A stretch of DNA of 64,000 nt from assembly GCA_040752695.1 (NCBI GenBank), contig JBFMGO010000013.1, positions 1 through 64,000 of the forward strand, in the 5' to 3' direction. Each line of letters begins with the position of its first letter. Position 1 is the first letter of the stretch. The translations under genes were made by a program, and so were the position numbers. The DNA is from a bacterium (GTDB taxonomy: Bacteria; SZUA-182; DTGQ01). This document shows, one piece after another, positions 1 through 64,000 of the stretch. The notes under the pieces were generated by a model. That model worked only from the letters and a program-made list of their open reading frames with translations, searched no databases and had not been told where the DNA came from.

Positions 1-35
1 ATTTATAAGCAGTTACAGGAATTTTCGGATAGCCT

Positions 36-254
36 CTTAGTGGTCCTATCGCTAACTATGTGACACATTAAACACGCGGCCAGATGGAGAATCAATCAGC
101 GCGATCCTCTGCGTCATTCCGGCGGAGGCTTAGAATCCAGAAGCCCTTGAAATGCTGGATTCTAAGCTTTCGCGGGAATGACACAGGCAGCTTCTTGTAT
201 TAGGAAATGGCAACCTAACGGGTACATTATTTACTTAGCGATAGGACCACTTAG
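36..254. mobile_element. MITE-like non-autonomous element with terminal inverted repeats
   Basis: 39-55 AGTGGTCCTATCGCTAA is the exact reverse complement of 235-251. CTTAG direct repeats at 36-40 and 250-254 are a candidate target duplication (alternatively TTA). No ORF inside. Confidence 0.7.
109..186. repeat. REP-like long imperfect hairpin inside the MITE
   Basis: GTCATTCCGGCGGAGGCTTAGAATCCAG ... CTGGATTCTAAGCTTTCGCGGGAATGAC; resembles the GTCATTCCCGCG...GGAATCCAG palindromic repeat class. Confidence 0.7.
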
Positions 255-976
255 TACACAGATGGGGAATTATTAGGAGGCTGGATAGAAAATATCAATG
301 ATCGTAGTCTCCTGGCCATAAGGGTAAGGGAGGACTGCCGGGAGAATCCCGCCCGTTTAGTCTATGTTTCGTCAATCTGGTCGAACTCCAAACCCTGCCC
401 TTCCTATAATAATTCTAAATTATCCATTAATCTTCAACTGGTTGTGCTCGCTAAGTCCCTTGTTGCCAAGCTGGTCCAATAATTGCGAAAGATAACATTT
501 TGAACAGGAAATCATTATGGCTGTTCGCACAAAGGTCGCTCTGGCTATTCTCACGGCAAGGAGACTATCGCTCAAAGGCGTTGTAAAGGAGACTCCATTT
601 TCAGTTGGGAAGCGATCTTTAACGACTAAGGTATGTGTAATACCAATACCGTTCGGAATAATTTATGCATAGCAGTTCTCAGCCCTTAAAAATCCAGGAG
701 CTAAAGAAAAACCAGTTTGAAATTGATCCGATTCGAAGATCAAATCAGATTTTTTAGGGGTTAGTAAATACAGGTACTTGGCAACCTAAGCAAGAAACAT
801 TCCGTACGATATTGGTGTAATACAAATGAATAATTCATGTAAACGAATCTGGTACACAATTTAAAGACACTCCGCAAGTTAAATGCAAATGAGCGGCTTG
901 TCTTTCGTCCCTCCCCCTGTTGTAATTCGGGTATCTACCAGTGAAAAGCTTACATGAAGAGTAAGAAGGGAAAAAA

Positions 977-1627
977 GTGGAAATCTGGTATGTGTTCCTG
1001 AATATGATTTTTGCAGTCTGGGTGCTTGTCGATGGGTTCCGGCGAGAAATAAATGCCATTCCCTGGTCAATTGGCACCGCACTCTTTGGGCCTATTGTTT
1101 TTCCTGTATATGTTGCCAGGCGGCCACGAAAGACCGGCGAGGACCGAAAAGACAACAGGACAGGATGGAACCGCCTTAATAACTTTGCCTATTTCGGGAT
1201 CATCGTTTTCTGGACCATCCTGTTGACAGCGGCTGGCATCTGGAAGGACAAATCCGCCACCAGCGCTTCAGAGGAAAGTCCCGAATATAAGCTCGCAGTT
1301 CTCAATACTAAACAGTATATTCACCAGGACGACGATACTACTGTCCGTTTTCACTCTTTACTTGACCAGTTAGCGGAGCACTATGTTGAAGACCGTCAGC
1401 AAATTGTGAATATATCCATCATAGCTCATAAGCGGTTGAAAGCATGCGGTGTAAGGGATAAATCAATGATGGATATCATGGAAGGCATGAACAAAGTCTT
1501 TGGCTACAGCGGCTTAAAAAATCAAAAGTATGCTGAATATGCTTCCCTTTATGTCAGGTTGAGAAGCGGGGGACAATCCCATAAAGAGGCTGTCGAAGGG
1601 CTCCAGGCTCTCGTGAGAGGTTACTGA
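977..1627 (+). CDS. Hypothetical membrane protein (about 3 N-terminal TM segments, soluble helical C-terminus)
   Basis: 216 aa ORF, GTG start with purine-rich upstream sequence; W-x-IGT-x-LFGPIVFPVY-x-A-x-RP hydrophobic motif. Confidence 0.75.
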   Translation: MEIWYVFLNMIFAVWVLVDGFRREINAIPWSIGTALFGPIVFPVYVARRPRKTGEDRKDNRTGWNRLNNFAYFGIIVFWTILLTAAGIWKDKSATSASEESPEYKLAVLNTKQYIHQDDDTTVRFHSLLDQLAEHYVEDRQQIVNISIIAHKRLKACGVRDKSMMDIMEGMNKVFGYSGLKNQKYAEYASLYVRLRSGGQSHKEAVEGLQALVRGY

Positions 1628-1826
1628 GAGTGTCATTTTATTGAGAGGGTTATTGTGGGATTATTGTGGAGATATTGAGATATTGAGATATTGAGAAGAT
1701 ACTGAGGGATTATCAAGAGGTTACTGAAGAAATTTTTAAAGAAAACGGGTAAACTGATTCTATAATCCGGTGAAATAGGCGTAACGAGTTTTCTACTTCC
1801 TTCATTTCCTGACGAAAGCCGTAAAA

Positions 1827-3200
1827 GTGATGAATAAAAAATCCCTTTCCGTGACACTTGCAGTCTTAATGCTGGGGGGGGTCATTTCATTTTGTGTTCC
1901 AGGTTCAGCAGAAGAAACAAAAAACAATAATATCGGGACGAGCGAGCATTCCGGGCGGAGACGATATCAAAAGCAGCCCCCTCCTTGTGATCTGCCATGC
2001 AACTTGGACAAGGATGGCAAGGATAAAGATAGTAAGAATGAAGATAATGAAGATAACCAAGGTAATGGAATCCCGGTTAAGATTAAGCAAAAAGATGCCC
2101 AAATTGAACTTGGGGGGGCTTTGATATGGAATTTCCATTACTTTAACGGAGCTCACAGTAAGAATATCCAAAAGGGCCATCCATGGTATAGCGAGTCAGA
2201 GTTGAGGCAGGCATCTATTAACCTGAAAAGCAAATTCAATAAAAACTGGCAGGCAGAACTTCAAGTCAGCTTTAACGACGATGCAGATCCAGGCTCGGAA
2301 ATCGATGACGCTGCTATTAAATTCACCGGATGGGATGATATTAATCTGATCATGGGAAAGGCCAAGGAACCATTTGGCCTGGAAGAATTGAACAGTTCCG
2401 GGGATATTACCGCCAATGAGCGATCTATGGCAACAAGTGCCTTTGCACCGGGTCGTCACCCTGGTCTGGGATTATTCGCAGATATGGGCCGTTTTACCTG
2501 GGCGATTGGTGTCTACAAGGCTATTGACCGCGAAGATAAGGGGGATACCTATGCCCTGACCGGCCGTTTGACTTTTGCTCCCTGGCAACACAAAAGCGGT
2601 GTGCTTCATTTAGGCCTTGCAGGGTCTGTGAGAGACTTTAGCGGTGAAAAATACGAAATCAAAGAGCGTGCCGAGGTGCACACCGCAGAAAAAGTTGTTG
2701 TCAGCAGCAAAATCCTGGCGGATACGGTCAGTCTTTTCGAGTTGGAGGCAGCCTGGGTTAAAGGACCCTTCTCACTGCAAGCAGAATACATGGCCGCATC
2801 GATAGAAGCGGATATCGGCGACAATGCAACCTATGCAGGGTATTACCTGCTCGGCAGTTATTGTTTAACGGGAGAATCCCGCCCATACAAAAATGGGACT
2901 TTTAGTGGGATCAAACCGAAATCCCGGTACGGTGCCGTTGAACTGATGTCCCGTTACAGCATCCTGGATGCTGAAGGTAAAAGTACGGACCCACACCGTA
3001 ATACTCCCGGAGTCAAGGCTGTTAACCTTACCTTTGGTGTGAATTATTATATAAACGAACAGGTGCGCCTGACAGCCAACTACATCGATACGAGACTTAC
3101 AGGTGATACATCGGATGCATCGAATGATAAAGATAGTGATGAAGACAGCAATAAAGACAGCGCAAATGCAATTTCCTTCCGTGTGCAATACAGTTTCTAG
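1827..3200 (+). CDS. Phosphate-selective porin, OprO/OprP family
   Basis: Signal peptide; motifs ELRQA, GKAKEPFGLEELNSS, ERS, E-x-AWVKGPFSLQAEY, LTGESRPY, YGAVEL-x-x-RYS, TFGVNYY; ends in the barrel signature RVQYSF. Confidence 0.9.
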   Translation: MMNKKSLSVTLAVLMLGGVISFCVPGSAEETKNNNIGTSEHSGRRRYQKQPPPCDLPCNLDKDGKDKDSKNEDNEDNQGNGIPVKIKQKDAQIELGGALIWNFHYFNGAHSKNIQKGHPWYSESELRQASINLKSKFNKNWQAELQVSFNDDADPGSEIDDAAIKFTGWDDINLIMGKAKEPFGLEELNSSGDITANERSMATSAFAPGRHPGLGLFADMGRFTWAIGVYKAIDREDKGDTYALTGRLTFAPWQHKSGVLHLGLAGSVRDFSGEKYEIKERAEVHTAEKVVVSSKILADTVSLFELEAAWVKGPFSLQAEYMAASIEADIGDNATYAGYYLLGSYCLTGESRPYKNGTFSGIKPKSRYGAVELMSRYSILDAEGKSTDPHRNTPGVKAVNLTFGVNYYINEQVRLTANYIDTRLTGDTSDASNDKDSDEDSNKDSANAISFRVQYSF

Positions 3201-3285
3201 CCATTGAGATCATGGAATTTCTCTTTATTCGTAACCACTGAGATTCTGGTATCATTCTTCTCCATGCTGCGCGCTGCTACGACTT

Positions 3286-3391
3286 ATATCCTGCATCCCT
3301 CATCCTGCATCCCGCATCCTGCACCCCGCATTCTGCACCCCGCATTCTGCACGCCGCATTCCGCGTCCTGCATCCCGCATCCCACCCTGCG
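3286..3391. repeat. Degenerate heptamer tandem repeat (CATCCTG/CATCCCG/CATTCTG)
   Basis: About 14 imperfect 7-bp units, intergenic downstream of the porin gene. Confidence 0.85.
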
Positions 3392-3489
3392 TACAAAAAA
3401 GGACGAGTTCCGTCGCGCCCTTTATCTGGCATAGGAGGGGTTACTTTCATGGATAAGGAAAAACCAGGTCATTATCACATCATTATCAC

Positions 3490-3530
3490 ATTCGACCCTT
3501 TGTGACTGTGAGTCGCCCGTACAGTCGAGT
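3490..3530 (+). promoter_or_regulatory. Putative enhancer (UAS) for a sigma54 activator, copy 1
   Basis: Contains CGCCCGTACAGTCG (3514-3527); its reverse complement aligns without gaps to the motifs at 17216, 23517 and 25500. Confidence 0.6.
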
Positions 3531-3605
3531 TCAATATAAAAGCCTGCGCTGTAGTGAAACTGGATTATTGATTAACTTTCAATACATTGTATGCTTGGCG
3601 GAAGT

Positions 3606-3620
3606 TGGCACAATAATTGG
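3606..3620 (+). promoter_or_regulatory. Putative sigma54 (-24/-12) promoter for the Gly/Trp-rich protein gene
   Basis: TGGCACAATAATTGG: perfect -24 box, GG-N10 spacing, -12 is GG instead of GC. Confidence 0.6.
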
Positions 3621-3936
3621 AAAAAGAATAATCAACAGGCAGTTTCAAGATGGCGTCAATGCTATGAGGACTGCCGTTTTAGGGAGAAATAATTCTCACG
3701 GAGCGAATTGCGGTACGTACAGTATAGAGTGTAATTGTAGATTGTGAAGGGGGGGATGATCAAAAGCCATAAACACAAGCTCGTGAGTGACTCCCAGGTA
3801 TTTTTTCAAAAAACGCATGTTCACCTGGTTAGGAAGAGACTGGAATTTTAAAGGCGCTGCATGACGCTGCATGGTACTGATCAATCAACCGAATTCGAAT
3901 TTTGAACAAATACTTATGAAGAGGATTTATCGAATT

Positions 3937-5298
3937 ATGAAGAGGAAGATATTTTTTGCCGTTTTCATTGTAAGCATAGCCATGCTCTTTGTCTCAGGTT
4001 CATCGATTTGCTCTAATGTGCAGGCCCAGGGCGGATGGGGAGGGCCATTCCAGACAGGCGGTGGCGCGTGGAGTTCCCAGTATTGGGGGTATGGCGGTGG
4101 AAGTCCCTTTATGGGTTATCCCTCCTCCCCTGCGGGGAGGGCCCCTTCGATGGGATACTCCTCCTATCCTTCGATGAGTTACACGGGAAACTTTACGCCG
4201 GTCCCTGTTAACATCGCTCTGCCGGTTTCAACAACTTCGGCTGCAAGCTCAACTACGGTAGAGCCAGCATTTGCCGGGAGTAGTGATGCCTGGCAGGCAT
4301 TTATAACGCAATTACAGGAAAAGTACCCCGATCTTGAAGGTGTAGATTGGGAAAACTCGGAAAACTGGACTGACGATGACTGGAAGCAACTGCGAGAAGC
4401 ATTATCAGAAGAAAGAAGCGCTCAGACACTCCAGAAGTTTATCGATAATTTGACTGAAAAATGGGACAGCTACGGCCTTTCCGACTGGGAAGAATTCAAC
4501 AGCAATTGGAACGCCTTCATTATAGATGTCCAAGCCGATGAAGATGATGATACTGCACTTACCTGGGCCGGTTTTCGAATTACCTACGGCTGCTTTGATA
4601 ATTCCGATCCTGAGAGCGGACCTGATCCTGATGATGTAAATTGCTGGCAGTCCTATGGTACATGGACGAATAAGCAATGGACAGATTTTCGCGGGTTATA
4701 CAATCGCTACGTTGACCATGAATGGCGAGAATTTTGCGAGATACTTCAGGCAAAATGGAATGATTACAATACCATAGACTGGGCAGATTGGCGCGGCTGG
4801 ACTGATGCGGATTGGGAAAAATGCCTTGCACAACTGAGCAGCTCCAGCAACAGAAGCAGTGCCGCACTGGTTAACTCTAATCTGGTGAGTTCTGGCCCTG
4901 GGTACGCATTCGGTCTTGATGCAGGCATAGGATACGCGGGCTGGGGTTTTTCGAGTGTTCCCGGTATGGGATACTCCGGCTGGAGTACCCCCAACAATAT
5001 GGGATATACTGTCAGCCCCGGTATAGGATACGCTTCTTTTAGTGCTCCCAGTGTCAATACAGCTCCCGGTGCCCTCAATGGAGGATTCTCCGGTTGGGGC
5101 GGGCCTGGATACGGATGGGGTGTCTCCAGTGAAGGATACACTGGCAGGAGCGCTAGCAGTGCTCCGAGCGTGGGATACGCTGGCTGGGGTTATTCGAATA
5201 CTGGCGGCATGGGATACTCCGGTTGGGGTGCTCCCGGCGGCTTCAGTGGGGGATACTCCGGTTGGGGTGTTCCCGGTGGAGGATTCTTTGGCTGGTAG
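3937..5298 (+). CDS. Secreted low-complexity protein: GY(S/A)GWG repeats flanking Trp/Asp-rich helical repeats
   Basis: MKRKIFFAVFIV...VQA signal peptide at 3937 (ORF track starts at 3871; alternative ATG 3916); repeated GYSGWG/GYAGWG; central W-x-x-W-T-D-x-D-W repeats. Confidence 0.8.
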   Translation: MKRKIFFAVFIVSIAMLFVSGSSICSNVQAQGGWGGPFQTGGGAWSSQYWGYGGGSPFMGYPSSPAGRAPSMGYSSYPSMSYTGNFTPVPVNIALPVSTTSAASSTTVEPAFAGSSDAWQAFITQLQEKYPDLEGVDWENSENWTDDDWKQLREALSEERSAQTLQKFIDNLTEKWDSYGLSDWEEFNSNWNAFIIDVQADEDDDTALTWAGFRITYGCFDNSDPESGPDPDDVNCWQSYGTWTNKQWTDFRGLYNRYVDHEWREFCEILQAKWNDYNTIDWADWRGWTDADWEKCLAQLSSSSNRSSAALVNSNLVSSGPGYAFGLDAGIGYAGWGFSSVPGMGYSGWSTPNNMGYTVSPGIGYASFSAPSVNTAPGALNGGFSGWGGPGYGWGVSSEGYTGRSASSAPSVGYAGWGYSNTGGMGYSGWGAPGGFSGGYSGWGVPGGGFFGW

Positions 5299-5408
5299 AC
5301 TTTTATAAAGCAGGCGGCAATGGTGTAAGAAAGGCTTTCAGTCCTTCCCAAAACACCGGAACGATGCCAGTGCCACCCGCTTTTTGGCGGAAAAAGCGGG
5401 TTTGCCTC

Positions 5409-5443
5409 AAGGGGGGACAGATTTTAAATCTGTCCCCCCTTTT
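5409..5443 (+). terminator. Perfect hairpin with T tail (terminator or REP-like palindrome)
   Basis: AAGGGGGGACAGATTT-T-AAATCTGTCCCCCCTT followed by T-rich sequence. Confidence 0.65.
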
Positions 5444-5593
5444 AACCTTTTAAAATCAGTCTTCCCTCTCCCCACCCATCTATTGAAAAAGAAACTGTAC
5501 AGGGAAAATTTTCCTGGGCAACAATACAGGCAAGGAGAAGGATGCAAACATGAAAGAGAAAAATTAGGGTACAATCATGAAAGAGAGAAACAG

Positions 5594-6313
5594 GTGATTG
5601 AAAGAGAAGGGCTGCAACTGAGACATGAGTTGAAGTACTACATCGACCCTCCGCAGTATAGAATCCTTCGAAGCAGGATGGCCGCGTTATTGCCGATGGA
5701 CCCGTATGCAGGGCCTGATGGACGCTATCATATCAGGAGCCTGTACTTCGATGATTTCAGGAACTCCGCCCTCTTCGATAAGCAGGCTGGTGTTGCCAGG
5801 CGGAAGAAATACCGGATGCGTATTTATAATTACAGTGATGCAGTAATCAAGCTCGAGCGCAAAACCAAGCTGAACGAGTACATAGGCAAGGAGAGCGTAA
5901 GGCTCACCAGGGAGGAAGCAGACCGCATACTGGCTGGTGATGTCGCCTTCCTGGCCCGCTCTGAAAAACGCCTGCTCAGGATCTTTTATCTGGAGTACCG
6001 CTGCAACCTCCTGCGGCCTAATGTACTGGTAGACTATCACCGTGAGGCGTATGTTTATCCGCTGGGCAATGTCCGGATCACTTTCGATATCAACGTGCAT
6101 ACGGGGCTTGGCTCTATGGCGATCTTCGATCGCGATGCCTTTACCGTCGGAGCCATCGAGGAGCCTGGCACAATTCTTGAGATCAAGTTTGATAATTTCC
6201 TTCCTCAAGTTATCCAAGGCCTGTTTCCAAGCACGATTCGGCCGCGGTTAACGATCGGGAAGTTCGTCATTTGTAAAAAGCACTCCAAATATAACGAGTG
6301 GGAGGATAATTAG
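5594..6313 (+). CDS. VTC-domain (polyphosphate polymerase domain, CYTH/TTM-like) protein
   Basis: RHELKY, Y-x-IRSLYFD, RKKYRMRIY, KLERK-x-K, VDYHREAY, VRITFD, ILEIKF motifs. Probable GTG start at 5594; the ORF track extends to 5384 through a hairpin. Confidence 0.92.
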   Translation: MIEREGLQLRHELKYYIDPPQYRILRSRMAALLPMDPYAGPDGRYHIRSLYFDDFRNSALFDKQAGVARRKKYRMRIYNYSDAVIKLERKTKLNEYIGKESVRLTREEADRILAGDVAFLARSEKRLLRIFYLEYRCNLLRPNVLVDYHREAYVYPLGNVRITFDINVHTGLGSMAIFDRDAFTVGAIEEPGTILEIKFDNFLPQVIQGLFPSTIRPRLTIGKFVICKKHSKYNEWEDN

Positions 6314-6982
6314 GTGCTTACCTTAGAAGAGTTATTCAATGTATTGAATAACATGTCCCAGGCCAACAAGTCTCTCACGGTGTCGAGGGTGATTCTGACA
6401 CTGCTGCTCACCTTTATCGTTGCTCAATTCATGTTTTATGTCTATCGCAAGACCTTCAAAGGGGTTCTCTATACCAGAAACTTCAATGTCGGCCTGGTAA
6501 TGATTGCCCTGGTGACAGCGTTGGTTATCATGCCCATCAGTTCCAACATTTTCCTCTCTCTTGGGATGGTAGGAGCCCTCAGCATTGTGCGTTTTCGCAC
6601 TGCCGTCAAGGATCCCATTGATACGGTGTTCCTGTTTTGGGCTATAGGGGTGGGGCTTTGCTGTGGAGCAGGTTTCTACATAGTGGGTATCGTAGGAAGC
6701 CTCATGATCGGGCTCTTCCTGTTCCTGATGAACCAGGTGGACTTAACCGGCGCTGAACCTTACCTCCTGGTAGTCCACTATGAAAATGGTGCCGAGGGAG
6801 CGCTTCAGGATGTCCTCCCTGCACACAAACTGAAGTCTCAAACCATAACCGCTGCCGGAGTGGAATTGATGATCGAGGTACGTATGAAAGCAAAAGATGC
6901 CACCGGCGTGGATAATCTGCTGAGAATCAAAGGAGTGAAAGATGCCGCTCTCATCAGCTATAATGGTGACTATGTATCTTGA
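6314..6982 (+). CDS. DUF4956 family membrane protein
   Basis: LSLGMVGALSIVRFRTAVKDP-x-D-x-x-FLFWAI-x-x-G signature; starts immediately after the VTC stop codon. Confidence 0.92.
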   Translation: MLTLEELFNVLNNMSQANKSLTVSRVILTLLLTFIVAQFMFYVYRKTFKGVLYTRNFNVGLVMIALVTALVIMPISSNIFLSLGMVGALSIVRFRTAVKDPIDTVFLFWAIGVGLCCGAGFYIVGIVGSLMIGLFLFLMNQVDLTGAEPYLLVVHYENGAEGALQDVLPAHKLKSQTITAAGVELMIEVRMKAKDATGVDNLLRIKGVKDAALISYNGDYVS

Positions 6983-7024
6983 TAACGTAGGATTTTTTTC
7001 CCTTTCAGGTGGGGTCTTAAGAAA

Positions 7025-7930
7025 GTGAAAATTTTGAATAGAAATAGTATTATTTTAAAAATATTCATTATGACTTTATTTCTCCTGGTTATGGTTACGA
7101 CCAGTAAGCTCGTTTTTAAATATGGTACTATTATTGATAACCTTCAATCTATCCAGATTGAAGATATCAACTTCCCCTATGATTTACACAATCCCTCAAA
7201 TAAATTCAAACTGCCTCATGAGTTGGATGAAATTTCCGGTTTATCCTATTTAAGACAGAACGAACTGGTGTGTATACAGGATGAGAAAGAAGCTGTTTAT
7301 GTATTCGATATTGCTAAAGAAAAAATAATCAATGCCTGTAAGTACGGAAAATCGGGAGATTGTGAAGACGTTGCGGTCGTGAAAAATACTATCTACGTTT
7401 TGGAAAGCAACGGCCATATCTACGAAATAGAAAAATTCGAGAAAAAAAATCACAGAGTGAAAAGGTACAAGGCCCTGGTATTATCGAAGGAAAATAACAC
7501 CGAAGGATTGGCTTTTGATGAGGGATCCTATTCATTGCTGATTACCTGTAAAGGTTCCCAGGAGATTGAAGAGCAGGATGTTAACCTAAGGGGGAAAAAA
7601 GCGATCTACCGGTTTGACTTGAATACAAAAAAGATTTCTCCTAAACCGGCTTACGCAATTAATGTAAAAAATATGGGTGGGGGAACTTTTCAACCGTCAG
7701 GGATTGCAGTCCATCCAATAACGAGACAGATTTACATGATTTCTTCGGTTGACAAAACGCTCCTTGCTTTGAATCAGCAAGGAAAAATTATAGCGGTTGA
7801 AAAGTTAAATAGAAAAATTTTCAAACAGCCGGAAGGAATTTGCTTTAATTCTCATGGAGATTTGTTTATTTCAAATGAAAGCAGAGATGATGGTAAAGCA
7901 AATATACTGGAATTTAAATACAAGCAATAA
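7025..7930 (+). CDS. SdiA-regulated/YjiK-like beta-propeller protein, membrane-anchored
   Basis: EISGL, IQDE, GDCEDVA, NTEGL, FQPSGIAVHP, QPEGICF, LFISNE blade motifs; N-terminal TM segment. Confidence 0.8.
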   Translation: MKILNRNSIILKIFIMTLFLLVMVTTSKLVFKYGTIIDNLQSIQIEDINFPYDLHNPSNKFKLPHELDEISGLSYLRQNELVCIQDEKEAVYVFDIAKEKIINACKYGKSGDCEDVAVVKNTIYVLESNGHIYEIEKFEKKNHRVKRYKALVLSKENNTEGLAFDEGSYSLLITCKGSQEIEEQDVNLRGKKAIYRFDLNTKKISPKPAYAINVKNMGGGTFQPSGIAVHPITRQIYMISSVDKTLLALNQQGKIIAVEKLNRKIFKQPEGICFNSHGDLFISNESRDDGKANILEFKYKQ

Positions 7931-7984
7931 CCTAAGTACAAGCAATAACTTAAATACAAACGATAACTTAAATACAAACGATAA
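7913..7984 (+). repeat. 4 x 18-bp tandem repeat of the gene 3' end including the stop codon
   Basis: TTTAAATACAAGCAATAA / CCTAAGTACAAGCAATAA / CTTAAATACAAACGATAA x2. Confidence 0.9.
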
Positions 7985-8173
7985 CATAGATGAGCATCGC
8001 TCCACGATTCACCTTTCATTGCAAAAACCCATCCCATGCACTCCATCATGCAACTCCTCAATTTTCATAGTTGTCACCGGAAATTATCAATTGTCATCAG
8101 AAGTTATCAGTTTTCATCAGAGCTTATCAAGGGAGACCGCATTATTATAAAAAAGTCAGGAGACATCATCCTT

Positions 8174-9853
8174 ATGAAAAGGTTAATTGCTGTTATTATG
8201 CTTACATTCATCTGCCTGCATACTCCCGCCACATATGGTGGAAAAGCTGAGGCGCTTTTTGAAAATGCTGCTCCTGCCGGGGCCAGCCTGGCGTCTATCC
8301 AATTCACCAAGCTCTTCATCAACGAATTCATGGCCGATAACAAAACCACTGTTAAAGACGCCGACGACAAGTCGGGGAGCTTTGAAGATTGGATCGAGCT
8401 GTACAATGCCGATACCAGTGCCATTGATCTTGGCGGAATATACCTGACCGATAACCTGACCAACCCGACTAAATGGCAAGTCCCTGTGGGGGTTATCATT
8501 CCCTCTGGCGGCTATCTGCTTTTCTGGGCAGATGAAGATGAAAAGCAGGGGAATACGCATACCAACTTCAAACTGAGCAAGGACGGGGAGGCAATTGCCA
8601 TTATAGGGAAAGATGGTGTGACGGTAATAGACTCAATCGCATTCGGAGCCCAGATCATAGACGTTTCTTATGGTCGGTACCCTAACGGCAAAGCCGACTG
8701 GGGATTCATGAAAGCGACGCCGGGTGCTGCAAACAATCTGCATAATGCCCCGCCGGAAATAAGCGGTACGATGCACGCACCCCCGTCGCCTGCCAAAACC
8801 GATCAGGTTTTTGTAACAGCTACGGTTACGGACAAAGACGGTGCTGTTGCGGATGTTACACTTACCTATATGGCAGCGGGCAGCAAAGCGGTGATCGTCA
8901 GGATGTATGATGACGGCACACACTCCGATGCCGGAGCCGGTGACGGCCTTTTCGGCGCCGGCATTCCCGCTTTCGGCCAGGATACGGTTTTAAACTACTC
9001 TATAACCGCAACCGACAATCTCGGGGCTCAATCAACGGCCCCTCCAGCAGCACCGAAAGTGACCTTCACCTATGTCGTTGGTTATACGCCACCTTTGATC
9101 TACATCAACGAGTTCATGGCAGACAGCAATGCCAGTGTCAATTCAAGCATGAATGCTAGTGTCAATTCAAGCATGAATACCAGCCGCTCCAGCATAAATG
9201 TAACCCACAATACCGCCAATGGCACAACGGGAAACGAGGATTGGATCGAGCTATATAATGGTGGTACCAGTTCCGTCGATCTCGGCGGCATGTACCTGAC
9301 CGACAAGCTGGCCGACCGGACCCAGTGGCGGATTCCCGAAGGCGTTACCATTCCTGCCGACGGTCATCTGCTGTTCTGGGCAGATGGCAACAACGAGCAG
9401 GGTAGCATGCATGCCAGCTTCAAACTCAGCAAGGACGGTGAGGCGATTGGACTATTCGATACGGATGTAAAGGGGAATATGCCCGTTGACACGGTAACGT
9501 TCGGGGAACAGGTTGCGAACCTTTCCTGTGGAAGAATTTACGATGGCGCAGAGCCCTGGGTGCTTTCTGAAAATGCCACTCCCGGCACCCCGAATTTTTT
9601 CCCCGCCGGGATGGATAGTTTTATATGGAAATTTTCCTATATCATAGACAGTTATACGATTATACAAAAATTCCCCGGCAGCGTAAATGCCATCAAAGGG
9701 ATGAATACGGATTCAGATCAGTGGGAAGCCGCTTATCCCCTCTGGGGGAATCCAGCAGGCGTTCATTTCCCTGTGATGCCAGATGGTATCTATTACCTAT
9801 CAGTAACCTCGCCAAACTCTGTCTGCTTTAAAGGAAACGTGTTCAGCAAATGA
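8174..9853 (+). CDS. Secreted protein with two lamin-tail domains and a central DDG-x-H-x-D-x-x-AGDG (choice-of-anchor X-like) domain
   Basis: INEFMAD...DWIELYN...LTD...LFWAD...FKLSKDGE...TPG twice; signal peptide from ATG 8174 (track start 8036). Confidence 0.85.
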   Translation: MKRLIAVIMLTFICLHTPATYGGKAEALFENAAPAGASLASIQFTKLFINEFMADNKTTVKDADDKSGSFEDWIELYNADTSAIDLGGIYLTDNLTNPTKWQVPVGVIIPSGGYLLFWADEDEKQGNTHTNFKLSKDGEAIAIIGKDGVTVIDSIAFGAQIIDVSYGRYPNGKADWGFMKATPGAANNLHNAPPEISGTMHAPPSPAKTDQVFVTATVTDKDGAVADVTLTYMAAGSKAVIVRMYDDGTHSDAGAGDGLFGAGIPAFGQDTVLNYSITATDNLGAQSTAPPAAPKVTFTYVVGYTPPLIYINEFMADSNASVNSSMNASVNSSMNTSRSSINVTHNTANGTTGNEDWIELYNGGTSSVDLGGMYLTDKLADRTQWRIPEGVTIPADGHLLFWADGNNEQGSMHASFKLSKDGEAIGLFDTDVKGNMPVDTVTFGEQVANLSCGRIYDGAEPWVLSENATPGTPNFFPAGMDSFIWKFSYIIDSYTIIQKFPGSVNAIKGMNTDSDQWEAAYPLWGNPAGVHFPVMPDGIYYLSVTSPNSVCFKGNVFSK

Positions 9854-10090
9854 TAAACACCCCTCTTACGTAACTAACTGCATGAAGAGTAATAATAATT
9901 TTAAGGAATAATAATGAAGAATTTCTCTTTCAATTTACACAAAAAGAAGTAAAAAGGCTTATAATCCAGGGAGTAAGAGATGGTTCCATCGAAATAGATA
10001 GGTTACATACTGATATACAAAAGACAATAAAAGATGAAATTGGCTGATTCATCTATACACAGCCCTCCAGCAACAATGAGCGGGCTCGAT

Positions 10091-13000
10091 TTATTGCTTG
10101 CGTGCCAGATCTCCCTGGAAATTGCTGTCTTTGAACTGGTCAGGATTATGATGATCTTTAATGGCATGATTGAGTTTTTCATTTTGCTCTAAAGCCGCTG
10201 ACAGGTCCTGGATAACTCTTTGCAATTGTTCCTGGTACTGTCCATATTCAACCCAATCCCCTTTTTGAAAACTTTTCGAAGCGGCCTGAAAATAATAAGT
10301 AACCATTTTGGCCAGGTCAACGATGGATTGCCCTTTTATCGAGGGCTGGTTCAGGCTTTGCGTGCTATGCGCTACGGGGAGGGAGGATGGCGCTGCGTCG
10401 AAAATCCCCTGGAGAGCTTCAGCGAGTGTTTCTTTCATCTCGATTTTATCGCCATAGGCAACGATTACCCGCTTTAATTCCGGCAGGTTGCTTTGATCAT
10501 TGGCCAAAAGATACACCGGCTCGATGTAAAGAATCGATTTTTCGATAGGAATTACCAGTAAATCCCCTCTGAAGATATCCGATCCCTGCTGGCTCCAGAG
10601 GGTCAATTGGCTGGAAATCTCTGTCTGTTGATCGATACGCGCCTCGATCTGACGAGGGCCGTAGATTAATTTTTCCTTGGAGAATTTATATACCTGCAGC
10701 TTGCCATAATCCGGCCCGTCGCACCGGGCACACATCCAGGCAATCATATTGCTTTTGTTATCAGGGGTAAAAGGTACCATAAGAACGAACTCTTCCTCAT
10801 CACGACCCGGCAATCGCATGGTAACGTAATACCCCCTCATCGGTGATCCTGCCTGCCCCGTGAGCCCTCTTTGCAAGGGCAAATCCCATAAATCTTCCTT
10901 ATTGTAAAAGACCTGAGGATTGCCCATGTGATAGATCCGGTACATATTGGCCTGGATTTTAAACAGATCCCGGGGATAGCGTATATGAGCCCGCAGATCA
11001 TCCGGCATCTCGGTAAAGGGTTTGAAAAGCCGGGGGAATATTTTCCCGTAGGTCTGGATAATCGGATCTGCATCATCCGCGACATAGTAGGTTATTGCTC
11101 CGTTGTAAGCATCGATTACCACTTTTACTGAATTGCGGATATAATTGATCCTTAGCGGCCGGATCTTTGGATTCCCGGCCAGCGTCGGTCCCGTCTGGCT
11201 GGATGAATCTGAAAATAAAGTAACCTGCTCGGAATAGGGATATTTATCGGTAGTGGTATAAGCATCCTGAATCCAGAAGATTCGACCTGTTTTCGATACC
11301 ACGACATAAGGATCCCGATCATACGCCAGAAAAGGAGCCAGGGTTTTAACCCGGTCTTGAATCTGACGGTGAATCAGAATTTGGCTTTCCGGAGTAATGT
11401 AACTGGTGAATAGGATTTTAGGCTCTAAAAATTTAATTGAAAATACCAAGCGATTGAAAAATGAATCGATAGGAATCCCGCCTTTCTCTTCATACTTGGT
11501 GTAAACATTGACATCTCCCTCGGGGTAGTCAAATTCCTGGGATTTCGTGTTGACAATAATAAAATCCCTGGTTATCTCCCCATAATAAATCTCGGGGCGG
11601 GTAATGCCGAGGGGTGTTTGACTCTGCGGAGGGATATCTTTAACAATCAGATTAGGCAGTCCCCGGTCGCTCACACTATTGACCGGGCTCATACACAGGC
11701 CGTAGCCATGAGTATATTTAAAGTATTTATTCTCAAAAGTCTGAGCCTGGTCGGGAAGTTTTTTCTGGTCCAACTCACGGGCGGAAAGCATTATCTGCGT
11801 TTTTTCTCCATTGAGTATGTAGCGGTCCTCATCTACGTTGACAAAACTGTAGTAGAGGCGCATCTCCTGCAATTCACTGTACGTTTGCTTTAATGGATTT
11901 GTATCCCATATTTTTATATTTTTAATGGACAGATAATTATTTTCAATATCTTCTATTGTTAGATTGGTAGTAGCAGGGAATTCTTTCTCTTCAATATTTC
12001 CCAGATTGTATCCGATACGGGTATAGTTAATATTTTTCTCGATATACGGCTCCTCCAGGATTAATTCATTGGGTGCGACGATGAATTTTTGAAATACCCA
12101 GGGATAAAACCTATTTCCCAGAACGGAAAGGCTGAATAAAATGGCCAGACCGATGAGCGGCCATTTCCACCCTTGGGCCGAAGTATTAAACCAGAATAAA
12201 AAAGCGCATACCGCAGCAATAACAATAAAAACCCAATAGGCAATCAATTGAGCATTCATATCCGTATAACCGGCACCAAAAACCACACCACGGGAGGAAT
12301 AAAGAAGTCCAAGTGTTTTTAACCTGCTGTCCCAGGCAATAAGAAGTAAAATAAAACCATTCAGCACCGACAGGTGAGCTCTTGCCCTTCTGGTAATCGT
12401 GAAATTATCTAACTTGAAACTCATGGCTTTGTCTTTTATATAGATAAGACCTACCAGAAAGGTGAGTATGGTCAAGGCACAAAAGAGCCATTTTTGTAAA
12501 AAAATATAAAATGGGTAAGTAAACACGAAAAATCCGATATCTTTCTGAAAAACAGGATCATATTGAGAGAAAGGCACCTTGTGCCAGAATTTTAAAAATG
12601 TATCCCAGTGATAAATAGCTGGCCACATTCCCATTACGATACCGAGGATAATACAGACCGCTATCAGAAATTTATTGACATTTTCCGGTTTAACGGAAAC
12701 GATATGCACACTGTCTATATCCTGTGTTCGGTACGACAGCTTCCACTGATCTTTTGGCGGACCCATTTTCCTGGCCAGATAGACATTAATGATTATAACC
12801 AGGACAAAAGCTCCTCCAAAAAAAAGGCCCAAGCCTAACCTGGTCAGCAGGATTGTCCAAAATACCGTGGAATATTCCAACACCCTGAACCATAAAAATT
12901 CTCCATAGATATCGGCAAATCCTTTAATGACCACCTCAAGCAAGCAATACGCCAAGATCCAGAAAATAATACGGAGAGTAGCCTTCTTATCTATTTTCAT
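10091..13000 (-). CDS. UPF0182 family membrane protein
   Basis: DPVF-x-KDIGFFVF, GAGYTD, APNEL-x-x-E-x-PYI, YTHGYG, PEIYYGE, WIQDAYTT, NYIRNSVKVVIDAY-x-G, HIRYP-x-DLF, YIEPVY motifs; ATG 13000 has an SD. Confidence 0.93.
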   Translation of the reverse strand: MKIDKKATLRIIFWILAYCLLEVVIKGFADIYGEFLWFRVLEYSTVFWTILLTRLGLGLFFGGAFVLVIIINVYLARKMGPPKDQWKLSYRTQDIDSVHIVSVKPENVNKFLIAVCIILGIVMGMWPAIYHWDTFLKFWHKVPFSQYDPVFQKDIGFFVFTYPFYIFLQKWLFCALTILTFLVGLIYIKDKAMSFKLDNFTITRRARAHLSVLNGFILLLIAWDSRLKTLGLLYSSRGVVFGAGYTDMNAQLIAYWVFIVIAAVCAFLFWFNTSAQGWKWPLIGLAILFSLSVLGNRFYPWVFQKFIVAPNELILEEPYIEKNINYTRIGYNLGNIEEKEFPATTNLTIEDIENNYLSIKNIKIWDTNPLKQTYSELQEMRLYYSFVNVDEDRYILNGEKTQIMLSARELDQKKLPDQAQTFENKYFKYTHGYGLCMSPVNSVSDRGLPNLIVKDIPPQSQTPLGITRPEIYYGEITRDFIIVNTKSQEFDYPEGDVNVYTKYEEKGGIPIDSFFNRLVFSIKFLEPKILFTSYITPESQILIHRQIQDRVKTLAPFLAYDRDPYVVVSKTGRIFWIQDAYTTTDKYPYSEQVTLFSDSSSQTGPTLAGNPKIRPLRINYIRNSVKVVIDAYNGAITYYVADDADPIIQTYGKIFPRLFKPFTEMPDDLRAHIRYPRDLFKIQANMYRIYHMGNPQVFYNKEDLWDLPLQRGLTGQAGSPMRGYYVTMRLPGRDEEEFVLMVPFTPDNKSNMIAWMCARCDGPDYGKLQVYKFSKEKLIYGPRQIEARIDQQTEISSQLTLWSQQGSDIFRGDLLVIPIEKSILYIEPVYLLANDQSNLPELKRVIVAYGDKIEMKETLAEALQGIFDAAPSSLPVAHSTQSLNQPSIKGQSIVDLAKMVTYYFQAASKSFQKGDWVEYGQYQEQLQRVIQDLSAALEQNEKLNHAIKDHHNPDQFKDSNFQGDLARKQ

Positions 13001-13196
13001 ACCCCATCCTCGAAATTGTAAAAAGCCCACTTTGAGAGCTTATAATAATATCAATTTTAAGCTATTATAAAACAATCGCTTAAGATAACAGGGAAGATTC
13101 GCAGGTTATTGGATATAGGCGATATCCCTTGGACACGAGTGATATTGAATCGCAGGCGTACGTACACTCAAGCCCCTGTGACCTTATTCATCACAA

Positions 13197-14846
13197 TCAC
13201 TTAATACCCAAAATTGCTTCTCCGATGTTATAAGAGTGATCTCCAATCTTTTCAAAATTAGTTAATATATCTACAAAGATAAATCCTGATACGACATCAC
13301 AGACTCCCTGGTTCAATCTATCGATATGATTACCACTAAATCTATATTTTAGCCTGTTGATTACGGCTTCCCGCCCGAGAGAAGTGGCAGCCAGTTTTTC
13401 ATCTTCCCTTTCTATTGACTCTATGATGTCATTATAAAAGTGGGACGTTTCTTGGTATAGTAATTTGATTTCCTGTAATGCTTCCTGAGTAAAAAATAAA
13501 TTACCGTCTATTTTTTTATTTGCCAATTTAGCTAAATTTTCTGCGTGGTCACCTATGCGTTCAATATCAATAACCATGCGTATTGAAGAGTTGATTTTTT
13601 TTGAGATGTCCGAAGTTATGGGTTCTTGCGACAGTTCTACTAAATAATCAGTAATTTCTTTTTGTAATAAATCAACTATTTCCTCTTTATGATCGATATC
13701 TTGTAGTTTTCCTTTGTCTGTTTGAAAAAGAGCTTCTATTGCCTCATGGATCATCTCTTCAGCAGTTCTAGCCATATGCAATATTTCTTTTTTAACCTGT
13801 TCTAAAGCAATTACCGGTGTTCTTATAAGCCTTTTATCCAGATAATGGGATTGTAATTGAGGGGAGATCGTTTCTTTTTGCGGTATTAAGAAGGTAACGA
13901 CTTTTACGAAATACGAGATGAAAGGTAACAGAATAATGGTATTGATAACATTAAAGAGAGTATGGGCATTTGCTATTTGTCTCGTAACATTCCCGGGCGA
14001 TAGGAATACTATTAATCTTCCATAAGGATTCAATAAGATAAGAGCAATAACGGTCCCCATGATATTAAAAACTGCATGAGCTAAGGCTGTCCTTTTAGCA
14101 GGGACAGAGGCACCGATACTGGCCAGTATCGCAGTTATACAAGTACCGATATTATCCCCTAATAAGATGGGGATGGCTGCATCGATAGTGATTAACTTGC
14201 TGCTTGCCAAAGCCATAAGTAATCCGATTGTGGCGCTGCTGCTTTGAATAATCATCGTAATAATCACGCCGGACAGCACACCCAAAATGGGACCTGAGAC
14301 GGGACTCTTTTTATTGCCAACACTGATAAATATATTGGTTATAACTTCATGACCTCTGAAAAATTTTACAGAATCTACCATGATTTTTAGTCCCAGGAAG
14401 AGAATACCGAAACCGAGAATTATTTCTCCAATGTTTTTATATTTTTTATTTTTTGAAAAAAAGCTTAGTGCAAATCCAATACCAATAGCAGGCAGTGCGA
14501 GATTAGTTAATTTAAAGGCGATAAGCTGGCCGGTGATCGTTGTGCCGATATTGGCTCCCATCACCACTCCTATCGCCTGGTTAAGAGTCATAAGTCCAGC
14601 GTTAACAAAACCCACCAGCATCACAGTAGTAGCACTGCTACTTTGAATAATTGCAGTTATGCAGGTCCCTACCAATACTCCTAATAGGGGTTTATTGGTC
14701 AGCCGGCCAAGGATCTTACGCATTCTGTCCCCTGCCGACTTCTGAAGGCATTCTCCCATGAGATGTATCCCATAGATGAATAATCCGAGTCCACCCATTA
14801 AGCCGAAAATAATTTCCTTAATCATGATATCCTTACTTATGACCAT
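13197..14846 (-). CDS. Na+/Pi cotransporter family protein with C-terminal PhoU-like domains
   Basis: Two IQSSSAT repeats, GANIGTT and GDNIGTC; C-terminal DIERIGDH and FEKIGDH. Confidence 0.95.
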   Translation of the reverse strand: MVISKDIMIKEIIFGLMGGLGLFIYGIHLMGECLQKSAGDRMRKILGRLTNKPLLGVLVGTCITAIIQSSSATTVMLVGFVNAGLMTLNQAIGVVMGANIGTTITGQLIAFKLTNLALPAIGIGFALSFFSKNKKYKNIGEIILGFGILFLGLKIMVDSVKFFRGHEVITNIFISVGNKKSPVSGPILGVLSGVIITMIIQSSSATIGLLMALASSKLITIDAAIPILLGDNIGTCITAILASIGASVPAKRTALAHAVFNIMGTVIALILLNPYGRLIVFLSPGNVTRQIANAHTLFNVINTIILLPFISYFVKVVTFLIPQKETISPQLQSHYLDKRLIRTPVIALEQVKKEILHMARTAEEMIHEAIEALFQTDKGKLQDIDHKEEIVDLLQKEITDYLVELSQEPITSDISKKINSSIRMVIDIERIGDHAENLAKLANKKIDGNLFFTQEALQEIKLLYQETSHFYNDIIESIEREDEKLAATSLGREAVINRLKYRFSGNHIDRLNQGVCDVVSGFIFVDILTNFEKIGDHSYNIGEAILGIK

Positions 14847-14947
14847 TATATCTTTTCAGTTGACCATACTTATGGCCATTGTATCTTTTCACTCCCGGAA
14901 TGATATCTGGAGAGGACTTTTCGTGCCAGAAGCTTGACAAGAGGCTG

Positions 14948-14984
14948 AATCTGCCTGCTCCTTAATGAAGGAAGCAGGCAGATT
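14948..14984. terminator. Stem-loop downstream of the CotH lipoprotein gene (probable terminator)
   Basis: AATCTGCCTGCT ... AGCAGGCAGATT inverted repeat. Confidence 0.55.
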
Positions 14985-15063
14985 ATGAAATCGCGGTTCC
15001 CTATCCTGCGGAGTCCGTATTCTATTTCCATGGAGTATTACATAGTTCTCATTTCCTTCATTC

Positions 15064-17022
15064 TTATCTCATGGGCTGAATTTCAAATATATCAGCTTGT
15101 ATAAAGATCATGCTTTGATTATTTTGAGTAGGCCATCCCCCAAAAGGAGGCTGGAATCCACCTGACGGCGGCTGCAATCCACCTGGCGGGGGCTGCAATC
15201 CACCTGGCGGGGAAAACCCACCCGGCAGCGGTGTTCCATCGGTCGGCAGTTGGAATTCACCTGGTGCAGGTAACTCCGGTGCAGGAAACTCGATGGAAAC
15301 GTCTTTCATCCCGGTCAACTCATCTTCCGGAAAGTCAAATACTGCGGTTATCACAAGTCCATTACGGCTCAGGTCTTTCCCCTCTACCGTTCCAATTTTT
15401 ACGCTCAGCGGCTTTATGTCATCTGCAAACAAGGCCATTGCCTGTTGGTTTAACGTTATCGTCACCGCCACATTCGTTTCGCCTTGTTCCGCATAAGAAG
15501 GAGAGACGTTTTCAATTGCCGATGGCTGAGCCTCGCCCTGCGGAGCAAATCCACCATTGCCCTGGAAGTTACCCGAACCGTCACCGCGTGCCGGTGCCAG
15601 GCCGTTCAACTGGTTGCGGATACTCTCCACCCGCTCCCTGACAAACGTTACAAGGCCAATGACATTGTTCCCTCCCCCTCCCCTGTTAAAGTCACTGTCA
15701 GAAGAAGGATTGGGATTGGCTGACAGATCGCTTACCAGCGCCTGCTCGAACTCTTCGTTGGTGTAGAATTTAGTTGGATCTGCGTATACATACTGACGAA
15801 TCAAATCGGCAGTCTTTTTGATGGTTTTCTCCATCGTATCTGGATCAAGGGGACCATTGATCAATTGGCTGAGATAGCCGTGATAAGCTTCAAGGCTGTC
15901 AGGATTCTCCAGCAGTTTGGCAATCAGTGGCCGGTCACTCAGTTTGCCCATGGTAGGCTCGTCAATCATAAACTCTATTATTCCGGTACGGTTGCCACTC
16001 ATACTGAAGGCGCCGAAAGACATATTTAAATCCCAGGGGATAAGGGTAAAAAGCCCATTTTCTTCGTAGAGATAGTAATTTTGTGCAAAAGACCCCTGAT
16101 AGCTGTCAAGGTTGGTCAAAGCAGTGCTGACAGCAAGATAGCGAAGCATCGCATCGACATTCACTACCTGTTCGTAATCACTGCCATTATCCAACTCATC
16201 GAGCATGGTCAATAGGGCACTGTGATCGCTGGTGTCCTCATTGGTTTTCAACTCCAGCGTTGTATAGCTGTCGATATTGTCTCCCTTCCAGAGTAAATCG
16301 CTCCCCATTTCCGCTTTATACAGGTCGCCGTCGCCCCGCTCAAAATGAGCTTTAACAAATTCATCATCCACCGCTTCCACGGCTGTATAAAGTCCAAGGT
16401 GCTCATTATTTATGGAAAGGTCGATAAAAGCGGTTCGTGGTGTAGGAAGGTCCATAGCCCGCATCAAATCATAGGAGAGATACTCCCTCATAAAGGTCGG
16501 ATCACTAAAGCCGTTGTTAAGGCAGAGCTTCTCAATCCCACGGAGATCCTGTCCCTTAACGTAATGGTTCATATCAATCTTGAAGCTGTAACGATTGGAA
16601 TTCGGATTGCCAGCCACACTCATGAGACTGGATTGTCCCTTGGTTCGAACGGCCACCTTATCGAGCCTGATGCCATTATATACGATATTGCCCTCTTGGT
16701 ATTCCTCTGCCTGTGGATCAGCCAGCATTGCCTGCCATGCCTCATCACTCAGCTCCAACCGGACTTCTACGACTCTGTCAGATAAAAATAGCCCGGTTTC
16801 CACATTTTCCTCTTCCTCTCTTGGATCTTGTTCAATCTCGGAATTAGAATCCAGCCCAGTCTGAGAACTGGATTCTTGTTCAATCTGGAAGCTGGAATCT
16901 GGCTCCGTCTGGGGAACCGTTACCTCGCCATTGTCAAGACATGCTGAGAGGAACAAGGTGCAGACAAATATGGCAATCAATTTGACAGTGTGCTTCAAGT
17001 TTTTATCCACTGGGTACCTCAC
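15064..17022 (-). CDS. CotH-family kinase lipoprotein with a C-terminal Ig-like domain and Pro/Gly loop
   Basis: Lipobox LFLSAC; VRTKGQSS, SFKID, MREYLSY, GLY-x-x-VE-x-VD, NLDSY, NYYLY, IPWDLNMSFG. Confidence 0.92.
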   Translation of the reverse strand: MRYPVDKNLKHTVKLIAIFVCTLFLSACLDNGEVTVPQTEPDSSFQIEQESSSQTGLDSNSEIEQDPREEEENVETGLFLSDRVVEVRLELSDEAWQAMLADPQAEEYQEGNIVYNGIRLDKVAVRTKGQSSLMSVAGNPNSNRYSFKIDMNHYVKGQDLRGIEKLCLNNGFSDPTFMREYLSYDLMRAMDLPTPRTAFIDLSINNEHLGLYTAVEAVDDEFVKAHFERGDGDLYKAEMGSDLLWKGDNIDSYTTLELKTNEDTSDHSALLTMLDELDNGSDYEQVVNVDAMLRYLAVSTALTNLDSYQGSFAQNYYLYEENGLFTLIPWDLNMSFGAFSMSGNRTGIIEFMIDEPTMGKLSDRPLIAKLLENPDSLEAYHGYLSQLINGPLDPDTMEKTIKKTADLIRQYVYADPTKFYTNEEFEQALVSDLSANPNPSSDSDFNRGGGGNNVIGLVTFVRERVESIRNQLNGLAPARGDGSGNFQGNGGFAPQGEAQPSAIENVSPSYAEQGETNVAVTITLNQQAMALFADDIKPLSVKIGTVEGKDLSRNGLVITAVFDFPEDELTGMKDVSIEFPAPELPAPGEFQLPTDGTPLPGGFSPPGGLQPPPGGLQPPSGGFQPPFGGWPTQNNQSMIFIQADIFEIQPMR

Positions 17023-17134
17023 TGTTAAAATAGTTCGTTATTAAGCGTTTGAATGAAACATGGAGATTATCGCCCTGCTTATTACGCACTGCGCCTTTTG
17101 CTGTACAGCTTTTCTGAAATCTTTATCATTAAAC

Positions 17135-17149
17135 TCAAATATCGTGCCA
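17135..17149 (-). promoter_or_regulatory. Putative sigma54 promoter of the CotH lipoprotein gene
   Basis: Minus strand reads TGGCACGATATTTGA. Confidence 0.7.
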
Positions 17150-17215
17150 AGTGTCCCTGCATAATATAAGCTATTGAAAAAATATGCGTATCATAGACTT
17201 GTCATATCCCGATCG

Positions 17216-17259
17216 ATTCGCCCATTCAGTCGGTTTTCAAGACAAGGTGGACGAATGAT
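17216..17259 (-). promoter_or_regulatory. Putative enhancer (UAS), copy 2
   Basis: CGCCCATTCAGTCG at 17219-17232 plus a second half-conserved site 21 bp away; 28/44 identity to 23517-23560 by manual count. Confidence 0.65.
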
Positions 17260-17322
17260 GAGGGAGGTGCGGGAGGCTTATAGTACAGGGATTGGAAGCT
17301 ACACAGGAGAAAACAAAGACAA

Positions 17323-17356
17323 AAGAGGGCACAGTCAGCAGTGACTGTGCCCTCTT
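17323..17356 (-). terminator. Intrinsic terminator of the large CotH gene
   Basis: 15-bp perfect stem AAGAGGGCACAGTCA/TGACTGTGCCCTCTT followed on the minus strand by T-rich sequence. Confidence 0.85.
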
Positions 17357-17377
17357 ATCCAGTTATAACGGTGAATG

Positions 17378-20300
17378 TTAATCCAGACAGCTTGGCTGTG
17401 TTAAATATTTTTTAAAGATACAAAGAGCGTCCGATGGAGTAACACTGCCATCCATGTTTACATCAGCATTATCGGAGCAGGTGGCTAATCCAAGGTAGCA
17501 CTGAAACGCAGCAAGAGAATCTGCCGGAGTAATATTTCCATCTCCGTTAAGATCGCCATTGTTGGGCTGTACAGGGGGATTATTTACATCAGGGCCGGTC
17601 TGGCTTACAAAATTCGAGGAGCCGGGAGTAGCATTTTCAAAAAACACCCAGGATTCACCACCATCATACATCCTCCCTTGAGAAATATTCGTGGTCTGCT
17701 GTTCAAATACCACGGTATCAATGGCCACATTCCCCTTTGCCTCCGTATCGAACAGCCCAATTGCTTCACCGCCCTTGCCGAGTTTGAAGTTAGTATGAGT
17801 ATTGCCCTGCTTTTGATCTTCATCGGCCCAGAAAATCAGATAACCTCTGGCCGGGATGCTGACTCCCTCCGGGATCTGCCACTTGGTCGGATTATTCAGA
17901 TCATCGGTCAGATACATCCCAGCCATAAGTACAGGCGAATCAGCCGGATTATAAATTTCGATCCAATCCTCAAAACTCCCTGGTTCATCAGGGTCTTCGA
18001 TCGTGTTGTCATTGTCAGCCATAAACTCGTTAATAAAGAGTAAAGAAGTTGACCCAACCGGTGGCTGGAGTCCCGCGGTATCACCTGCCAGGATTTCAAA
18101 TGCGGCTGATTTGGTAAAGGTTATACCCTGCCCGCCCTGCATCGTGCCCCCGGCGACTGAAGCCTGAGCACCATCTGGGAATTGAAATCCGGCTGGCGGC
18201 TGGGCGCCGCTTGGAGGCTGAAATCCCGCAGGCGGCTGGATACCGCCCGGAGGCTGGAACCCCGTGGGTAGCTGAGTACCACCTGGAGGCTGGAATCCGG
18301 TCGGTGGCTGCATATCAGTTGGAAACTGAAATCCGGCCGGTGGCTGGATACCGCCTGGCATCTGGCCACCAATAGGCTGTTGAAAGCCACCTGTCCCCGA
18401 TATCTGCGGTGCAGGAAATTCGATGGATACATCCTTCATTCCAGGTGGTTCGTTTCCTGGAATGTCAAATATGGACGTTATCTCCAGTCCATTGCGACTT
18501 GTGTCTTTCCCTGTCAGAGTACCAATCTTCACACTCGATGGCAGTGTATCAGAAGGAAACATGGTAATCATCCGTTGATTTAACGTTATGGTAACCACTA
18601 CACCCATATCACCCTGTTTCGCTTGAAGAGGAGAGATAAGTTCAATCGCTGACGGCGCTTCATTTGCTGACGGCGCTTCGCCTCCGGAAACTGTCCCTGA
18701 TCCAGGATTCTCACCAACGGAACCGTTCCCAGGGTAATGAGAAAGGAGATTATCGCCATTCGGAGTCGGCCAGGGCAATATCTGGAATGGGCCTGTTCCG
18801 TTCGGATTTCTCCCATAGGATACATTCGCCTCTTGTTTTCCAAATGCGACCAGATCGATAAGGTCATTCCCCAACTCGTCCGTATTCACCAGCATGACGC
18901 TTTCCCCATCGGTCGAGAGCTTGAAATTGGCGTGGAGACCAGGCGTATCGTTGTCATCTTCATCCGCCCAGATTATGAGATAAGCTCCGGGGTCCAGTGT
19001 TGTCCCTTGCGGTATTTTCCATTTTCGCGGTGTGTCTTCCGTATCGCTCAGATACATTCCCGAAAGATCTATCCGCTGATCGCCGACATTCAAAAGCTCG
19101 ATCCAATCCTCATACTCTCCCTGCGGGTCCTGGATAGTTGCTTCGTTCTTCGCCATCACCTCATTGATGACAACAGGAGTGTATTCGTCGGTGGCTATGA
19201 ATACACGGTATGCGAATACGCGATCTTCGGCCCCGGATGGCGCAAAGGTGCTGCTTTGAGCGGTATCAGTGGCAGGTGCTCCCTGTGCCGCAGGGGCTCC
19301 CTGGACTATGGAGCCCTGGGAAGCACGGGCTTCAACGTAATAACGGACCAGACTGCCAGCAGGGAAAGGAGGAATTATGCCGCCGAAGATCCCATCGCCC
19401 GCTTCGCCATCTCCATGTGCACCATCATCGAACATGGAAACCTGCACGAATGGACCAGCAACCCCTTGAGCGTAGTGAAGGATCACCTCCAGGCTGCCGC
19501 CCGCTCCTTCAACATCGGCTGTTATTTCTACGGATTGCCAGGAGAAAGGCGACTCACCAGCTTCCGGCGTTATGGTACGGACAACTGAATAAATGTGAGG
19601 AACCTGCCTGTTTATCTCCGCGTAGTTGAGCAGGTAATCCCGGCGATTATTGATAAAATCCTCGATATCCGTGAAACTTGCTTCAAATTGATCATTGGAA
19701 TACAATTTCTTGGTATCCGCCCTGACTTCATCGGCAATCAGTGCCTTATACGCTTCAATTTTCGGTGCGAGGGCGTTCCAATTGAACCATTCGTCTAAAA
19801 TGGTCCTCACGTGTGCCAGGTAACGCTGACGAAACTGAGGGACGGCTAAAAGCCTGCTTATTACAGGCCGGCTTGCACTGTTCGTGCCTTCAACCGGACT
19901 CAGGTTGATAAAACGAGCATCGAAGGTCTCATTGCCATCGTGTTCCAAGGGATGGATTCGACCTGTTTCCACTTCGTAATAGATCTGATAATCCCAGCCC
20001 TTAGTAAGATAGCCATCCTCGTCCGTAAAGATGTTTTCCACTGCCAGAAACCATAGCCATCGATCGACAGCCAGGACAGTGTCCACAACGCCCGGCAGTT
20101 GCTCCAGGGGCGTATTATTCAGGATGTTACAGGTCGTTATCAGGTGCCCCCACGGATCATCTGTTTTCGCTGTCTTTAATTCGTAGGCCCGTTCATATGC
20201 AGTTGTGTCAGTTCCTAACCAACTTAAAGCGCCGTCACTACCACCAAACATCATGATATTACCACCGCCAATTCCACCACCAAACCTTCCACCGGCATCA

Positions 20301-21781
20301 ATCATGTTAGCATCAACAAACGCCCCGCCAAAGCCACCCGTACCCCATCCAGCAGTACCCCAGGCACCCCATGCAACAGCTCCGCCCGTGCCGCCGGCAG
20401 CAGGAACCATGTTGGGATCACCAGCCGGCATCGCCCAGGGCGTACCGCCTGGAACCATGCCGCCAGGAACCGTACCACCTGGAACCGTACCGCCAGGGGC
20501 CGTACCACCAGGAATCATGCCGCCAAAAAAGCCAATTGTACCGCCGGCGGCAGGAACCATGTTGGGATCGCCAACTGGCATCGCCCAGGGCATGCCACCA
20601 GGTACCATGCCGCCAGGAATTGTACTACCAAGAACTGTACCACCAGGAATCATGCCACCAAAAAAGCCAATTGTACCGCCGGCGGCAGGAACCATGTTGG
20701 GATCGCCAACTGGCATCGCCCAGGGCATGCCACCAGGTACTCCAGGAACCGTACTACCAGGAACCATACCGCCAGGAACCATACCGCCAACCATACCGCC
20801 TGCACCAGGAACCATGTTGGGATCGCCAATTGGCATCACTCCAGGTTGACCTTGAAGGTTCGTCCAGAAGTCCATAAGAATGGTATAATCATCTTCCGTA
20901 ATCTGGCCATCACCATTCATATCCATCGCCATAGGACTGGCTGCCCATTCCTCAAAAGACATCTGTTGCGGGAATCGATTGGAAGGAAACCTCTGGCTGC
21001 GCATAAGAATGGTATAATCTTCCTCCGTAATCAGGCCGTCACCATTCGCATCCTGCGCCTCAGGACTATCCAGCCAATCTGAAAATGACGGCTGCTGAGC
21101 GGCGGTAAAAACTCCTCCCTGGCCGCCACCCATTCCCCCTCCTACCTTCCAGCGGTCACCATCACTGCTTTGGAACCATTCTTCGATGAGGTCTGAATTG
21201 TTTTGTTGCGCATTGACGTAAATTCCCCAATTCTCGCCGTTAATGATCAGCTTGACAAAATTTGCTTTAGGGCATGGTATATATTTTCTCGCAATATCGA
21301 AATAGAGTACCTCGCGAATAAACGAGGGGTCCAAAGCGGCGTTATTCAGATTCAAGGTCTTATATCCCATCAGTCTTTGATCAGGATCTGTTTCATCGAT
21401 CTCGATGTTAAAAGATTTCTTCTGGGAATTTCCTGCCATCATATATGATGTCATTCCCTTGAATCTGACACCAACACCATGATACGTAACCCCATCCATG
21501 GTAAGATCAGCCAGAACATTCGCGTCTCCACCTGCGTTGTGGTTATTTATCATCTGCTGCCACCAGTCCTGCTGGGCAAAATCAAGGCTTATCGTACGTA
21601 ATACAGTCTCGTCATATAGGCTGGATTTGGCTGGAGCAGCCGTATCGGAAACTATCTCGTCTATTGCTGTTGACTCAGTTATTACCGCCTGTTGTGCTCC
21701 TCCAGCATACCCTGCTGATAAATAAAACACAGCCAGTGCTGCTGCAAAGGTTACATATTTTCGTATCGTGAAACTCTTCAT
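17378..21781 (-). CDS. Large secreted multidomain CotH kinase (CotH with EF-hand-like and Gly/Met/Pro insert, anchor-X-like domain, LTD, Ig-like, LTD, dockerin-like)
   Basis: Signal peptide; GVRFKG-x-TSY, KKSFNI, IREVLY, WGIY-x-N-x-QQ, D-x-DGY, LEHDGNETF; two INE...DWIE LTDs; C-terminal GDLNGDGNITPAD / ADVNMDGSVTPSD. Confidence 0.92.
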   Translation of the reverse strand: MKSFTIRKYVTFAAALAVFYLSAGYAGGAQQAVITESTAIDEIVSDTAAPAKSSLYDETVLRTISLDFAQQDWWQQMINNHNAGGDANVLADLTMDGVTYHGVGVRFKGMTSYMMAGNSQKKSFNIEIDETDPDQRLMGYKTLNLNNAALDPSFIREVLYFDIARKYIPCPKANFVKLIINGENWGIYVNAQQNNSDLIEEWFQSSDGDRWKVGGGMGGGQGGVFTAAQQPSFSDWLDSPEAQDANGDGLITEEDYTILMRSQRFPSNRFPQQMSFEEWAASPMAMDMNGDGQITEDDYTILMDFWTNLQGQPGVMPIGDPNMVPGAGGMVGGMVPGGMVPGSTVPGVPGGMPWAMPVGDPNMVPAAGGTIGFFGGMIPGGTVLGSTIPGGMVPGGMPWAMPVGDPNMVPAAGGTIGFFGGMIPGGTAPGGTVPGGTVPGGMVPGGTPWAMPAGDPNMVPAAGGTGGAVAWGAWGTAGWGTGGFGGAFVDANMIDAGGRFGGGIGGGNIMMFGGSDGALSWLGTDTTAYERAYELKTAKTDDPWGHLITTCNILNNTPLEQLPGVVDTVLAVDRWLWFLAVENIFTDEDGYLTKGWDYQIYYEVETGRIHPLEHDGNETFDARFINLSPVEGTNSASRPVISRLLAVPQFRQRYLAHVRTILDEWFNWNALAPKIEAYKALIADEVRADTKKLYSNDQFEASFTDIEDFINNRRDYLLNYAEINRQVPHIYSVVRTITPEAGESPFSWQSVEITADVEGAGGSLEVILHYAQGVAGPFVQVSMFDDGAHGDGEAGDGIFGGIIPPFPAGSLVRYYVEARASQGSIVQGAPAAQGAPATDTAQSSTFAPSGAEDRVFAYRVFIATDEYTPVVINEVMAKNEATIQDPQGEYEDWIELLNVGDQRIDLSGMYLSDTEDTPRKWKIPQGTTLDPGAYLIIWADEDDNDTPGLHANFKLSTDGESVMLVNTDELGNDLIDLVAFGKQEANVSYGRNPNGTGPFQILPWPTPNGDNLLSHYPGNGSVGENPGSGTVSGGEAPSANEAPSAIELISPLQAKQGDMGVVVTITLNQRMITMFPSDTLPSSVKIGTLTGKDTSRNGLEITSIFDIPGNEPPGMKDVSIEFPAPQISGTGGFQQPIGGQMPGGIQPPAGFQFPTDMQPPTGFQPPGGTQLPTGFQPPGGIQPPAGFQPPSGAQPPAGFQFPDGAQASVAGGTMQGGQGITFTKSAAFEILAGDTAGLQPPVGSTSLLFINEFMADNDNTIEDPDEPGSFEDWIEIYNPADSPVLMAGMYLTDDLNNPTKWQIPEGVSIPARGYLIFWADEDQKQGNTHTNFKLGKGGEAIGLFDTEAKGNVAIDTVVFEQQTTNISQGRMYDGGESWVFFENATPGSSNFVSQTGPDVNNPPVQPNNGDLNGDGNITPADSLAAFQCYLGLATCSDNADVNMDGSVTPSDALCIFKKYLTQPSCLD
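20390..20840 (-). repeat. Coding tandem repeats (about 135-150 bp units, PxGDPNMVPAAGG) with nested 15-bp PGGxV units
   Basis: GCAGGAACCATGTTGGGATC recurs; near-identical blocks 135 bp apart (about 20547 and 20682). Confidence 0.9.
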
Positions 21782-22110
21782 AACCTTATCTTCCTCTTTC
21801 TCTATAGTATAATATAATTTTATTGGTGGGAATTTTTATTTTGTATGTAAGGCTTCCCAGGAGCTAAGTACAGACAGCGATAAAAAAACGACAGGATAAA
21901 CCGATATCAACAAAGCACACTAATCGTTATTCCGAATGAAATCGGAAATGACAGGTGGCCGCGATTTTGCTTGAGAGTGTCCGCAAAAAGGACAAGGTCA
22001 ACCAAACGCGTAATTCCCGCGGCCTGCACTAAGTCTCCTCTTACAATAACTCTCTCCCCTTCAGGGGCAATGTTATTAACTTTTGATTTCCATACCATTC
22101 CCTTTCCCTG

Positions 22111-23364
22111 TTACGCCGGATTGAAAAAGCCCACCCCCCCAGCGTCTTTCCTAAAAATTAACGTTACGTTACGCGAGGCTGAAGCATTTGGGCAGGGTGG
22201 GTAATTGCTGCCACTTAGAAATATGCCTTTATCATCATCCAGGGCAAATTCCCGGTCAAAGAGTAAAGTTACCTGACGAAAAAGAAGCGATGGAGGAGAT
22301 GTTCCATTAGCCCTACCAGGAGTTGGAGTCAGAGTCTGACTATCTCCCGTGCCATCGGGCAGGCGGCCGAAGCTCGTGCCGCCTGGCGCATCCCCTGCCT
22401 GCCAGTCCAGTACATCCACAATGTTGGAATCCAGATAATAGAGCGTAACACAGTCATCAGAGCCTAGTTTAAATGGTACATAATACGAGCCATCATCAGG
22501 CTCTTTATCCGTAGCCTGGATAACGATAAATTCCCCAGGCTCTAAAAGAACAGTGGGCAGGGGTGCAGGCTCACGCCCTTCACTATCGTCAACCAGCGAG
22601 TAATCTCCCAGAGAAACCGGCTCCTCACCAGTGACATAAAGCTCAATCCAGTCACTGCCGCCGCCAGCGTCATTGGCTGCAATCTCGTTGATGACCAGCG
22701 CAGGTTTTGCAGCCCCTGACGGCGGAGTTTCATTTGAAGGCGGAGTTTCACCTGAAGGCGGGGTTTCCCCGACCGGCGGAGTCTCACCGGATGCGGCAGC
22801 AGCCTTGTTCATTGCATTCGGAGTCGGAGTCAGGGTTTGACTATCTCCCGTGCCATCGGGCAGGCGGCCGAAGCTCGTGCCGCCTGGCGCATCCCCTGCC
22901 TGCCAGTCCAGTATATCCACACGATAAAAATCCAGATAATAAAGAGTGACGCAGTCATCAGGGCCCAGTTTGAATGGTACATAATAGGAACCATCTTCAG
23001 GCTCTTTATCTCCTGCCTGGATAACGATAAATTTACCGGGCTTTAACGTAATGTCAGGCAAAGGTTCGAGCTTACGACCTTCGTTATCGTCAACCAGGGA
23101 ATAATCTCCCAGGAAAACCGGCTCATCACCGATGACATAAAGCTCAATCCAGTCATTGCCTCCATCAGAACTCTCGGCTAGGACTTCGTTGATGACCAAC
23201 CCGCCAGGGCCGCTCTTAACCTGGTCACCACATGCCAATTGAAATAACATGCCTATGAATACTGCAATCAGTCCAATTTGCCTTAGCTTTTTACTCACCG
23301 GGCACTTTAGCCTTTCATGGTTAATTATTTCTGTACTGTTGTTCACTCCGAATCCATAGTGCAC
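22111..23364 (-). CDS. Lipoprotein with two tandem lamin-tail domains
   Basis: Lipobox FQLAC (an alternative GTG at 23298 gives a normal-length signal peptide); LVINE...DWIELY...SFGRLPDG...PTP twice; GETPPS linker. Confidence 0.85.
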   Translation of the reverse strand: MHYGFGVNNSTEIINHERLKCPVSKKLRQIGLIAVFIGMLFQLACGDQVKSGPGGLVINEVLAESSDGGNDWIELYVIGDEPVFLGDYSLVDDNEGRKLEPLPDITLKPGKFIVIQAGDKEPEDGSYYVPFKLGPDDCVTLYYLDFYRVDILDWQAGDAPGGTSFGRLPDGTGDSQTLTPTPNAMNKAAAASGETPPVGETPPSGETPPSNETPPSGAAKPALVINEIAANDAGGGSDWIELYVTGEEPVSLGDYSLVDDSEGREPAPLPTVLLEPGEFIVIQATDKEPDDGSYYVPFKLGSDDCVTLYYLDSNIVDVLDWQAGDAPGGTSFGRLPDGTGDSQTLTPTPGRANGTSPPSLLFRQVTLLFDREFALDDDKGIFLSGSNYPPCPNASASRNVTLIFRKDAGGVGFFNPA

Positions 23365-23425
23365 CTTTTAAACCTTCACCTTCTGTTCTGTGATAGAGTT
23401 TCCCCCACGTCTATGATCCTTTTGC

Positions 23426-23440
23426 TCAATTATCGTGCCA
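23426..23440 (-). promoter_or_regulatory. Putative sigma54 promoter of the LTD lipoprotein (and possibly large CotH) unit
   Basis: Minus strand reads TGGCACGATAATTGA. Confidence 0.7.
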
Positions 23441-23516
23441 AACCGATCTGGTCGGTATAACATATTGGAAATTAATCAATAGCATTAGGGTTACCAGAGA
23501 ATGGGGAGATTGGTAA

Positions 23517-23560
23517 ATTCGACCGAACGGACGGTTTGTAAAACCAAACGGGCGAGTCAT
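23517..23560 (-). promoter_or_regulatory. Putative enhancer (UAS), copy 3
   Basis: CGACCGAACGGACG at 23520-23533 plus a second site 21 bp away. Confidence 0.65.
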
Positions 23561-23664
23561 AATCAACATAAGGATTTTATGAAGGAAATACCAACTCCCT
23601 CTTTTCTATAGGAAGGAGACTGGGGGAGAGGAAGCAGTATCTAAGCCGAAGTAAGACATATGTT

Positions 23665-25068
23665 TCAAGACCGGTCAGATTTATTCTTCAGCCCCAATTT
23701 TTCCAGTCGGGAGCGCAGGTGCCTCTCCGTGATGCCTAACAGTCTGGCTGCTGCACTTTGGTTCCCATTGCTGCGTTTCATTGCTTCTTTAACCATTTCA
23801 CCCTCGAAGGCTCTCATTTTCTCTCCATAACCATCAGATATATTGCAGGGATTTAAGATCTCTTTTCCGGAAACGGTCTGGAGTTGTCCAGGTAAGTCAT
23901 TCTGCGTGATATACTCAGTCCTGCACAGGACCACAGCTCGTTCAATGATATTTTCCAGTTCGCGAACATTTCCCCGGTATTCGTATTTCATAAGGTGATC
24001 CAATGCTTCTCGAGTAATACCTTTAAGCTTTTTATTATTTTCACTGGAAAATTTTTCAATAAATTGGTCGATTAATACGGGAATATCCCTTTTTCGACGC
24101 CGCAGCGGCGGAAGCCATACCGTGACCACATTGAGGCGATAATACAGGTCCTCTCGAAATTCTCCGTTTTTGATCATTTCTTCAAGGTTCCTATTGGTGG
24201 CTGCAACGATGCGCACATCTACCTGAATGGTTTTATTCCCACCCAGTCGCTCGATTTGTCCAAATTGAATGGCCCGCAATAATTTCACCTGAACTGACAG
24301 AGGGATATCACCAACTTCGTCAATAAATAACGTCCCGCCATTGGCCTGTTCGAAACGGCCGATTCTCTGCTGTGTTGCGCCGGTGAAGGCTCCTTTCTCA
24401 TGGCCGAATAATTCACTCTCCAGCAGACTTTCCGATAAGGCAGCTACATTTACCACTACCCAGGGTCTATTCTTTCTGGGACTGGCATAATGAATCGCTC
24501 TTGCGATCAATTCCTTGCCAGTACCGCTTTCCCCGCGCACCAGAACGGTCGTTTTACTTGGTGCAACCCGGCCTGCCATGTTCAGTACCTCTTCCATGTC
24601 ACTACTTTGGGAAAAAATACCATCGAGTTTACATCTATCCTGCAACTGCTGCTTCAGGTTTCGGTTTTCAGCGACGAGCTGCCGCTTTTCCCGTACCCGT
24701 TTGATAAGATGTTCCAGTTCATCCAGATCCACCGGTTTAGCCAGATAATCATAGGCACCAGCTTTCATAATTTCTACAGCATTCTCAACACTTTCATATC
24801 CCTGGTCGTTATAATGGCCGGTCATGATAATCACTTCAATGTCCGGATTGACCTCTTTGACATTTTTTAAAACCGTAAGCCCATCACATTCAGGCATACG
24901 AAGGTCCGATATCACCAGATCGATAGTATTTTTTCGGACGATTTCACAGCCGATTCGACCATTTGCGGCAGTGAAGACTCCATAGCCCTGACGGGTTAAA
25001 AAAGTGTTGAGTAATTTTAGCTGTTCATCTTCATCGTCTATTAATAAAATAGTTAAGGGCATAGTCAT
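23665..25068 (-). CDS. Sigma54-dependent response regulator (NtrC/AtoC/ZraR family: REC-AAA+-HTH)
   Basis: LIDDE...DLRMP receiver; [49 protein letters not shown]; Fis-type [15 protein letters not shown]. Confidence 0.97.
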
Positions 25069-25119
25069 AAGTAAGGATTCCTATGGTAGTTGTTCACGGA
25101 AGTTATTCATGGTAACTGT

Positions 25120-25263
25120 TCATGGTAATTGTCCCGATAAGAAAACTATTCCCGCTGACGAGGGGGGTATTCTTGATTCTGTTTTTCCATAAAGGATTAA
25201 ACTGGTGAGTTTATCGAAAATACCGCCTTGTTTCGGGCAATCGGCTTGGGGTAATTCCACCAT
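25120..25263 (-). CDS. Possible 47-aa small ORF between the sigma54 promoter and the regulator
   Basis: AAGGAGG SD before ATG 25263; translated by hand as MVELPQADCPKQGGIFDKLTSLILYGKTESRIPPSSAGIVFLSGQLP. Confidence 0.35.
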   Translation of the reverse strand: MVELPQADCPKQGGIFDKLTSLILYGKTESRIPPSSAGIVFLSGQLP

Positions 25264-25399
25264 TCCTTATGCCTCCTTTCTTGTTTTTTCGGGCATAAGG
25301 CAGTTAGAATTCACCCCATCTATTAATATCCGTTCCGGTCCAAAATCTGTTCCGGTCTCTATTGATTCTTAATCAAGGGTGGTTCTGTTATATCCATAA

Positions 25400-25414
25400 T
25401 CAAATATTGTGCCA
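25400..25414 (-). promoter_or_regulatory. Putative sigma54 promoter of the regulator gene (autoregulation)
   Basis: Minus strand reads TGGCACAATATTTGA. Confidence 0.7.
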
Positions 25415-25499
25415 GATTACCTCTATGAAACCCAGTCATTCAAGACTTTGAAAACCAATGCACAATACATAAGGAACACAGAAGGGAATCTTTTCATTT

Positions 25500-25543
25500 A
25501 TACGACCAATTGGTCGAACGACTCAAAAAACCGGATGAATAAC
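25500..25543 (-). promoter_or_regulatory. Putative enhancer (UAS), copy 4
   Basis: Perfect palindrome CGACCAATTGGTCG at 25503-25516, with the GGATGAAT end at the same spacing as in the other copies. Confidence 0.65.
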
Positions 25544-25724
25544 TCAGAAAATAGAAGCAATAAAATCGGTTGATGTAACGATCGCCTGTCAGATAATTGT
25601 GAATTCCCAAAACATCCTGTGGCTCCTCCGACAAGCAACCAATTTAGTGCAAGTCCGGCCTTCGATCGACCTCTGTAATGCTACGTGTCTATAGTAATTC
25701 GACTAAAAGCATACGGGAGTTTAC

Positions 25725-25740
25725 AGGCATTGTTTTTGCA
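25725..25740 (+). promoter_or_regulatory. Possible sigma54 promoter for the TonB receptor operon
   Basis: AGGCATTGTTTTTGCA: GG-N10-GC with TTGCA at -12. Confidence 0.45.
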
Positions 25741-25938
25741 GATAGTAAGTATACTGGCCGGGAATTCCCCAGCCAATTATGGAATGGGGCCATGAGTCGA
25801 CCAAGGAACGAAGGGGAGAAATGTCGTTCAGGTAATGAAGAACGAGTGGTGGCCTATCATGACCTATCGTAAGGTAATTATCGCCTATCAGGTTTCCCGC
25901 TTCGCTCGAAATGATAAAAAAGCTTTAGGGAGGAATGC

Positions 25939-28074
25939 ATGAAATGCTTGTTATGGAGCCATAACGACACATTATGGGGTCATGGCTTTTTCATAGCTAT
26001 ATCTGCCGTTATGATTTTATTGCTGTCCGGATATATAACGCCGGCATGCCGGGCCGACGACGGCGGCGGACAGGCAGAACCCCTCGACTTTACCTCGATG
26101 AGCCTGGAAGAGTTGAAGCAGGTTATGATCATCTCCATATTAAAAAAGCCGCAAAATCTTTCCGATGCAACATCAGCGATTTCTGTCATAACCCAAGACG
26201 ATATTCGCCGGTCCGGAGCCACGAACATCCCTGACCTGCTCAGATGCCTGCCCGGAATCCAGGTGGCGCAGATCAATTCCAACACCTGGGCGGTAAGTGC
26301 ACGCGGATTCAATCACCGTTTTTCCAACAAGCTGTTGATCCTTATGGATGGCAGATGTCTTTATACACCGCTTTTTTCCGGTGTTTACTGGAACGTCCAG
26401 GATACGGTCCTTGAGGATATCGAACGGATCGAAGTTATCCGGGGACCAGGCGCGACATTGTGGGGGGCAAATGCTGTCAACGGCGTTATTAACATTATCA
26501 CCAAAAAAGCCAGGGATACCCAAGGGGGACTGATCGTATCAGGCGCAGGCAATAAAGAGCTGGGATTTAATGCGTTCCGTTATGGTGCCAGATTGGCGGA
26601 TAATGCTTATGGCAGAATTTACCTGAAATACTTTATGAGGGATGGCTTTGTAGATGAAGCCGGTAATCCCGGGAATGACGATTGGAATTTGCTCAAGGGT
26701 GGAGGGCGGCTTGACTGGTCTTTCTCAAGCAGTGATTCGCTTACGGTGCAGGGTGATATGTACAATGGCAAGAACGGCGAAAAGACGGCACGGTTTTTTC
26801 TGCCAGACATAACAGAAGAAAACATCAATATCGATAATACCTCTTCCGGTTTCAACCTGTTGAGCAAGTGGAAACATACCTTCTCTCGTTCCTCCGATAT
26901 GGCCCTCCAGCTCTATTACGACAGGACAAAACAGGACAAAATCAATAGCGACAATAGCCGGCACAGAGAAAGTTTTGATGTTTTCGACCTGGATTTTCAG
27001 CACAACTTCAGCTTAAATACGCATCAGGAAATGATTTGGGGTTTTGGCTATCGCTTCATAAGAGACCATTTTAATATACAAATAGTGCATAACAAAAACG
27101 ATGAGCCACACTTTTTTCCCAAAAGCGACAGCCATGATACACACATTGTAAGCACTTTCCTTCAGGACAGCCTCTCCCTGATCAGAGACAGGCTCCAACT
27201 AACAGCAGGATCGAAGTTCGAGTATACTGAGTATAATGGATTTCAATTTCAACCCAGTATAAGAATACTCTACAAGATAACGAAAGATCAGAATATCTGG
27301 ACTTCTGTTTCCCGTGCACTCAGGACCGAACCACGTTATGAGCACGATATAAAAACCCCTCCTCCTCCCGGCCCACCGCCTTCTGACACGGAGTCATCCG
27401 GCTCACCTCCTCCTGGTCCGGCGCCGGATTCTGTCATTCTCTTTCCGGAAGTGAGTAATAATATCAAGCCCGAAGAACTTATCGCCTATGAACTTGGATA
27501 CCGCATTCAGCCGGTAGACTTCTGTTCTTTTGACTCAGCGGTATTTTATAACGACTATGATAACCTCATCATAGACAGCCCTGATTACCCTGGAAGGGCA
27601 GAGTCCTACGGCGTAGAACTGGCTGCAAACTGGGATGCATTAAAATGGTGGACTTTTCGTACTTCCTATACCTACTTACATATACATGTCAGCAGGGATA
27701 GGAACTTCATTAATCAGAATTTCTGGGATCCAAACGATGAATGCGTTATGGATTCTCCTGAAGCTTTTCTTGAAAAGACCAGCCCTCGTCATCAATGGAT
27801 GCTTCGCTCTTCCATGGATCTGTCCCGGAATCTGGAGTTCGACCTGGACTTCAGGTATGTTTCTAACCTGGGCGATTATATCAAAAGCTACCGGGAAATG
27901 GACGCCCGCCTTGGCTGGAGCCCGGTGAAAAACCTGGAATTATCCATCGTGGGACGGAACCTGCTTGACAACCACCACTCTGAATTCGTGTTCCTGGGAT
28001 ACCTGCCGAATTCATCGGGGGGTGACATGGAAGTAGAGCGAAGTATCTACGGGAAAATAACATGTCGATTTTAA
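25939..28074 (+). CDS. TonB-dependent receptor (YfiR-associated type)
   Basis: MSLEEL, VITQDDIRRSGATNIPDLLR, IERIEVIRGPGATLWGANAVNGVINIITK plug motifs; GRNLLD...C-terminal F. Confidence 0.95.
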   Translation: MKCLLWSHNDTLWGHGFFIAISAVMILLLSGYITPACRADDGGGQAEPLDFTSMSLEELKQVMIISILKKPQNLSDATSAISVITQDDIRRSGATNIPDLLRCLPGIQVAQINSNTWAVSARGFNHRFSNKLLILMDGRCLYTPLFSGVYWNVQDTVLEDIERIEVIRGPGATLWGANAVNGVINIITKKARDTQGGLIVSGAGNKELGFNAFRYGARLADNAYGRIYLKYFMRDGFVDEAGNPGNDDWNLLKGGGRLDWSFSSSDSLTVQGDMYNGKNGEKTARFFLPDITEENINIDNTSSGFNLLSKWKHTFSRSSDMALQLYYDRTKQDKINSDNSRHRESFDVFDLDFQHNFSLNTHQEMIWGFGYRFIRDHFNIQIVHNKNDEPHFFPKSDSHDTHIVSTFLQDSLSLIRDRLQLTAGSKFEYTEYNGFQFQPSIRILYKITKDQNIWTSVSRALRTEPRYEHDIKTPPPPGPPPSDTESSGSPPPGPAPDSVILFPEVSNNIKPEELIAYELGYRIQPVDFCSFDSAVFYNDYDNLIIDSPDYPGRAESYGVELAANWDALKWWTFRTSYTYLHIHVSRDRNFINQNFWDPNDECVMDSPEAFLEKTSPRHQWMLRSSMDLSRNLEFDLDFRYVSNLGDYIKSYREMDARLGWSPVKNLELSIVGRNLLDNHHSEFVFLGYLPNSSGGDMEVERSIYGKITCRF

Positions 28075-28703
28075 TACGGGGATCCAGTCAAAAACTTCAC
28101 CTGAAGGCATTGATAGCATTATGCGTCATCGTGGCCGTATGCACCGGCGGGTTTCCCCAGGTCCGTTCAGATGCCAGGGATCTATCGGGTCTGGAGTACC
28201 AGGTCAAAGCAGGTTTCATCTATAATTTTGCAAAGTTTACTGAATGGCCAAAGAACTTACCCTATGACAGCAACAGTTCTCTTATCCTTTCGGTCATCTC
28301 TAACAACGATGCCGTAAGCGATGCTTTTCTCGCCCTGAACGGTAAAATAGTGGGGGGCAAAAACATACAGGTAAAAATGTGCGTTACCGTAAGAGACTTG
28401 AAAGACTGCCATATCCTTTTCCTCGACTCAACAGACAGGAAATTCATACAGGAGGTTTTGAGAACCGTTAAGGACCGGCAGGTATTGACGGTGGGACACG
28501 GTCCAGGCTTCACTCAGGAAGGGGGAATCATCAATTTCTTTATTGAAGATGGAAAGCTCAGATTTGAAGTAAACCGGGATGCTGAAAAGCGTGCAGGAAT
28601 AAAGCTGGGTTCACAAATCCTCAGGTCTGCTGAAATTATCACGGAAGGGAGTCCCTCCTCCCTCCTGGAAGAGATCGGGAGTGAGGGGAAGGAGCGTCAG
28701 TAG
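28062..28703 (+). CDS. YfiR family (DUF4154) periplasmic protein
   Basis: [41 protein letters not shown] motifs. Confidence 0.93.
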
Positions 28704-28704
28704 C

Positions 28705-30777
28705 ATGTTCTCCTTAACAAGCATGTTTTCTTTCCGGAATATCTCTATTAAGCGCAAGCTCAACCTGATTATCATTCTCACCAGTTGGGTTACTCTGCTG
28801 GCTGCCTCGATAGCTTTCATGGCTAAAGACATTGTTACCTTTCGCCAGACACTGACCAACGATATCTCCAGTCTGGCGCAGGTTATCGGAACAAACAGCT
28901 CCGGCGCACTCGTTTTTGACGATCAGCACGCAGCAGAAGAAAACCTGTCAGCCTTACATGCCAAACCACATGTATTCTTCGCCTGCATTTACGACAAGAA
29001 TGGTAAAGTATTTGCCACTTACTATCCTCGTAATCCTCACACCTCTCGTCAGGGCATACTGCCGCCAAAGCCGCAGAGAACAGGTCATTTCTTCGAAAAC
29101 AATTACCTCTTTTTATTTCAGCAAATCTTCCTTGAAGAAGAGATGATCGGAACGATTTTCATCCAATATGACCTGGAGGAGATCAGCTCTCGAATGAAAC
29201 AGTCTGGAGGTATCGTGGCCGGAATCATATCAGTGGCCTTTCTACTGGCTATGATGCTTTCATTTTTACTCCAGCGCATTATTTCCGAGCCGGTTTTAAA
29301 CCTGGCACGGACAGCAAGGACTATTTCACAGCATAAAGACTATTCGATCAGGGCACAAAAGCACAGTCAAGACGAAATAGGGACTCTCATTGACGGATTT
29401 AACAAGATGCTGGCTGAAATCCAGGTTCGGGATAATGAACTGGAGCGTCATAAGGAACACCTGGAAGAAGAGGTAGTCAAGCGCACAGCCGAGTTGGAAA
29501 GTCAGCGCAAGGAATTGCAGGATGCCTTAAGCCAGGCCGAACAACTGGCAATTAAGGCCGAAGCAGCCAACCGCGCCAAGAGCGAATTTCTGGCCAATAT
29601 GAGCCATGAAATCCGCACGCCGCTGAACGCTATCCTCGGTTTTACGGATTTGCTCGATTCTCTCATTGCTGATAAAAAGCAAAAAAACTATCTCGAAACA
29701 ATCAAATCGAGCGGGAAGAGCTTGTTAACGTTAATTAATGACATACTCGACCTCTCTAAAATCGAAGCAGGTAAAATGGAGCTTCGGTATGAGCCTGTCA
29801 ATCCCTATGCTATTTTTCATGAAATCAAGGATATCTTTTCCTTGAACATATCCCGGAAAGATCTTGCCTTTATCATGGACATTGCTCCTGATATTCCTGA
29901 AAGTCTCCTCCTGGATGATGTGCGCCTGAGACAAATCCTTTTTAATCTGGTGGGGAATGCTGTAAAATTTACTGAAATGGGACAAATAAAACTCTCGGCC
30001 AGGGGAATTATGCAACAAAATGACCAAAATAGTATCGATTTAATGATAGCGGTAGAAGATACTGGAATCGGAATCGACCCCGAATCCCATGATAAAATAT
30101 TCGAAGCATTCAAGCAGCAGGACGGTCAAGACAATAAGAGATATGGAGGGACCGGCCTGGGCCTGACCATCTCAAAACGGCTGGTTGAAATGATGGGGGG
30201 AACAATATCCGTTAAAAGCCAGGTAGCCAGGGGAAGTGTTTTTCAAATCATCCTGAAGAACGTACCGATCGCGACAACCGGCCGGAAGCATCAAACCGTT
30301 GAATGCTATCCGACCGGTGTAACCCATAAAGAAAAAGATAAAGCGTTTGACAGCGGTTATCTTCCCCTTGAAAAGGCAGGAGAAAGGGATGAGGGAAAAG
30401 AAACAACAGAGGAACCGGAAAAACTCCTGCCTGAAGTCCTGGCTAATTTCCCTGAAATCATAAATAAACTGGAAAATGAACAGATGGAATCATGGACAGC
30501 AGCCCGTCAAAACGGGCTCTTCGACGACATTGCTCTTTTCGGCAATCAGATAAGAAAATATGGTGATAAATATTCGATGAAGATTCTTCAACAATTCGGC
30601 GATGATCTAACCTTGCAAGTGAGCACTTTCGATATTGAAAAGATGATGGCCACCCTAAATTCCTATCCGGGATTGGTCGCCAAAATCAAATTATTATATC
30701 AGGAACAAAGTCAAGAACAGACTCAGGGACAAACTCAGGAACAAACTCGATTAAAAACTCAAGGAGAAAAGCAATGA
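28705..30777 (+). CDS. Membrane sensor histidine kinase (periplasmic CHASE-type sensor, HAMP, HisKA, HATPase)
   Basis: Two TM segments; [64 protein letters not shown] 28705 has SD AAGGAG. Confidence 0.93.
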
Positions 30778-32096
30778 TCAAGGATAACAAAATAAATTCC
30801 AGAATCTTGATCGTTGATGACGTTCCCCAGAATATCCAGGTACTGGCCAATATATTAAAGGAAGCAGGCTATCAGATGGGATTTGCCAAGGACGCCAAAA
30901 CTGCCCTTGCTCATGTTGAATCTACGCAATTCGACTTGATTCTCCTTGATATCATGATGCCGGAAGTCGATGGCTATGAAGTATGCAACCGTTTGAAAAA
31001 GGATCAAAGAAAGAAGGACATTCCGGTTATCTTTATTACAGCGAAGGGAGAAACAGCGGACAAGACCAGAGGGTTCGAACTCGGAGCAGTAGATTACATT
31101 ACCAAACCCTTTGACGTTCAAGAGGTTCTGGCACGGGTCAAAACCCATTTAACCATACGTAATTACGCAACAAAACTGGAGCAGATGGTTGAAGAACGAA
31201 CCGGTCAGCTCATTCATGCAGATCGGCTGGCTACTCTGGGCACGTTTTCTGCCGCCATCGTCCATGAAATAAATAATCCATTATCCCATATTATGGGGAA
31301 TGCCAAGCTCTTAAAGCTCCTGTGGGACTCTTTACGGTCAACTATAGAAATGCATATCGATAAAGATGACGCCGCTCAGGAGACTGAAGACGGAAACGCC
31401 ATGAATGGGAATCTCATGAATGGGAACGCGATGGATGCGAATGCTATTGATAGGAATGCTATGGATGGGAATGCGACAGGAAAAAATGCCATAGCTTGTA
31501 AGGAGGTAAATGATAAGGACTTGATTCACAAAGACATACATGGGGTGGATGAAGCATTGAAAAGCCTTCTGAATGGCTGCTATCGCATATCCCGACTTGT
31601 ACACAGCCTGAGAACATATTCCAGGCAGAACAATAATACCAGTACCCCGAAGGGCAAATCCCTCCTGATCGATATCCTTCTCGACGCCCTCAGTGTCGTG
31701 GGTCATAAACTCAAGTTCAAGGGTGTAACCGTGGATGTGTCTGTTCCTCCGGAGTTAACGATCTATTGCGATCAGCAAAAAATGTCGCAGGCCCTCATCA
31801 ACCTTATCGATAACGCCTGTGATGCTGTTCAAGAGCGCAGCGGAGCGATCACGGTCAGTGCAACCTCCGTGAATGATCAGATCGATGTGAAGATCGCTGA
31901 TAATGGCCCTGGCATACCCGATGAAATAGCTGATAAGATCTTTGATCCTTTTTTTACCACGAAAAATAATAATGAAGGAACCGGACTCGGACTTTTTATC
32001 GTCAGGAATATTATTGAGGGACATCAGGGAAAGATTTCATTATCCCCTTTTGATGGAAAAGGGACCGAATTTCATATCGTCTTGCCTTCCACCTGA
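30774..32096 (+). CDS. Hybrid response regulator-histidine kinase (REC-HisKA-HATPase)
   Basis: [51 protein letters not shown]. Confidence 0.93.
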
Positions 32097-32183
32097 TCAC
32101 ACTGGGTGTGAGGACAATAGCCGACTGGCTGCGTATTGAGTGCGATGTTGACTCAGTGCGCCTCAAGGAGAGGCCCGCAATGG

Positions 32184-34853
32184 TCAATTTTTTTTTCTTC
32201 TTCCTGGCTCCATTATCTCTCTCAAAGTGAGAAGCAGGTCAGGCAGAGCATAAGGTTTTTGAAGAAATCGAAAACCCTTTTTTTTGATAACAGGCCATTG
32301 TGATTTATAGTCAGTATAGCCACTCATCAGGAGAATCTTCAGTTCAGGTTGGCGCAAAAGGAGCTTATCGACTAATTCGAGCCCGTTTTGATCGGGCAGC
32401 ACCACATCACTGACTATCAGGTGAAACGTGCCTTTTTCCTGCTCAAAGATATCCAGTGCCTCCTGTGCAGTTGAAGCCTCGTTCACCCTATAGTGATTTT
32501 TTCGAAGCATTCTTACCGTCAATTTACGAACCTCTTCTTCATCTTCCACCACTAAAATCCGCTCACCCTTACCCTGAAGATCCTTGAGAGAAATTTCCTC
32601 TTTTGTCTCCCTTTCTGTCATGGCCCTGAGAAGGGCGGGCAGGTAAATCTTAAATACTGATCCTTTCCCCGGGCTGCTGAAAACATTGATCCAACCCTCA
32701 TGCTGCCTGACAATGCCGTAGACCACCGATAAGCCAAGACCGGTCCCCCTTCCGGCCCCCTTGGTGGTGAAGAAGGGTTCAAAGATCCGTTCAGTGGTCT
32801 TCGCATCCATACCGCATCCCGTATCCGCAATTGCGATGCAGACAAACCGGCCAGGTCGTGCCTCGGAAATGCCTTGAGAATCATCTGCATTCAGGATTAC
32901 GTTTTCCGTTTTTATCGTAAGCTGACCCCCTTGAGGCATTGCATCTCTGGCATTGACCGCAAGATTCATAATAACCTGCTCGATGGTTCCCGCATCAGCC
33001 AGAATTGGCCAGATGTGAGGCGCAAATTCAACAGTGATGGTAATGTCCTCGCCAATGAGGCGATAGAGCATCTTGAGCAGATTATCGATAAGATCTCTCA
33101 CATTAACGGAAGACGGCTCCATTGGCTGCTTGCGGCTGAAAAGGAGTAATTGCCGGGTAAGATTAGCTGCCCGGCCAGCCGCCTGCCTTACCTGGTTAAG
33201 ATCCCTGGATGCAGGATCCGAGTCAGGTATACCCATCATTGCCAGAGTGGTATATCCCTGGATAGTGGTCAAAAGATTATTGAAATCATGGGCTATACCT
33301 CCAGCCAGGATGCCAATGGCTTCCATCTTTTGAGACTGAAGGAGTTGGGCCTGGATTTTGGCTTTCTCCTCCTCTGCCCGCTTACGCTCGGTAATATCGC
33401 GGATAACTAGCATATCAGCAGGTCGTTCGTTGTAACGGATGATAGCGGCTGATAATTCTACATTCTTTATCGTGCCATCCTTACACAGAAATTTTGTCTC
33501 ATAGAAAGAAGGAACCTTTCTCCCTGAAAGGCGCATTTCGTACCTTTTGCCGACCATGTCTCTGTCTTCAGGAGCGACAAGGTCCAAAAGAGATCTGCCG
33601 AGCAATTCTTCGGTTGTATAGCAGGTAATTTCTGCCATGGCCTTATTGACAAACTGATAAATCTCATCCTGTACTACAGCCACCCCATCTTTAGCCCGCT
33701 CGACAAGCGTTGAATATTTCGCCTCCGATTCTTTCAATAATTCCTCGGCCAGCTTGCGCTCGGTGATATCACGGGCAATCCAGACAATCCCGGCTATATT
33801 TGCCTCCTCGTCTCGCAAAATGGAAGTCGAGAGGCTGGCTGGAATCTGGGCTCCGTCTTTTGCCCTGAGGGTAAGATAAAAATTCTTGAGTTCCCTTCCG
33901 TTCATCATTTCCCTTAAGTACCTGTTTTGCACCTGTTCCTGGGGGAGAAGAATAGTCAGTGGTTTGCCCTTGAGCTGATGTTCGGAATATCCCAGCACGT
34001 TGAGACATGCCTCATTGGCAAGTTGCATGGTTCCTTTCGGGTCCAGCAGAATAAAGCAGTCACTCATGGTGGAAATAATATTTTCGGCTGCCGTGACCAG
34101 GTTGACGGTAAAAAGTTTGTACTTGGCGATCGCATAGACCAGGCCAGCCGCCCAGAGCAGGATAAAATTAACCGCCATTGCCTGAACGACATGAATTCCT
34201 AACTGCGGAAGGAAAAAATCGGTCATCGCCCCAAAAGTGAAGGCGATAGCTTTCGTCGTCAGGATAATCGTGGCATTTTTTTTCTTGATTGCAGATTTCG
34301 TTTTACTGCGAAAATCAATCAGCAGGTAAAATGTCACTGCATTAGCTGAAAAAAAATAAAAAGTAAAGAGGTCTGCCCATATTGAATGTGCCCAGACTAT
34401 CGTCCAGCCGTAGCTCACCTTCAATACATCTTCTATAATTGCATGATAGTTCCACTGAAAATAAATGAATAAAAGAGGGAAAAAGAAGTTAACGATATAG
34501 AATATCTTTTTCTCTGCTATGGCTTCTCTTTCTGTAAAAATAAGATAAAACCAGGTGGTAAGACTGGTAAATCCTCCCGCAGAAAAGAAGCAAATGTCAA
34601 TAAAAAACATTGCTACATCCTTGGGGATATAGTGATTATGGATGAATATAAAGCAAAAGCTCCAGAGGCCAAAACAGCCGATAACAGTCGAACTCACCCT
34701 GTTGAGCAAGGACCCTGGATTTTTTCCTAATACATAAATCGCCAGGGATATATAGATGAGAAAACTGAGAATGTTAATAAGTGTCATTAAGACCATGACG
34801 TAACTCTTTAATCCATCAAAATGAACATAATTAGGAATCTCTATCACCGTCAT
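32184..34853 (-). CDS. Hybrid histidine kinase: N-terminal 7TM region, 2 PAS/PAC, HisKA, HATPase, REC
   Basis: About 7 hydrophobic segments; RDITERK twice; GGIAHDFNNLL; NLAVNARDAM; GTGLGL; C-terminal receiver VVEDE...SDVVLP. Confidence 0.93.
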   Translation of the reverse strand: MTVIEIPNYVHFDGLKSYVMVLMTLINILSFLIYISLAIYVLGKNPGSLLNRVSSTVIGCFGLWSFCFIFIHNHYIPKDVAMFFIDICFFSAGGFTSLTTWFYLIFTEREAIAEKKIFYIVNFFFPLLFIYFQWNYHAIIEDVLKVSYGWTIVWAHSIWADLFTFYFFSANAVTFYLLIDFRSKTKSAIKKKNATIILTTKAIAFTFGAMTDFFLPQLGIHVVQAMAVNFILLWAAGLVYAIAKYKLFTVNLVTAAENIISTMSDCFILLDPKGTMQLANEACLNVLGYSEHQLKGKPLTILLPQEQVQNRYLREMMNGRELKNFYLTLRAKDGAQIPASLSTSILRDEEANIAGIVWIARDITERKLAEELLKESEAKYSTLVERAKDGVAVVQDEIYQFVNKAMAEITCYTTEELLGRSLLDLVAPEDRDMVGKRYEMRLSGRKVPSFYETKFLCKDGTIKNVELSAAIIRYNERPADMLVIRDITERKRAEEEKAKIQAQLLQSQKMEAIGILAGGIAHDFNNLLTTIQGYTTLAMMGIPDSDPASRDLNQVRQAAGRAANLTRQLLLFSRKQPMEPSSVNVRDLIDNLLKMLYRLIGEDITITVEFAPHIWPILADAGTIEQVIMNLAVNARDAMPQGGQLTIKTENVILNADDSQGISEARPGRFVCIAIADTGCGMDAKTTERIFEPFFTTKGAGRGTGLGLSVVYGIVRQHEGWINVFSSPGKGSVFKIYLPALLRAMTERETKEEISLKDLQGKGERILVVEDEEEVRKLTVRMLRKNHYRVNEASTAQEALDIFEQEKGTFHLIVSDVVLPDQNGLELVDKLLLRQPELKILLMSGYTDYKSQWPVIKKKGFRFLQKPYALPDLLLTLREIMEPGRRKKN

Positions 34854-35559
34854 GCACAGGGCAAAGTATGAGCGCTATAAAATAATTATTAAATACTATT
34901 GTTCTATATACAGTGTATCATTGCCCAATCTTTTTATCATATCATAATTTTATGTTTTTATCAATCTCAAGGCATTAAAGTATCAGTAAAGTAAAACTTT
35001 TTACCTTTCCCCTCGGCTTTTCCATTCATCTTTCTCACTACCGGACACTTTTTATGATCGATACGTAATCGATATATCGAGATAATCGATGTGGGCTAAA
35101 AACAGCCGTAATAATCTGCCCATTGATCTATCATTGATTTATCGAGCCGAATCCTCTCATTATCCTCTCATTGCATTTTGCTCCATTTAGCGATAAAATA
35201 GAGGCGAAAAAGGTTAAATCAAAATCAACAATAAGGCTAAATTATAATTATTTGGCTGCGGCAGCGTTCTTGCTTGATTATTGAATCTCGATGCCGCACT
35301 CCCTTAGGGCTTCAAGATTCAGGGGTATCGCTGTGCGCCGGTTCCACGCTTCGCTCGGAAAGACACCGCTCACCCGCTGACAACCCGTATCACTCAATAC
35401 AGGGCGCGGGAGTTGCCCCGCGCCAGTTATCGGAATGAGACCAGGTGTCGAAAATCTCCCCCTGAATCCCCTTTACGAAAGAAGGATGGCCACAGGCAGG
35501 GATACCCCCCCGGCAGCTTCCCGCATGCTATACTAACAATCTCGTGAGGAGGACAATGA

Positions 35560-36054
35560 ATGTCGGATAAACCATATGTCGGAATCGTGATGGGCAGTGA
35601 TTCGGACCTACCCATCATGTCGGAGGCGGCCAAGATGCTGGATAAGTTTGGCGTGGAGTATAGGATCGATATCCTCTCCGCCCACAGGACCCCGCAGAAA
35701 ACCGCTGAGTACGCCCAAAACGCAATTGATAAGGGAATCGGAGTTATTATCGCCGGTGCAGGAGGAGCGGCCCACCTGGCCGGGAACCTGGCTGCCTGGA
35801 CCGTGCTGCCTGTCCTTGGGGTACCCATTGCATCCTCTTCATTGCAGGGACTGGATGCGCTTTTGGCAACAGTGCAGATGCCCGCAGGGGTGCCGGTAGC
35901 CACCCTGGCCATTGGAAAAGCAGGGGCAAAGAATGCGGCCATCCTGGCTGTTCAGATACTCTCGCTCCAGTTTCACGAATTGCGGCTGAAGCTGATCCAT
36001 TTCAAAAAAGAAATGGAAGAGGAGATAGAGCAAAAGAATGCAGCGCTTTCATAA
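35560..36054 (+). CDS. purE: N5-CAIR mutase
   Basis: MGSDSD, SAHRTP, IAGAGGAAHL, PVLGVP, GLDALL-x-x-VQMP-x-GVPVAT, NAA; SD GAGGAGG. Confidence 0.97.
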   Translation: MSDKPYVGIVMGSDSDLPIMSEAAKMLDKFGVEYRIDILSAHRTPQKTAEYAQNAIDKGIGVIIAGAGGAAHLAGNLAAWTVLPVLGVPIASSSLQGLDALLATVQMPAGVPVATLAIGKAGAKNAAILAVQILSLQFHELRLKLIHFKKEMEEEIEQKNAALS

Positions 36055-36919
36055 TAACTCCGCAGATAGCGCCTTTCATAATACCGCCGACCGTACCTTT
36101 GATAGTGCCTCCGATAACTCTCACTCTCATGGCATTTCTCCTGATGCTTCCCATGATGTTTCTCCTGATGCTTCCCATGACGTTTCTGCTGATGCCTCCC
36201 ATGATGTTCCTCACAATGATAATGCCTCTTTTAGAGCTTCTGCCCGTGCTGCCGGCAGTTTCTCCAGCCAGGTTATCGGGGTTGATTTTCGACATCCCGG
36301 CCAGCCGGAGGCCGGGGCTATTCAAAGGGCAGCGGAAGTGGTCAAAAGGGGCGGTCTTTTGATCTTTCCCACGGATACGGTCTATGGGTTGGGATGCAGT
36401 GCTTTTCATGAACCTGCCCTTGAGCGGATCTTCTCCCTGAAGGAGCGGCCTTTAGGAAAACCATTGCCTGTCCTGGTGAGCGGCCTTGAGCAACTGACCT
36501 GTCTGATTCGCGGTCCGGTTTCTCCTCTGGCCAAAAAAGTTATCCGGGAATTCTGGCCCGGAGCCCTGACTCTTATCTTCCCGGCCAGCGATCGAATCCC
36601 TGACCTGATTACCGCAGGGACTAAAACAATCGGGGTGCGGATGCCAGGGTGTCAATCGATCCTTGACCTGATCACCTTAACCCGGCTTCCCCTGGCTGCT
36701 ACCAGCGTGAACATATCCGGAATGCCGGTGGTGCAGGAAATGAGCCGCCTGATAGCCGAATGGGCGCCGAAAGTCGATCTGATCCTGGTCGGAGGAACTG
36801 GGGGAATTGCCTCCACTGTCATTGATCTTACGGTACATCCACCGAAGCTGTTGAGAGAAGGAGCCATCAGTGCCAAAAAACTGCAACGATATCTCAGCCC
36901 CGACCCTGGCCCGGATTAA
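36038..36919 (+). CDS. tsaC: L-threonylcarbamoyladenylate synthase (TsaC/YrdC/Sua5) with repetitive N-terminal extension
   Basis: FPTDTVYGLGC, K-x-RP-x-x-KPL, FWPGALT, IGVRMP, ATSVNISG, ASTVID, LREGAI. Confidence 0.9.
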   Translation: MQRFHNNSADSAFHNTADRTFDSASDNSHSHGISPDASHDVSPDASHDVSADASHDVPHNDNASFRASARAAGSFSSQVIGVDFRHPGQPEAGAIQRAAEVVKRGGLLIFPTDTVYGLGCSAFHEPALERIFSLKERPLGKPLPVLVSGLEQLTCLIRGPVSPLAKKVIREFWPGALTLIFPASDRIPDLITAGTKTIGVRMPGCQSILDLITLTRLPLAATSVNISGMPVVQEMSRLIAEWAPKVDLILVGGTGGIASTVIDLTVHPPKLLREGAISAKKLQRYLSPDPGPD

Positions 36920-38714
36920 AAGGCAACTGACCGAATCACGGGTTCTTCTCAAGATCTGCACCCTTCTTGAAGAAATGGACCTGTCCGGCTACCTGATCGG
37001 GGGGACTATCCGCGACCTTGTTCTGGATCGTCCGGTCAAGGATATCGATATTGCCATTAACACCAACCCGGAATATTTCCTCAAGAGGCTGTCCAGAAAA
37101 GTTGCCGGACACTCGATATGCCTGGATAGAAAATTTTTCACCTTCCGGTTCATGCCAAAAGGCCAGAGTCTGATTTTTGAGCAGGGGCAGAAAGGTCAGG
37201 CCAGTGAGCAATGCCGGACAAAAAGGGGGCAGCAAACTCAGGACCAGCATCAGACTGAAAATCAGCACCAGGGCGAAAATCAGCACCAGTACTGGTTTGA
37301 TTTCACACCTCTTAAAGGGGATTCCATTGCCATGGATCTGCTCAAAAGAGACTTTACCATCAACGCCATGGCCATTGATCTTGAGGACCTCCTTACCCCC
37401 GATGCACCCTTGCGCCTGATCGATCCCCTTGGCGGAATCCGCGATCTGGCCAAAAGGACCATACGGGCAATTTCCGAAGAGGCATTGAGCACTGACCCTT
37501 TAAGGATACTCAGGGCTTACCGGCTGGCAGGGCAATTGGAATTCGGGATCGAGGAGAAAACCAGGCAGCTTATCCACCGTGACGGTAATCTGGTCAAAAA
37601 CACGGCACCTGAGAGAATCCGGGAAGAACTGTTTCTGGTTCTTTCTCTGGGAAAGAGCAGTTCTACCTTCAGGCTGCTTCAGCAAAACGGCCTCTTTCCT
37701 ATCCTCTTCTCTCCTGATTTGCCAGAATTGCCGCAGAGAGAATCATCACCCGATGTTCCTGCCACAGCATGGTCCGCTGCCCTTCACACCCTGACCGTGG
37801 CCGAGGAAGTCCTCTCGAACCTGCCGATTGGCGATCCTGACTGCCTCCGGACAATTCAGGATATGCTCTCACAAACCGCAGGCCATCAAACAACCTATCG
37901 ATCCCTCCTGAAACTGGCCGCCTTCCTCTCTGCCCTCCCTCAGGTGTGGACTCAAGGTCGGGCTCCGGCACGAACTCAAGGGCAGCAGGCAGGAGAGAAT
38001 CAGCCGGGGGTTAATCAGGCTGAAGTGAATCAGGCGGGTATGAAACAAAAAGGTGAGAAACAGCAGGGAGTGAAACAGACCGGGAAGAACGTGAATTGGT
38101 TCGACTCGTTCATGAGGTGGCTGTGCCTCAGTACTCCCCAGCGCAAATACGCCACAGCCTGTATTCAGGGAATGCAAAGAGCATTTGAGATGATCCGAAA
38201 CTGCCACTGCACCCCCAGGTATTTCTACCGCTTTTTTCGTGATTATGGTGAGGCAGGCATTGGCGCTTTGATCCTCAGTATGGCCCACCTGAAAGCTGCA
38301 CGTGAAGCTGCTGCCGGAGGGGCTGGCGGCTGGCCTATCCCCCCTCCTGATATGGTGAGTGACATGATGAGCGTCCTGAACGCATGGTATGCCCCGGATG
38401 CCCTGACTGGGCCGGATGCCTTGACTGAGCCGGATGCCTTGGCCACTGCCCTGGATGCCTTGACTGACCTTTTTACCCAAATGATACGCTTTTACCATGA
38501 CTGGCAGAAAAGCAGACAAAAACCCCTTGTGGATGGAAAATTCCTCCTTGACCATTTTCACCTTTCTCCAGGCCCTGTCATCGGCGATATCCTCAATCTT
38601 CTGGAAGAGGCCAGGGCTGAAGGGGAAATCCAAACCAGGGAGGAGGCCATAGAACTGGCCAGACGGTTTTTTCAGGCAGCAGATGGCTCTATCCATGCGT
38701 GCCCAAAACTATAG
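36870..38714 (+). CDS. Class II tRNA nucleotidyltransferase / poly(A) polymerase family, probably CC-adding type
   Basis: GGTIRD...DIDI, DLLKRDFTINAMA, IDPLGG-x-x-DL, DPLRILRAYR, ERIREEL, PGP-x-IG. Start codon uncertain. Confidence 0.88.
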   Translation: MPKNCNDISAPTLARIKRQLTESRVLLKICTLLEEMDLSGYLIGGTIRDLVLDRPVKDIDIAINTNPEYFLKRLSRKVAGHSICLDRKFFTFRFMPKGQSLIFEQGQKGQASEQCRTKRGQQTQDQHQTENQHQGENQHQYWFDFTPLKGDSIAMDLLKRDFTINAMAIDLEDLLTPDAPLRLIDPLGGIRDLAKRTIRAISEEALSTDPLRILRAYRLAGQLEFGIEEKTRQLIHRDGNLVKNTAPERIREELFLVLSLGKSSSTFRLLQQNGLFPILFSPDLPELPQRESSPDVPATAWSAALHTLTVAEEVLSNLPIGDPDCLRTIQDMLSQTAGHQTTYRSLLKLAAFLSALPQVWTQGRAPARTQGQQAGENQPGVNQAEVNQAGMKQKGEKQQGVKQTGKNVNWFDSFMRWLCLSTPQRKYATACIQGMQRAFEMIRNCHCTPRYFYRFFRDYGEAGIGALILSMAHLKAAREAAAGGAGGWPIPPPDMVSDMMSVLNAWYAPDALTGPDALTEPDALATALDALTDLFTQMIRFYHDWQKSRQKPLVDGKFLLDHFHLSPGPVIGDILNLLEEARAEGEIQTREEAIELARRFFQAADGSIHACPKL

Positions 38715-38939
38715 CTAAAGAGTCCACCAATTTTGTAACCGCCCTTGTCGGACTTTTTTCATTGCTATAGCCTTTGGCATCTCTTATCTACCTTCCCTTC
38801 TTATCGATGATAGTTATTACCTCTTCTATACTATTATTTTTAGCAGTGCAAAAGTCGAGCCCGTAATTTTAACCTTGCCGCCTGCTCTTATTTTCTGATA
38901 TGATACGAACCGGAAAAAATTCCTGAAGGGAGCATTCTA

Positions 38940-39803
38940 TTGTTTATGAGAACGTCTTTAAACTGTTTTCCCTGCTTCATCCACCAGACCCTGAATGCCC
39001 TGGAAATGCTTGGGGCGGAAGGTTGTGTCCGGGAACGGGTGTTGCGGGAGGTACTCCATCACTCCAGCAAGATAAGTCTTTTTGATCCTCCTCCTGCCAT
39101 GGGCAAGGTAATTCACGATCTTATCCAGAAAGAATGCCGGGTACCGGACCCTTACCGGGATGTCAAAGAGCGGTTTAACCGTCTCGCTCTGGCCCTTTAT
39201 CCTGATTTAGCCAAGAAAGTCAGGAATTCCCCTGATCCGCTCGATACGGCCGTACGGCTGGCCATTGCCGGTAATATCATTGACTTTGGAATTCATACCC
39301 GGCTGCAAATGTCTCAGGTACATCAATCTATCAAGGCTGCCCTGGATGCTTCACTGGAGCCCTCGGTTTTCAGGCTGTTCAGACAGTCAGTGAAAGAGGC
39401 AGGCCGGATCCTCTACCTGGGCGATAATGCCGGAGAGATTGTCTTTGACCGGCTTCTGATCGAAATTCTTCCCCATGAAAAGATTACTTTTGCGGTCAAG
39501 GGGGGGCCTATTATCAACGATGCTTTAAAAGAAGACGCCGAATTTGCAGGATTAACCGATCTTGTACCGGTCATCGACAATGGAGCGAACGCACCGGGAA
39601 CGATCCTAAATTTATGCTCTCCGGAATTTGTCCGCACATTTCATCAGGCCGATCTGGTGATCGCCAAAGGGCAGGGAAATTTCGAGTCCTTAAACGATTC
39701 TCCCAAGAGGATTTTCTTTCTCCTCAAAGCCAAATGTTCGGTAGTGGCCGAGCATGTTGGTTGCGAGATGAATTCCATGCTCTTTTTGCCGCATCTTTCC
39801 TGA
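38940..39803 (+). CDS. Damage-control phosphatase, ARMT1/DUF89 family
   Basis: C-x-PC, DPY-x-x-x-K, AIAGNIIDFG, DNAGEIVFD, PIINDA, KGQGNFESL, KAKC. Confidence 0.93.
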   Translation: MFMRTSLNCFPCFIHQTLNALEMLGAEGCVRERVLREVLHHSSKISLFDPPPAMGKVIHDLIQKECRVPDPYRDVKERFNRLALALYPDLAKKVRNSPDPLDTAVRLAIAGNIIDFGIHTRLQMSQVHQSIKAALDASLEPSVFRLFRQSVKEAGRILYLGDNAGEIVFDRLLIEILPHEKITFAVKGGPIINDALKEDAEFAGLTDLVPVIDNGANAPGTILNLCSPEFVRTFHQADLVIAKGQGNFESLNDSPKRIFFLLKAKCSVVAEHVGCEMNSMLFLPHLS

Positions 39804-39825
39804 TAAAAGCTGAGGAGGAACAAAA

Positions 39826-40182
39826 GTGCTTATCGTCTACATTCTCGTAGGAATTACAGCCGGTATGTTTGGTGGTTTTTTCGGGCTTGGTGGAGGGGTG
39901 ATTATTATTCCCGCACTGATCTGCCTTTTTAAATACAGCCAGCATCAGGCCCAGGGTACGGCCATTGCCACTTTGCTTCCCCCAATCGGGCTGCTCGCTG
40001 CACTCAAGTACTACAGGAGCGGATATGTACATGTCAAACCCGCCATCTTTATTTCTCTGGGCTTCTTTATCGGAGGATACCTTGGCGCATTGATCGCCAC
40101 CAGGCTTTCTGCGGATAAGCTGCGGTTTTGCTTTGCCTGTCTGTTATTGATTCTTTCCCTCCGCCTGCTTTTCAGTAAGTAA
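39826..40182 (+). CDS. TauE/SafE (DUF81) family permease, half-size
   Basis: GFFGLGGGVIIIP, QHQAQGT, PPIGL, GGYLGA; SD GAGGAGG. Confidence 0.88.
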   Translation: MLIVYILVGITAGMFGGFFGLGGGVIIIPALICLFKYSQHQAQGTAIATLLPPIGLLAALKYYRSGYVHVKPAIFISLGFFIGGYLGALIATRLSADKLRFCFACLLLILSLRLLFSK

Positions 40183-40258
40183 GTACCCGTTATGGGAAAA
40201 AAAATCACCGCTCATATGAAGGTCATATCGACGGACAGTACACCGGGAATAACGATGG

Positions 40259-42364
40259 ATGGAGAAACGAGAGAAAATGGTGAAGAGGCATGTATCGTTC
40301 ATTCTGATCGTTTTTCTTCTTTGCTTTCCTGGTTGTGCGCCTTCCGGGTCCTCTGACGGCTCTTCAACTCATGCTCTTTTGGTGCAGAATCCGGGGTTTG
40401 AGGACCTGCAACCATCCTCCATGCAGCCTGTCGGATGGTCCGCGCTGCCGGAGGGCTGGTCGATCGTTTCCAATAAAGCACATGCAGGGAAAAACAGCCT
40501 GCGGGTCCAAAACCACTCGTCTTCTTCATCCGGCCACCCTTCTCAGGAAATTTTCCTGTCTAGCCATAAGAGCTATCGAATCGGCCTCTGGGTCAAAGGG
40601 AAGGAATTGATCAGTCCCGGTCAGGGGCATGAGGGGGCCACCTTTTGCATCGAGTATTTCGATGACAACTGGACCTGGCTTGGAGGAGTGGATTCGATTC
40701 CAGGACGTGCAGGCACCTTTGACTGGCAAAAGATCCTTGTAGAAGAGGTCATAATCCCTTCCCGATGGATGCAAAAACAAGTAGCCCACATCGTGCTCTC
40801 CCCCATGCTGATGGAAGGCACTACGGGCACTGCCTGGTTTGATGACCTTTCCATAGAAGAGTGTGTTCCGCCGCTCCTTCAGACCTTCCTGCTGGAGCCG
40901 AATTACCGAGGGATGTTGATGCTTGAATCATCGCCGCAAATCCGGCTTCGAGCAGTTCTGCATCCTGAAGAAGCCGGATTGAGCTTTCAGTCTCTGGCTC
41001 TTCACCTCTCTTTAGTCAATGATGCAAATGAGGAAACGGTGCAGGAGGCTGACTTCTTCCCGCTCGACGGCAGCAGGGAAGTCGAACTGTCTATGCCCCT
41101 CTCTGACCCTCTTTTGGAAGGAGACTATCATATAAAGGTACAGCTCAGAGAAAAAAAGGGGGATCACCTGCTCGCTGAAGTTGAACATCCACTCCGGGGA
41201 ATCTCGGATTGCAGCATCTTTACTGCCTTTATTGATCGGGATAACCGGCTCTTGCGCCGTGGGATCCCCTCTTTCCCTTTGGGAATCTACACGGCCAATA
41301 CCGAGCTTTCCGCCGATGACCTGAAAGCCGAGATCAGGAAAATTGCCGACAGTCCCTATCATGTTCTTTTAAACTACAACACCCTTGCTCCCTTAAACTG
41401 GGAATGGCCGGGGAGTACGGACCAAGACAGGTATCACTTCATCCTGCATAATTATCTGGATGTTTTAGATGAATATGGTCTGAAAATTTTCTGCCCCCTC
41501 CCCTCCTCCGAACTATTTGATCTGCCTGAATCGGCTGCCCTGGAAAAAGTACACCAGATCGTGAATGCACTGAAAAGCCACCCTGCCATACTGGGCTGGT
41601 ACACCAATGACGAGATCGGACCGGCTTACTACCATCAACTGATGGCTTATGACCGGGCAATAGCGGCTTTAGATCCCGATCACCCTACCTGGTCGGTCCA
41701 ATATCAGCTTCAAGTTCTGGAGCGGATGGCACAGACCACTGATATTCTCGGTGTGGACCCGTATCCGGTCCCCCATACACCGCTGGTCTACGTGGCCGAG
41801 GCAGCAGAGGCAGCCCGCGAAGCGGGGCAGGGAGTTAAGCCCTTCTGGATGGTTATTCAGGCGCATGGGAATCCGATGCCGGTTGACCAAAGACAGAGGC
41901 CCACGCAAGAGGAGGTTCTGTGCATGACCTATCTTGGCCTGATTCATGGAGCCCGCGGTCTTTTCTACTATTCTTATTTCGATATCTGGCGTTTACCAGA
42001 TGCAGCGGCCCGATGGGAATGGCTGAAAGAAATCGGTACCGAGGTAAAATCGCTTGAGCAGACCCTGCTTTGCGGGGTGGAGGTTACAGGCATGTCATGC
42101 AGCCAGCCGGTGATTCACTTTGTGGTAAAGCGCCATCAGGATACCTTCTACCTTTTCATGACCAACCCGTCAGATATCAGAATCCAGGCTGCCTTTACAG
42201 GAAGCGGTCATCTTACCCTTAAAGAGCCACTCCGGGATTTCCTGCAGCCCGAAGAGAGCGGGCCGCAGGAAGTCATCCGGAATAACGGGTTTATCGTTAC
42301 GCTGCCGCCTTTGGGCAGGCGGGTTTATTCCTGGCCGGCAGTGACCAATTCTGCAGGAACATAG
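40259..42364 (+). CDS. Lipoprotein with CBM4/9-like domain and putative clan GH-A glycoside hydrolase barrel
   Basis: Lipobox FPGC; NPGFE...GW...AWFDDL; HPAILGWYTNDE, DPDHP, DILGVDPYP, PFWMVIQ, HGARGLFYY. Confidence 0.75.
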   Translation: MEKREKMVKRHVSFILIVFLLCFPGCAPSGSSDGSSTHALLVQNPGFEDLQPSSMQPVGWSALPEGWSIVSNKAHAGKNSLRVQNHSSSSSGHPSQEIFLSSHKSYRIGLWVKGKELISPGQGHEGATFCIEYFDDNWTWLGGVDSIPGRAGTFDWQKILVEEVIIPSRWMQKQVAHIVLSPMLMEGTTGTAWFDDLSIEECVPPLLQTFLLEPNYRGMLMLESSPQIRLRAVLHPEEAGLSFQSLALHLSLVNDANEETVQEADFFPLDGSREVELSMPLSDPLLEGDYHIKVQLREKKGDHLLAEVEHPLRGISDCSIFTAFIDRDNRLLRRGIPSFPLGIYTANTELSADDLKAEIRKIADSPYHVLLNYNTLAPLNWEWPGSTDQDRYHFILHNYLDVLDEYGLKIFCPLPSSELFDLPESAALEKVHQIVNALKSHPAILGWYTNDEIGPAYYHQLMAYDRAIAALDPDHPTWSVQYQLQVLERMAQTTDILGVDPYPVPHTPLVYVAEAAEAAREAGQGVKPFWMVIQAHGNPMPVDQRQRPTQEEVLCMTYLGLIHGARGLFYYSYFDIWRLPDAAARWEWLKEIGTEVKSLEQTLLCGVEVTGMSCSQPVIHFVVKRHQDTFYLFMTNPSDIRIQAAFTGSGHLTLKEPLRDFLQPEESGPQEVIRNNGFIVTLPPLGRRVYSWPAVTNSAGT

Positions 42365-43719
42365 CTGGAACTTCCGGTATTGCCGGCTGCATAGCCCTGA
42401 CGCTGACTGTAGCGCAGGGAATTGGGCCGGACCGGACATTCTTCGGCAATTTTGAAGCCGTCGATGATCTTCTTGTCCCGCAGCTCATACAGGCGGGGAA
42501 CCATGATATCACGCAGATCAGTCAGCCCCATCGGATTGATAAAGATCTTGGTTCCACCTTCAAAGCCGGCGGGTGTATTGACTCTCCACTTAATGAGGAT
42601 GTGCCAGGGCATGGGGATGATTGCATCCCGTGGGCAGTAATACCATTCCTCGTTACAGGAAATAGCGGTCCCCATGGCTGCGTGGCAGGCATGCACCAGA
42701 TCGCTGAAACCCCGCAATTCCTCGTCAGTATGCTCATTGGGCCTCAGATGCTCGCTCTTGGAATAAATTACCAGAGTGGGATGCACGTGGCCAACATCCA
42801 CAAATGCCATGGCATAATCGTTTTCAGCAATGACCAGATTATTATAGCAGGCAAAATTGGCTGCCATGTCATTGTAAATATTCGGATGGGATTGCACCAG
42901 GGCCAGTTCCTGCTCAACCGATGTACCCCACTCGTCCAGGGCAACCAGTTGCTTGTGCAGATGGTCGAAGGATGCTCCTGCATCCCGCAGCCAGTTTTGG
43001 AAGATACTGATGTAGCGGACATACCGGTTCTGGGCATAGATGTCTTCCATGGCATCGATGGTGAATTTAAAGTACTGGAAATGTTCTTCCTGGGTAAGCT
43101 CACCTGAAGAGCACAGATCGATATCATACTGCGCACCCGGCTTCAGGTGCCTGGCCGCTACGATCAATTCATGTCCGCCGCTGAAAAAGGCATTGGCCAG
43201 CCTCAGTTTTTCTTCAATGGGCTTGGAAAAAATTTCATCCGGTGTCAGGCCGGACAGCTTCAATTTCAGTTCGATAATACCCAGTACATGCCGCAATCCT
43301 TCATCACTGGAAACATATCGCTGTTTCCACTCTTTATTTACGCCATCCAGCTTATAATTATAGTTTTTTTCCCAATAATCTGTGGTCACGATCTCAAAAA
43401 GGTTGGGGATTCGTCGAAACTCAGCTTCCTCAGAAAAAACCCTCTCCGCGTCCAACCGGCTTAATATCTCATAGCCCCGCTCGGTTTTTACAAGACGGGC
43501 TTTTTCCGGCGGGGTATTCTTATAATTAGCGGAACAGAAATTACAATAGTTTTCCGGATATCGTGGCGTAATTTCCTTGGGTGCTGTCTTGAAGCTGTTA
43601 TAACTGGGTTTATTTTTCCGTCCGGGAATTGTCCAGACCTCTCTTCCGGTAAAGGGATTAATCTGTTTTCCTGTCCCGTCCGGCATCACGCGATAAATCA
43701 TCTTGTGTAAACGATACAT
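42325..43719 (-). CDS. DUF4921 family protein (GalT/HIT-like nucleotidyltransferase)
   Basis: DGT-x-KQINPFTG-x-EVWT, FRRIPNLFEI, FQNWL-x-x-AGASFDHLHKQL, AGFEGGTKI. Confidence 0.88.
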   Translation of the reverse strand: MYRLHKMIYRVMPDGTGKQINPFTGREVWTIPGRKNKPSYNSFKTAPKEITPRYPENYCNFCSANYKNTPPEKARLVKTERGYEILSRLDAERVFSEEAEFRRIPNLFEIVTTDYWEKNYNYKLDGVNKEWKQRYVSSDEGLRHVLGIIELKLKLSGLTPDEIFSKPIEEKLRLANAFFSGGHELIVAARHLKPGAQYDIDLCSSGELTQEEHFQYFKFTIDAMEDIYAQNRYVRYISIFQNWLRDAGASFDHLHKQLVALDEWGTSVEQELALVQSHPNIYNDMAANFACYNNLVIAENDYAMAFVDVGHVHPTLVIYSKSEHLRPNEHTDEELRGFSDLVHACHAAMGTAISCNEEWYYCPRDAIIPMPWHILIKWRVNTPAGFEGGTKIFINPMGLTDLRDIMVPRLYELRDKKIIDGFKIAEECPVRPNSLRYSQRQGYAAGNTGSSSYVPAELVTAGQE

Positions 43720-44491
43720 ATTTGATCACCTCATTGTTAGGGAAAATGAATAAGAGAACCTTGGCAGATACTCATCAGATGACTTTAGAAACTCCTCCTT
43801 CCCTCTTCAAGCTCTTCTTTCAACAAAAATCCCGGTCTCCTTTCGCAAGCTGTCAGCAGGTGGTCAAAAGGCTCATAATTTTCCTCTGATTCCATGAAAA
43901 TATCCTTTTGTTTATGGTACCTAATTCTGGATTTTTGAGTCAAGCTTTTCTCGTGGCAAGAAAATCGCGATGCCTTTTAGGGATAAACATTGGTTCTATC
44001 TGGTCACTAGTATAATCAAAGATATTCCCGCTTGTTCTGCCTGAAAGTATTATCGACATAATCTCGCCATGAATATGGATACAATCGTGAGAAAATCTGC
44101 GAAAAGATAACACTGCGAGGAGGAACTGGTCTCGTGCAAGAAGTAAAGGTTCTTTCTTATTGCCTTCATTACCAAAAATAAAAAGTTATTTGTCGATTTC
44201 GGTTTTTAACTCCTGATAGCGTTCAGGCTAATTTTATTCCACTATCAAAAAGATAGTCAAGGTAAATCTGCATGCCGGGCATAAAAAAAATACCTGTCTG
44301 TCAGACTATCGCGTTTTTTTCAGTCAGCAGGCATAATTTATGCTTCTTAACATATAAAAATGAAGAAACTTGTCATCTCCGGTTATTTGTATTAGAATAA
44401 AAATTTATGACAATGCATTAAAATTATGCAATCATGATAACTCAAACGCAATCTATTTCCACCACGAGTCATAAATGAGAGGGCACAAGAA

Positions 44492-47353
44492 ATGGGAATG
44501 AGTAAAAGAAGAGCTTTGCTCTGGTGTGCAGGTATGGTTTTGGTTTTTTTTACATACGGTTGTCAGCACCTTAACACTGGCATCCAGCAGGTTGCAGCAC
44601 CCGAATGTAATGTCATTATTGTCACTCTTGATACCTTAAGAGCCGATCATCTGGGCTGTTATGGAAATACGAAGATAAAGACTCCTTATATCGATTCCCT
44701 GGCCAAAGAAGGCGTACGATTCAGCCGGACCTATACGCCGGTGCCGGTAACTTTGCCTTCACATACCTCCATCATGACCGGTCTTTATCCCGTATACCAT
44801 AAGGTGCGGAACAACGGCACCTTCGAGGCGAGCGAACAACTGGAAACCCTGGCTGAGGTATTGAAGAAAAAAGGTTTCCACACCGCAGCCTTTATCGGCT
44901 CCTTTGTTCTGGACAGCCGGTACGGATTGGGACAGGGGTTTGATTATTACGATGATTATCTGGAAAGAGATTCTAATCAGTCGATCATGGTGTATAACGA
45001 GAGACCGGCCGGTGATGTAGTCAAATCGGCTAACCAGTGGCTTGAGAAGAATAGCGGGAGTCGTTTTTTCATGTGGCTGCATTGTTTCGATCCTCATGCG
45101 CCCTATGATCCTCCCCTGCCTTTCAGTAAAATTTACCAGAAAAATCTCTATAACGGTGAGATTGCCTATGCCGATTATGCCCTGGGAAGATTATTGGCCA
45201 CCCTCAAGAAAAAGAACCTGCTCGATGAGACTCTGATCGTGATTACCGCAGATCACGGAGAAGGACTCGGTGAGCACGAAGAAAAGACACACGCGATTTT
45301 CATTTATGATGCAACCTTGCACGTTCCTCTTATCATGCGCTATCCCAAGGCCATTCCAGCCGGTCTGACTGTCCAGAATACAACATCGGTTATCGATATC
45401 ATGCCCACCATTCTGGATATCCTCAAGGTGAAAGACAAGCCCCAGTGTGAAGGAACAAGTCTTTTCAATCTTATACAGGGGGAGAAGGAATTTCCCCGCC
45501 ATGAACTGCTGTGCGAAACCTTTTATCCTCTCTATAATCATAACTGGAGCCCGATGGAAGGACTCAGAACCGAACAGTGGAAATATATCAAGGCACCCAG
45601 GCCCGAGCTTTACGATCTGAAAAACGATCCGGGTGAAAAGGTTAACCTCTATGACCGGAAAAAAGACCTGGCTACGGAATTAGATGCCCGGATGAGAGAG
45701 CTGCAAAAGGAAAATTCACCATCAAAGGATGAATTTTCCGGCAATTTCAAAATGGACAAGGATACCCAGGACCGGCTCAAAAGTCTTGGTTATGTCTGGA
45801 CCATACCGGCAGACACCAAGGACAGCACTAAGAAGGACTATTACTCTTTGCCGGACCCCAAGGACATGATCGCCACCCTTGAATACCTGAACACGGGAAC
45901 CTTTTACTATACGCAGGGAAATTACGATAAGGCAGTCGAACAATTTCAATTGATGCTCAAGGCCAACCCAAAGGATGTATTCACCCATTTTGTCCTGGGG
46001 TACATTTATGACAAGCAGGGTCTTACGGACCAGGCCATTCAGGAACTGCAAGAATCCATACGGCTGGACCCCTCCTATATCAACGCTTATAATAACCTCG
46101 GAACCATCTATAACCGCCTTGGAAGGCAGAAAGAGGCGCTCGACGTATTCAAAATAGCTTTGCAGTTGAACCCTGATTATCTGGAAGTGCATGATAACCT
46201 GGGAGTAGTCTATTTCGCCCTCGGTGAATATGACAAGGCGCTGGAATCATTCCAAAGGGCAGCAGAAATCAACCCCAACGGGTACGAGTACTATAATAAC
46301 ATGGGAAGCGTGTACCTGGCCAAAGGTGATTATGAGAACGGGGAGAAAATGATTTTGAAAGCTCTGGAACTCAACCCAAAGACTGTCGATGGCCTGAATA
46401 ATCTGGGAAGTATTTACATTAACCAGGGGAAATATTCTCAGGCCATTGAAAAATTTCAGGAATTAGTCGAGCTCGATCCCAATCATGCTGACGGATGGAC
46501 GAACCTTGGAACAGCATTTCTTGGAAGTGGAAAATTCGACGAAGCCCAAAAAGCGCTGGAAAGAGCTATCCATATCAAACCCGCTGTTCCTAAAGCTTAT
46601 GGGTCCCTGGGAACGCTCTTCATGAAGCAGGGGAAATCTTACCAGGCAGTGGAGCAATTTCAGAAGTCTCTCAATCTGGAGCCGGATTCTTCAGAGGCCC
46701 ACTACAACCTGGGCATTGCCTATTACAGCAACGGCCAGATTAACCAGGCTATTGAGGAGTACAACCGCGCCATCGCCCTTGATCCCCAAAATCCTTCTGC
46801 CCATGTCAACTTAGGCATCGTGTATTTCGCTACGGGACAGATCGATAAGAGCCAGGACGAGTATCAAAAGGCACTCAGCCTTGATCCGCACCACCTGGAA
46901 GCCCTGATCAACCTTGGCGTAATCTACTACAACAAGGGAGAATATGACCTGGCTATCAAAACATACCAGGATGCCCTGCTCGTTAATCCGAACAGCATTC
47001 AACCCTATGTGAATATGGGACTGGCTTACCTGGCCAAGGGAATGACCAGGGAAGCGATCGCCGAGTACCAGAAAGCCCTTAAGATCAACCCCCGGAATCT
47101 GGAGGTTCACGTCAACCTGGCCAGCGCGTATTTTAACCTGGGTGAATACCCCAGCGCCCTGGCCGAGTATCTGAGTATTACGGAGCTTGATCCGAAAAAT
47201 CCGTTAGGCTTCTATGGCCTTGGATACAGCTATTTTTATCAGGGCCTCTTCGATCAGGCAATATCGGCTCTTCAGAATGCACTGCGTTTAAAACCGGACT
47301 ACCTGGAAGCCCGCCTCCTTTTGGATAAGGCCCTCTCCATAAAAAAAAATTAG
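44492..47353 (+). CDS. Sulfatase-like (alkaline phosphatase superfamily) lipoprotein with a long TPR tail
   Basis: Lipobox TYGC; DTLRAD, TLPSH-x-S-x-x-TG, FDPHAPY, ADHGEGLGEH, ELYDL-x-x-DPGE; about 14 TPR repeats. Confidence 0.92.
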   Translation: MGMSKRRALLWCAGMVLVFFTYGCQHLNTGIQQVAAPECNVIIVTLDTLRADHLGCYGNTKIKTPYIDSLAKEGVRFSRTYTPVPVTLPSHTSIMTGLYPVYHKVRNNGTFEASEQLETLAEVLKKKGFHTAAFIGSFVLDSRYGLGQGFDYYDDYLERDSNQSIMVYNERPAGDVVKSANQWLEKNSGSRFFMWLHCFDPHAPYDPPLPFSKIYQKNLYNGEIAYADYALGRLLATLKKKNLLDETLIVITADHGEGLGEHEEKTHAIFIYDATLHVPLIMRYPKAIPAGLTVQNTTSVIDIMPTILDILKVKDKPQCEGTSLFNLIQGEKEFPRHELLCETFYPLYNHNWSPMEGLRTEQWKYIKAPRPELYDLKNDPGEKVNLYDRKKDLATELDARMRELQKENSPSKDEFSGNFKMDKDTQDRLKSLGYVWTIPADTKDSTKKDYYSLPDPKDMIATLEYLNTGTFYYTQGNYDKAVEQFQLMLKANPKDVFTHFVLGYIYDKQGLTDQAIQELQESIRLDPSYINAYNNLGTIYNRLGRQKEALDVFKIALQLNPDYLEVHDNLGVVYFALGEYDKALESFQRAAEINPNGYEYYNNMGSVYLAKGDYENGEKMILKALELNPKTVDGLNNLGSIYINQGKYSQAIEKFQELVELDPNHADGWTNLGTAFLGSGKFDEAQKALERAIHIKPAVPKAYGSLGTLFMKQGKSYQAVEQFQKSLNLEPDSSEAHYNLGIAYYSNGQINQAIEEYNRAIALDPQNPSAHVNLGIVYFATGQIDKSQDEYQKALSLDPHHLEALINLGVIYYNKGEYDLAIKTYQDALLVNPNSIQPYVNMGLAYLAKGMTREAIAEYQKALKINPRNLEVHVNLASAYFNLGEYPSALAEYLSITELDPKNPLGFYGLGYSYFYQGLFDQAISALQNALRLKPDYLEARLLLDKALSIKKN

Positions 47354-47386
47354 AAATGCCGGATTGAGAAGCCGTCAAAAAGCAGG

Positions 47387-47423
47387 GACAAAAAAGAGGG
47401 TGTGTCTCACCCTCTTTTTTGTC
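47387..47423 (+). terminator. Intrinsic terminator
   Basis: GACAAAAAAGAGGGTG-loop-CACCCTCTTTTTTGTC perfect stem downstream of the TPR gene. Confidence 0.85.
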
Positions 47424-47719
47424 TCGTAAAGTTGTCCGCAAAAAAAACCACGCCTTGCACAAATAACCCGTCCCTTCCTGTCTTTTTACCCTGGTATGTG
47501 TAGTCTGCCGCTCTTGTAGTCTGCCGCAGCGGCGAACCGCATTACTCAACGATCGAAGCCATTATCACCGCCCATAAAGACTGTTTCTCCGACAGGCTGC
47601 CAGGTGACAAATTTTAAAAAATTTAAAATATATATTCACTATTTGACATTAGATACTTTATTTTAGTATACTATTACAGTACATAGGTTATAGGTATAAT
47701 TATTAATTATAAATTAAAG

Positions 47720-47800
47720 AGAATAATAAATAAATTAGGGAGGATAATAAATAAATTAGAGCAGATAATAAACAAGTTAAAGAAGATAATAAATAAAGAG
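47720..47800. repeat. 4 degenerate 20-21-bp AT-rich tandem repeats (ATAATAAATAAATTAG core)
   Basis: Directly visible upstream of the NHL gene; no unique spacers. Confidence 0.8.
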
Positions 47801-47877
47801 GCTGGGCACCATAAGCTGTTATTCCAAGCTTTAAACTACATTATATTTTACCAACCTTAGACAGGAGGATTTGTCAT

Positions 47878-49257
47878 ATGAAGGGAAAAAGATTTAGCAA
47901 AAAGTTTCTCACCGGCCAGATATTCACCTATTTTATCCTCATTTTTCTCTTTTATTGTTTACTTCCTTTAGGTGTAGCTTCTTCAGAAGCACCTCCTCAA
48001 TTCGTCGTTACCTGGGGATCAGAAGGCTCTGGAAACGGGCAATTCGAAATTCCTACCGGAATAGCTACCGATATGGGGGGAAATGTCTATGTTGCTGATA
48101 CGTATAACCACCGCGTACAGAAGTTTACCTCTTCGGGCAGTTTCATAACTTCATGGGGCGATGTGCCAAAAGGCAATGGAAATGGAGAATTCGATACACC
48201 TATAGGAATTGCCGTAGATGGAAGTGGGAATATCTATGTCGCTGATATGGGAAATTTCCGTATACAGAAGTTTACCTCTTCGGGTGGTTACATAACTGAA
48301 TGGGGTTCTCAAGGCTCTGGTGATGGGCAATTCGAGTATCCTTATTCAATAGCTGTTGATTCGAGCGGCAATGTCTATGTCGCTGATACTAACAATAACC
48401 GCGTCCAAAAATTTAACTCTTCGGGCAGTCACCTGCGTACATGGGCATTAGGAGACTTTGCGGGAGAAATAATTCTTCCTTATGGAATAGCCGTTGATGA
48501 GGATGGGTATGTCTATGTCGCTGAAATAGCGACCAACCGCGTCCAGAAATTCACCTCTGAGGGTGTTTTCCTGACACGGTGGGGATCAGAAGGCTCCGCA
48601 GATGGACAATTCCATGAACCTTCTGGAATAGCCGTGGATGGGAGCAGAAATGTGTATGTAGCTGACTCTCATAACAATCGTATCCAGAAATTCACCTCTG
48701 AGGGTGTTTTCCTGGCCAAGTGGGGATCAGAAGGCTCCGCAGATGGACAATTCTCTTCTCCGCAGGGAATCGCCGTGTATGCGAATGAAAATGTCTATGT
48801 GGCTGATTCTCTTAATAACCGCATTCAGAAGTTTTCCTATCAGCCAACCTTGATCACGTTGGACCAGTTTACCGCGGTTCCAGAAAAGGACCGAATCACC
48901 CTTACCTGGACCACCTTGAGTGAAATCGACAACGCAGGCTTTAACCTCTGGCGCAGTGAATCAGAAAATGGAACTTTCATCAAGATCAATGCCGGAATTA
49001 TAGAAGCAGAAGGCGGAGCCACCCTGAGCGCAGAGTATTCTTACCCCGATACTACAGCCAGACCCGGCGTCAGTTACTTCTACCAACTCGAGGATATCGA
49101 CACCAAGGGTATCAGCACCTTTCATGGGCCGGTTTCCGCCATGCTTCCAAAAGCTACGGTCTTCTACCCACCTTACTGGTTTGGTGGATGGTACACGGAA
49201 GTATTGCGCTTTACGGTTAACAACACAAGCTATCCTCTTTGGTGGCCATCAAGATAA
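47878..49257 (+). CDS. Secreted NHL-repeat six-bladed beta-propeller with C-terminal Ig/FN3-like domain
   Basis: Six GQF-x-x-P-x-GIAVD-x-x-GNVYVAD-x-x-N-x-RIQKF repeats; W-x-T-x-SE-x-DNAGFNLWRS...Y-x-LEDID; SD AGGAGG. Confidence 0.92.
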   Translation: MKGKRFSKKFLTGQIFTYFILIFLFYCLLPLGVASSEAPPQFVVTWGSEGSGNGQFEIPTGIATDMGGNVYVADTYNHRVQKFTSSGSFITSWGDVPKGNGNGEFDTPIGIAVDGSGNIYVADMGNFRIQKFTSSGGYITEWGSQGSGDGQFEYPYSIAVDSSGNVYVADTNNNRVQKFNSSGSHLRTWALGDFAGEIILPYGIAVDEDGYVYVAEIATNRVQKFTSEGVFLTRWGSEGSADGQFHEPSGIAVDGSRNVYVADSHNNRIQKFTSEGVFLAKWGSEGSADGQFSSPQGIAVYANENVYVADSLNNRIQKFSYQPTLITLDQFTAVPEKDRITLTWTTLSEIDNAGFNLWRSESENGTFIKINAGIIEAEGGATLSAEYSYPDTTARPGVSYFYQLEDIDTKGISTFHGPVSAMLPKATVFYPPYWFGGWYTEVLRFTVNNTSYPLWWPSR

Positions 49258-49321
49258 GGCTTCTTCGTATATCTCTCAAGTCAGAACAGGCTTGCAGGCA
49301 TTGAGACTGTAAGCATTTAAC

Positions 49322-49360
49322 AAAATCCCCCCTTGCGAGATGAGAGCAAGGGGGGATTTT
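49322..49360. terminator. Bidirectional intrinsic terminator between convergent genes
   Basis: AAAATCCCCCCTTGC ... GCAAGGGGGGATTTT. Confidence 0.85.
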
Positions 49361-49371
49361 TATCAATAGAT

Positions 49372-50082
49372 CTAGGAAAGATTCCTTACGGAAAGTGAGT
49401 CTTTGAGGATATATCCTCTTCCCCTTATGGTATGGATCAGGCTCTTTTTTCGTCCCTGGTCGATCTTTTTGCGCAGGAAATTAATATAGACATCGATGAC
49501 ATTGGTTCCTGAATCAAAATTCATATCCCAGACATGCTCGGAAATCATGGTCCTGGTAACGAGCTTCCCCGCATTGCGCATGAGGTATTCAAGGAGAGCG
49601 AATTCCTTGGCAGTCAAAATGATTTCCTCATCGCACCTGACAACCTGATGGGTAAGTAAATCAATAACGAGATCTCCCGCTTGAAGCTTCGTGGCTGTCT
49701 GACCATTCTTTTTTCTCAAGGCAGCCCGTATTCTGGCCAGGAATTCCGCAAAGGCAAAAGGTTTGGTTAAATAATCATCCGCGCCGGAATCCAGACCCCT
49801 GACCTTATCTTCGGTTTTATCTTTGGCCGTAAGTATGATAATCGGCGTGATCTGCCCATCTTCCTCCCTCAGTTTCCTGCACAGCGTCAATCCGTCAACT
49901 TTGGGCAGCATCAAATCCAGAACGATCAGGTCATACTCGTTGGTAGTAGCCAGGAAATGGCCCTCTTCGCCGTCATAAGCAATATCTATGGAATATCCTT
50001 CCTCCTGCAGGCCCCGTTTTATAAAACGTGCTATCTTCTTCTCATCTTCTATAACAAGGATGCGCATACTGAGACCTTTCAT
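49372..50082 (-). CDS. OmpR-family response regulator (CusR/CzcR-like), no adjacent kinase
   Basis: MRILVIEDE, LDLMLP, GADDYLTKPF, LTAKEF-x-LLEYL, NVIDVYI-x-x-LRKKI, TIRGRGY. Probable start 50067. Confidence 0.95.
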   Translation of the reverse strand: MKGLSMRILVIEDEKKIARFIKRGLQEEGYSIDIAYDGEEGHFLATTNEYDLIVLDLMLPKVDGLTLCRKLREEDGQITPIIILTAKDKTEDKVRGLDSGADDYLTKPFAFAEFLARIRAALRKKNGQTATKLQAGDLVIDLLTHQVVRCDEEIILTAKEFALLEYLMRNAGKLVTRTMISEHVWDMNFDSGTNVIDVYINFLRKKIDQGRKKSLIHTIRGRGYILKDSLSVRNLS

Positions 50083-50244
50083 AATAATTATCTTTCCGTA
50101 ACGTGAGGATGACTCAAGGAGTCGAGCGGGGCCATCCAGGTCAGGCGGTCCTCCAGATCAGGCGGCTTTTCCAAGGTCAGGCAGCTTTCCATACCGTTCG
50201 GATAACCATTTCTCTATCCTGGATATGTCTTGAGTATGCCCTGC

Positions 50245-51015
50245 TCATTCCTCAGGCACATGACCAAAGCCCAGCAATTTATCCATCCTGCTGAAAACAT
50301 ATGAGAACCCTTGGACCCGTGGACTTCTGTTTCCCTCGATAGTGTAAAGCATACCATCTTTCAACTGATGAATCAGCCCCACGTGCCCCTGCCATCCATC
50401 CATTCTTACCCGCCACCAGAAAACCAGATCGCCCGGCCTGGGCAAATAGCCATTCTTGGCCACACAGGCCCAGCCTTTATTCTTGAATTTCCTTAAAAGG
50501 TCTCTTGCACCAGGCGAGTAGGGGAATGGCATCTGGTTCTTTTCTTCTCCGCACGCATGGAAAAAGCACCAGCTTACAAATGATGCACACCAGGAGTTTC
50601 CCTCACCAAGGCCACAAGGCTCTAAATATTTGTGCACCCATGGACCCAGATTGTCCCCGCCAACCTCACAAGCTCCGCATTTCAGTTCCCCGATGGCTGT
50701 AGACAGGGCTGCCCGGCCCAGCCTGCTTCCTCCCATCTCTTCAGGTGGCATCTTTCGATAGTCGATGGCGCACGGTATCTCTATCGTCGGTTTTGGATGA
50801 GTCAGGCTCCACCAGGTCAAAGGCCCTGCCTGACCGTCCACCTCAAGAGGCTGACCGTGCTGATCGAGGTTCTGCGCTTGAAAAGCCCGGACTGCCTGGT
50901 ATGTCTTTATCCCAAAAATACCATCGACCCTGATAGAATAACCCCGCTTGACCAGGAGATTCTGAAGTTCCAGAACTTCTGGCCCTTGTGCTCCTTTTTT
51001 AAGCGATTTAAACAT
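50245..51015 (-). CDS. Peptidoglycan-binding domain + CHAP amidase protein
   Basis: LKKG-x-x-G-x-x-V-x-x-LQ...DGIFG-x-x-T...FQ...DG-x-AGPLTW; WCASFVSW, PGDLVF, GHVG, TIEGN. Confidence 0.9.
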   Translation of the reverse strand: MFKSLKKGAQGPEVLELQNLLVKRGYSIRVDGIFGIKTYQAVRAFQAQNLDQHGQPLEVDGQAGPLTWWSLTHPKPTIEIPCAIDYRKMPPEEMGGSRLGRAALSTAIGELKCGACEVGGDNLGPWVHKYLEPCGLGEGNSWCASFVSWCFFHACGEEKNQMPFPYSPGARDLLRKFKNKGWACVAKNGYLPRPGDLVFWWRVRMDGWQGHVGLIHQLKDGMLYTIEGNRSPRVQGFSYVFSRMDKLLGFGHVPEE

Positions 51016-51261
51016 ACATAGCTCTCCTTTATCGTATACTCATAAGGATGTCAAATTCTCGGACAGCTCCCTTGTACCTTGGATATAGGCATCAGGGTAA
51101 ATATACGTATAAGTGTGAATATAGCCAATCAGTATATAAACCTTTTCTATGATAAAAGTGTACTAGACTTAAGTAAACCGTGTCAAATGGAAAAAGAGAT
51201 TACAGTAAAAAAATTGCGGTAAATTATGAGTAAAAGAGCTATGGCATATGATTCTTCAGTG

Positions 51262-51834
51262 CTATCCTGAATTGGTCGGCCCAGGCTGACTGGTTAACTC
51301 ATCAGCCAGTATCCTGGCAAGCTCATTCCGGTTGGCTTCAGTCACCTGCACAAGGGTCACATCTTTACGGTTTTTTACTACATCGATGAATCCTGCACCT
51401 TTCAAGGCAATGGTGGCCATCACCCTTTTATTGGAGTCCAGCGCCTCAATTACTTTTTGCTTAAAATTTTGTGAAAAACATTCCATCTTGCCAATTTCAT
51501 CAATCACGATTATGGATACCTCTGGCTGGCTGCCGCTCATAGATGGAATGGCCACCCGCTCAAATTCTCCCAGATCGATCCCATATCTTCCTACCCGATA
51601 AGGGGATTTTATCTCGACGTGGGATAATACAGCCTCATCACCAGAGAGTGTCTTAATCTTAAATCCCTTTCTCCATCCACCCTCCCTGATTTCCTCGGTG
51701 TAAAAGCCGGTGATGCTTCTTTTCCGTGTCTCGATGCCCTTTGTTTGGGCCACAAGATTAAGAACTTTATGAATCAGCGTCGTTTTTCCGATACCGGGAA
51801 GCCCGGTCAGGAGGATATTCTTTCGGTAGTGCAT
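51262..51834 (-). CDS. NTPase, THEP1/DUF265 family
   Basis: TGLPGIGKTT, GFYTEEIRE-x-G-x-R-x-GF, RVGRY, VIDEIGKME. Confidence 0.93.
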   Translation of the reverse strand: MHYRKNILLTGLPGIGKTTLIHKVLNLVAQTKGIETRKRSITGFYTEEIREGGWRKGFKIKTLSGDEAVLSHVEIKSPYRVGRYGIDLGEFERVAIPSMSGSQPEVSIIVIDEIGKMECFSQNFKQKVIEALDSNKRVMATIALKGAGFIDVVKNRKDVTLVQVTEANRNELARILADELTSQPGPTNSG

Positions 51835-51855
51835 GGCCCTGACCTCGTATCGTAT

Positions 51856-52926
51856 TTACGAGTACCTTTCGATAATGCCCCTTAAAAGATCGACCGTTGC
51901 CTTAAGATCATCAAGCGAGACGGTTTCAACCATGGCGTGAGTGTACCGGCAGGGAATGCAGACAGGAAGAGTCGGGATTCCTCCTCCGGCCAACTGGACT
52001 GCAGCCGCATCTGTCGTTCCTCCGACCACGCCCAGTTGAAAGGGAATGTTCTGTTCCTGCGCCAGTCCTTCAACAAAGCTCCGCAGGCCCTGATGGGCAA
52101 TCATGCGGCCATCGACAAGCCTCAGCAACGGCCCTTTGCCCAGTTGAAACTGACCTTTGAAAATCTCGGGTACGCCGGGAAAATCAGGTGCGCTGGCTGT
52201 GTCGATAATAAATGCACCATCCGGCCTTGCCCGATAACCGGCTGTTGATGCTCCGTGTAAACCGTATTCTTCCTGAGTAGTGAAGATAAAGCTGATCCGG
52301 TGCTCAGAGGCAACTTCCTTCGTGCTCTGGATTAAGGCGACCAGGGCTGCGCATCCTGCCCGGTTGTCGATCCCCCGTGAAGCCATGAGGTTATTGGCCA
52401 GTCTGGATATCTGTTTCGAAAAAACGATCGGATCGCCGATCCTCACTCCCATGGCAGTGACCTCTTCAGCATTGCGGGCTCCGAGATCAATGACCAGCTC
52501 ATGCCAGGCTGCCACCTTGTCCAGGCTCTTTTGGCCGTCGAGAGCCATATGCGGTGGAATCCAGGCAACAACACCTGGAATTTCCGCCCCCTGGGCGGTA
52601 AACAGCTTTACATGCCTCGAGGGAAGAACGCGATCGTCCAGACCACCCATCTTTTTGAAACGAATAAATCCATCCGATGTGATATTCGTCACTACCAGCC
52701 CAAGCTCATCCATATGGGCAAAAAAGGCTATATGGCGTTTCCCGTCCCCCTCTCTCAAGCCGGTAAGATTGCCAAGCGCGTCCACTTCCACCCGATCGAC
52801 ACAACCTTCGATCAACTCCTTTATCCTTTTCCTGACCGGGTCCTCATACCCGATAACACCAGGCACCATGATGAGTTCTTCAAGCAGTTTGTCGATTTCC
52901 AAAAGGTTATCGATTTCCATAGGCAC
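51856..52926 (-). CDS. M42 family metallo-aminopeptidase (TET-like)
   Basis: D-x-LGN, AHMDELG, DNRAG, QEEYG, LGKGP, GTTDA, PCRYTH. Confidence 0.93.
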   Translation of the reverse strand: MPMEIDNLLEIDKLLEELIMVPGVIGYEDPVRKRIKELIEGCVDRVEVDALGNLTGLREGDGKRHIAFFAHMDELGLVVTNITSDGFIRFKKMGGLDDRVLPSRHVKLFTAQGAEIPGVVAWIPPHMALDGQKSLDKVAAWHELVIDLGARNAEEVTAMGVRIGDPIVFSKQISRLANNLMASRGIDNRAGCAALVALIQSTKEVASEHRISFIFTTQEEYGLHGASTAGYRARPDGAFIIDTASAPDFPGVPEIFKGQFQLGKGPLLRLVDGRMIAHQGLRSFVEGLAQEQNIPFQLGVVGGTTDAAAVQLAGGGIPTLPVCIPCRYTHAMVETVSLDDLKATVDLLRGIIERYS

Positions 52927-53357
52927 TCTCTCCTTTCATGGTATCTTCCTTCCTTGCAAGGAAGGGAGATACTTTTTCTTTACCAGATCGGTATTGCCGA
53001 TTTGGCAAAGCTACGTGACGGTATCAAGAGAAATTTGACTCTCCCCCTTTTCTCAAGGTATTATTGAGGCGCTATCGATATGCTGAGATTCTATGAAGGA
53101 GCAGGGTTTTTGAAGGCACATTATTATCCAGGCAAATCGTCTTTCAGGTAAACCATCTTCGCCGGCAAACCGTTTTTAGCTGGCAAATCAAGACCAGCGA
53201 TATTTTACCATAAAGATACGATAAATTTAGTAGCTTTATCAAGCTCAGGCGAAAAAATTTCTCCGGACAGCCTTCTGGCCACACAGTATATATTGCCTTA
53301 ACCTCTCTGGCATAGAACCATAGAGCTGAAAGCCGGAAAAGAGGGAGACGGAAGACG

Positions 53358-54302
53358 ATGCATGAGGAAAGCTCAGGAAATCACATGGATTGCGTTATCG
53401 AGGCAGAAAATTTGAGAAAGGCATTCGACGGTTTTATAGCGGTCGATGGCATATCCTTTCAGGTAAATGCCGGCGAGTGTTTTGGCATCCTCGGCCCCAA
53501 CGGTGCAGGGAAGACATCCACTATTCGTATGACCTATGGCTTTTCCCCCATATCCAGTGGCAAACTCAAGGTTTTCGGCCTCGATATAACCAAAAGGTGG
53601 CGTGAGATCAGGGCCCGTATCGGCGTCTGCCAGCAGGAGGACAGTCTTGATACGGATTTAAGTGTACGGGCAAATCTGGAAACCTTCGCCCGCTACTTCA
53701 ATATTGCAAGGAAAGACGCCCAGGCCAGGGCCCAGAGTCTCCTTGAGTTTATTGCTCTTGATCATCGCAGGGATGACGATGTAATGGAACTCTCGGGTGG
53801 AATGAAGCGAAGGCTTATGCTGGCCCGCGCCCTTATGAACGATCCGGATCTTTTAATTCTTGACGAGCCTACCACCGGCCTTGATCCCCAGTCCCGGCAC
53901 CAGGTTTGGGCGCGTCTGGAAGAGCTCAGGTCAAAAGGTCTTTCCGTCCTTTTGACCACCCATTATATGGATGAGGCATCTCGCCTGTGCGATCGGCTGA
54001 TTATCATGGACCACGGCCGTATCCTGGTTCAAGGCAATCCTGCAGATCTCATTCGTGCGCAGGTAGGTCATTACATTATCGAAATTGACAGCCCCAGTCC
54101 GGAATTGCGAGACTACATTCAAACTCAGCATCTGGAGTACGAGGATCTGGGCCATCGCCTGATCGTCTATAGCCAGGATCAGGATGACGGCAAGCTGTTC
54201 CATGCGATATGTGACCATTTCGCCCAGGAGAGTTGCATCCTGCGTATGACAACTTTGGAAGATCTTTTTCTCAAATTAACCGGCAGGGAACTGAGAGAAT
54301 AA
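53358..54302 (+). CDS. ABC exporter ATP-binding protein (NodI-like)
   Basis: GPNGAGKT, LSGGMKRRL, ILDEPTTGLDPQ, TTHYMDEA, TLEDLFLKLTGRELRE. Confidence 0.95.
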   Translation: MHEESSGNHMDCVIEAENLRKAFDGFIAVDGISFQVNAGECFGILGPNGAGKTSTIRMTYGFSPISSGKLKVFGLDITKRWREIRARIGVCQQEDSLDTDLSVRANLETFARYFNIARKDAQARAQSLLEFIALDHRRDDDVMELSGGMKRRLMLARALMNDPDLLILDEPTTGLDPQSRHQVWARLEELRSKGLSVLLTTHYMDEASRLCDRLIIMDHGRILVQGNPADLIRAQVGHYIIEIDSPSPELRDYIQTQHLEYEDLGHRLIVYSQDQDDGKLFHAICDHFAQESCILRMTTLEDLFLKLTGRELRE

Positions 54303-54448
54303 AATGCCCAATGGGACTGGAAGGCCAAGAGGAAATAAAATCCACACAAAGGATGAAATCCAGAAAGTGAATGAAACAGAGGGAATGAAACAGACATAAG
54401 GAATGAAACGCGGGATATGGAGCAATGTAAGAATATGAAGCATCTGAT

Positions 54449-55243
54449 ATGAAATATAAGACACCTCATTTCAATATCTCCAGACGGTTTATACGGATTT
54501 GGCAGCGAAACTGGACTGTCTATCAAAGAACCTGGAAGGTCAGCTTTCTCCCTCCTCTTCTGGAGCCGCTTTTTTATCTGATGGCCTTTGGGGTCGGATT
54601 GAGTTCCCTGGTTGGCGAGATCCCTTACCACGGCTTGCATGTTTCGTATATGAGGTTTATCGCCCCTGCCCTGCTCGCGGTCAATATTATGTATAATGCC
54701 TTCTTTGAGAACACCTACACCTCTTTCGTGAGGATGTACTATCAGAAAACCTTCGACGCCATGCTGGCCACACCTCTTTCCCTCGAGGAGATCATTACCG
54801 GAGAAATCATGTGGGGTGCGACAAAATCGGTCATGGCTACGGTGATTATGCAGGGGGTAATCAGCCTGTTTGGCCTAATCCGCTACCCGCAGGGCCTTCT
54901 CATTCTCCCCCTGGCTTTTTTCGGTGGATTTGCGTTCGGATCTCTTGGCATGTTCATAACCAGCATCATGCCTAACATTGAACTATTCAACATCCCCGTA
55001 TTCCTGCTTATTACTCCTATGTTTCTTTTCAGCGATACCTTTTTTCCGATTGAAAATTTACCCTCCTGGGCACAAAAGCTCTCCCTCCTGTTTCCCTTGA
55101 CCCATCTGGTCAGACCTGTCAGGGCTTTCAGCTTTGCGTTTGCAGATGCCAGCCTGCTCTGGAATATTGCTTACCTTGCGGCTTTCTCGCTTATTTTCTT
55201 CCCCCTGGCCCTGGCTAAGATGCATCGGCGGCTGATCAAATAA
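54449..55243 (+). CDS. ABC-2 type permease (NodJ-like)
   Basis: EPLFYL, Y-x-x-FIAP, RMYYQKTFDAMLATPL, GEI-x-W, TPMFLFS-x-TFFP, PLTH. Confidence 0.93.
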   Translation: MKYKTPHFNISRRFIRIWQRNWTVYQRTWKVSFLPPLLEPLFYLMAFGVGLSSLVGEIPYHGLHVSYMRFIAPALLAVNIMYNAFFENTYTSFVRMYYQKTFDAMLATPLSLEEIITGEIMWGATKSVMATVIMQGVISLFGLIRYPQGLLILPLAFFGGFAFGSLGMFITSIMPNIELFNIPVFLLITPMFLFSDTFFPIENLPSWAQKLSLLFPLTHLVRPVRAFSFAFADASLLWNIAYLAAFSLIFFPLALAKMHRRLIK

Positions 55244-55436
55244 CGATGGATGCTGATTGGTAGCCGGTACCGCTCATGCCTGGTGCTGATTGATAGCTGG
55301 TGCTGCTAACGCCGGGTGCCGATCGGCGCATCCGGTATACCGGCTGGAATGGTGGATATGGGATGATGAAGGCCTAATGCGGCAAACAGGTGTAAAAAGA
55401 ACCTGGAGGGGAGATTTTTTAACCTTCCGGCAATTC

Positions 55437-55967
55437 TCAATGGCTTTTTTCCTTAAGATACGTGGGGGCTTTTTCCGGGGTTTTCCCTTTTAAGTGTTCC
55501 TGGTAAAAGGCATAGGTAAGCGGTCTTCCCTCTTTCAGGATCTGCGTATTGATTACTTCTCCGATAAACAGAGTGTGAGAGCCTACATCAACCTGCTGAG
55601 TAACCCTTGTTTCCATGACCGCGAGTGAATTCTCGGTAACCAGAGGACAACCCGTAATTCCCTTTTTGAAGGCAACGCGGGATAATTTATCAATGTCCCG
55701 GCCGGACCTGAATCCAAAGAGCCCTATAAAGGTCATCGGTGTAGATTCATCCAGAATAGAGAGGGCAAATTCATGGCTATGCATGATATATTCATGGGTG
55801 AGCTCGCTTTTATGAATACTGATTCCAATGGCCACCGGCTGCCGAGCAACCTGGGCAGCGGCATCACAGATCTGGCCGTTCAATTTATCGCCAAAATGTG
55901 AGGTAATAACATAAAGCCCATAGGTCAATAACTTAAGTACTCTGAGATCCAGATTCTTTTCGTTCAT
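55437..55967 (-). CDS. Flavin reductase-like (FMN-binding split barrel) protein
   Basis: LTYGLYVIT, NGQI, FGFRSGRDIDK, GSHTLFIGEV, PLTYA-x-Y, KG-x-x-P-x-x-APTY. Confidence 0.9.
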   Translation of the reverse strand: MNEKNLDLRVLKLLTYGLYVITSHFGDKLNGQICDAAAQVARQPVAIGISIHKSELTHEYIMHSHEFALSILDESTPMTFIGLFGFRSGRDIDKLSRVAFKKGITGCPLVTENSLAVMETRVTQQVDVGSHTLFIGEVINTQILKEGRPLTYAFYQEHLKGKTPEKAPTYLKEKSH

Positions 55968-56129
55968 CCACTGATACCTTATACCTCATCTGCTGGTGCA
56001 TTTTATACCATGAAGAAACCCTCTCCTTCATTCTCGGCATAAGGTAAAAAAGTTGCTACCTAGAGCCTGTTCTTTAGCCTGTTTTAGCCTGTTCTTTAGC
56101 CTGCTCCCGGAACTTACCCTGGTTTTTTC

Positions 56130-56555
56130 CTAGTGCCTTTCCAGCCAAGTCTTGATGGCCTGATCCATCTGATCACGAATCTGGCGAAATTTCATCAATC
56201 TTTCCCCAGCCGATCCCTCACAGGCTGCCGGATCCTCAAATGGCCAATGGAGCCTGTGATTGGCGGCAGGGAAAGCGGCGGGGCATTTCTCTTCAGCATC
56301 ACCGCATACGGTAATAAGATATTCAAAATGTACTTTGTCCATGTATTCCTGAACACTTTTGGAATACTGACCACTCAGGTCGAGGCCGATCTCTGCCATT
56401 ACCTGTCTGGTGCAGGGATTGATGCCTTTTGGTTCGGTACCTGCGCTATATACCTCAAACCGGTCACCGGCATACTTCCTGAATAAAGCCTCAGCCATCT
56501 GGCTGCGGGCCGAGTTACCAGTGCATAAGAAAAGGACTTTTATCTTCTCCATCAT
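56130..56555 (-). CDS. arsC: Thioredoxin-type arsenate reductase (LMW-PTP fold)
   Basis: LFLCTGNSARSQMAE, SAGT, TVC-x5-CP resolving cysteines, HWPFEDP. Confidence 0.9.
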   Translation of the reverse strand: MMEKIKVLFLCTGNSARSQMAEALFRKYAGDRFEVYSAGTEPKGINPCTRQVMAEIGLDLSGQYSKSVQEYMDKVHFEYLITVCGDAEEKCPAAFPAANHRLHWPFEDPAACEGSAGERLMKFRQIRDQMDQAIKTWLERH

Positions 56556-57215
56556 CAGCCTCCCATAAAAATTACAATATTACTACTCCTAACGGCCTTG
56601 ATCCATTCAAAAGATAAACAGGGACATTGCACGGGGGGAGAGGGTAATGCCCTGGGTTCTTTCACCAGGGGGCGGGGTGCTCCCTGAAAAATGGGTCTTG
56701 AGGGGGCTGCGATGCGCCCCCTCCTTGCAGTTTTGGTTTTGTGACCCAATCTATCTGTTCTATCTTTTCTTTGCAAATATGAAGATCGGATTGGAATAAA
56801 ACCATAAGTCGGCATAAGTTTCTTCGGGTAGACGAAGCGAAGCTGCTGGATAATGGGATAGGAACAGTAAGCTAATGACTGCCATCGCCACATGGCAACA
56901 TGGCTGTCATCACCAGCAGTAACCCTGGTGACCTTATCCCCCAGAATAACCGGAACAGGGGTAAGAATGTCCCAATAGTAGTATCAGTAAAGTAAATGAT
57001 CAAGTCCTATTATAAAGATTGAATGTGAGACGAATCTTAAGGCTCTGTGAAATTTATATGAGCAAAGAGGAAGCCCCCGCTTCACATGGGGATGGGGCAG
57101 ACTTCCTCCTTCCAGGCAGGTTTTTGGTAATCTGCAAAGAACAAGTACACGCAGGGCGAGGCACAGGTATTTCACGAAAGAAACTGCTCAGCCTCATGAG
57201 CGGGGCACAGGTATT

Positions 57216-57539
57216 TCACGAAAGAAACTGCTCAAGCTCGTGAAAGGATGTTTTCAGCCTGGCCATATCTGCCTCAACAGCCTTTTTATCTTTATCATTC
57301 TTGCTGCCAAGCTCTATGGATCTGGCAATGTTTTGGATTTCCTCGATCCGGAAATTTCCCACCATGCCTCTCAGAGCGTGGGCGATCCTGGCTGCCTGAT
57401 CAAAATCATCCGCATGAATCGCCTCATCCAATTTCTCTATGAAATCTTTGGCCTGTATGATGAGCTCACCAAGGAGCTCGTGGTACGTTTCTTCATCGAT
57501 CCCAAGTTCCTCCCGGATTTTTTCCCTGTCCAGATACAT
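57216..57539 (-). CDS. Stand-alone Hpt phosphotransfer protein
   Basis: 107 aa helical protein with AHALRG-x-x-GN; SD GGAGG. Confidence 0.9.
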   Translation of the reverse strand: MYLDREKIREELGIDEETYHELLGELIIQAKDFIEKLDEAIHADDFDQAARIAHALRGMVGNFRIEEIQNIARSIELGSKNDKDKKAVEADMARLKTSFHELEQFLS

Positions 57540-57553
57540 CGTTTATCCCTCCG

Positions 57554-58588
57554 CTAATGCAATACAGGTTTACCCTTATAACTTATTGACTTGATGATAT
57601 TTTCGGCTTTTTCAACAGCAGCCTTCGGCAGTGGGGCGTACTTATTGGGTACAATGTATTCCTGTCCTTCGTGGGTCATCCACCATAACAGCTTTACGGT
57701 CCGCTCAGCCTGTTCCAGCGATCTTTTCTGATAATCCTGCTCCTTATACAGGAGTATCCAGGTGAAACTGCTGATCGGATATCCATCGGAAGCGTCGGTA
57801 TCAGTGATCGATACCCGCGTATCGTCCGGTATGCGTATATTCGCTGCCAGGCTCGTTGAATCAAGATTCGGCTTCACGAATATTCCGCTCCTGTTTTTGA
57901 CAGAACCTGCCGGCATACCATGTGAAAGGGCATAAACTATTTCAACATAGCCGATACTTCCTAAAAATTGCTTCAGCAAACCGGCAACCCCGCCGTTTCC
58001 TTTTGCTCCCAATCCAGTTGGCCAGTCAATGGATTTATCTCTTCCAATCTTTTCATTCCACTCATGATTTACCTTTGACAGGTAATCGGTAAGGATGAAG
58101 GTTGTCCCGCTTTCATCAGACCGGTGAACAACGACAATATTGAGGGCTGGAAGCTTCACGCCTGGATTTACGGCCTGTAGTTGGTCCCATCTGGTCACTT
58201 TACCGAGGAAAATATCTGAAAGCAGGTCGGGAGTGAATTTCAATTCAGGATTCCCCGGCAGGTTATGCGTTATGGATACCGCACCCAGGCATATAGGAAT
58301 GTGGAGGATCTCGTCAGGTATCATTTTCAGTTTTTCATCACTTAAAAAGGCGTCAGATGCTCCGAAATCCACGGTTTTTTCGAGAAGCCGCTTGAGACCA
58401 CCACCGGAGCCGATGGCCTGATAATTGACTTTGACCTTAAATTGCCGGTTATATTCATCGAACATCTTCGAATACAAAGGATAGGGGAAAGTCGCTCCTG
58501 CACCGGACAATTCCTGGCTCTGTGCTCTGGTAGAAGAATACCCGGATAGCAACAGCATGGTAAGAAAAATCAGGAACAATCTTTTCAT
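57554..58588 (-). CDS. pstS: Phosphate-binding protein PstS (no pstCAB in the window)
   Basis: GAGATFPYP, YQAIGSGGG, DFGASD, HRSD-x-SGTT, G-x-KGN-x-GVA, IGYVE, YPISSFTW; signal peptide from ATG 58588 (in-frame ATG also at 58654). Confidence 0.95.
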   Translation of the reverse strand: MKRLFLIFLTMLLLSGYSSTRAQSQELSGAGATFPYPLYSKMFDEYNRQFKVKVNYQAIGSGGGLKRLLEKTVDFGASDAFLSDEKLKMIPDEILHIPICLGAVSITHNLPGNPELKFTPDLLSDIFLGKVTRWDQLQAVNPGVKLPALNIVVVHRSDESGTTFILTDYLSKVNHEWNEKIGRDKSIDWPTGLGAKGNGGVAGLLKQFLGSIGYVEIVYALSHGMPAGSVKNRSGIFVKPNLDSTSLAANIRIPDDTRVSITDTDASDGYPISSFTWILLYKEQDYQKRSLEQAERTVKLLWWMTHEGQEYIVPNKYAPLPKAAVEKAENIIKSISYKGKPVLH

Positions 58589-58688
58589 TTTCCATCTCTT
58601 TTGTACACAACGGAATGAATGGTTATGAAAAAAAATATCAGGAACACTTTTCATCTTTCACCTCTCTTTGTACGTCTCTCTATACTCT

Positions 58689-61433
58689 TTATACGTCTTT
58701 CCATACATGGAGCGGTTGTTTTACCCACTTGATGATTTTTTCTTTTAACATCCTCGGATTGACCGGCTTTGACAGGTAGTCATTCATGCCGGCAGCAATG
58801 ACCCGTGTTTCATCCTCTTTCATGGCATCGGCTGTCAGGGCGATAATGGGAAGATCGTGATTGCCGCTTGAGCGAATTCTACGAGTGGCTTCGAGTCCAT
58901 CCATAACAGGCATCTGAAGATCCATCAAGACCAGGTCATAGTGATGGAGTTTTAATTTCTCGATGGCCTCTTGCCCATTTAATGCCAGATCAACATCACA
59001 GCCCCAGTTTTTCAGGAGTATCTTGATAAGCTTCTGATTGACAACCATATCTTCGGCAACGAGAATCTTCAAGTCAAGGGCAGGTGAAGATGCATCGTTG
59101 GGGGGCTGACTTGCAGGTACTCCTTGTGCTTCCGGTTGTCCGCATCCCAATGCAGTCTGCATGACTCTCAGAAGGTCCGGCCTCATGATCGGCTTGGACA
59201 GGTAGGAATCAAACCCGGCTGTAATCAGCTTTCTGACGGCACCCGACCCTGAATCGGATGGCAGGGCAACGAGCTTTATTTTGTTGTACCTCTCCAGTTT
59301 TCTTATACTCCGGGCCAGCTCATAGCCATCCATATCCGGCATCATGATGTCGGAAAGGATGAGATCGGGCAACTCGCTCTGGCCGGACAACCGATCCAGG
59401 GCAGCCCGGGCGGAAGATGCTTTGGAGAGAACCACCATCTGGGCTTCCCGGCAAAAATTTTCCAGGATATAACGGGAATGCTCATTGTCATCGACGATAA
59501 ATACTTTTTTCCCCTGAAGGTGCGCCGCCGGGCAAGATGGCCGCAGGTCAACGCCGGGTGCGTGGACGGACTCCTGAAGTTTGAGGGTGATGATAAATTC
59601 ACTCCCCTTTCCTTCTTCGGATATGAGCCGGATTCCTCCACCCATCAGTTCAACGAGGGCCTTGGTGATGGCCAGTCCCAAACCGGTCCCCCCATATCTT
59701 CTGGTTGTAGAAGAATCGGCCTGAGTGAATGGACGGAATATGAGCTTTTGCTTATCCTTGGGAATGCCTATGCCGGTATCCCTCACCGATATTCGCAGGC
59801 TCTTTGTTGCATCATTCCCATATGTCCCGTTCTTCCCGTTGCATGTTTTGTTCGCTTCCTCATGACCTATACTCACTCCGATTTCACCCTCCTGGGTAAA
59901 TTTAATGGCATTACTCAAAAGGTTTAACAATATCTGTCTTATCCTGGTCGGGTCGCCGCGAAAGCTCTTGGGAGTATTTTCTTCAAACCGGCAATAGAGT
60001 TCCAGGCCGCTTCCCTTCAGCTTGGATTTTACAATCTTAAATACACTGCTTATTAAAGACTCAAGGTCGAAATCGACCTGCTCAAGCTCGATTTCTCCAG
60101 CCTCTATTTTGGAGATATCCAGGATATCGTTAATGAGGGATAAGAGCACTTCTCCGCTTTTGCGAATCGTGTCTACATAATCCTTCTGTAAATCATCCAG
60201 GGATGTGTTACTCAAAAGATCGGAAAAGCCGATAACCGCATTCATGGGAGTGCGTATTTCATGGGACATGTTAGCCAGAAATTCGCTCTTGGCCTGGCTG
60301 GAAATCTCCGCCTTCTCCTTGGCATATCTCAGCCCCTCGGTTTTTATGTAGTAACAGGCACCGGCAAAAAAAATGAAGCTCAGCAAGACCAGGATGATGA
60401 AAAGATTTCTTGCGTGCTTTTTGATGGAATCAGTAATTTCGTTATAATCCAATGTAACATCTATTGACCACGTACTATCGCCTATCATGACAGGTGCATA
60501 GGCCATCAATTTTTTTGCCACCCGCTTCCGGTTGCCATTCGGGCCATGCAGCGAAAGCCCTCCTTTGGAAAAGCTTTTCAGCATGGTTACCAAATCATCC
60601 CCGTCATCATCACCTGAGCGATCCTCACCCCCTCGCTCATGCAGGCGGAAGATGGCAACACCATCCTCTCCGCTGCCTGCTTTTTCTAAAATGGCCTTTG
60701 CCTCTAGCCAGTCCTCAGGCGGAATCATCTCTTCTCTTAAGGCTAAAATATTCCTGCCAATGTACTTAGAGTTGGGATGACTTACGATTATGCCGCGATC
60801 ATTGATGACCTGGACCACGGTATTGGGACACACCCTGATCTGATTGATGAGATTGTTTATTACATAGACATAGATTACGGCCCGAAGAATACCGATAAAC
60901 TTTTGCTCTTCAAAGACGGGAAGACACAGAGAGAAGGATTGAATCCCCTGTTCTTCTGGAAGCAGGTTACTGATATGGAGCTTGTGGCTGCTCAAAACGA
61001 ATTGCACATCCGGTTTCTGTGCAAGGCTCTTTCCAAGCTCATCCTTATTGAAAGGAATTGCACTCCGGACCGTTCCTTTGTCGTCAATCAGGTAGAGCAA
61101 ACGGACCCACCCTCTGAAATTTACGAAAGCGTATTCAAGAGGGGAATACGTATCGTGCGAGGAAGTGAAGTTCTTCTCCGGATCCTGTGAAATGCTCCTT
61201 TGAATGAAGGGATCTAAAGACAGGATTTCCAGCTCATCCTGAATGTGATTGATAATCGATTGGACGGTTTGTGCCTCTGATTTCGCAAGAGCCAGCAGAT
61301 GATGCTGGTTTATTTCGGTAATCGATCTTTCAAATTCCCCAGTATCCAACTGACCCATGTAAATAACACCGGCTATCATCATGAGTAAAGTGACAGCTAT
61401 CAGCCGGTATTTCCATGTACTTTTCCTATCCAT
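58689..61433 (-). CDS. Hybrid histidine kinase (periplasmic Cache-type sensor, HisKA, HATPase, two REC domains)
   Basis: Two TM segments flanking a Cache-like region (IVSHP, YAPV...WSI); [31 protein letters not shown] and DLQMP receivers. Confidence 0.93.
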
Positions 61434-61503
61434 GTATGGTCCTGGTCAGGAGAATTTCTCGTGCCTTCAATGTCGGGGTTCCTTTTGTTCCTTAACCCTG
61501 TCA

Positions 61504-62985
61504 TCAGCCGTTAACCATCTTTTGTAAACATTCGACCACTCTCTTATCCAACTTTCCGTCCTCTGCCTCTTTAAAGAGGATAGCGAAAGCTTTTTCTTTC
61601 GGCATTCCTTTGCGGTAGGGCCGATCCGTGAGCAGAGCGTCAAAAATATCAGCCACGCCCATTATCCTGCTGACCAGCGATATTTCCTCTCCTTTGATCC
61701 CATCGGGATAGCCGCTTCCATCGAGCTTTTCATGATGATGCCGGATAGCTTCAAGGGCAGGTCCGAGCGTTTTCTGGAGAGGCAAACATACCTTATAGCC
61801 AATATCTGCATGGCTTTTCATTATTTCCCACTCTCTTTTGTCCAAAGGACCCGGCTTATTCAAAATCTCACCGGGGATGGTGATCTTGCCGATATCATGC
61901 AGGATACCCCCAAGCCTGATAGCCCCGATTTCCCGTACAGACAGCCCCATTCTCCTTCCCAGGTCCACGGCCATGCTCGAAACCCGCTGAATATGCCCCT
62001 GGGTATAGGCATCCTTGGCTTCGACGATATTCGCCAGAGAGATCAGGACATTCTCTATGCTGGTCAGGTTACTGTTGAGTGCCTTGACTTTAAGCAGGGA
62101 TGAAGTCCTGGCCAGAAGCTCCATCCTGTTGACCGGTTTGTGGATAAAGTCATCTGCACCGGCTTCAATTCCCTTGATCTTGGCATCGATCTCATCCAGG
62201 GAAGTCAGCAGAATTACCGGAATCAGCCGCGTGGATTCACTCTCTTTCAAGCGGCGGCAGACCTCATAACCATCGAGGCCAGGCATTACGATGTCCATTA
62301 TAACCAGATCCATATCCACCTTATTGACTAAATAAAGGGCCTCTTCTCCCGAATAGGCCCGATAGACCTCATACTGTAAGGGAATCAGCATGTGCTCCAG
62401 AATCTTCAGGTTGAATTGCTGGTCATCAACTACCAGTACTTTTGGCTTCTGGATATCAGAAGGCGATTCTTCCTTTTTATAGAAGAAAAGCTTGTTTTTT
62501 CCTCTGATTTTGGCCTGGAACAACGCTTCCTGTGCCTTCGCGATCAGGCTCTGCTGATCGGTGGCATCAGAGGGAAAAGAAGCAATACCTACACTGACAG
62601 TCAGGCTTCCGCCATAGACTTCCGCTATGGAGCTCCTGATCCTTTCCATAGAAGAAAAGTGATTGTCGGATTTTATAAGAATAACAGCAAATCTGTCATT
62701 GACATATCTGGCCGCCAGATCGGACTGCCGGATATTCTCTTTGATCAGACCGGCTATTTCCCTGAGTGTGCGGTCCCCCTGCACCGGCCCATACTGTTTG
62801 TTATAATTGGCATAGGAATCAATATCGATGAAGGCCAGCGTGAGCGGGTCACCATACCGCTTCGATTTTCTTATTTCCCAATCCAGACATGCCAGGAAAA
62901 AACCGTGGTTGAATAATCCGGTCAGACTATCCATAAAAGGAGCGTGAGTTTCTCTCTCGTAGTCTGCCCCAAGCTGCTGATCCAT
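61504..62985 (-). CDS. Degenerate GGDEF - REC - HD-GYP protein (probable c-di-GMP phosphodiesterase)
   Basis: DSLTGLFN...ARYVNDRF...GKNK; VVDD...DIVMP; HDIGK, HHEKLDGSGYP, DALLTDRPYR. ATG 62985 has an SD; track start is 63027. Confidence 0.92.
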   Translation of the reverse strand: MDQQLGADYERETHAPFMDSLTGLFNHGFFLACLDWEIRKSKRYGDPLTLAFIDIDSYANYNKQYGPVQGDRTLREIAGLIKENIRQSDLAARYVNDRFAVILIKSDNHFSSMERIRSSIAEVYGGSLTVSVGIASFPSDATDQQSLIAKAQEALFQAKIRGKNKLFFYKKEESPSDIQKPKVLVVDDQQFNLKILEHMLIPLQYEVYRAYSGEEALYLVNKVDMDLVIMDIVMPGLDGYEVCRRLKESESTRLIPVILLTSLDEIDAKIKGIEAGADDFIHKPVNRMELLARTSSLLKVKALNSNLTSIENVLISLANIVEAKDAYTQGHIQRVSSMAVDLGRRMGLSVREIGAIRLGGILHDIGKITIPGEILNKPGPLDKREWEIMKSHADIGYKVCLPLQKTLGPALEAIRHHHEKLDGSGYPDGIKGEEISLVSRIMGVADIFDALLTDRPYRKGMPKEKAFAILFKEAEDGKLDKRVVECLQKMVNG

Positions 62986-63074
62986 GCCACCCTCCATAAA
63001 GTACAGGTGTCCCTTTTCTCTTTTCATCGGCGGGTATACGGAGAAACTTCAGAAGTGATTTTGGGTATAAACTG

Positions 63075-64000
63075 CTACGGCTGAAGGGAAATAACGATAA
63101 GATCATCGTCTCCGATAGTCCTGTCAAGGCCGCACGGCTGTTCAAAAAGCTGGTATACGGACCCGGCCAGTTCTGTCAGGCTGTCGTAGATGAGAAAATG
63201 CACGTGCTGGAAAGTGTTCCTGCCTGCCAGTTCAAGATCCGTACACAGATAGGTGGCTTCTGCCATACTGACATGACTGGGCGTACCCTGTCCGGCAGTA
63301 TTGTGATAGAGCCTGCAATTGAGGATAACGGGCTCGGAATCGGATGTCCAGTATATCCCCCCGCCGGCAAAGTCAGCGCTGTTCTCGGCTATGATGCAGC
63401 GGGTAATCGAGGCTGAGGATCGCTCACAGTATATCCCTGCGCCGTAAGGGGCACTGTTCCCCGATACCGTACAGTTTAAAATAGCGGGTGAGGAATTGAA
63501 GCAGTATATACCGGAGCCTCCAGAGCCTCCGGTGCCTCCGGAGCCAGGGGAACCGCTGCCGCTTCCGCCCACTGCCAGTCTCCTTTCCGGGAGGGTTACA
63601 TTTGTCCGTGCCGTATCAGAGAGTGTTCCCGCCATACATCCGGACATTGTTCCCGATGTCCGCAGCCTTTTCAACAAAAGGCTATTCAAATCGTGGGTGA
63701 TCGTCAATCCGTCAATCTCAGCCTGATTGGCATCGGTAAAGGCTATGACCGGCTGTGCGGGTCTGCCGATCAATATGACAGGATAAAGAGCCGGGTCCCT
63801 TTTGCTAAAATCGCTGTTCCATCCTCCCTCAAGCCTGATTCCATCGCGTATCGTGACCTGAGTATCGAAGTATGAGCCCGTAGCCAGCCGTATGGTATCT
63901 CCTTTGCCTGCATGGTCTATGGCATCTTCAATATTTGCATAGTGATATTCCAGGCCGCCGGGATGATCGGGATTTACGAAGAAGACCCGCTTGATGGTCA
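63075..64000 (-). CDS. Right-handed beta-helix (pectin-lyase-like) protein, 5' end outside the window
   Basis: The frame stays open to the window edge: ...YANIEDAIDHAGKGDTIRLATGSY...LEGGWNSDFSKRDP...IDGLTIT; GAGIYC and GGGIY...NC repeats. Confidence 0.85.
   Translation of the reverse strand, partial: TIKRVFFVNPDHPGGLEYHYANIEDAIDHAGKGDTIRLATGSYFDTQVTIRDGIRLEGGWNSDFSKRDPALYPVILIGRPAQPVIAFTDANQAEIDGLTITHDLNSLLLKRLRTSGTMSGCMAGTLSDTARTNVTLPERRLAVGGSGSGSPGSGGTGGSGGSGIYCFNSSPAILNCTVSGNSAPYGAGIYCERSSASITRCIIAENSADFAGGGIYWTSDSEPVILNCRLYHNTAGQGTPSHVSMAEATYLCTDLELAGRNTFQHVHFLIYDSLTELAGSVYQLFEQPCGLDRTIGDDDLIVISLQP

Follow-up and report, generated by a model that had tools for sequence, protein, structure and literature searches.

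Do the polyphosphate, phosphate-transport and surface-protein genes that lie together on one contig of an uncultured diderm bacterium form a system, and what would that system do? We analysed a window of 64,000 nt, in which these genes occupy a stretch of ~24 kb. A preliminary description had proposed that VTC and DUF4956 proteins make polyphosphate and move it out of the cytoplasm as phosphoryl donor or mineral precursor for exported CotH kinases, with a porin and a Na/Pi importer feeding phosphate. By Pfam scan, we found all the genes it named in the window. The stretch holds the only VTC match and the only DUF4956 match of the 6-Mb genome, all of its CotH matches (two genes) and 6 of its 7 lamin-tail domain (LTD) matches. 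Hence, VTC, DUF4956, CotH and LTD genes cluster here beyond chance. The gene set is kept in related genomes of the phylum, and the cluster is a real, conserved system.

The sequence suggests a polyphosphate supply line toward the cell envelope. Our preferred reading, at a probability of about 40%, is a sigma54-controlled envelope module with a VTC/DUF4956 core, in which polyphosphate would be made, passed outward and used at the envelope; we infer both its export and its use by CotH. From the earlier proposal, VTC/DUF4956 as one unit and the linkage to exported CotH stand; the Na/Pi transporter as a part does not.

A Vtc4-like candidate polyphosphate polymerase

The core and its upstream boundary comprise:

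5373..5445, plus strand: two GC-rich hairpins, then T runs (terminator-like, read from the sequence), after the Gly/Ser/Tyr/Trp-rich protein gene
5594..6313, plus strand: VTC-domain triphosphate-tunnel enzyme, Vtc4-like polyphosphate polymerase candidate (Pfam VTC, 8e-35)
6314..6982, plus strand: DUF4956 membrane protein (Pfam DUF4956, 7.6e-11; MgtC, 3.2e-4)

The VTC frame is open from 5384, and its probable start is the GTG at 5594, which gives 239 aa, as in relatives. The Pfam match covers profile positions 2-229 of 235. Profile A5 matched yeast Vtc4 (3G3Q) at 2.1e-16 and 63 bits; the non-catalytic Vtc2 and Vtc3 reached 36 and 27 bits, so that the profile favours the catalytic protein. Vtc4 residues K200, R264, R266, K281, R361, R373, E426 and K458 align with K14, R74, R76, K90, R150, R161, E196 and K223 of the bacterial VTC, and this full polymerase set is invariant in 24 proteins, down to 22% identity. 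The triple mutation of R264, R266 and E426 was used to inactivate yeast VTC (PMC9911596). These alignments show a predicted Vtc4-like enzyme that retains the residues on which polyphosphate synthesis by yeast Vtc4 depends. None of 20 genomes of the phylum gave a PPK1 match, and PPK2 gave a single weak match (22.7 bits over 44 residues). As judged by these searches, the lineage has no recognisable PPK1, and VTC stands as its sole recognisable polyphosphate synthase. We propose that VTC would use ATP to build the polymer on the cytoplasmic side of the inner membrane.

VTC and DUF4956 behave as a unit

The DUF4956 start codon directly follows the VTC stop in the same orientation. Both ends of DUF4956 lie on the same side as the VTC enzyme, and its gene is translationally coupled to that of VTC. 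Elsewhere, DUF4956 is on the same strand as VTC in 67 of 67 loci having both ORFs (≤100 nt apart in 54), and the two are fused in both orders, as DUF4956-VTC (P0248, P0282) and as VTC-DUF4956 (P0283). DUF4956 is present in 9 of 9 VTC-positive genomes among the 20 of the phylum and in 146 of the 149 found among 301 sampled genomes of another phylum; these co-occurrence counts are raw and include relatedness among genomes. This adjacency, co-orientation, co-occurrence and fusion support the proposal that the two form one unit. In the window, each is 60-68% identical to archaeal proteins.

DUF4956 has four predicted helices and a C-terminal beta-alpha-beta-beta-alpha-beta (ACT-like) domain, with an invariant basic motif around R93, R95 and K99. 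By sequence comparison it is a remote relative of MgtC: it resembles MgtC/SapB weakly over the last membrane helices and the ACT-like tail, but scores far under family cut-offs (NCBIfam MgtC/SapB, 3.8e-7) and has different conserved motifs. In our preferred reading DUF4956, probably oligomeric, would pass the growing chain into the periplasm, as yeast VTC does with an unrelated membrane domain. Its structural model is of low confidence (pLDDT 59), and therefore no pore can be claimed.

The eukaryotic VTC complex (Vtc4/Vtc3 or Vtc2/Vtc1; 3G3Q, 7YTJ, 8I6V) has the same tunnel domain and key residues, and yeast VTC likewise joins a soluble polymerase domain with a small membrane component. The yeast complex couples synthesis to translocation, the chain moving along a positive path in a channel that five TM1 helices form, and it serves storage (PMC9911596). 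Unlike yeast VTC, the window enzyme is free-standing, at 239 aa, and has no SPX sensor domain; its partner, with MgtC-like four helices and an ACT-like tail, is unrelated to the DUF202-type domain (no DUF202 was found in the genome); and the polymer would be delivered to the periplasm or surface rather than to a vacuole.

A different reading is that no polymer crosses the membrane: DUF4956 would be an MgtC-like regulator with an ACT sensor, controlling envelope or phosphate functions, and VTC a tunnel-fold phosphohydrolase or signalling enzyme acting on it. The known role of MgtC is regulatory, not that of a channel. The remote MgtC similarity over membrane helices and ACT-like tail fits this reading, as does DUF4956 without VTC in Acidobacteriota (below). 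The bacterial VTC also has Glu (E12) at the position of Vtc4 Thr198, which brings the motif nearer to the Glu-x-Glu-x-Lys of tunnel-fold hydrolases. MgtC works via protein contacts, as cited in PMC12345266. We nevertheless consider a purely regulatory pair improbable: the Vtc4 polymerase residues are invariant across the 24 divergent proteins, profile A5 prefers catalytic Vtc4, and a regulator would be unexpected as the sole inner-membrane gene of the HlyD-TolC operons described next.

The porin looks like an outer-membrane member of the cassette

Transport-related genes and neighbours are:

1827..3200, plus strand: OprO/OprP-family phosphate-selective porin, VTC-linked subtype (Pfam Porin_O_P, 2.8e-59)
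10091..13030, minus strand: UPF0182 large membrane protein (Pfam, 8.4e-294)
13197..14846, minus strand: Na/Pi cotransporter fused to PhoU domains (Na_Pi_cotrans+PhoU; Pfam, NCBIfam)
25939..28074: TonB receptor (Pfam)

The high-scoring, VTC-linked porin subtype occurs in 8 of the 9 genomes of the phylum with VTC and in 1 of the 11 without; contig C64 carries a second paralogue with a lower score. The best solved relatives are Pseudomonas OprO (4RJW, 3e-33) and OprP (2O4V, 5.6e-31), of the same family, which PMC9769906 describes as uptake channels for pyrophosphate and phosphate, induced by phosphate limitation. Unlike these, the window porin has ~100 extra N-terminal residues (Pfam match from residue 120) and lies in a VTC/DUF4956 cassette, not a Pst/Pho operon; its selectivity is putative.

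Five Pfam-scanned loci of another phylum, taken from 8 chosen for ~4 kb spacing, have the order DUF4956, HlyD-family adaptor, OEP/TolC, VTC, and Pfam found no other inner-membrane pump in these 5 loci. Such operons of other diderm phyla share the core with the window, often with CotH/LTD downstream, and our literature search found no printed description of them. Unlike them, the window encodes a Porin_O_P protein together with a membrane-anchored propeller, and a domain scan found no HlyD adaptor or OEP in it. Thus, the window carries an OprO/OprP-type porin where another phylum has an HlyD adaptor and TolC. In Acidobacteriota, a Porin_O_P gene directly follows DUF4956 in 6 of 7 loci, and DUF4956-porin-CotH-phosphatase cassettes that lack VTC are recurrent; PPK1 is present in each of the 5 acidobacterial genomes without VTC. 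Because these cassettes exist in VTC-less genomes, DUF4956 does not require VTC.

The porin is present, as described earlier, but resembles the cassette's outer-membrane component more than a feeder of phosphate, and synteny does not give the direction of transport. In our preferred reading it would hold the place of the HlyD adaptor and TolC and form an outer-membrane path for the polyanion, or for phosphate released from it. Relatives do not keep the Na/Pi transporter at the locus: only fragments match, in G012 and G006. The UPF0182 gene adjoins the locus in G009, G010, G011 and G012 and elsewhere in 1 of 80 VTC loci, and is a recurrent neighbour in this phylum only.

These genes could also serve a phosphate economy, in which VTC/DUF4956 would build a reserve in the cytoplasm or periplasm, the porin and Na/Pi transporter would import, and CotH/LTD would do a separate, co-regulated job. 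This agrees with the lack of PPK1 in the 20 genomes and a Ppx/GppA gene in this one; with the porin, the Na/Pi-PhoU transporter and, further along, a PstS-like binding protein in the window; and with the uptake and storage roles of OprO/OprP and yeast VTC in the sources above. We judge it unlikely, since it leaves unexplained that CotH tracks VTC across phyla, that another phylum's cassette has an export-type duct of HlyD adaptor and TolC, and that DUF4956-porin-CotH persists without VTC, and since the Na/Pi transporter is not conserved.

Further envelope proteins of the locus

977..1627, plus strand: hyp977, a 216-aa membrane protein, directly upstream of the porin
3871..5298, plus strand: exported, mostly disordered Gly/Ser/Tyr/Trp-rich protein (by composition and charge)
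7025..7930, plus strand: membrane-anchored YjiK-like (SdiA-regulated family) beta-propeller (Pfam, 5.2e-10)
8036..9853, plus strand: exported protein with two LTDs (Pfam LTD, 7.6e-32, two stretches)
22111..23364, minus strand: lipoprotein-like protein with two LTDs (Pfam LTD, 2.6e-23)

The propeller occurs in exactly the 9 of 20 genomes with VTC and DUF4956; its model (pLDDT 82.8) best matches E. coli YjiK (3QQZ, E 4.3e-12). It is followed by an orthologue of the 8036..9853 LTD protein in G005, G006, G007, G009, G010 and G011; the likely start of this protein is 8174, with a signal-like N-terminus by eye and hydropathy. By the same means, the second LTD protein has a lipobox-like Cys; its orthologues are in G005, G009 and G011. 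Hyp977 had no Pfam or NCBIfam match; its Atlas model resembles MxaH/MoxZ (TM 0.56/0.70), and in G003, G007, G009, G010 and G011 an orthologue directly precedes the porin gene.

The Gly/Ser/Tyr/Trp-rich protein, with a likely start at 3916 or 3937, has a signal-like hydrophobic start, Gly/Ser/Tyr/Trp-rich ends and an acidic Trp-rich middle with a net charge of -28. Its Atlas model (pLDDT 0.38) has no look-alike. A homologue was found in G010 only, 7 kb from its VTC, which places the protein in 2 of 9 related loci. From its composition, it is a candidate kinase substrate or matrix protein.

Exported CotH kinases are linked to VTC/DUF4956

15064..17022, minus strand: CotH kinase 1 (CotH1), lipoprotein-like (Pfam, 1.6e-65)
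17378..21781, minus strand: CotH2, a 1467-aa exported protein with CotH, two LTDs and dockerin (Pfam)

CotH1 has an N-terminal hydrophobic segment and a lipobox-like Cys (by eye and hydropathy). Aligned to B. cereus CotH (5JD9), it retains equivalents of B. subtilis D228 and D251, the catalytic residues of an ATP-dependent enzyme (PMC7821199). CotH2 has a signal-like N-terminus (by eye and hydropathy), an NCBIfam choice-of-anchor X match and a split, divergent CotH domain with a Gly/Pro/Met-rich insert and EF-hand-like loops, whose EF-hand matches are under Pfam cut-offs. Compared with CotH1, it retains the catalytic Asp and is changed at the other two positions, so the catalytic motifs ascribed to both kinases are complete in CotH1 only. 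The kinase core of CotH1 aligns with that of the Bacillus CotH-CotG-CotB module (5JD9; PMC7821199), with the Asp/Asn/Asp positions kept, and, as in that module, a neighbouring gene encodes a candidate substrate that is Ser-rich and of low complexity. Unlike that module, the locus has no spore context, its proteins are exported, and the divergent CotH2 carries fused LTDs and a dockerin.

We found CotH ≤10 kb from VTC in 61 of 80 VTC loci, and in 136 of 149 VTC-positive vs 31 of 152 VTC-negative genomes of the 301-genome sample; 61 of 65 VTC-linked CotH ORFs have a hydrophobic N-terminal segment. Hence, the proposed linkage of VTC/DUF4956 to exported CotH is strong. Evidence runs against a strict VTC-to-CotH dependence, as each pairing occurs without the other: VTC/DUF4956 without CotH in most archaeal loci and in 3 of 9 VTC-positive genomes of the phylum, and DUF4956-CotH without VTC in 5 of 5 acidobacterial genomes.

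The neighbourhood was rightly called recurrent but unexplained, and earlier papers have described the triad (PMC7112168, PMC12345266). Gram-positive Pel loci have accessory cotH, polyphosphate-polymerase and DUF4956 (and DUF4832) genes (PMC7112168; S. intermedius SIR_1592-1594, PMC12345266). There, too, the three families lie side by side, CotH is secreted, and DUF4956 is described as four TM segments with an intracellular ACT domain (PMC12345266). Unlike Pel loci, the window belongs to a diderm host and extends the set by porin, propeller, LTD proteins and sigma54 activator; we found no Pel genes here, and the genome gave no match to PelF-type DUF3492. It has been stated in print that this three-gene synteny is absent outside Pel loci; this does not hold, since only 15 to 18 of 80 VTC loci have Pel-type neighbours. 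In S. intermedius, DUF4956 and CotH deletions lowered aggregation, and the VTC deletion was not reported to (PMC12345266), which also speaks against a strict VTC-to-CotH dependence and against our preferred reading.

In the most specific form of the earlier proposal, exported polyphosphate would be the direct phosphoryl donor for CotH acting on Ser/Tyr-rich surface proteins (e.g. 3871..5298) in an ATP-poor compartment. The strong linkage and the nearly universal export or anchoring of linked CotH point that way, as does a Ser/Tyr-rich exported protein behind a sigma54-like motif in the same block. Exported purple-acid-phosphatase-like enzymes occur in 19 of 80 VTC loci and in acidobacterial loci, which fits reversible phosphorylation outside the cell, and a phosphate-polyanion-selective porin would let the donor reach the surface. 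We hold direct donation to be doubtful, however: the catalytic residues that CotH1 retains are those of the ATP-dependent Bacillus enzyme and nothing favours another donor, VTC/DUF4956 occurs without CotH as above, the S. intermedius VTC mutant has no reported aggregation defect (PMC12345266), and our literature search found no polyphosphate-dependent protein kinase of CotH fold.

Exported polyphosphate and calcium might instead form an amorphous deposit on a scaffold of LTD proteins, CotH2 and the acidic Trp-rich protein. CotH2 combines EF-hand-like loops with a dockerin, both calcium-binding modules; the 3871..5298 protein has its acidic centre (net -28) between Gly/Ser/Tyr-rich tails; and LTDs accompany phosphoesterases acting on polyanions (PMC6085458). 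With EF-hand matches under the cut-offs and the acidic protein in only 2 of 9 related loci, we regard such a mineral as very improbable. In our preferred reading, the propeller, the three LTD proteins and the two exported CotH would bind, use or be organised by the phosphate polymer at the envelope.

Sigma54-type motifs in the locus

3606..3620, plus strand: sigma54-like -24/-12 motif with one mismatch to the searched pattern, upstream of the Gly/Ser/Tyr/Trp-rich protein gene
17135..17149, minus strand: sigma54-type motif upstream of CotH1
23426..23440, minus strand: sigma54-type motif upstream of the LTD lipoprotein gene
23665..25068, minus strand: NtrC-type response regulator and sigma54 activator (Pfam Sigma54_activat, 1.1e-72; Response_reg; HTH_8)
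25400..25414, minus strand: sigma54-type motif upstream of the activator gene

The genome has rpoN. The search pattern TGGCA[CT]-N5-TTGA has 4 exact matches in the window, whereas the complete 6.05-Mb genome has 51. Three of the 4 precede CotH1, the LTD lipoprotein gene and the activator gene, and the remaining one (6166) falls within the VTC gene. These motifs favour co-regulation. Reading the upstream sequence, we found no clear sigma54 motif for the window VTC gene itself. In relatives, the pattern occurs upstream of VTC, hyp977, CotH and LTD genes.

Gene content and conservation of the locus

The preliminary description had proposed a polyphosphate-fuelled system for extracytoplasmic phosphorylation by CotH kinases, or for surface mineralisation, at 1827..25414 of the window. 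We found all the elements it named at the locus by ORF listing and Pfam scans.

Genes of the locus (coordinates, strand, product, source)
977-1627, +, hyp977, a 216-aa membrane protein of no family (ORF listing, Pfam)
1827-3200, +, Porin_O_P porin (Pfam)
3871-5298, +, exported Gly/Ser/Tyr/Trp-rich protein
open frame from 5384, probable start GTG 5594, +, VTC-domain protein (Pfam)
6314-6982, +, DUF4956, start codon directly after the VTC stop (Pfam)
7025-7930, +, SdiA-regulated/YjiK-type propeller with an N-terminal membrane helix (Pfam)
8036-9853, +, two-LTD protein (Pfam)
10091-13030, -, UPF0182 (Pfam)
13197-14846, -, Na/Pi cotransporter fused to PhoU domains (Pfam)
15064-17022, -, CotH1 kinase (Pfam)
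17378-21781, -, CotH2, 1467 aa, with two LTDs and a dockerin (Pfam)
22111-23364, -, two-LTD protein (Pfam)
23665-25068, -, NtrC-type sigma54 activator (Pfam)

The sole VTC (triphosphate-tunnel enzyme domain) and sole DUF4956 (its membrane-protein partner) matches of the 6.05-Mb genome (96.6% complete) fall in this locus, as do all CotH matches and 6 of the 7 LTD matches. Export signals were judged by eye and hydropathy only; by this measure CotH1 and the 22111-23364 protein have a lipobox-like Cys, and a signal-like N-terminus is seen in CotH2 as well as in the 8036-9853 protein. The cell is a diderm with a porin and a TonB receptor, and no spore genes are among the ORFs scanned in the window, as described earlier.

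VTC and DUF4956 are common to the same 9 of 20 genomes of the window's phylum, all of them draft assemblies and several incomplete. The gene order hyp977 - porin - VTC - DUF4956 - propeller - LTD protein is largely retained in the eight VTC-positive relatives; the upstream region is divergent or ended by a contig edge in G005 and G006, and G012 is rearranged. The propeller protein is present in exactly the nine VTC-positive genomes, and its fold matches (YjiK, NHL, glutaminyl cyclases) indicate no function. Atlas look-ups gave a MoxZ-like fold for hyp977 and no usable lead for the 3871-5298 protein. UPF0182, a membrane protein with no assigned function, recurs beside the module in G009, G010, G011 and G012, with a sigma54-type motif ahead of its gene in G012, and lies near VTC in only 1 of 80 VTC loci of other lineages.

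A Vtc4-like enzyme

We found that the VTC protein matches Pfam PF09359 over nearly its full length (8e-35, profile positions 2-229 of 235) and that the 239 aa read from the probable start GTG 5594 agree in length with its relatives. Neither the protein alone nor a profile of close relatives matched the PDB. Only a widened profile (A5; 24 VTC-domain proteins, identity down to 22%) did so, finding the yeast Vtc4 catalytic domain 3G3Q at 2.1e-16 and 63 bits; Vtc2 and Vtc3, which are non-catalytic, scored well below it at 36 and 27 bits. In the A5 alignment 27 positions are invariant, and 16 of these hold charged residues in a strand-like alternation. Invariant K14, R74, R76, K90 and K99 align with Vtc4 K200, R264, R266, K281 and K294, and R150, R161, E196 and K223 align with R361, R373, E426 and K458 (Vtc4 numbers counted by hand along chain 8I6V_E). 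We take K200, K281 and K458 of Vtc4 to be catalytic tunnel residues. At the position of Vtc4 Thr198 the bacterial proteins have a Glu (E12). The cryo-EM structure was obtained with an inactive Vtc4 that carries the triple mutation R264A/R266A/E426N (PMC9911596). Sequence comparison shows the window protein to be Vtc4-like, with its catalytic residues intact, which makes it a candidate polyphosphate polymerase.

In contrast to eukaryotic Vtc4, the VTC domain stands alone in the 239-aa protein: Pfam found no SPX regulatory domain, there is no C-terminal DUF202-type membrane domain (which had no match anywhere in the genome), and no Vtc1 partner was matched. Prokaryotes have many VTC-domain proteins (15,772 representative clusters at E <= 0.001). 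P0241, P0250 and about 40 others, of 420-620 aa, bear a 200-400-residue Lys/Arg/Pro/Gln-rich N-terminal extension that appears disordered; it opens with a conserved motif and lacks membrane segments.

DUF4956 and its tie to VTC

Of at least 598 VTC loci in a species collection we surveyed the best 80, and 70 of these have a DUF4956 ORF within 10 kb of VTC. Where both ORFs were called, they lay on the same strand in 67/67 loci and less than 100 nt apart in 54/67. Of the genomes, 146 of the 149 VTC-positive ones in a 301-genome sample from another phylum also carry DUF4956, and the 7 DUF4956-only genomes there are mostly sub-threshold matches. Archaeal counterparts are 60-68% identical to the window VTC and DUF4956. 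Single proteins join the two domains as DUF4956-VTC (P0248, P0282) and in the opposite order (P0283). These gene neighbourhoods and fusions show that VTC is tightly tied to DUF4956 genetically and, to judge by the fused sequences, physically.

Since fusions exist in both orders, both ends of DUF4956 would lie on the side of the ATP-using enzyme, which is consistent with the four-TM, intracellular-ACT layout of S. intermedius SIR_1592 in the accessible portion of PMC12345266. Apparent CotH-VTC and CotH-VTC-DUF4956 fusions (P0265, P0272, P0292) were rejected: they have no membrane segment between the exported CotH and VTC, and with an internal start after gene-end-like sequence and truncated domains they look like merged gene calls. 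G012 carries a second DUF4956 gene on a separate contig, 12 kb from its copy of the VTC-linked porin subtype (contig C36 10402-23612).

DUF4956 has four predicted helices followed by a C-terminal beta-alpha-beta-beta-alpha-beta domain in a poor model (pLDDT 59, pTM 0.32), and a basic stretch around R93, R95 and K99 is invariant. Its profile found no solved relative in the PDB. Over the last helices and the tail there is weak similarity to MgtC, which scores below the cut-offs of both Pfam MgtC (21.5 bits; cut-off 31.4) and NCBIfam MgtC/SapB (29.9 bits; cut-off 214). MgtC is known as a regulator, and this counts against an export role. A regulatory role for the pair is improbable in our judgement.

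The outer-membrane partner

The window porin is a Porin_O_P barrel (Pfam 2.8e-59; PDB 4RJW, 3e-33) and is predicted to be a phosphate-selective member of the OprO/OprP family. It lies directly upstream of VTC in five relatives (G003, G007, G009, G010, G011); in the window, the gene for the Gly/Ser/Tyr/Trp-rich protein sits inserted between the two. The window genome holds two porin paralogues, of which this is one, and the high-scoring porin subtype occurs in 8/9 VTC-positive and 1/11 VTC-negative genomes of the phylum.

Eight loci of another phylum were picked for a VTC-DUF4956 spacing of about 4 kb. In all five that were Pfam-scanned, the space between the two genes is taken by an HlyD-family adaptor and a member of the OEP/TolC family, with no other inner-membrane pump in these five. 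In contrast to this DUF4956-adaptor-TolC-VTC cassette, the window has neither adaptor nor OEP by Pfam and has Porin_O_P. Hence, the window porin would occupy the place of the duct. The adaptors of these operons are often about 685 aa (L104 5947-8001, L105 5332-7392, L106 5839-7902), and their C-terminal domain weakly matches DUF6929/DUF6910. That the window propeller is this domain in detached form is not supported: BLASTP was not significant, and the likeness found by hhalign (probability 12.6%, E 0.0023) is at blade level only.

A search from the window porin gave 7 distant relatives, among them one acidobacterial locus (L115 1-7509) with the order DUF4956 - Porin_O_P - CotH - purple-acid-phosphatase-like enzyme and a convergent PPK1 alongside. 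Among the relatives of this acidobacterial DUF4956, itself included, Porin_O_P follows DUF4956 directly, with CotH, in 6/7 loci. These VTC-less cassettes are L115 1-7509, L118, L119, L120, L121 and L122; five also have a phosphatase-like gene, and the sixth, L119, ends at a contig edge. These results show that an outer-membrane partner belongs to the cassette, with a porin in the window and Acidobacteriota and adaptor plus TolC elsewhere.

PPK1 was present and the VTC domain not found in 5/5 acidobacterial genomes searched (VTC 0/5), in contrast to the window's phylum, with VTC in 9/20 and PPK1 in 0/20 genomes. The window genome has only a marginal PPK2-like match. VTC could make polyphosphate for storage only; we consider this unlikely.

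CotH kinases and the VTC locus

CotH1 matches Pfam CotH at 1.6e-65 and aligns with B. cereus CotH 5JD9. It retains the catalytic Asp and the metal-binding Asn and Asp, among them the equivalents of D228 and D251 of B. subtilis CotH (PMC7821199). The earlier claim of recognisable catalytic motifs in both kinases thus stood for CotH1 and in part for CotH2, which keeps the catalytic Asp but has other residues at the two metal-binding positions. A Gly/Pro/Met-rich insert of about 290 residues interrupts the CotH2 kinase domain. Like Bacillus spore-coat CotH, CotH1 keeps kinase residues, but here they stand among scanned window ORFs with no spore genes.

Using a CotH-domain HMM built from VTC loci, we found CotH within 10 kb in 61 of the 80 loci, and within 1 kb in 57/58 with a measurable distance. 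It is absent from most archaeal VTC loci. CotH occurs in 136/149 VTC-positive and 31/152 VTC-negative genomes of the 301-genome sample, and in 6 of the 20 phylum genomes, all within the nine that are VTC-positive. The linkage of CotH to VTC/DUF4956 that had been proposed is strong by both locus and genome counts, all of them uncorrected for relatedness. A hydrophobic segment precedes the kinase domain in 61/65 VTC-linked CotH ORFs, and three of the four without one are cut by contig or locus ends.

The Gly/Ser/Tyr/Trp-rich 3871-5298 protein is a candidate kinase substrate. That polyphosphate itself is the phosphoryl donor of CotH, as the preliminary description had it, is a sharper claim than export, and we hold it to be improbable. 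Its alternative, a mineral or matrix for which polyphosphate would be the precursor beside these LTD proteins, strikes us as very unlikely.

A model of polyphosphate export

Taken together, these genes would form an export route: VTC would make polyphosphate, DUF4956 would pass it across the membrane, the porin would be its exit, and the CotH and LTD proteins would use or bind it outside. We give this model as a whole a probability of about 40%. Against it, DUF4956 is paired with CotH and the porin where VTC is absent, and the channels OprO and OprP are known to serve uptake (PMC9769906). In S. intermedius (PMC12345266), deletion of DUF4956 or CotH lowered aggregation by more than 50% in ASM, and no reduction was reported for deletion of VTC. 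DUF4956 thus looks like the hub, which VTC (or PPK1) would feed from inside and CotH would use outside.

The export model can be drawn out further. Chain growth in the VTC tunnel would push polyphosphate through a DUF4956 pore and an OprO-like exit porin, so that phosphoanhydride energy reaches an ATP-free surface; there CotH would phosphorylate Ser/Tyr-rich matrix proteins held by LTDs, and exported phosphatases would reverse this in other lineages. We regard this joint reading as a long shot.

Relation to known CotH/VTC/DUF4956 triads

The triad has been described among the accessory genes of Pel loci in Gram-positive bacteria (PMC7112168), from S. intermedius with deletion phenotypes (PMC12345266) and from a C. 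perfringens locus table (PMC2879425). PMC12345266 remarks that the three-gene synteny was not found outside Pel loci. Among the 80 best VTC loci that we surveyed, just 15 to 18 have Pel-type neighbours. Hence, the remark, as worded there, does not hold. Other contexts in the 80 loci were purple-acid-phosphatase-like enzymes (19/80) and, in archaea, Cthe_2159 proteins (10/80).

Like the Gram-positive Pel accessory cassette, the window has cotH, VTC and DUF4956 at one locus; unlike it, CotH is encoded on the opposite strand, with 8 kb separating it from VTC/DUF4956, and there are no Pel genes. By Pfam, the window has neither contiguous pelDEADAFG genes nor DUF4832, and DUF3492 (PelF) was not found in the 96.6% complete genome. 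What the window adds is a variant with a porin, set in a PPK1-less background, together with its propeller, its LTD proteins and a sigma54 regulon. Literature searches outside subscription journals turned up no biochemical work on any VTC-domain protein from a prokaryote; a 2023 review treats VTC-domain distribution across eukaryotes (PMC10657179, available part).

The locus bears on two questions: by what means bacteria could place polyphosphate beyond the cytoplasm, and what fuels kinases that are exported there. The window is a compact, testable case: a lineage without recognisable PPK1, a VTC with intact residues, a membrane partner fused to it elsewhere, a dedicated porin predicted to be phosphate-selective, a canonical CotH beside a divergent one, and a candidate substrate. 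Should the core prove to synthesise polyphosphate and export it, the task of the eukaryotic VTC complex would have been solved twice, and independently; this would also give a handle on the CotH proteins of triad-bearing pathogens and commensals.

Sigma54-type sites and neighbouring genes

We found 51 exact TGGCA[CT]-N5-TTGA matches genome-wide, 4 of them in the window, and rpoN in the genome.

Sigma54-type sites at the locus
3606-3620, one mismatch, ahead of the Gly/Ser/Tyr/Trp-rich protein gene
6166-6180, exact match, inside the VTC gene, 148 nt before DUF4956
17135-17149, exact match, upstream of CotH1
23426-23440, exact match, upstream of the LTD lipoprotein gene
25400-25414, exact match, upstream of the activator gene

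In relatives, the motif lies about 100 nt upstream of VTC in 5/8 loci and also upstream of hyp977, CotH and LTD genes. The window's own VTC gene has no clear sigma54 motif directly upstream and is preceded by two hairpins. The locus sites end in TTGA and not in the usual TTGC (genome-wide TTGC 104, TTGA 51, TTGT 22); TTGA-class sites may be the sign of a sub-regulon or simply a habit of the lineage. A series of short, imperfect direct repeats (units like CATCCTGCA / CCCGCAT) lies at 3290-3400, within the spacer that separates the porin gene from the sigma54-like site.

Adjoining the locus is a tight operon (25939-32096) for a TonB-dependent receptor, a YfiR/HmsC-like protein, a CHASE8 histidine kinase and a response-regulator/kinase hybrid; its first three genes are also beside the VTC locus in G009, and a TonB receptor is beside it in G005. 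At 44492-47353, a 953-aa protein fuses a sulfatase/phosphodiesterase-type domain with a long TPR array. At 57554-63027, a PstS-like phosphate-binding protein adjoins a Cache hybrid histidine kinase and a GGDEF/receiver/HD-GYP protein, a gene set that might connect the sensing of phosphate with c-di-GMP.

Follow-up and report, generated by a model that had tools for sequence, protein, structure and literature searches.

Sigma-54-dependent activators of the NtrC, NifA and VasH type are the closest described relatives of the locus analysed here, sharing with it a REC-AAA+-Fis-HTH activator with a GAFTGA motif and tandem palindromes two turns apart. IHF-assisted sigma-54 promoters offer a second likeness, an IHF-like site some 16 nt ahead of the -24 box; the account of the Vibrio hcp promoters in PMC5963220 gives a 16-bp IHF interval, matching the present one. 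Autoregulated two-component sigma-54 activators with envelope and secreted targets include ZraSR/ZraP, AtoSC and Desulfovibrio vulgaris DVU3381, itself listed as envelope stress response in PMC4641369. The GC of the -12 element is read by RpoN residues H377, S379 and R383 (PMC9770992), and functional sigma-54 promoters without the -12 C nevertheless exist: the rhizobial nifH and B. japonicum fdxN promoters have A at -12, a base given for 9 of 186 rhizobial promoters in PMC3538637. In R. sphaeroides RpoN1/RpoN2, specificity lies at -11 and is tied to RpoN paralogues, unlike in our host genome. On the target side, a cotH - polyphosphate polymerase - DUF4956 accessory set described beside Gram-positive pel loci (PMC7112168) has the same core targets, and the PhoBR regulon likewise counts a phosphate porin, a Na/Pi transporter and a polyphosphate enzyme among its targets. 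Neither the palindrome CGHCC-N4-GGDCG nor a regulator or promoter for the cotH - polyphosphate polymerase - DUF4956 set was found in the literature searched.

We analysed a stretch of 64,000 nucleotides (the window) together with the genome that carries it (G000, the host genome) and its relatives. Six regions are built alike: each has a sigma-54 -24/-12 box and a CGHCC-N4-GGDCG palindrome, in most cases paired, and five of them also have an IHF-like site. Our preferred reading, which we consider likely from the sequence comparisons, is that the NtrC-type activator encoded in the window recognises these palindromes and, by way of a DNA loop that IHF is predicted to form, switches on its own gene and an envelope module of polyphosphate, phosphate and secreted-kinase functions. 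The promoter elements in the window are:

350..383, + strand: P0 tandem enhancer, distal site 350-363 and proximal site 370-383, 20 bp apart; missed by the earlier note
432..444, + strand: P0 IHF-like site, ending 27 nt before the box; two mismatches to WATCAA-N4-TTR
472..486, + strand: P0 predicted sigma-54 promoter TGGTCC-N5-TTGC, degenerate -24 flank and canonical -12; predicted start near 498
3493..3527, + strand: P1 tandem enhancer, weak distal site 3493-3506, proximal site 3514-3527
3577..3589, + strand: P1 IHF-like site, ending 16 nt before the box
3606..3620, + strand: P1 sigma-54 box TGGCAC-N5-TTGG; predicted start near 3632
17135..17149, - strand: P2 sigma-54 box TGGCAC-N5-TTGA
17167..17179, - strand: P2 IHF-like site, ending 17 nt before the box
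17219..17253, - strand: P2 tandem enhancer, proximal site 17219-17232, distal site 17240-17253
17323..17356, - strand: terminator-like hairpin of 15 pairs at the end of the P3 unit, immediately before the P2 enhancer
23426..23440, - strand: P3 sigma-54 box TGGCAC-N5-TTGA
23458..23470, - strand: P3 IHF-like site, ending 17 nt before the box; two mismatches to the consensus
23520..23554, - strand: P3 tandem enhancer, proximal site 23520-23533, distal site 23541-23554
25400..25414, - strand: P4 sigma-54 box TGGCAC-N5-TTGA; predicted autoactivation of the regulator
25441..25453, - strand: P4 IHF-like site, ending 26 nt before the box
25503..25537, - strand: P4 enhancer, perfect palindrome 25503-25516, very weak second site 25524-25537

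An earlier note on this DNA had described four of these promoters, and its TGGCAC-N5-TTG(A/G) boxes (3606(+), 17149(-), 23440(-) and 25414(-)) and palindromes (3514, 17219, 23520 and 25503) are all present where it placed them. TGGCAC-N5-TTG[AGT] occurs five times in the window against 0.42 expected, a count reached in 0 of 100 shuffles; the extra match, at 6166, which the note did not contain, falls within the VTC gene and has no enhancer ahead of it. The pattern CGHCY-N4-RGDCG, itself derived from the four window palindromes on which it was tested, matches precisely those four against 1.09 expected, with at least four in 2 of 100 shuffles. The block-to-promoter distances previously given (76, 67, 77 and 86 bp) fit palindrome-to-box gaps of 78, 69, 79 and 88 nt once two flanking bases are added; the steps between them are 9-10 bp rather than 10.5. 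Similarly, the weaker second sites lie 21 bp upstream as described (3493, 17240, 23541 and 25524), but only those of P2 and P3 score above zero with our matrix.

The claim would have fallen had the motif occurred at background frequency elsewhere, but among 580 relaxed intergenic sigma-54 candidates from the whole host genome P1-P4 rank first to fourth, a promoter on contig C175 ranks fifth, and just six candidates reach at least 12 bits. The matrix, built from nine sites of relatives, is partly circular, because these training sites were chosen with the consensus from the window. By its scores the P4 palindrome is the best intergenic site of the genome and that of P0, at 19.3 bits, the second best. 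P1-P4 and the C175 promoter carry the -24 GG within TGGCAC at the exact GG-N10-GC spacing, while P0 has the GG in a degenerate flank. The regulon comprises six gene units, behind five intergenic regions of the window and one on C175, where the enhancer-promoter, also missed previously, precedes a sulfatase gene. These data support the existence of a shared sigma-54 enhancer regulon, classical in kind and larger than the earlier note stated.

An element overlooked in that note is the IHF-like site present at all four of P1-P4. Sites resembling WATCAA-N4-TTR occur, with one or two mismatches, in 5/6 regulon members of the host genome, and also in 18/33 promoters of the phylum, as opposed to 2/61 canonical promoters of the host. 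The host genome encodes an IHF-alpha-like protein (108 bits, NCBIfam cut-off 111) and an IHF-beta-like protein (112 bits, cut-off 115). Within it, intervals shift by whole turns, from 16/17 to 26/27 nt between IHF site and box and from 48/49 to 39 nt between enhancer and IHF site. The helical phasing proposed earlier reaches p of about 0.03-0.04 in the host phylum (Monte-Carlo p=0.03 with the period fixed at 10.5 bp; V-test p=0.038 but Rayleigh p=0.18, both from nine non-independent off-mode gaps), and leaves no trace in the Calditrichota/Ignavibacteria (FCB) set, where a class of 12 promoters at 62-65 nt gives a V-test p=0.37. Phasing is thus only suggestive in these sequences, and not family-wide.

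The genes concerned encode mostly polyphosphate, phosphate-transport and secreted kinase-like proteins:

977..1627, + strand: u977, membrane protein of 216 aa, conserved but in no Pfam family; predicted P0 target
1827..3200, + strand: phosphate-selective porin O/P family (PF07396, E=3e-59); predicted P0 target
3871..5298, + strand: secreted Gly/Trp-rich protein, 475 aa, no known family; its G010 homologue also has an upstream enhancer
5384..6313, + strand: VTC-domain protein, polyphosphate-polymerase-like (PF09359, E=8e-35)
6314..6982, + strand: DUF4956 membrane protein
7025..7930, + strand: SdiA-regulated-family beta-propeller protein
8036..9853, + strand: secreted protein with two lamin-tail domains
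10091..13030, - strand: UPF0182 membrane protein, probably a downstream gene of the P2 unit; in G002 and G007 it has a separate enhancer-promoter
13197..14846, - strand: Na/Pi cotransporter with PhoU domains, probable P2-unit member; own enhancer-promoter in G007, G010 and G012
15064..17022, - strand: CotH kinase-family lipoprotein (PF08757, E=2e-65), first gene after P2
17378..21781, - strand: secreted CotH + LTD + EF-hand + dockerin protein, 1467 aa; probable P3 unit
22111..23364, - strand: lipoprotein with two lamin-tail domains, first gene after P3
23665..25068, - strand: sigma-54 activator REC-AAA+-Fis-HTH, predicted palindrome reader, HTH ERHLRSR
25144..25263, - strand: putative ORF of 39 codons, lying between P4 and the activator and preceded by a strong RBS
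25939..32096, + strand: TonB-dependent receptor, YfiR-like protein, CHASE8 histidine kinase and REC-histidine kinase; candidate signal input

Comparison with orthologues places the probable start of the VTC gene at 5594; its product, the predicted polymerase, has no PDB sequence match at E<=0.01. In related genomes the VTC, DUF4956, CotH/LTD, Na/Pi transporter and porin genes are scattered over rearranged loci and contigs, and the orthologous targets keep the design in nine of them (G002, G003 and G006-G012). That the two oppositely oriented arms of the window form one system, as the earlier note argued, is borne out because the rearranged units (in G002, G007, G010 and five other relatives) retain palindrome and promoter. 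Enhancer-promoters also precede the u977-porin orthologues of G002, G009 and G010, and P4 has an orthologous counterpart in G002, L049 and L050. Units of the relatives also include an alkaline phosphatase (G007) and pstSCAB (G002). An enhancer-promoter faces the TonB-YfiR-kinase cluster in G006-G010 and G012; none does so in the host genome. The composite pattern has no match in G001, G004 and G005, in which neither VTC nor the activator was found.

The activator has the domains of the NtrC family (PF00072, PF00158, PF25601 and PF02954), with GAFTGA (226), Walker A GESGTGKE (179), Walker B FIDEVG (248) and the phospho-acceptor Asp (DLRMP, 55) intact, and a 5-residue receiver insertion unique among 120 homologues. 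Activators of the host phylum form one clade (SH-aLRT 99) inside FCB sequences (Calditrichota/Ignavibacteria), and an FCB-only clade was rejected (AU test p=0.011), in trees that are quick searches without bootstrap and sample KSB1 donors poorly. From these phylogenies, the activator was likely acquired from another phylum. Its ancestral adjacent PAS kinase has no orthologue in the host genome, where the best matches cover the kinase core only (40% or less); therefore, the adjoining TonB-YfiR-kinase relay, a candidate by neighbourhood and synteny, is the most likely input.

The -12 doublet is GG at P1, GA at P2, P3, P4 and C175, and GC at P0 only, leaving five of the six promoters without the -12 C; this variant, the oddest trait of the regulon, went unflagged in the earlier note. 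As natural A variants exist, this weakens the description of these promoters as canonical, not the view that they work as such. In the phylum, 53/58 enhancer-promoters, drawn from three families, have A, G or T at -12, against C (TTGC) at 62/86 intergenic sigma-54 sites of the host genome (Fisher p=0.001). Exceptions that count against the pattern are P0, with its canonical -12 and degenerate -24, and 3 of 25 rows in one promoter set, which end in TTGC or ATGC. Calditrichota use TTG[A/T] genome-wide, with C/A/T counts of 52/161/153 in 18 genomes as compared with 210/84/57 in 15 host-phylum genomes. Their RpoN carries Asp in place of the GC-reading His377: the motif is DIST[IV]SR in 16/16 FCB genomes and HEST[IV]SR in 6/6 host-phylum genomes, and the single rpoN of the host (contig C26) has a canonical HESTISR and RpoN box. 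The whole phylum Calditrichota appears to use the variant -12 with an altered RpoN helix.

These observations bear on a reading that accepts the regulon and its reader but takes the missing C for a neutral relic, with a host RpoN that tolerates TTG[A/G/T], new promoters copied from old ones, and no role in insulation or tuning. We regard it as a serious contender, if not the one we would choose. Among 30 examined in G007 are 16 intergenic TTG[A/T] boxes that lack the regulon enhancer, which may mean no more than that such boxes are tolerated by the host RpoN; TTG[A/T] boxes there precede unrelated genes, including one for a small heat-shock protein. Host-phylum counts also lie above those of reversed-pattern controls (A, 84 vs 11; T, 57 vs 11), yet 17 of the 24 A matches in G001 belong to one repeat; rhizobial nifH promoters, moreover, function with A at -12 in PMC3538637. 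Conversely, this reading sits poorly with spacer and flanking DNA that is unalignable by eye while the C is still missing, and with a base that varies among A, G and T and seldom returns to C, the host optimum.

An unlikely alternative concerns the reader: the regulon would be real but its palindrome recognised, wholly or in part, by another activator, mainly the sister protein on contig C68 (HTH ISERVLRYKM), the local activator being only a target or co-reader. Whole-protein and HTH searches found no orthologue of the local activator in G003, G006 and G009-G012 (63-97% complete), although these six relatives keep the sites, which also tells against our preferred reading, and C68-type activators occur in G009, G010 and G012; assembly loss may explain the absence, as many loci end at contig edges. 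The site upstream of the C68 activator itself, CGAC-AAAATT-GTCG, scores 15.7 bits with the same matrix, but has A/T at the inner positions where those relatives hold C/G. Furthermore, G001, G004 and G005 contain a C68-type activator and no composite site, and numerous other activators of the host clade, most of them on short contigs, are unplaced. The adjacent activator is the strongest candidate for reading the motif because a motif-bearing promoter lies nearby in 39 of 54 ERH[LIF]RSR-activator loci from three phyla; a second site 20-22 bp away accompanies 37 of 62 such motif-bearing promoters.

Very improbable is transcription from housekeeping sigma-70 promoters with another factor on the palindrome: a sigma-70-like match (10/12) overlaps P1 (3605-3632) and the -12 boxes are non-canonical, but shuffles already give 33 ± 6 such matches where the region has 40, and those listed include none for P0 or P2 on the promoter's own strand, whereas TGGCAY plus TTG at the exact sigma-54 spacing is conserved in over 100 promoters. 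Least credible of all, and already largely refuted, is that the blocks are mobile or repeated DNA or chance look-alikes: G001 does have a true intergenic repeat with a TTGA-type box (17 copies), but here only functional elements are common to the blocks, at fixed distances and always facing a gene, and from one genome to the next they go with orthologous targets; shuffles and the genome-wide rank rule out chance.

For the regulon read by its own activator, we propose that a kinase, most likely through the TonB receptor-YfiR-CHASE8 kinase-REC kinase relay, would phosphorylate the receiver domain; two dimers on sites two turns apart would seed the AAA+ hexamer, an IHF-type bend would bring it to the sigma-54 holoenzyme, and P4 would provide positive feedback. 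The output would be phosphate capture, polyphosphate synthesis, and surface Ca/metal binding and phosphorylation in the envelope. The activator's donor would have been Calditrichota-like, with RpoN His377 changed to Asp and TTG[A/T] in use genome-wide, and the host lineage would have retained the donor's promoter dialect while recruiting new targets. More tentatively, and as a speculation we hold rather doubtful, one RpoN helix residue may set lineage dialects of sigma-54 (His377, TTGC; Asp, TTG[A/T]); the acquired activator would have brought a foreign dialect into a canonical host, where it was kept and spread because a weak -12 with IHF restricts promoters to their own enhancer-bound activator among about 36, giving dedicated control of an uncharacterised bacterial VTC-DUF4956-CotH-LTD polyphosphate envelope system sensed via the TonB receptor-YfiR-kinase relay.

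Among known systems, we rejected the activator as a ZraR or AtoC equivalog: its best NCBIfam models, AtoC (491, cut-off 714) and ZraR (439, cut-off 760), score far below their cut-offs, the ato context is absent, and the host genome has no ZraP and no adjacent ZraS-type kinase. The ZraR binding motif differs from the CGHCC-N4-GGDCG palindrome. A PhoB regulon was likewise discarded: the regulator here is a sigma-54 activator (bEBP) with a palindrome, whereas PhoB is an OmpR-type regulator with pho boxes, and this is not a general Pho regulon because the host pst operons (C2 and C4) are outside it, not being among the enhancer promoters. Unlike NtrC-family and IHF-assisted systems, the locus lacks the -12 C regulon-wide rather than at single promoters, and its targets are unrelated to nitrogen or secretion. 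In contrast to the rhizobial and RpoN-paralogue cases, the variant here extends over an entire regulon, and the host has a single, canonical RpoN. Finally, as compared with the Gram-positive pel set, the host is diderm, the window contains no pel genes, and the system adds a porin O/P, a Na/Pi transporter, UPF0182, a sulfatase and the TonB-YfiR-kinase cluster.

The window holds the four sigma-54 boxes, the four palindromes (CGHCC-N4-GGDCG enhancers) and the second sites 21 bp away that an earlier note had described, all at the positions it gave. TGGCAC-N5-TTG[AGT] occurs five times against 0.42 expected, a count reached by 0 of 100 shuffles; the fifth match, at 6166, lies within the VTC gene, lacks an enhancer and was rejected as a regulon member. 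The palindrome at 370, in tandem with one at 350, is the genome's second-best intergenic one, and because the pair precedes a box at 472 (TGGTCC-N5-TTGC) we count P0 as a fifth window unit, for the porin and u977, a conserved membrane protein of no Pfam family. Orthologous u977-porin units in three relatives (G002, G009 and G010) carry typical enhancer-promoters. The elements are as follows, with distances given from the palindrome to the box and from the end of the IHF-like site to the box.

472(+), box of P0; palindrome gap 88 nt, IHF-like site 27 nt
3606(+), box of P1; 78 nt, 16 nt
17149(-), box of P2; 69 nt, 17 nt
23440(-), box of P3; 79 nt, 17 nt
25414(-), box of P4; 88 nt, 26 nt
977..1627(+), u977
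23665-25068(-), the activator (REC-AAA+-Fis-HTH, recognition motif ERHLRSR)

An extra palindrome-like half-match at 23441-23456(-) adjoins the -24 box of P3, perhaps as a repressive or spurious site. Short ORFs with RBS-like sequences lie in the leaders after P4 (25144-25263(-), 39 codons) and P0 (517-672(+), 51 codons), and short imperfect tandem repeats occupy the intergenic stretches after the porin (3300-3390) and u977 (1655-1735).

By Pfam and NCBIfam, the forward genes encode u977, a porin O/P, a Gly/Trp-rich secreted protein, VTC, DUF4956, an SdiA-regulated propeller and an LTD protein, and the reverse genes UPF0182, a Na/Pi cotransporter, two CotH proteins, an LTD lipoprotein and the activator, after which comes a divergent cluster of TonB receptor, YfiR, kinase and REC kinase. 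The predicted structure of u977 partially matches MoxZ (TM 0.56); neither u977 nor the Gly/Trp protein had a usable feature match in the ESM Atlas, and no sequence match to the VTC protein was found in the PDB. Farther along, without an enhancer, are a CusR-like OmpR regulator (49372-50082) and an isolated PstS that follows a hybrid kinase (57554-58654). The host genome, G000 (6.05 Mb, 96.6% complete), contains one rpoN, 41 PF00158 matches (36 at E below 1e-59) and five HU/IHF-family genes, with IHF-alpha-like and IHF-beta-like matches slightly below cut-offs. An IHF-beta-like gene is directly 5' of rpoN in an lptB-rpoN-hpf-ptsN cluster (C26:42337-44240).

We examined motif rarity with a matrix whose nine training sites precede homologous loci in G002, G007, G008 and two Melioribacteraceae contigs. 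G000 contributed no site, but the test is partly circular in that the sites were chosen with the window-derived consensus. When 580 intergenic sigma-54 candidates of G000 were scored with any base allowed at -12, P4, P3, P2 and P1 ranked first to fourth. Rank 5 was C175:5913, on another contig, with tandem sites and TTGA before a sulfatase-TPR gene. Only six sites reached at least 12 bits, the sixth being a sister motif before a kinase-activator pair on contig C68. That match (C68:14662, 15.7) has a canonical box before its own pair and was assigned elsewhere, and matches at C69:299, C93, C128 and C29 lacked a matching box or lay within genes and were not taken as members. The sister motif, CGAC-AAAATT-GTCG with a canonical -12 box, lies at C68:14564-14677 upstream of the pair, whose HTH reads ISERVLRYKM; a near-identical site adjoins an ERNLRYKM activator in Calditrichia.

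Rearranged loci provide further evidence. The genes are reshuffled in G002, G003 and G006-G012, often onto other contigs, and the units still have their own enhancer-promoters, in agreement with the earlier proposal that the two arms form one system. The recurring units are VTC, Na/Pi, UPF0182, LTD/CotH, u977-porin, the sulfatase and the TonB cluster. Across 20 genomes of the phylum, which are related so that the counts are non-independent, the strict composite pattern occurred in 10, VTC in 9 and both in 8; in G001, G004 and G005 (91-96% complete) the pattern, VTC and an activator orthologue were all not found. The regulon is real and larger than first described, extending beyond the original four promoters to P0 and C175. 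Our count of 33 phylum promoters excludes G010:C66 and G002:C54:71336, which have no suitable downstream gene; G007:24837 and G008b:15758, where the palindrome was not found, were likewise excluded. In G007 (C21, 9805-11069) the Na/Pi and VTC genes are seemingly short or split behind an intact enhancer-promoter, and in G010 (C11:211) the homologue of the Gly/Trp protein has a promoter whose TTGC lies one base nearer than the standard spacing.

The -12 box departs from the canonical form. At intergenic TGGCAYR-N4-WTGx sites of G000 the last base is C in 62 cases, A in 8, G in 9 and T in 7, and C was found in 0 of the 5 TGGCA-type regulon promoters (Fisher p=0.001); P0 does have C, together with a degenerate -24. 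The 33 phylum promoters comprise 23 GA, 5 GG, 3 GT, 1 GC and one short spacer, a further 25 phylum rows 19 GA, 3 GG and 3 GC, and a family set of 62 promoters from the activator's homologues 32 GA, 25 GT, 2 GC and 3 others. Changes at -12 alter basal control. A second RpoN paralogue as the cause was ruled out, G000 having one canonical rpoN, and the 24 TTGA matches of G001 are no counter-example, since 17 are one intergenic repeat. The repeat is at least about 65 nt long, includes a sigma-54-like box of the TTGA type and has a look-alike at G000 C14:39885.

Genome-wide, C/A/T counts were 52/161/153 in 18 Calditrichota (controls 33/21/52), with A exceeding C in 17 and T exceeding C in 18. The 15 host-phylum genomes gave 210/84/57 (controls 7/11/11). 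In two Calditrichota the variant box (TTG[A/T]) is general, because 23 of 25 matches are intergenic and only 1 has the enhancer; in Calditrichota G196-G279 such matches precede genes resembling, by sequence, Hsp20, GroES, Lon and TROVE. Extension to all of the FCB set (here Calditrichota and Ignavibacteria, with Bacteroidales where named) was unsupported, Ignavibacteria giving 11/17/25 in 10 genomes, similar to reversed-pattern controls (10/11/24). Five Bacteroidales gave 19/25/32 against 6/6/21, with C and A both above control. RpoN reads DIST[IV]SR in 8 Calditrichota, 5 Ignavibacteria and 3 Bacteroidales, and HEST[IV]SR in G000 and five relatives, like solved proteobacterial sigma-54. H377, S379 and R383 recognise GC (PMC9770992, accessible text), so the FCB protein retains two of the three, with His replaced by Asp. 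The link between residue and box is a two-clade correlation, invisible in the Ignavibacteria counts and only a relaxation in Bacteroidales; in Calditrichota it suggests a -12 dialect across the phylum that tracks change in a GC-reading residue. In rhizobia, A at -12 does occur but is rare (9 of 186; PMC3538637, accessible text).

The candidate reader of the palindrome is the window's activator. Its ERH[LIF]RSR helix is present in 114 of the best 120 close homologues. Searches found close homologues in 49 of 86 Calditrichota genomes and in 8 of 151 from Ignavibacteria; none of 201 Bacteroidales genomes searched had an orthologue at E<=1e-160. We extracted 61 loci (50 of 51 Calditrichota matches, G043, 7 of 8 Ignavibacteria matches and three metagenome loci), of which 54 have the helix, and 39 of these 54 a motif-bearing promoter. 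In the resulting family set the second site lies at 20-22 bp in 37 of 62, most gaps are 74-80 nt, and the targets include no VTC-type module but comprise small, acidic secreted proteins with Gly/Asp repeats, DUF2202 and DUF4405 proteins, and proteins of the outer membrane. The main alternative reader is a sister activator of the C68 type: G003, G006, G009, G010, G011 and G012 keep the promoters, and whole-protein and HTH searches found no activator orthologue in them. Many loci of these six genomes end at contig edges, and the host clade has further unplaced activators. Between the divergent promoter and u977, G007 (C36) has the activator and G010 (C88) and G009 (C108) have an empty slot, which suggests a clean local deletion. 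The receiver of the window's activator has a five-residue insertion near beta4-alpha4 (residues about 83-93), found by pattern in none of the 119 other homologues listed, which could alter activation.

Each of the five window promoters contains an IHF-like site with 1-2 mismatches to the E. coli consensus, WATCAA-N4-TTR (PMC5963220, accessible text), and the same relaxed pattern occurs in 18 of 33 phylum promoters versus 2 of 61 canonical G000 promoters. The proposed helical phasing of the four palindrome gaps is suggestive for these promoters (Monte-Carlo p=0.03) but unsupported as a strict family-wide rule: the FCB class of 62-65 nt (12 promoters) gave p=0.37 and had the IHF-like pattern in 0 of 12. 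Sub-intervals in G000 shift by whole turns, with IHF-to-box at 16/17 or 26/27 and enhancer-to-IHF at 48/49 or 39 (59 in locus L050). Gaps of about 74-79 account for 24 of the 33 phylum promoters, the other nine, which are non-independent, giving Rayleigh p=0.18 and V-test p=0.038. Phasing is plausible in the IHF-containing class.

Found in 4 of 20 phylum genomes, the activators of the host phylum form one clade (SH-aLRT 99) within Calditrichota/Ignavibacteria sequences in quick trees, and an AU test, again on quick trees and using 27 of the rows with four proteins of the sister subfamily as root, rejected a clade of FCB sequences alone (p=0.011). This would fit one acquisition from an FCB-type donor, and the regulon-wide non-canonical -12 box was likely inherited from another phylum. 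We infer that the signal arrives through the TonB-YfiR-kinase relay. This relay is a neighbour in G000, G002, G007, G008 and L050; in six relatives it is a target. An adjacent PAS kinase is full-length beside one G008 copy and truncated beside one G007 copy; no orthologue was found in G000.

The targets appear to combine phosphate entry (porin O/P and Na/Pi, with pstSCAB in the G002 unit and alkaline phosphatase in that of G007) with an enzyme resembling polyP polymerases, the membrane partner of this enzyme, and exported proteins of the CotH, LTD, EF-hand and dockerin types; donor-type targets resemble Ca/metal-binding proteins. The most likely role is an envelope response involving phosphate and divalent metals, and, judged from gene content, the regulon would control an uncharacterised polyphosphate envelope module. 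The widespread, uncharacterised VTC-DUF4956-CotH-LTD set thereby gains a predicted regulator, a putative binding motif and a candidate sensor, as well as a phosphate porin, Na/Pi transporter, UPF0182 and sulfatase as members, so that the inducing signal becomes testable by reporter. Because the same promoter class exists with two RpoN types, it offers a natural experiment on conservation of the -12 C; scans requiring TTGC would overlook most regulons with the variant box. No description of the motif, regulon or dialect was found in the full-text literature searched, with most subscription papers outside its scope. The accessible part of supplement 3 of PMC12316311 gives protein motifs and no class promoter matrices; the dialect could already be visible in class-specific matrices if such have been deposited elsewhere.

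The cotH-polymerase-DUF4956 set is known beside pel loci, without a regulator in the accessible part of PMC7112168. The regulon belongs to none of ZraR, AtoC and Pho, and is not a general Pho regulon because the pst operons of G000 lack the enhancer-promoter element. Its architecture would instead make it a member of the classical IHF-assisted NtrC-type class.
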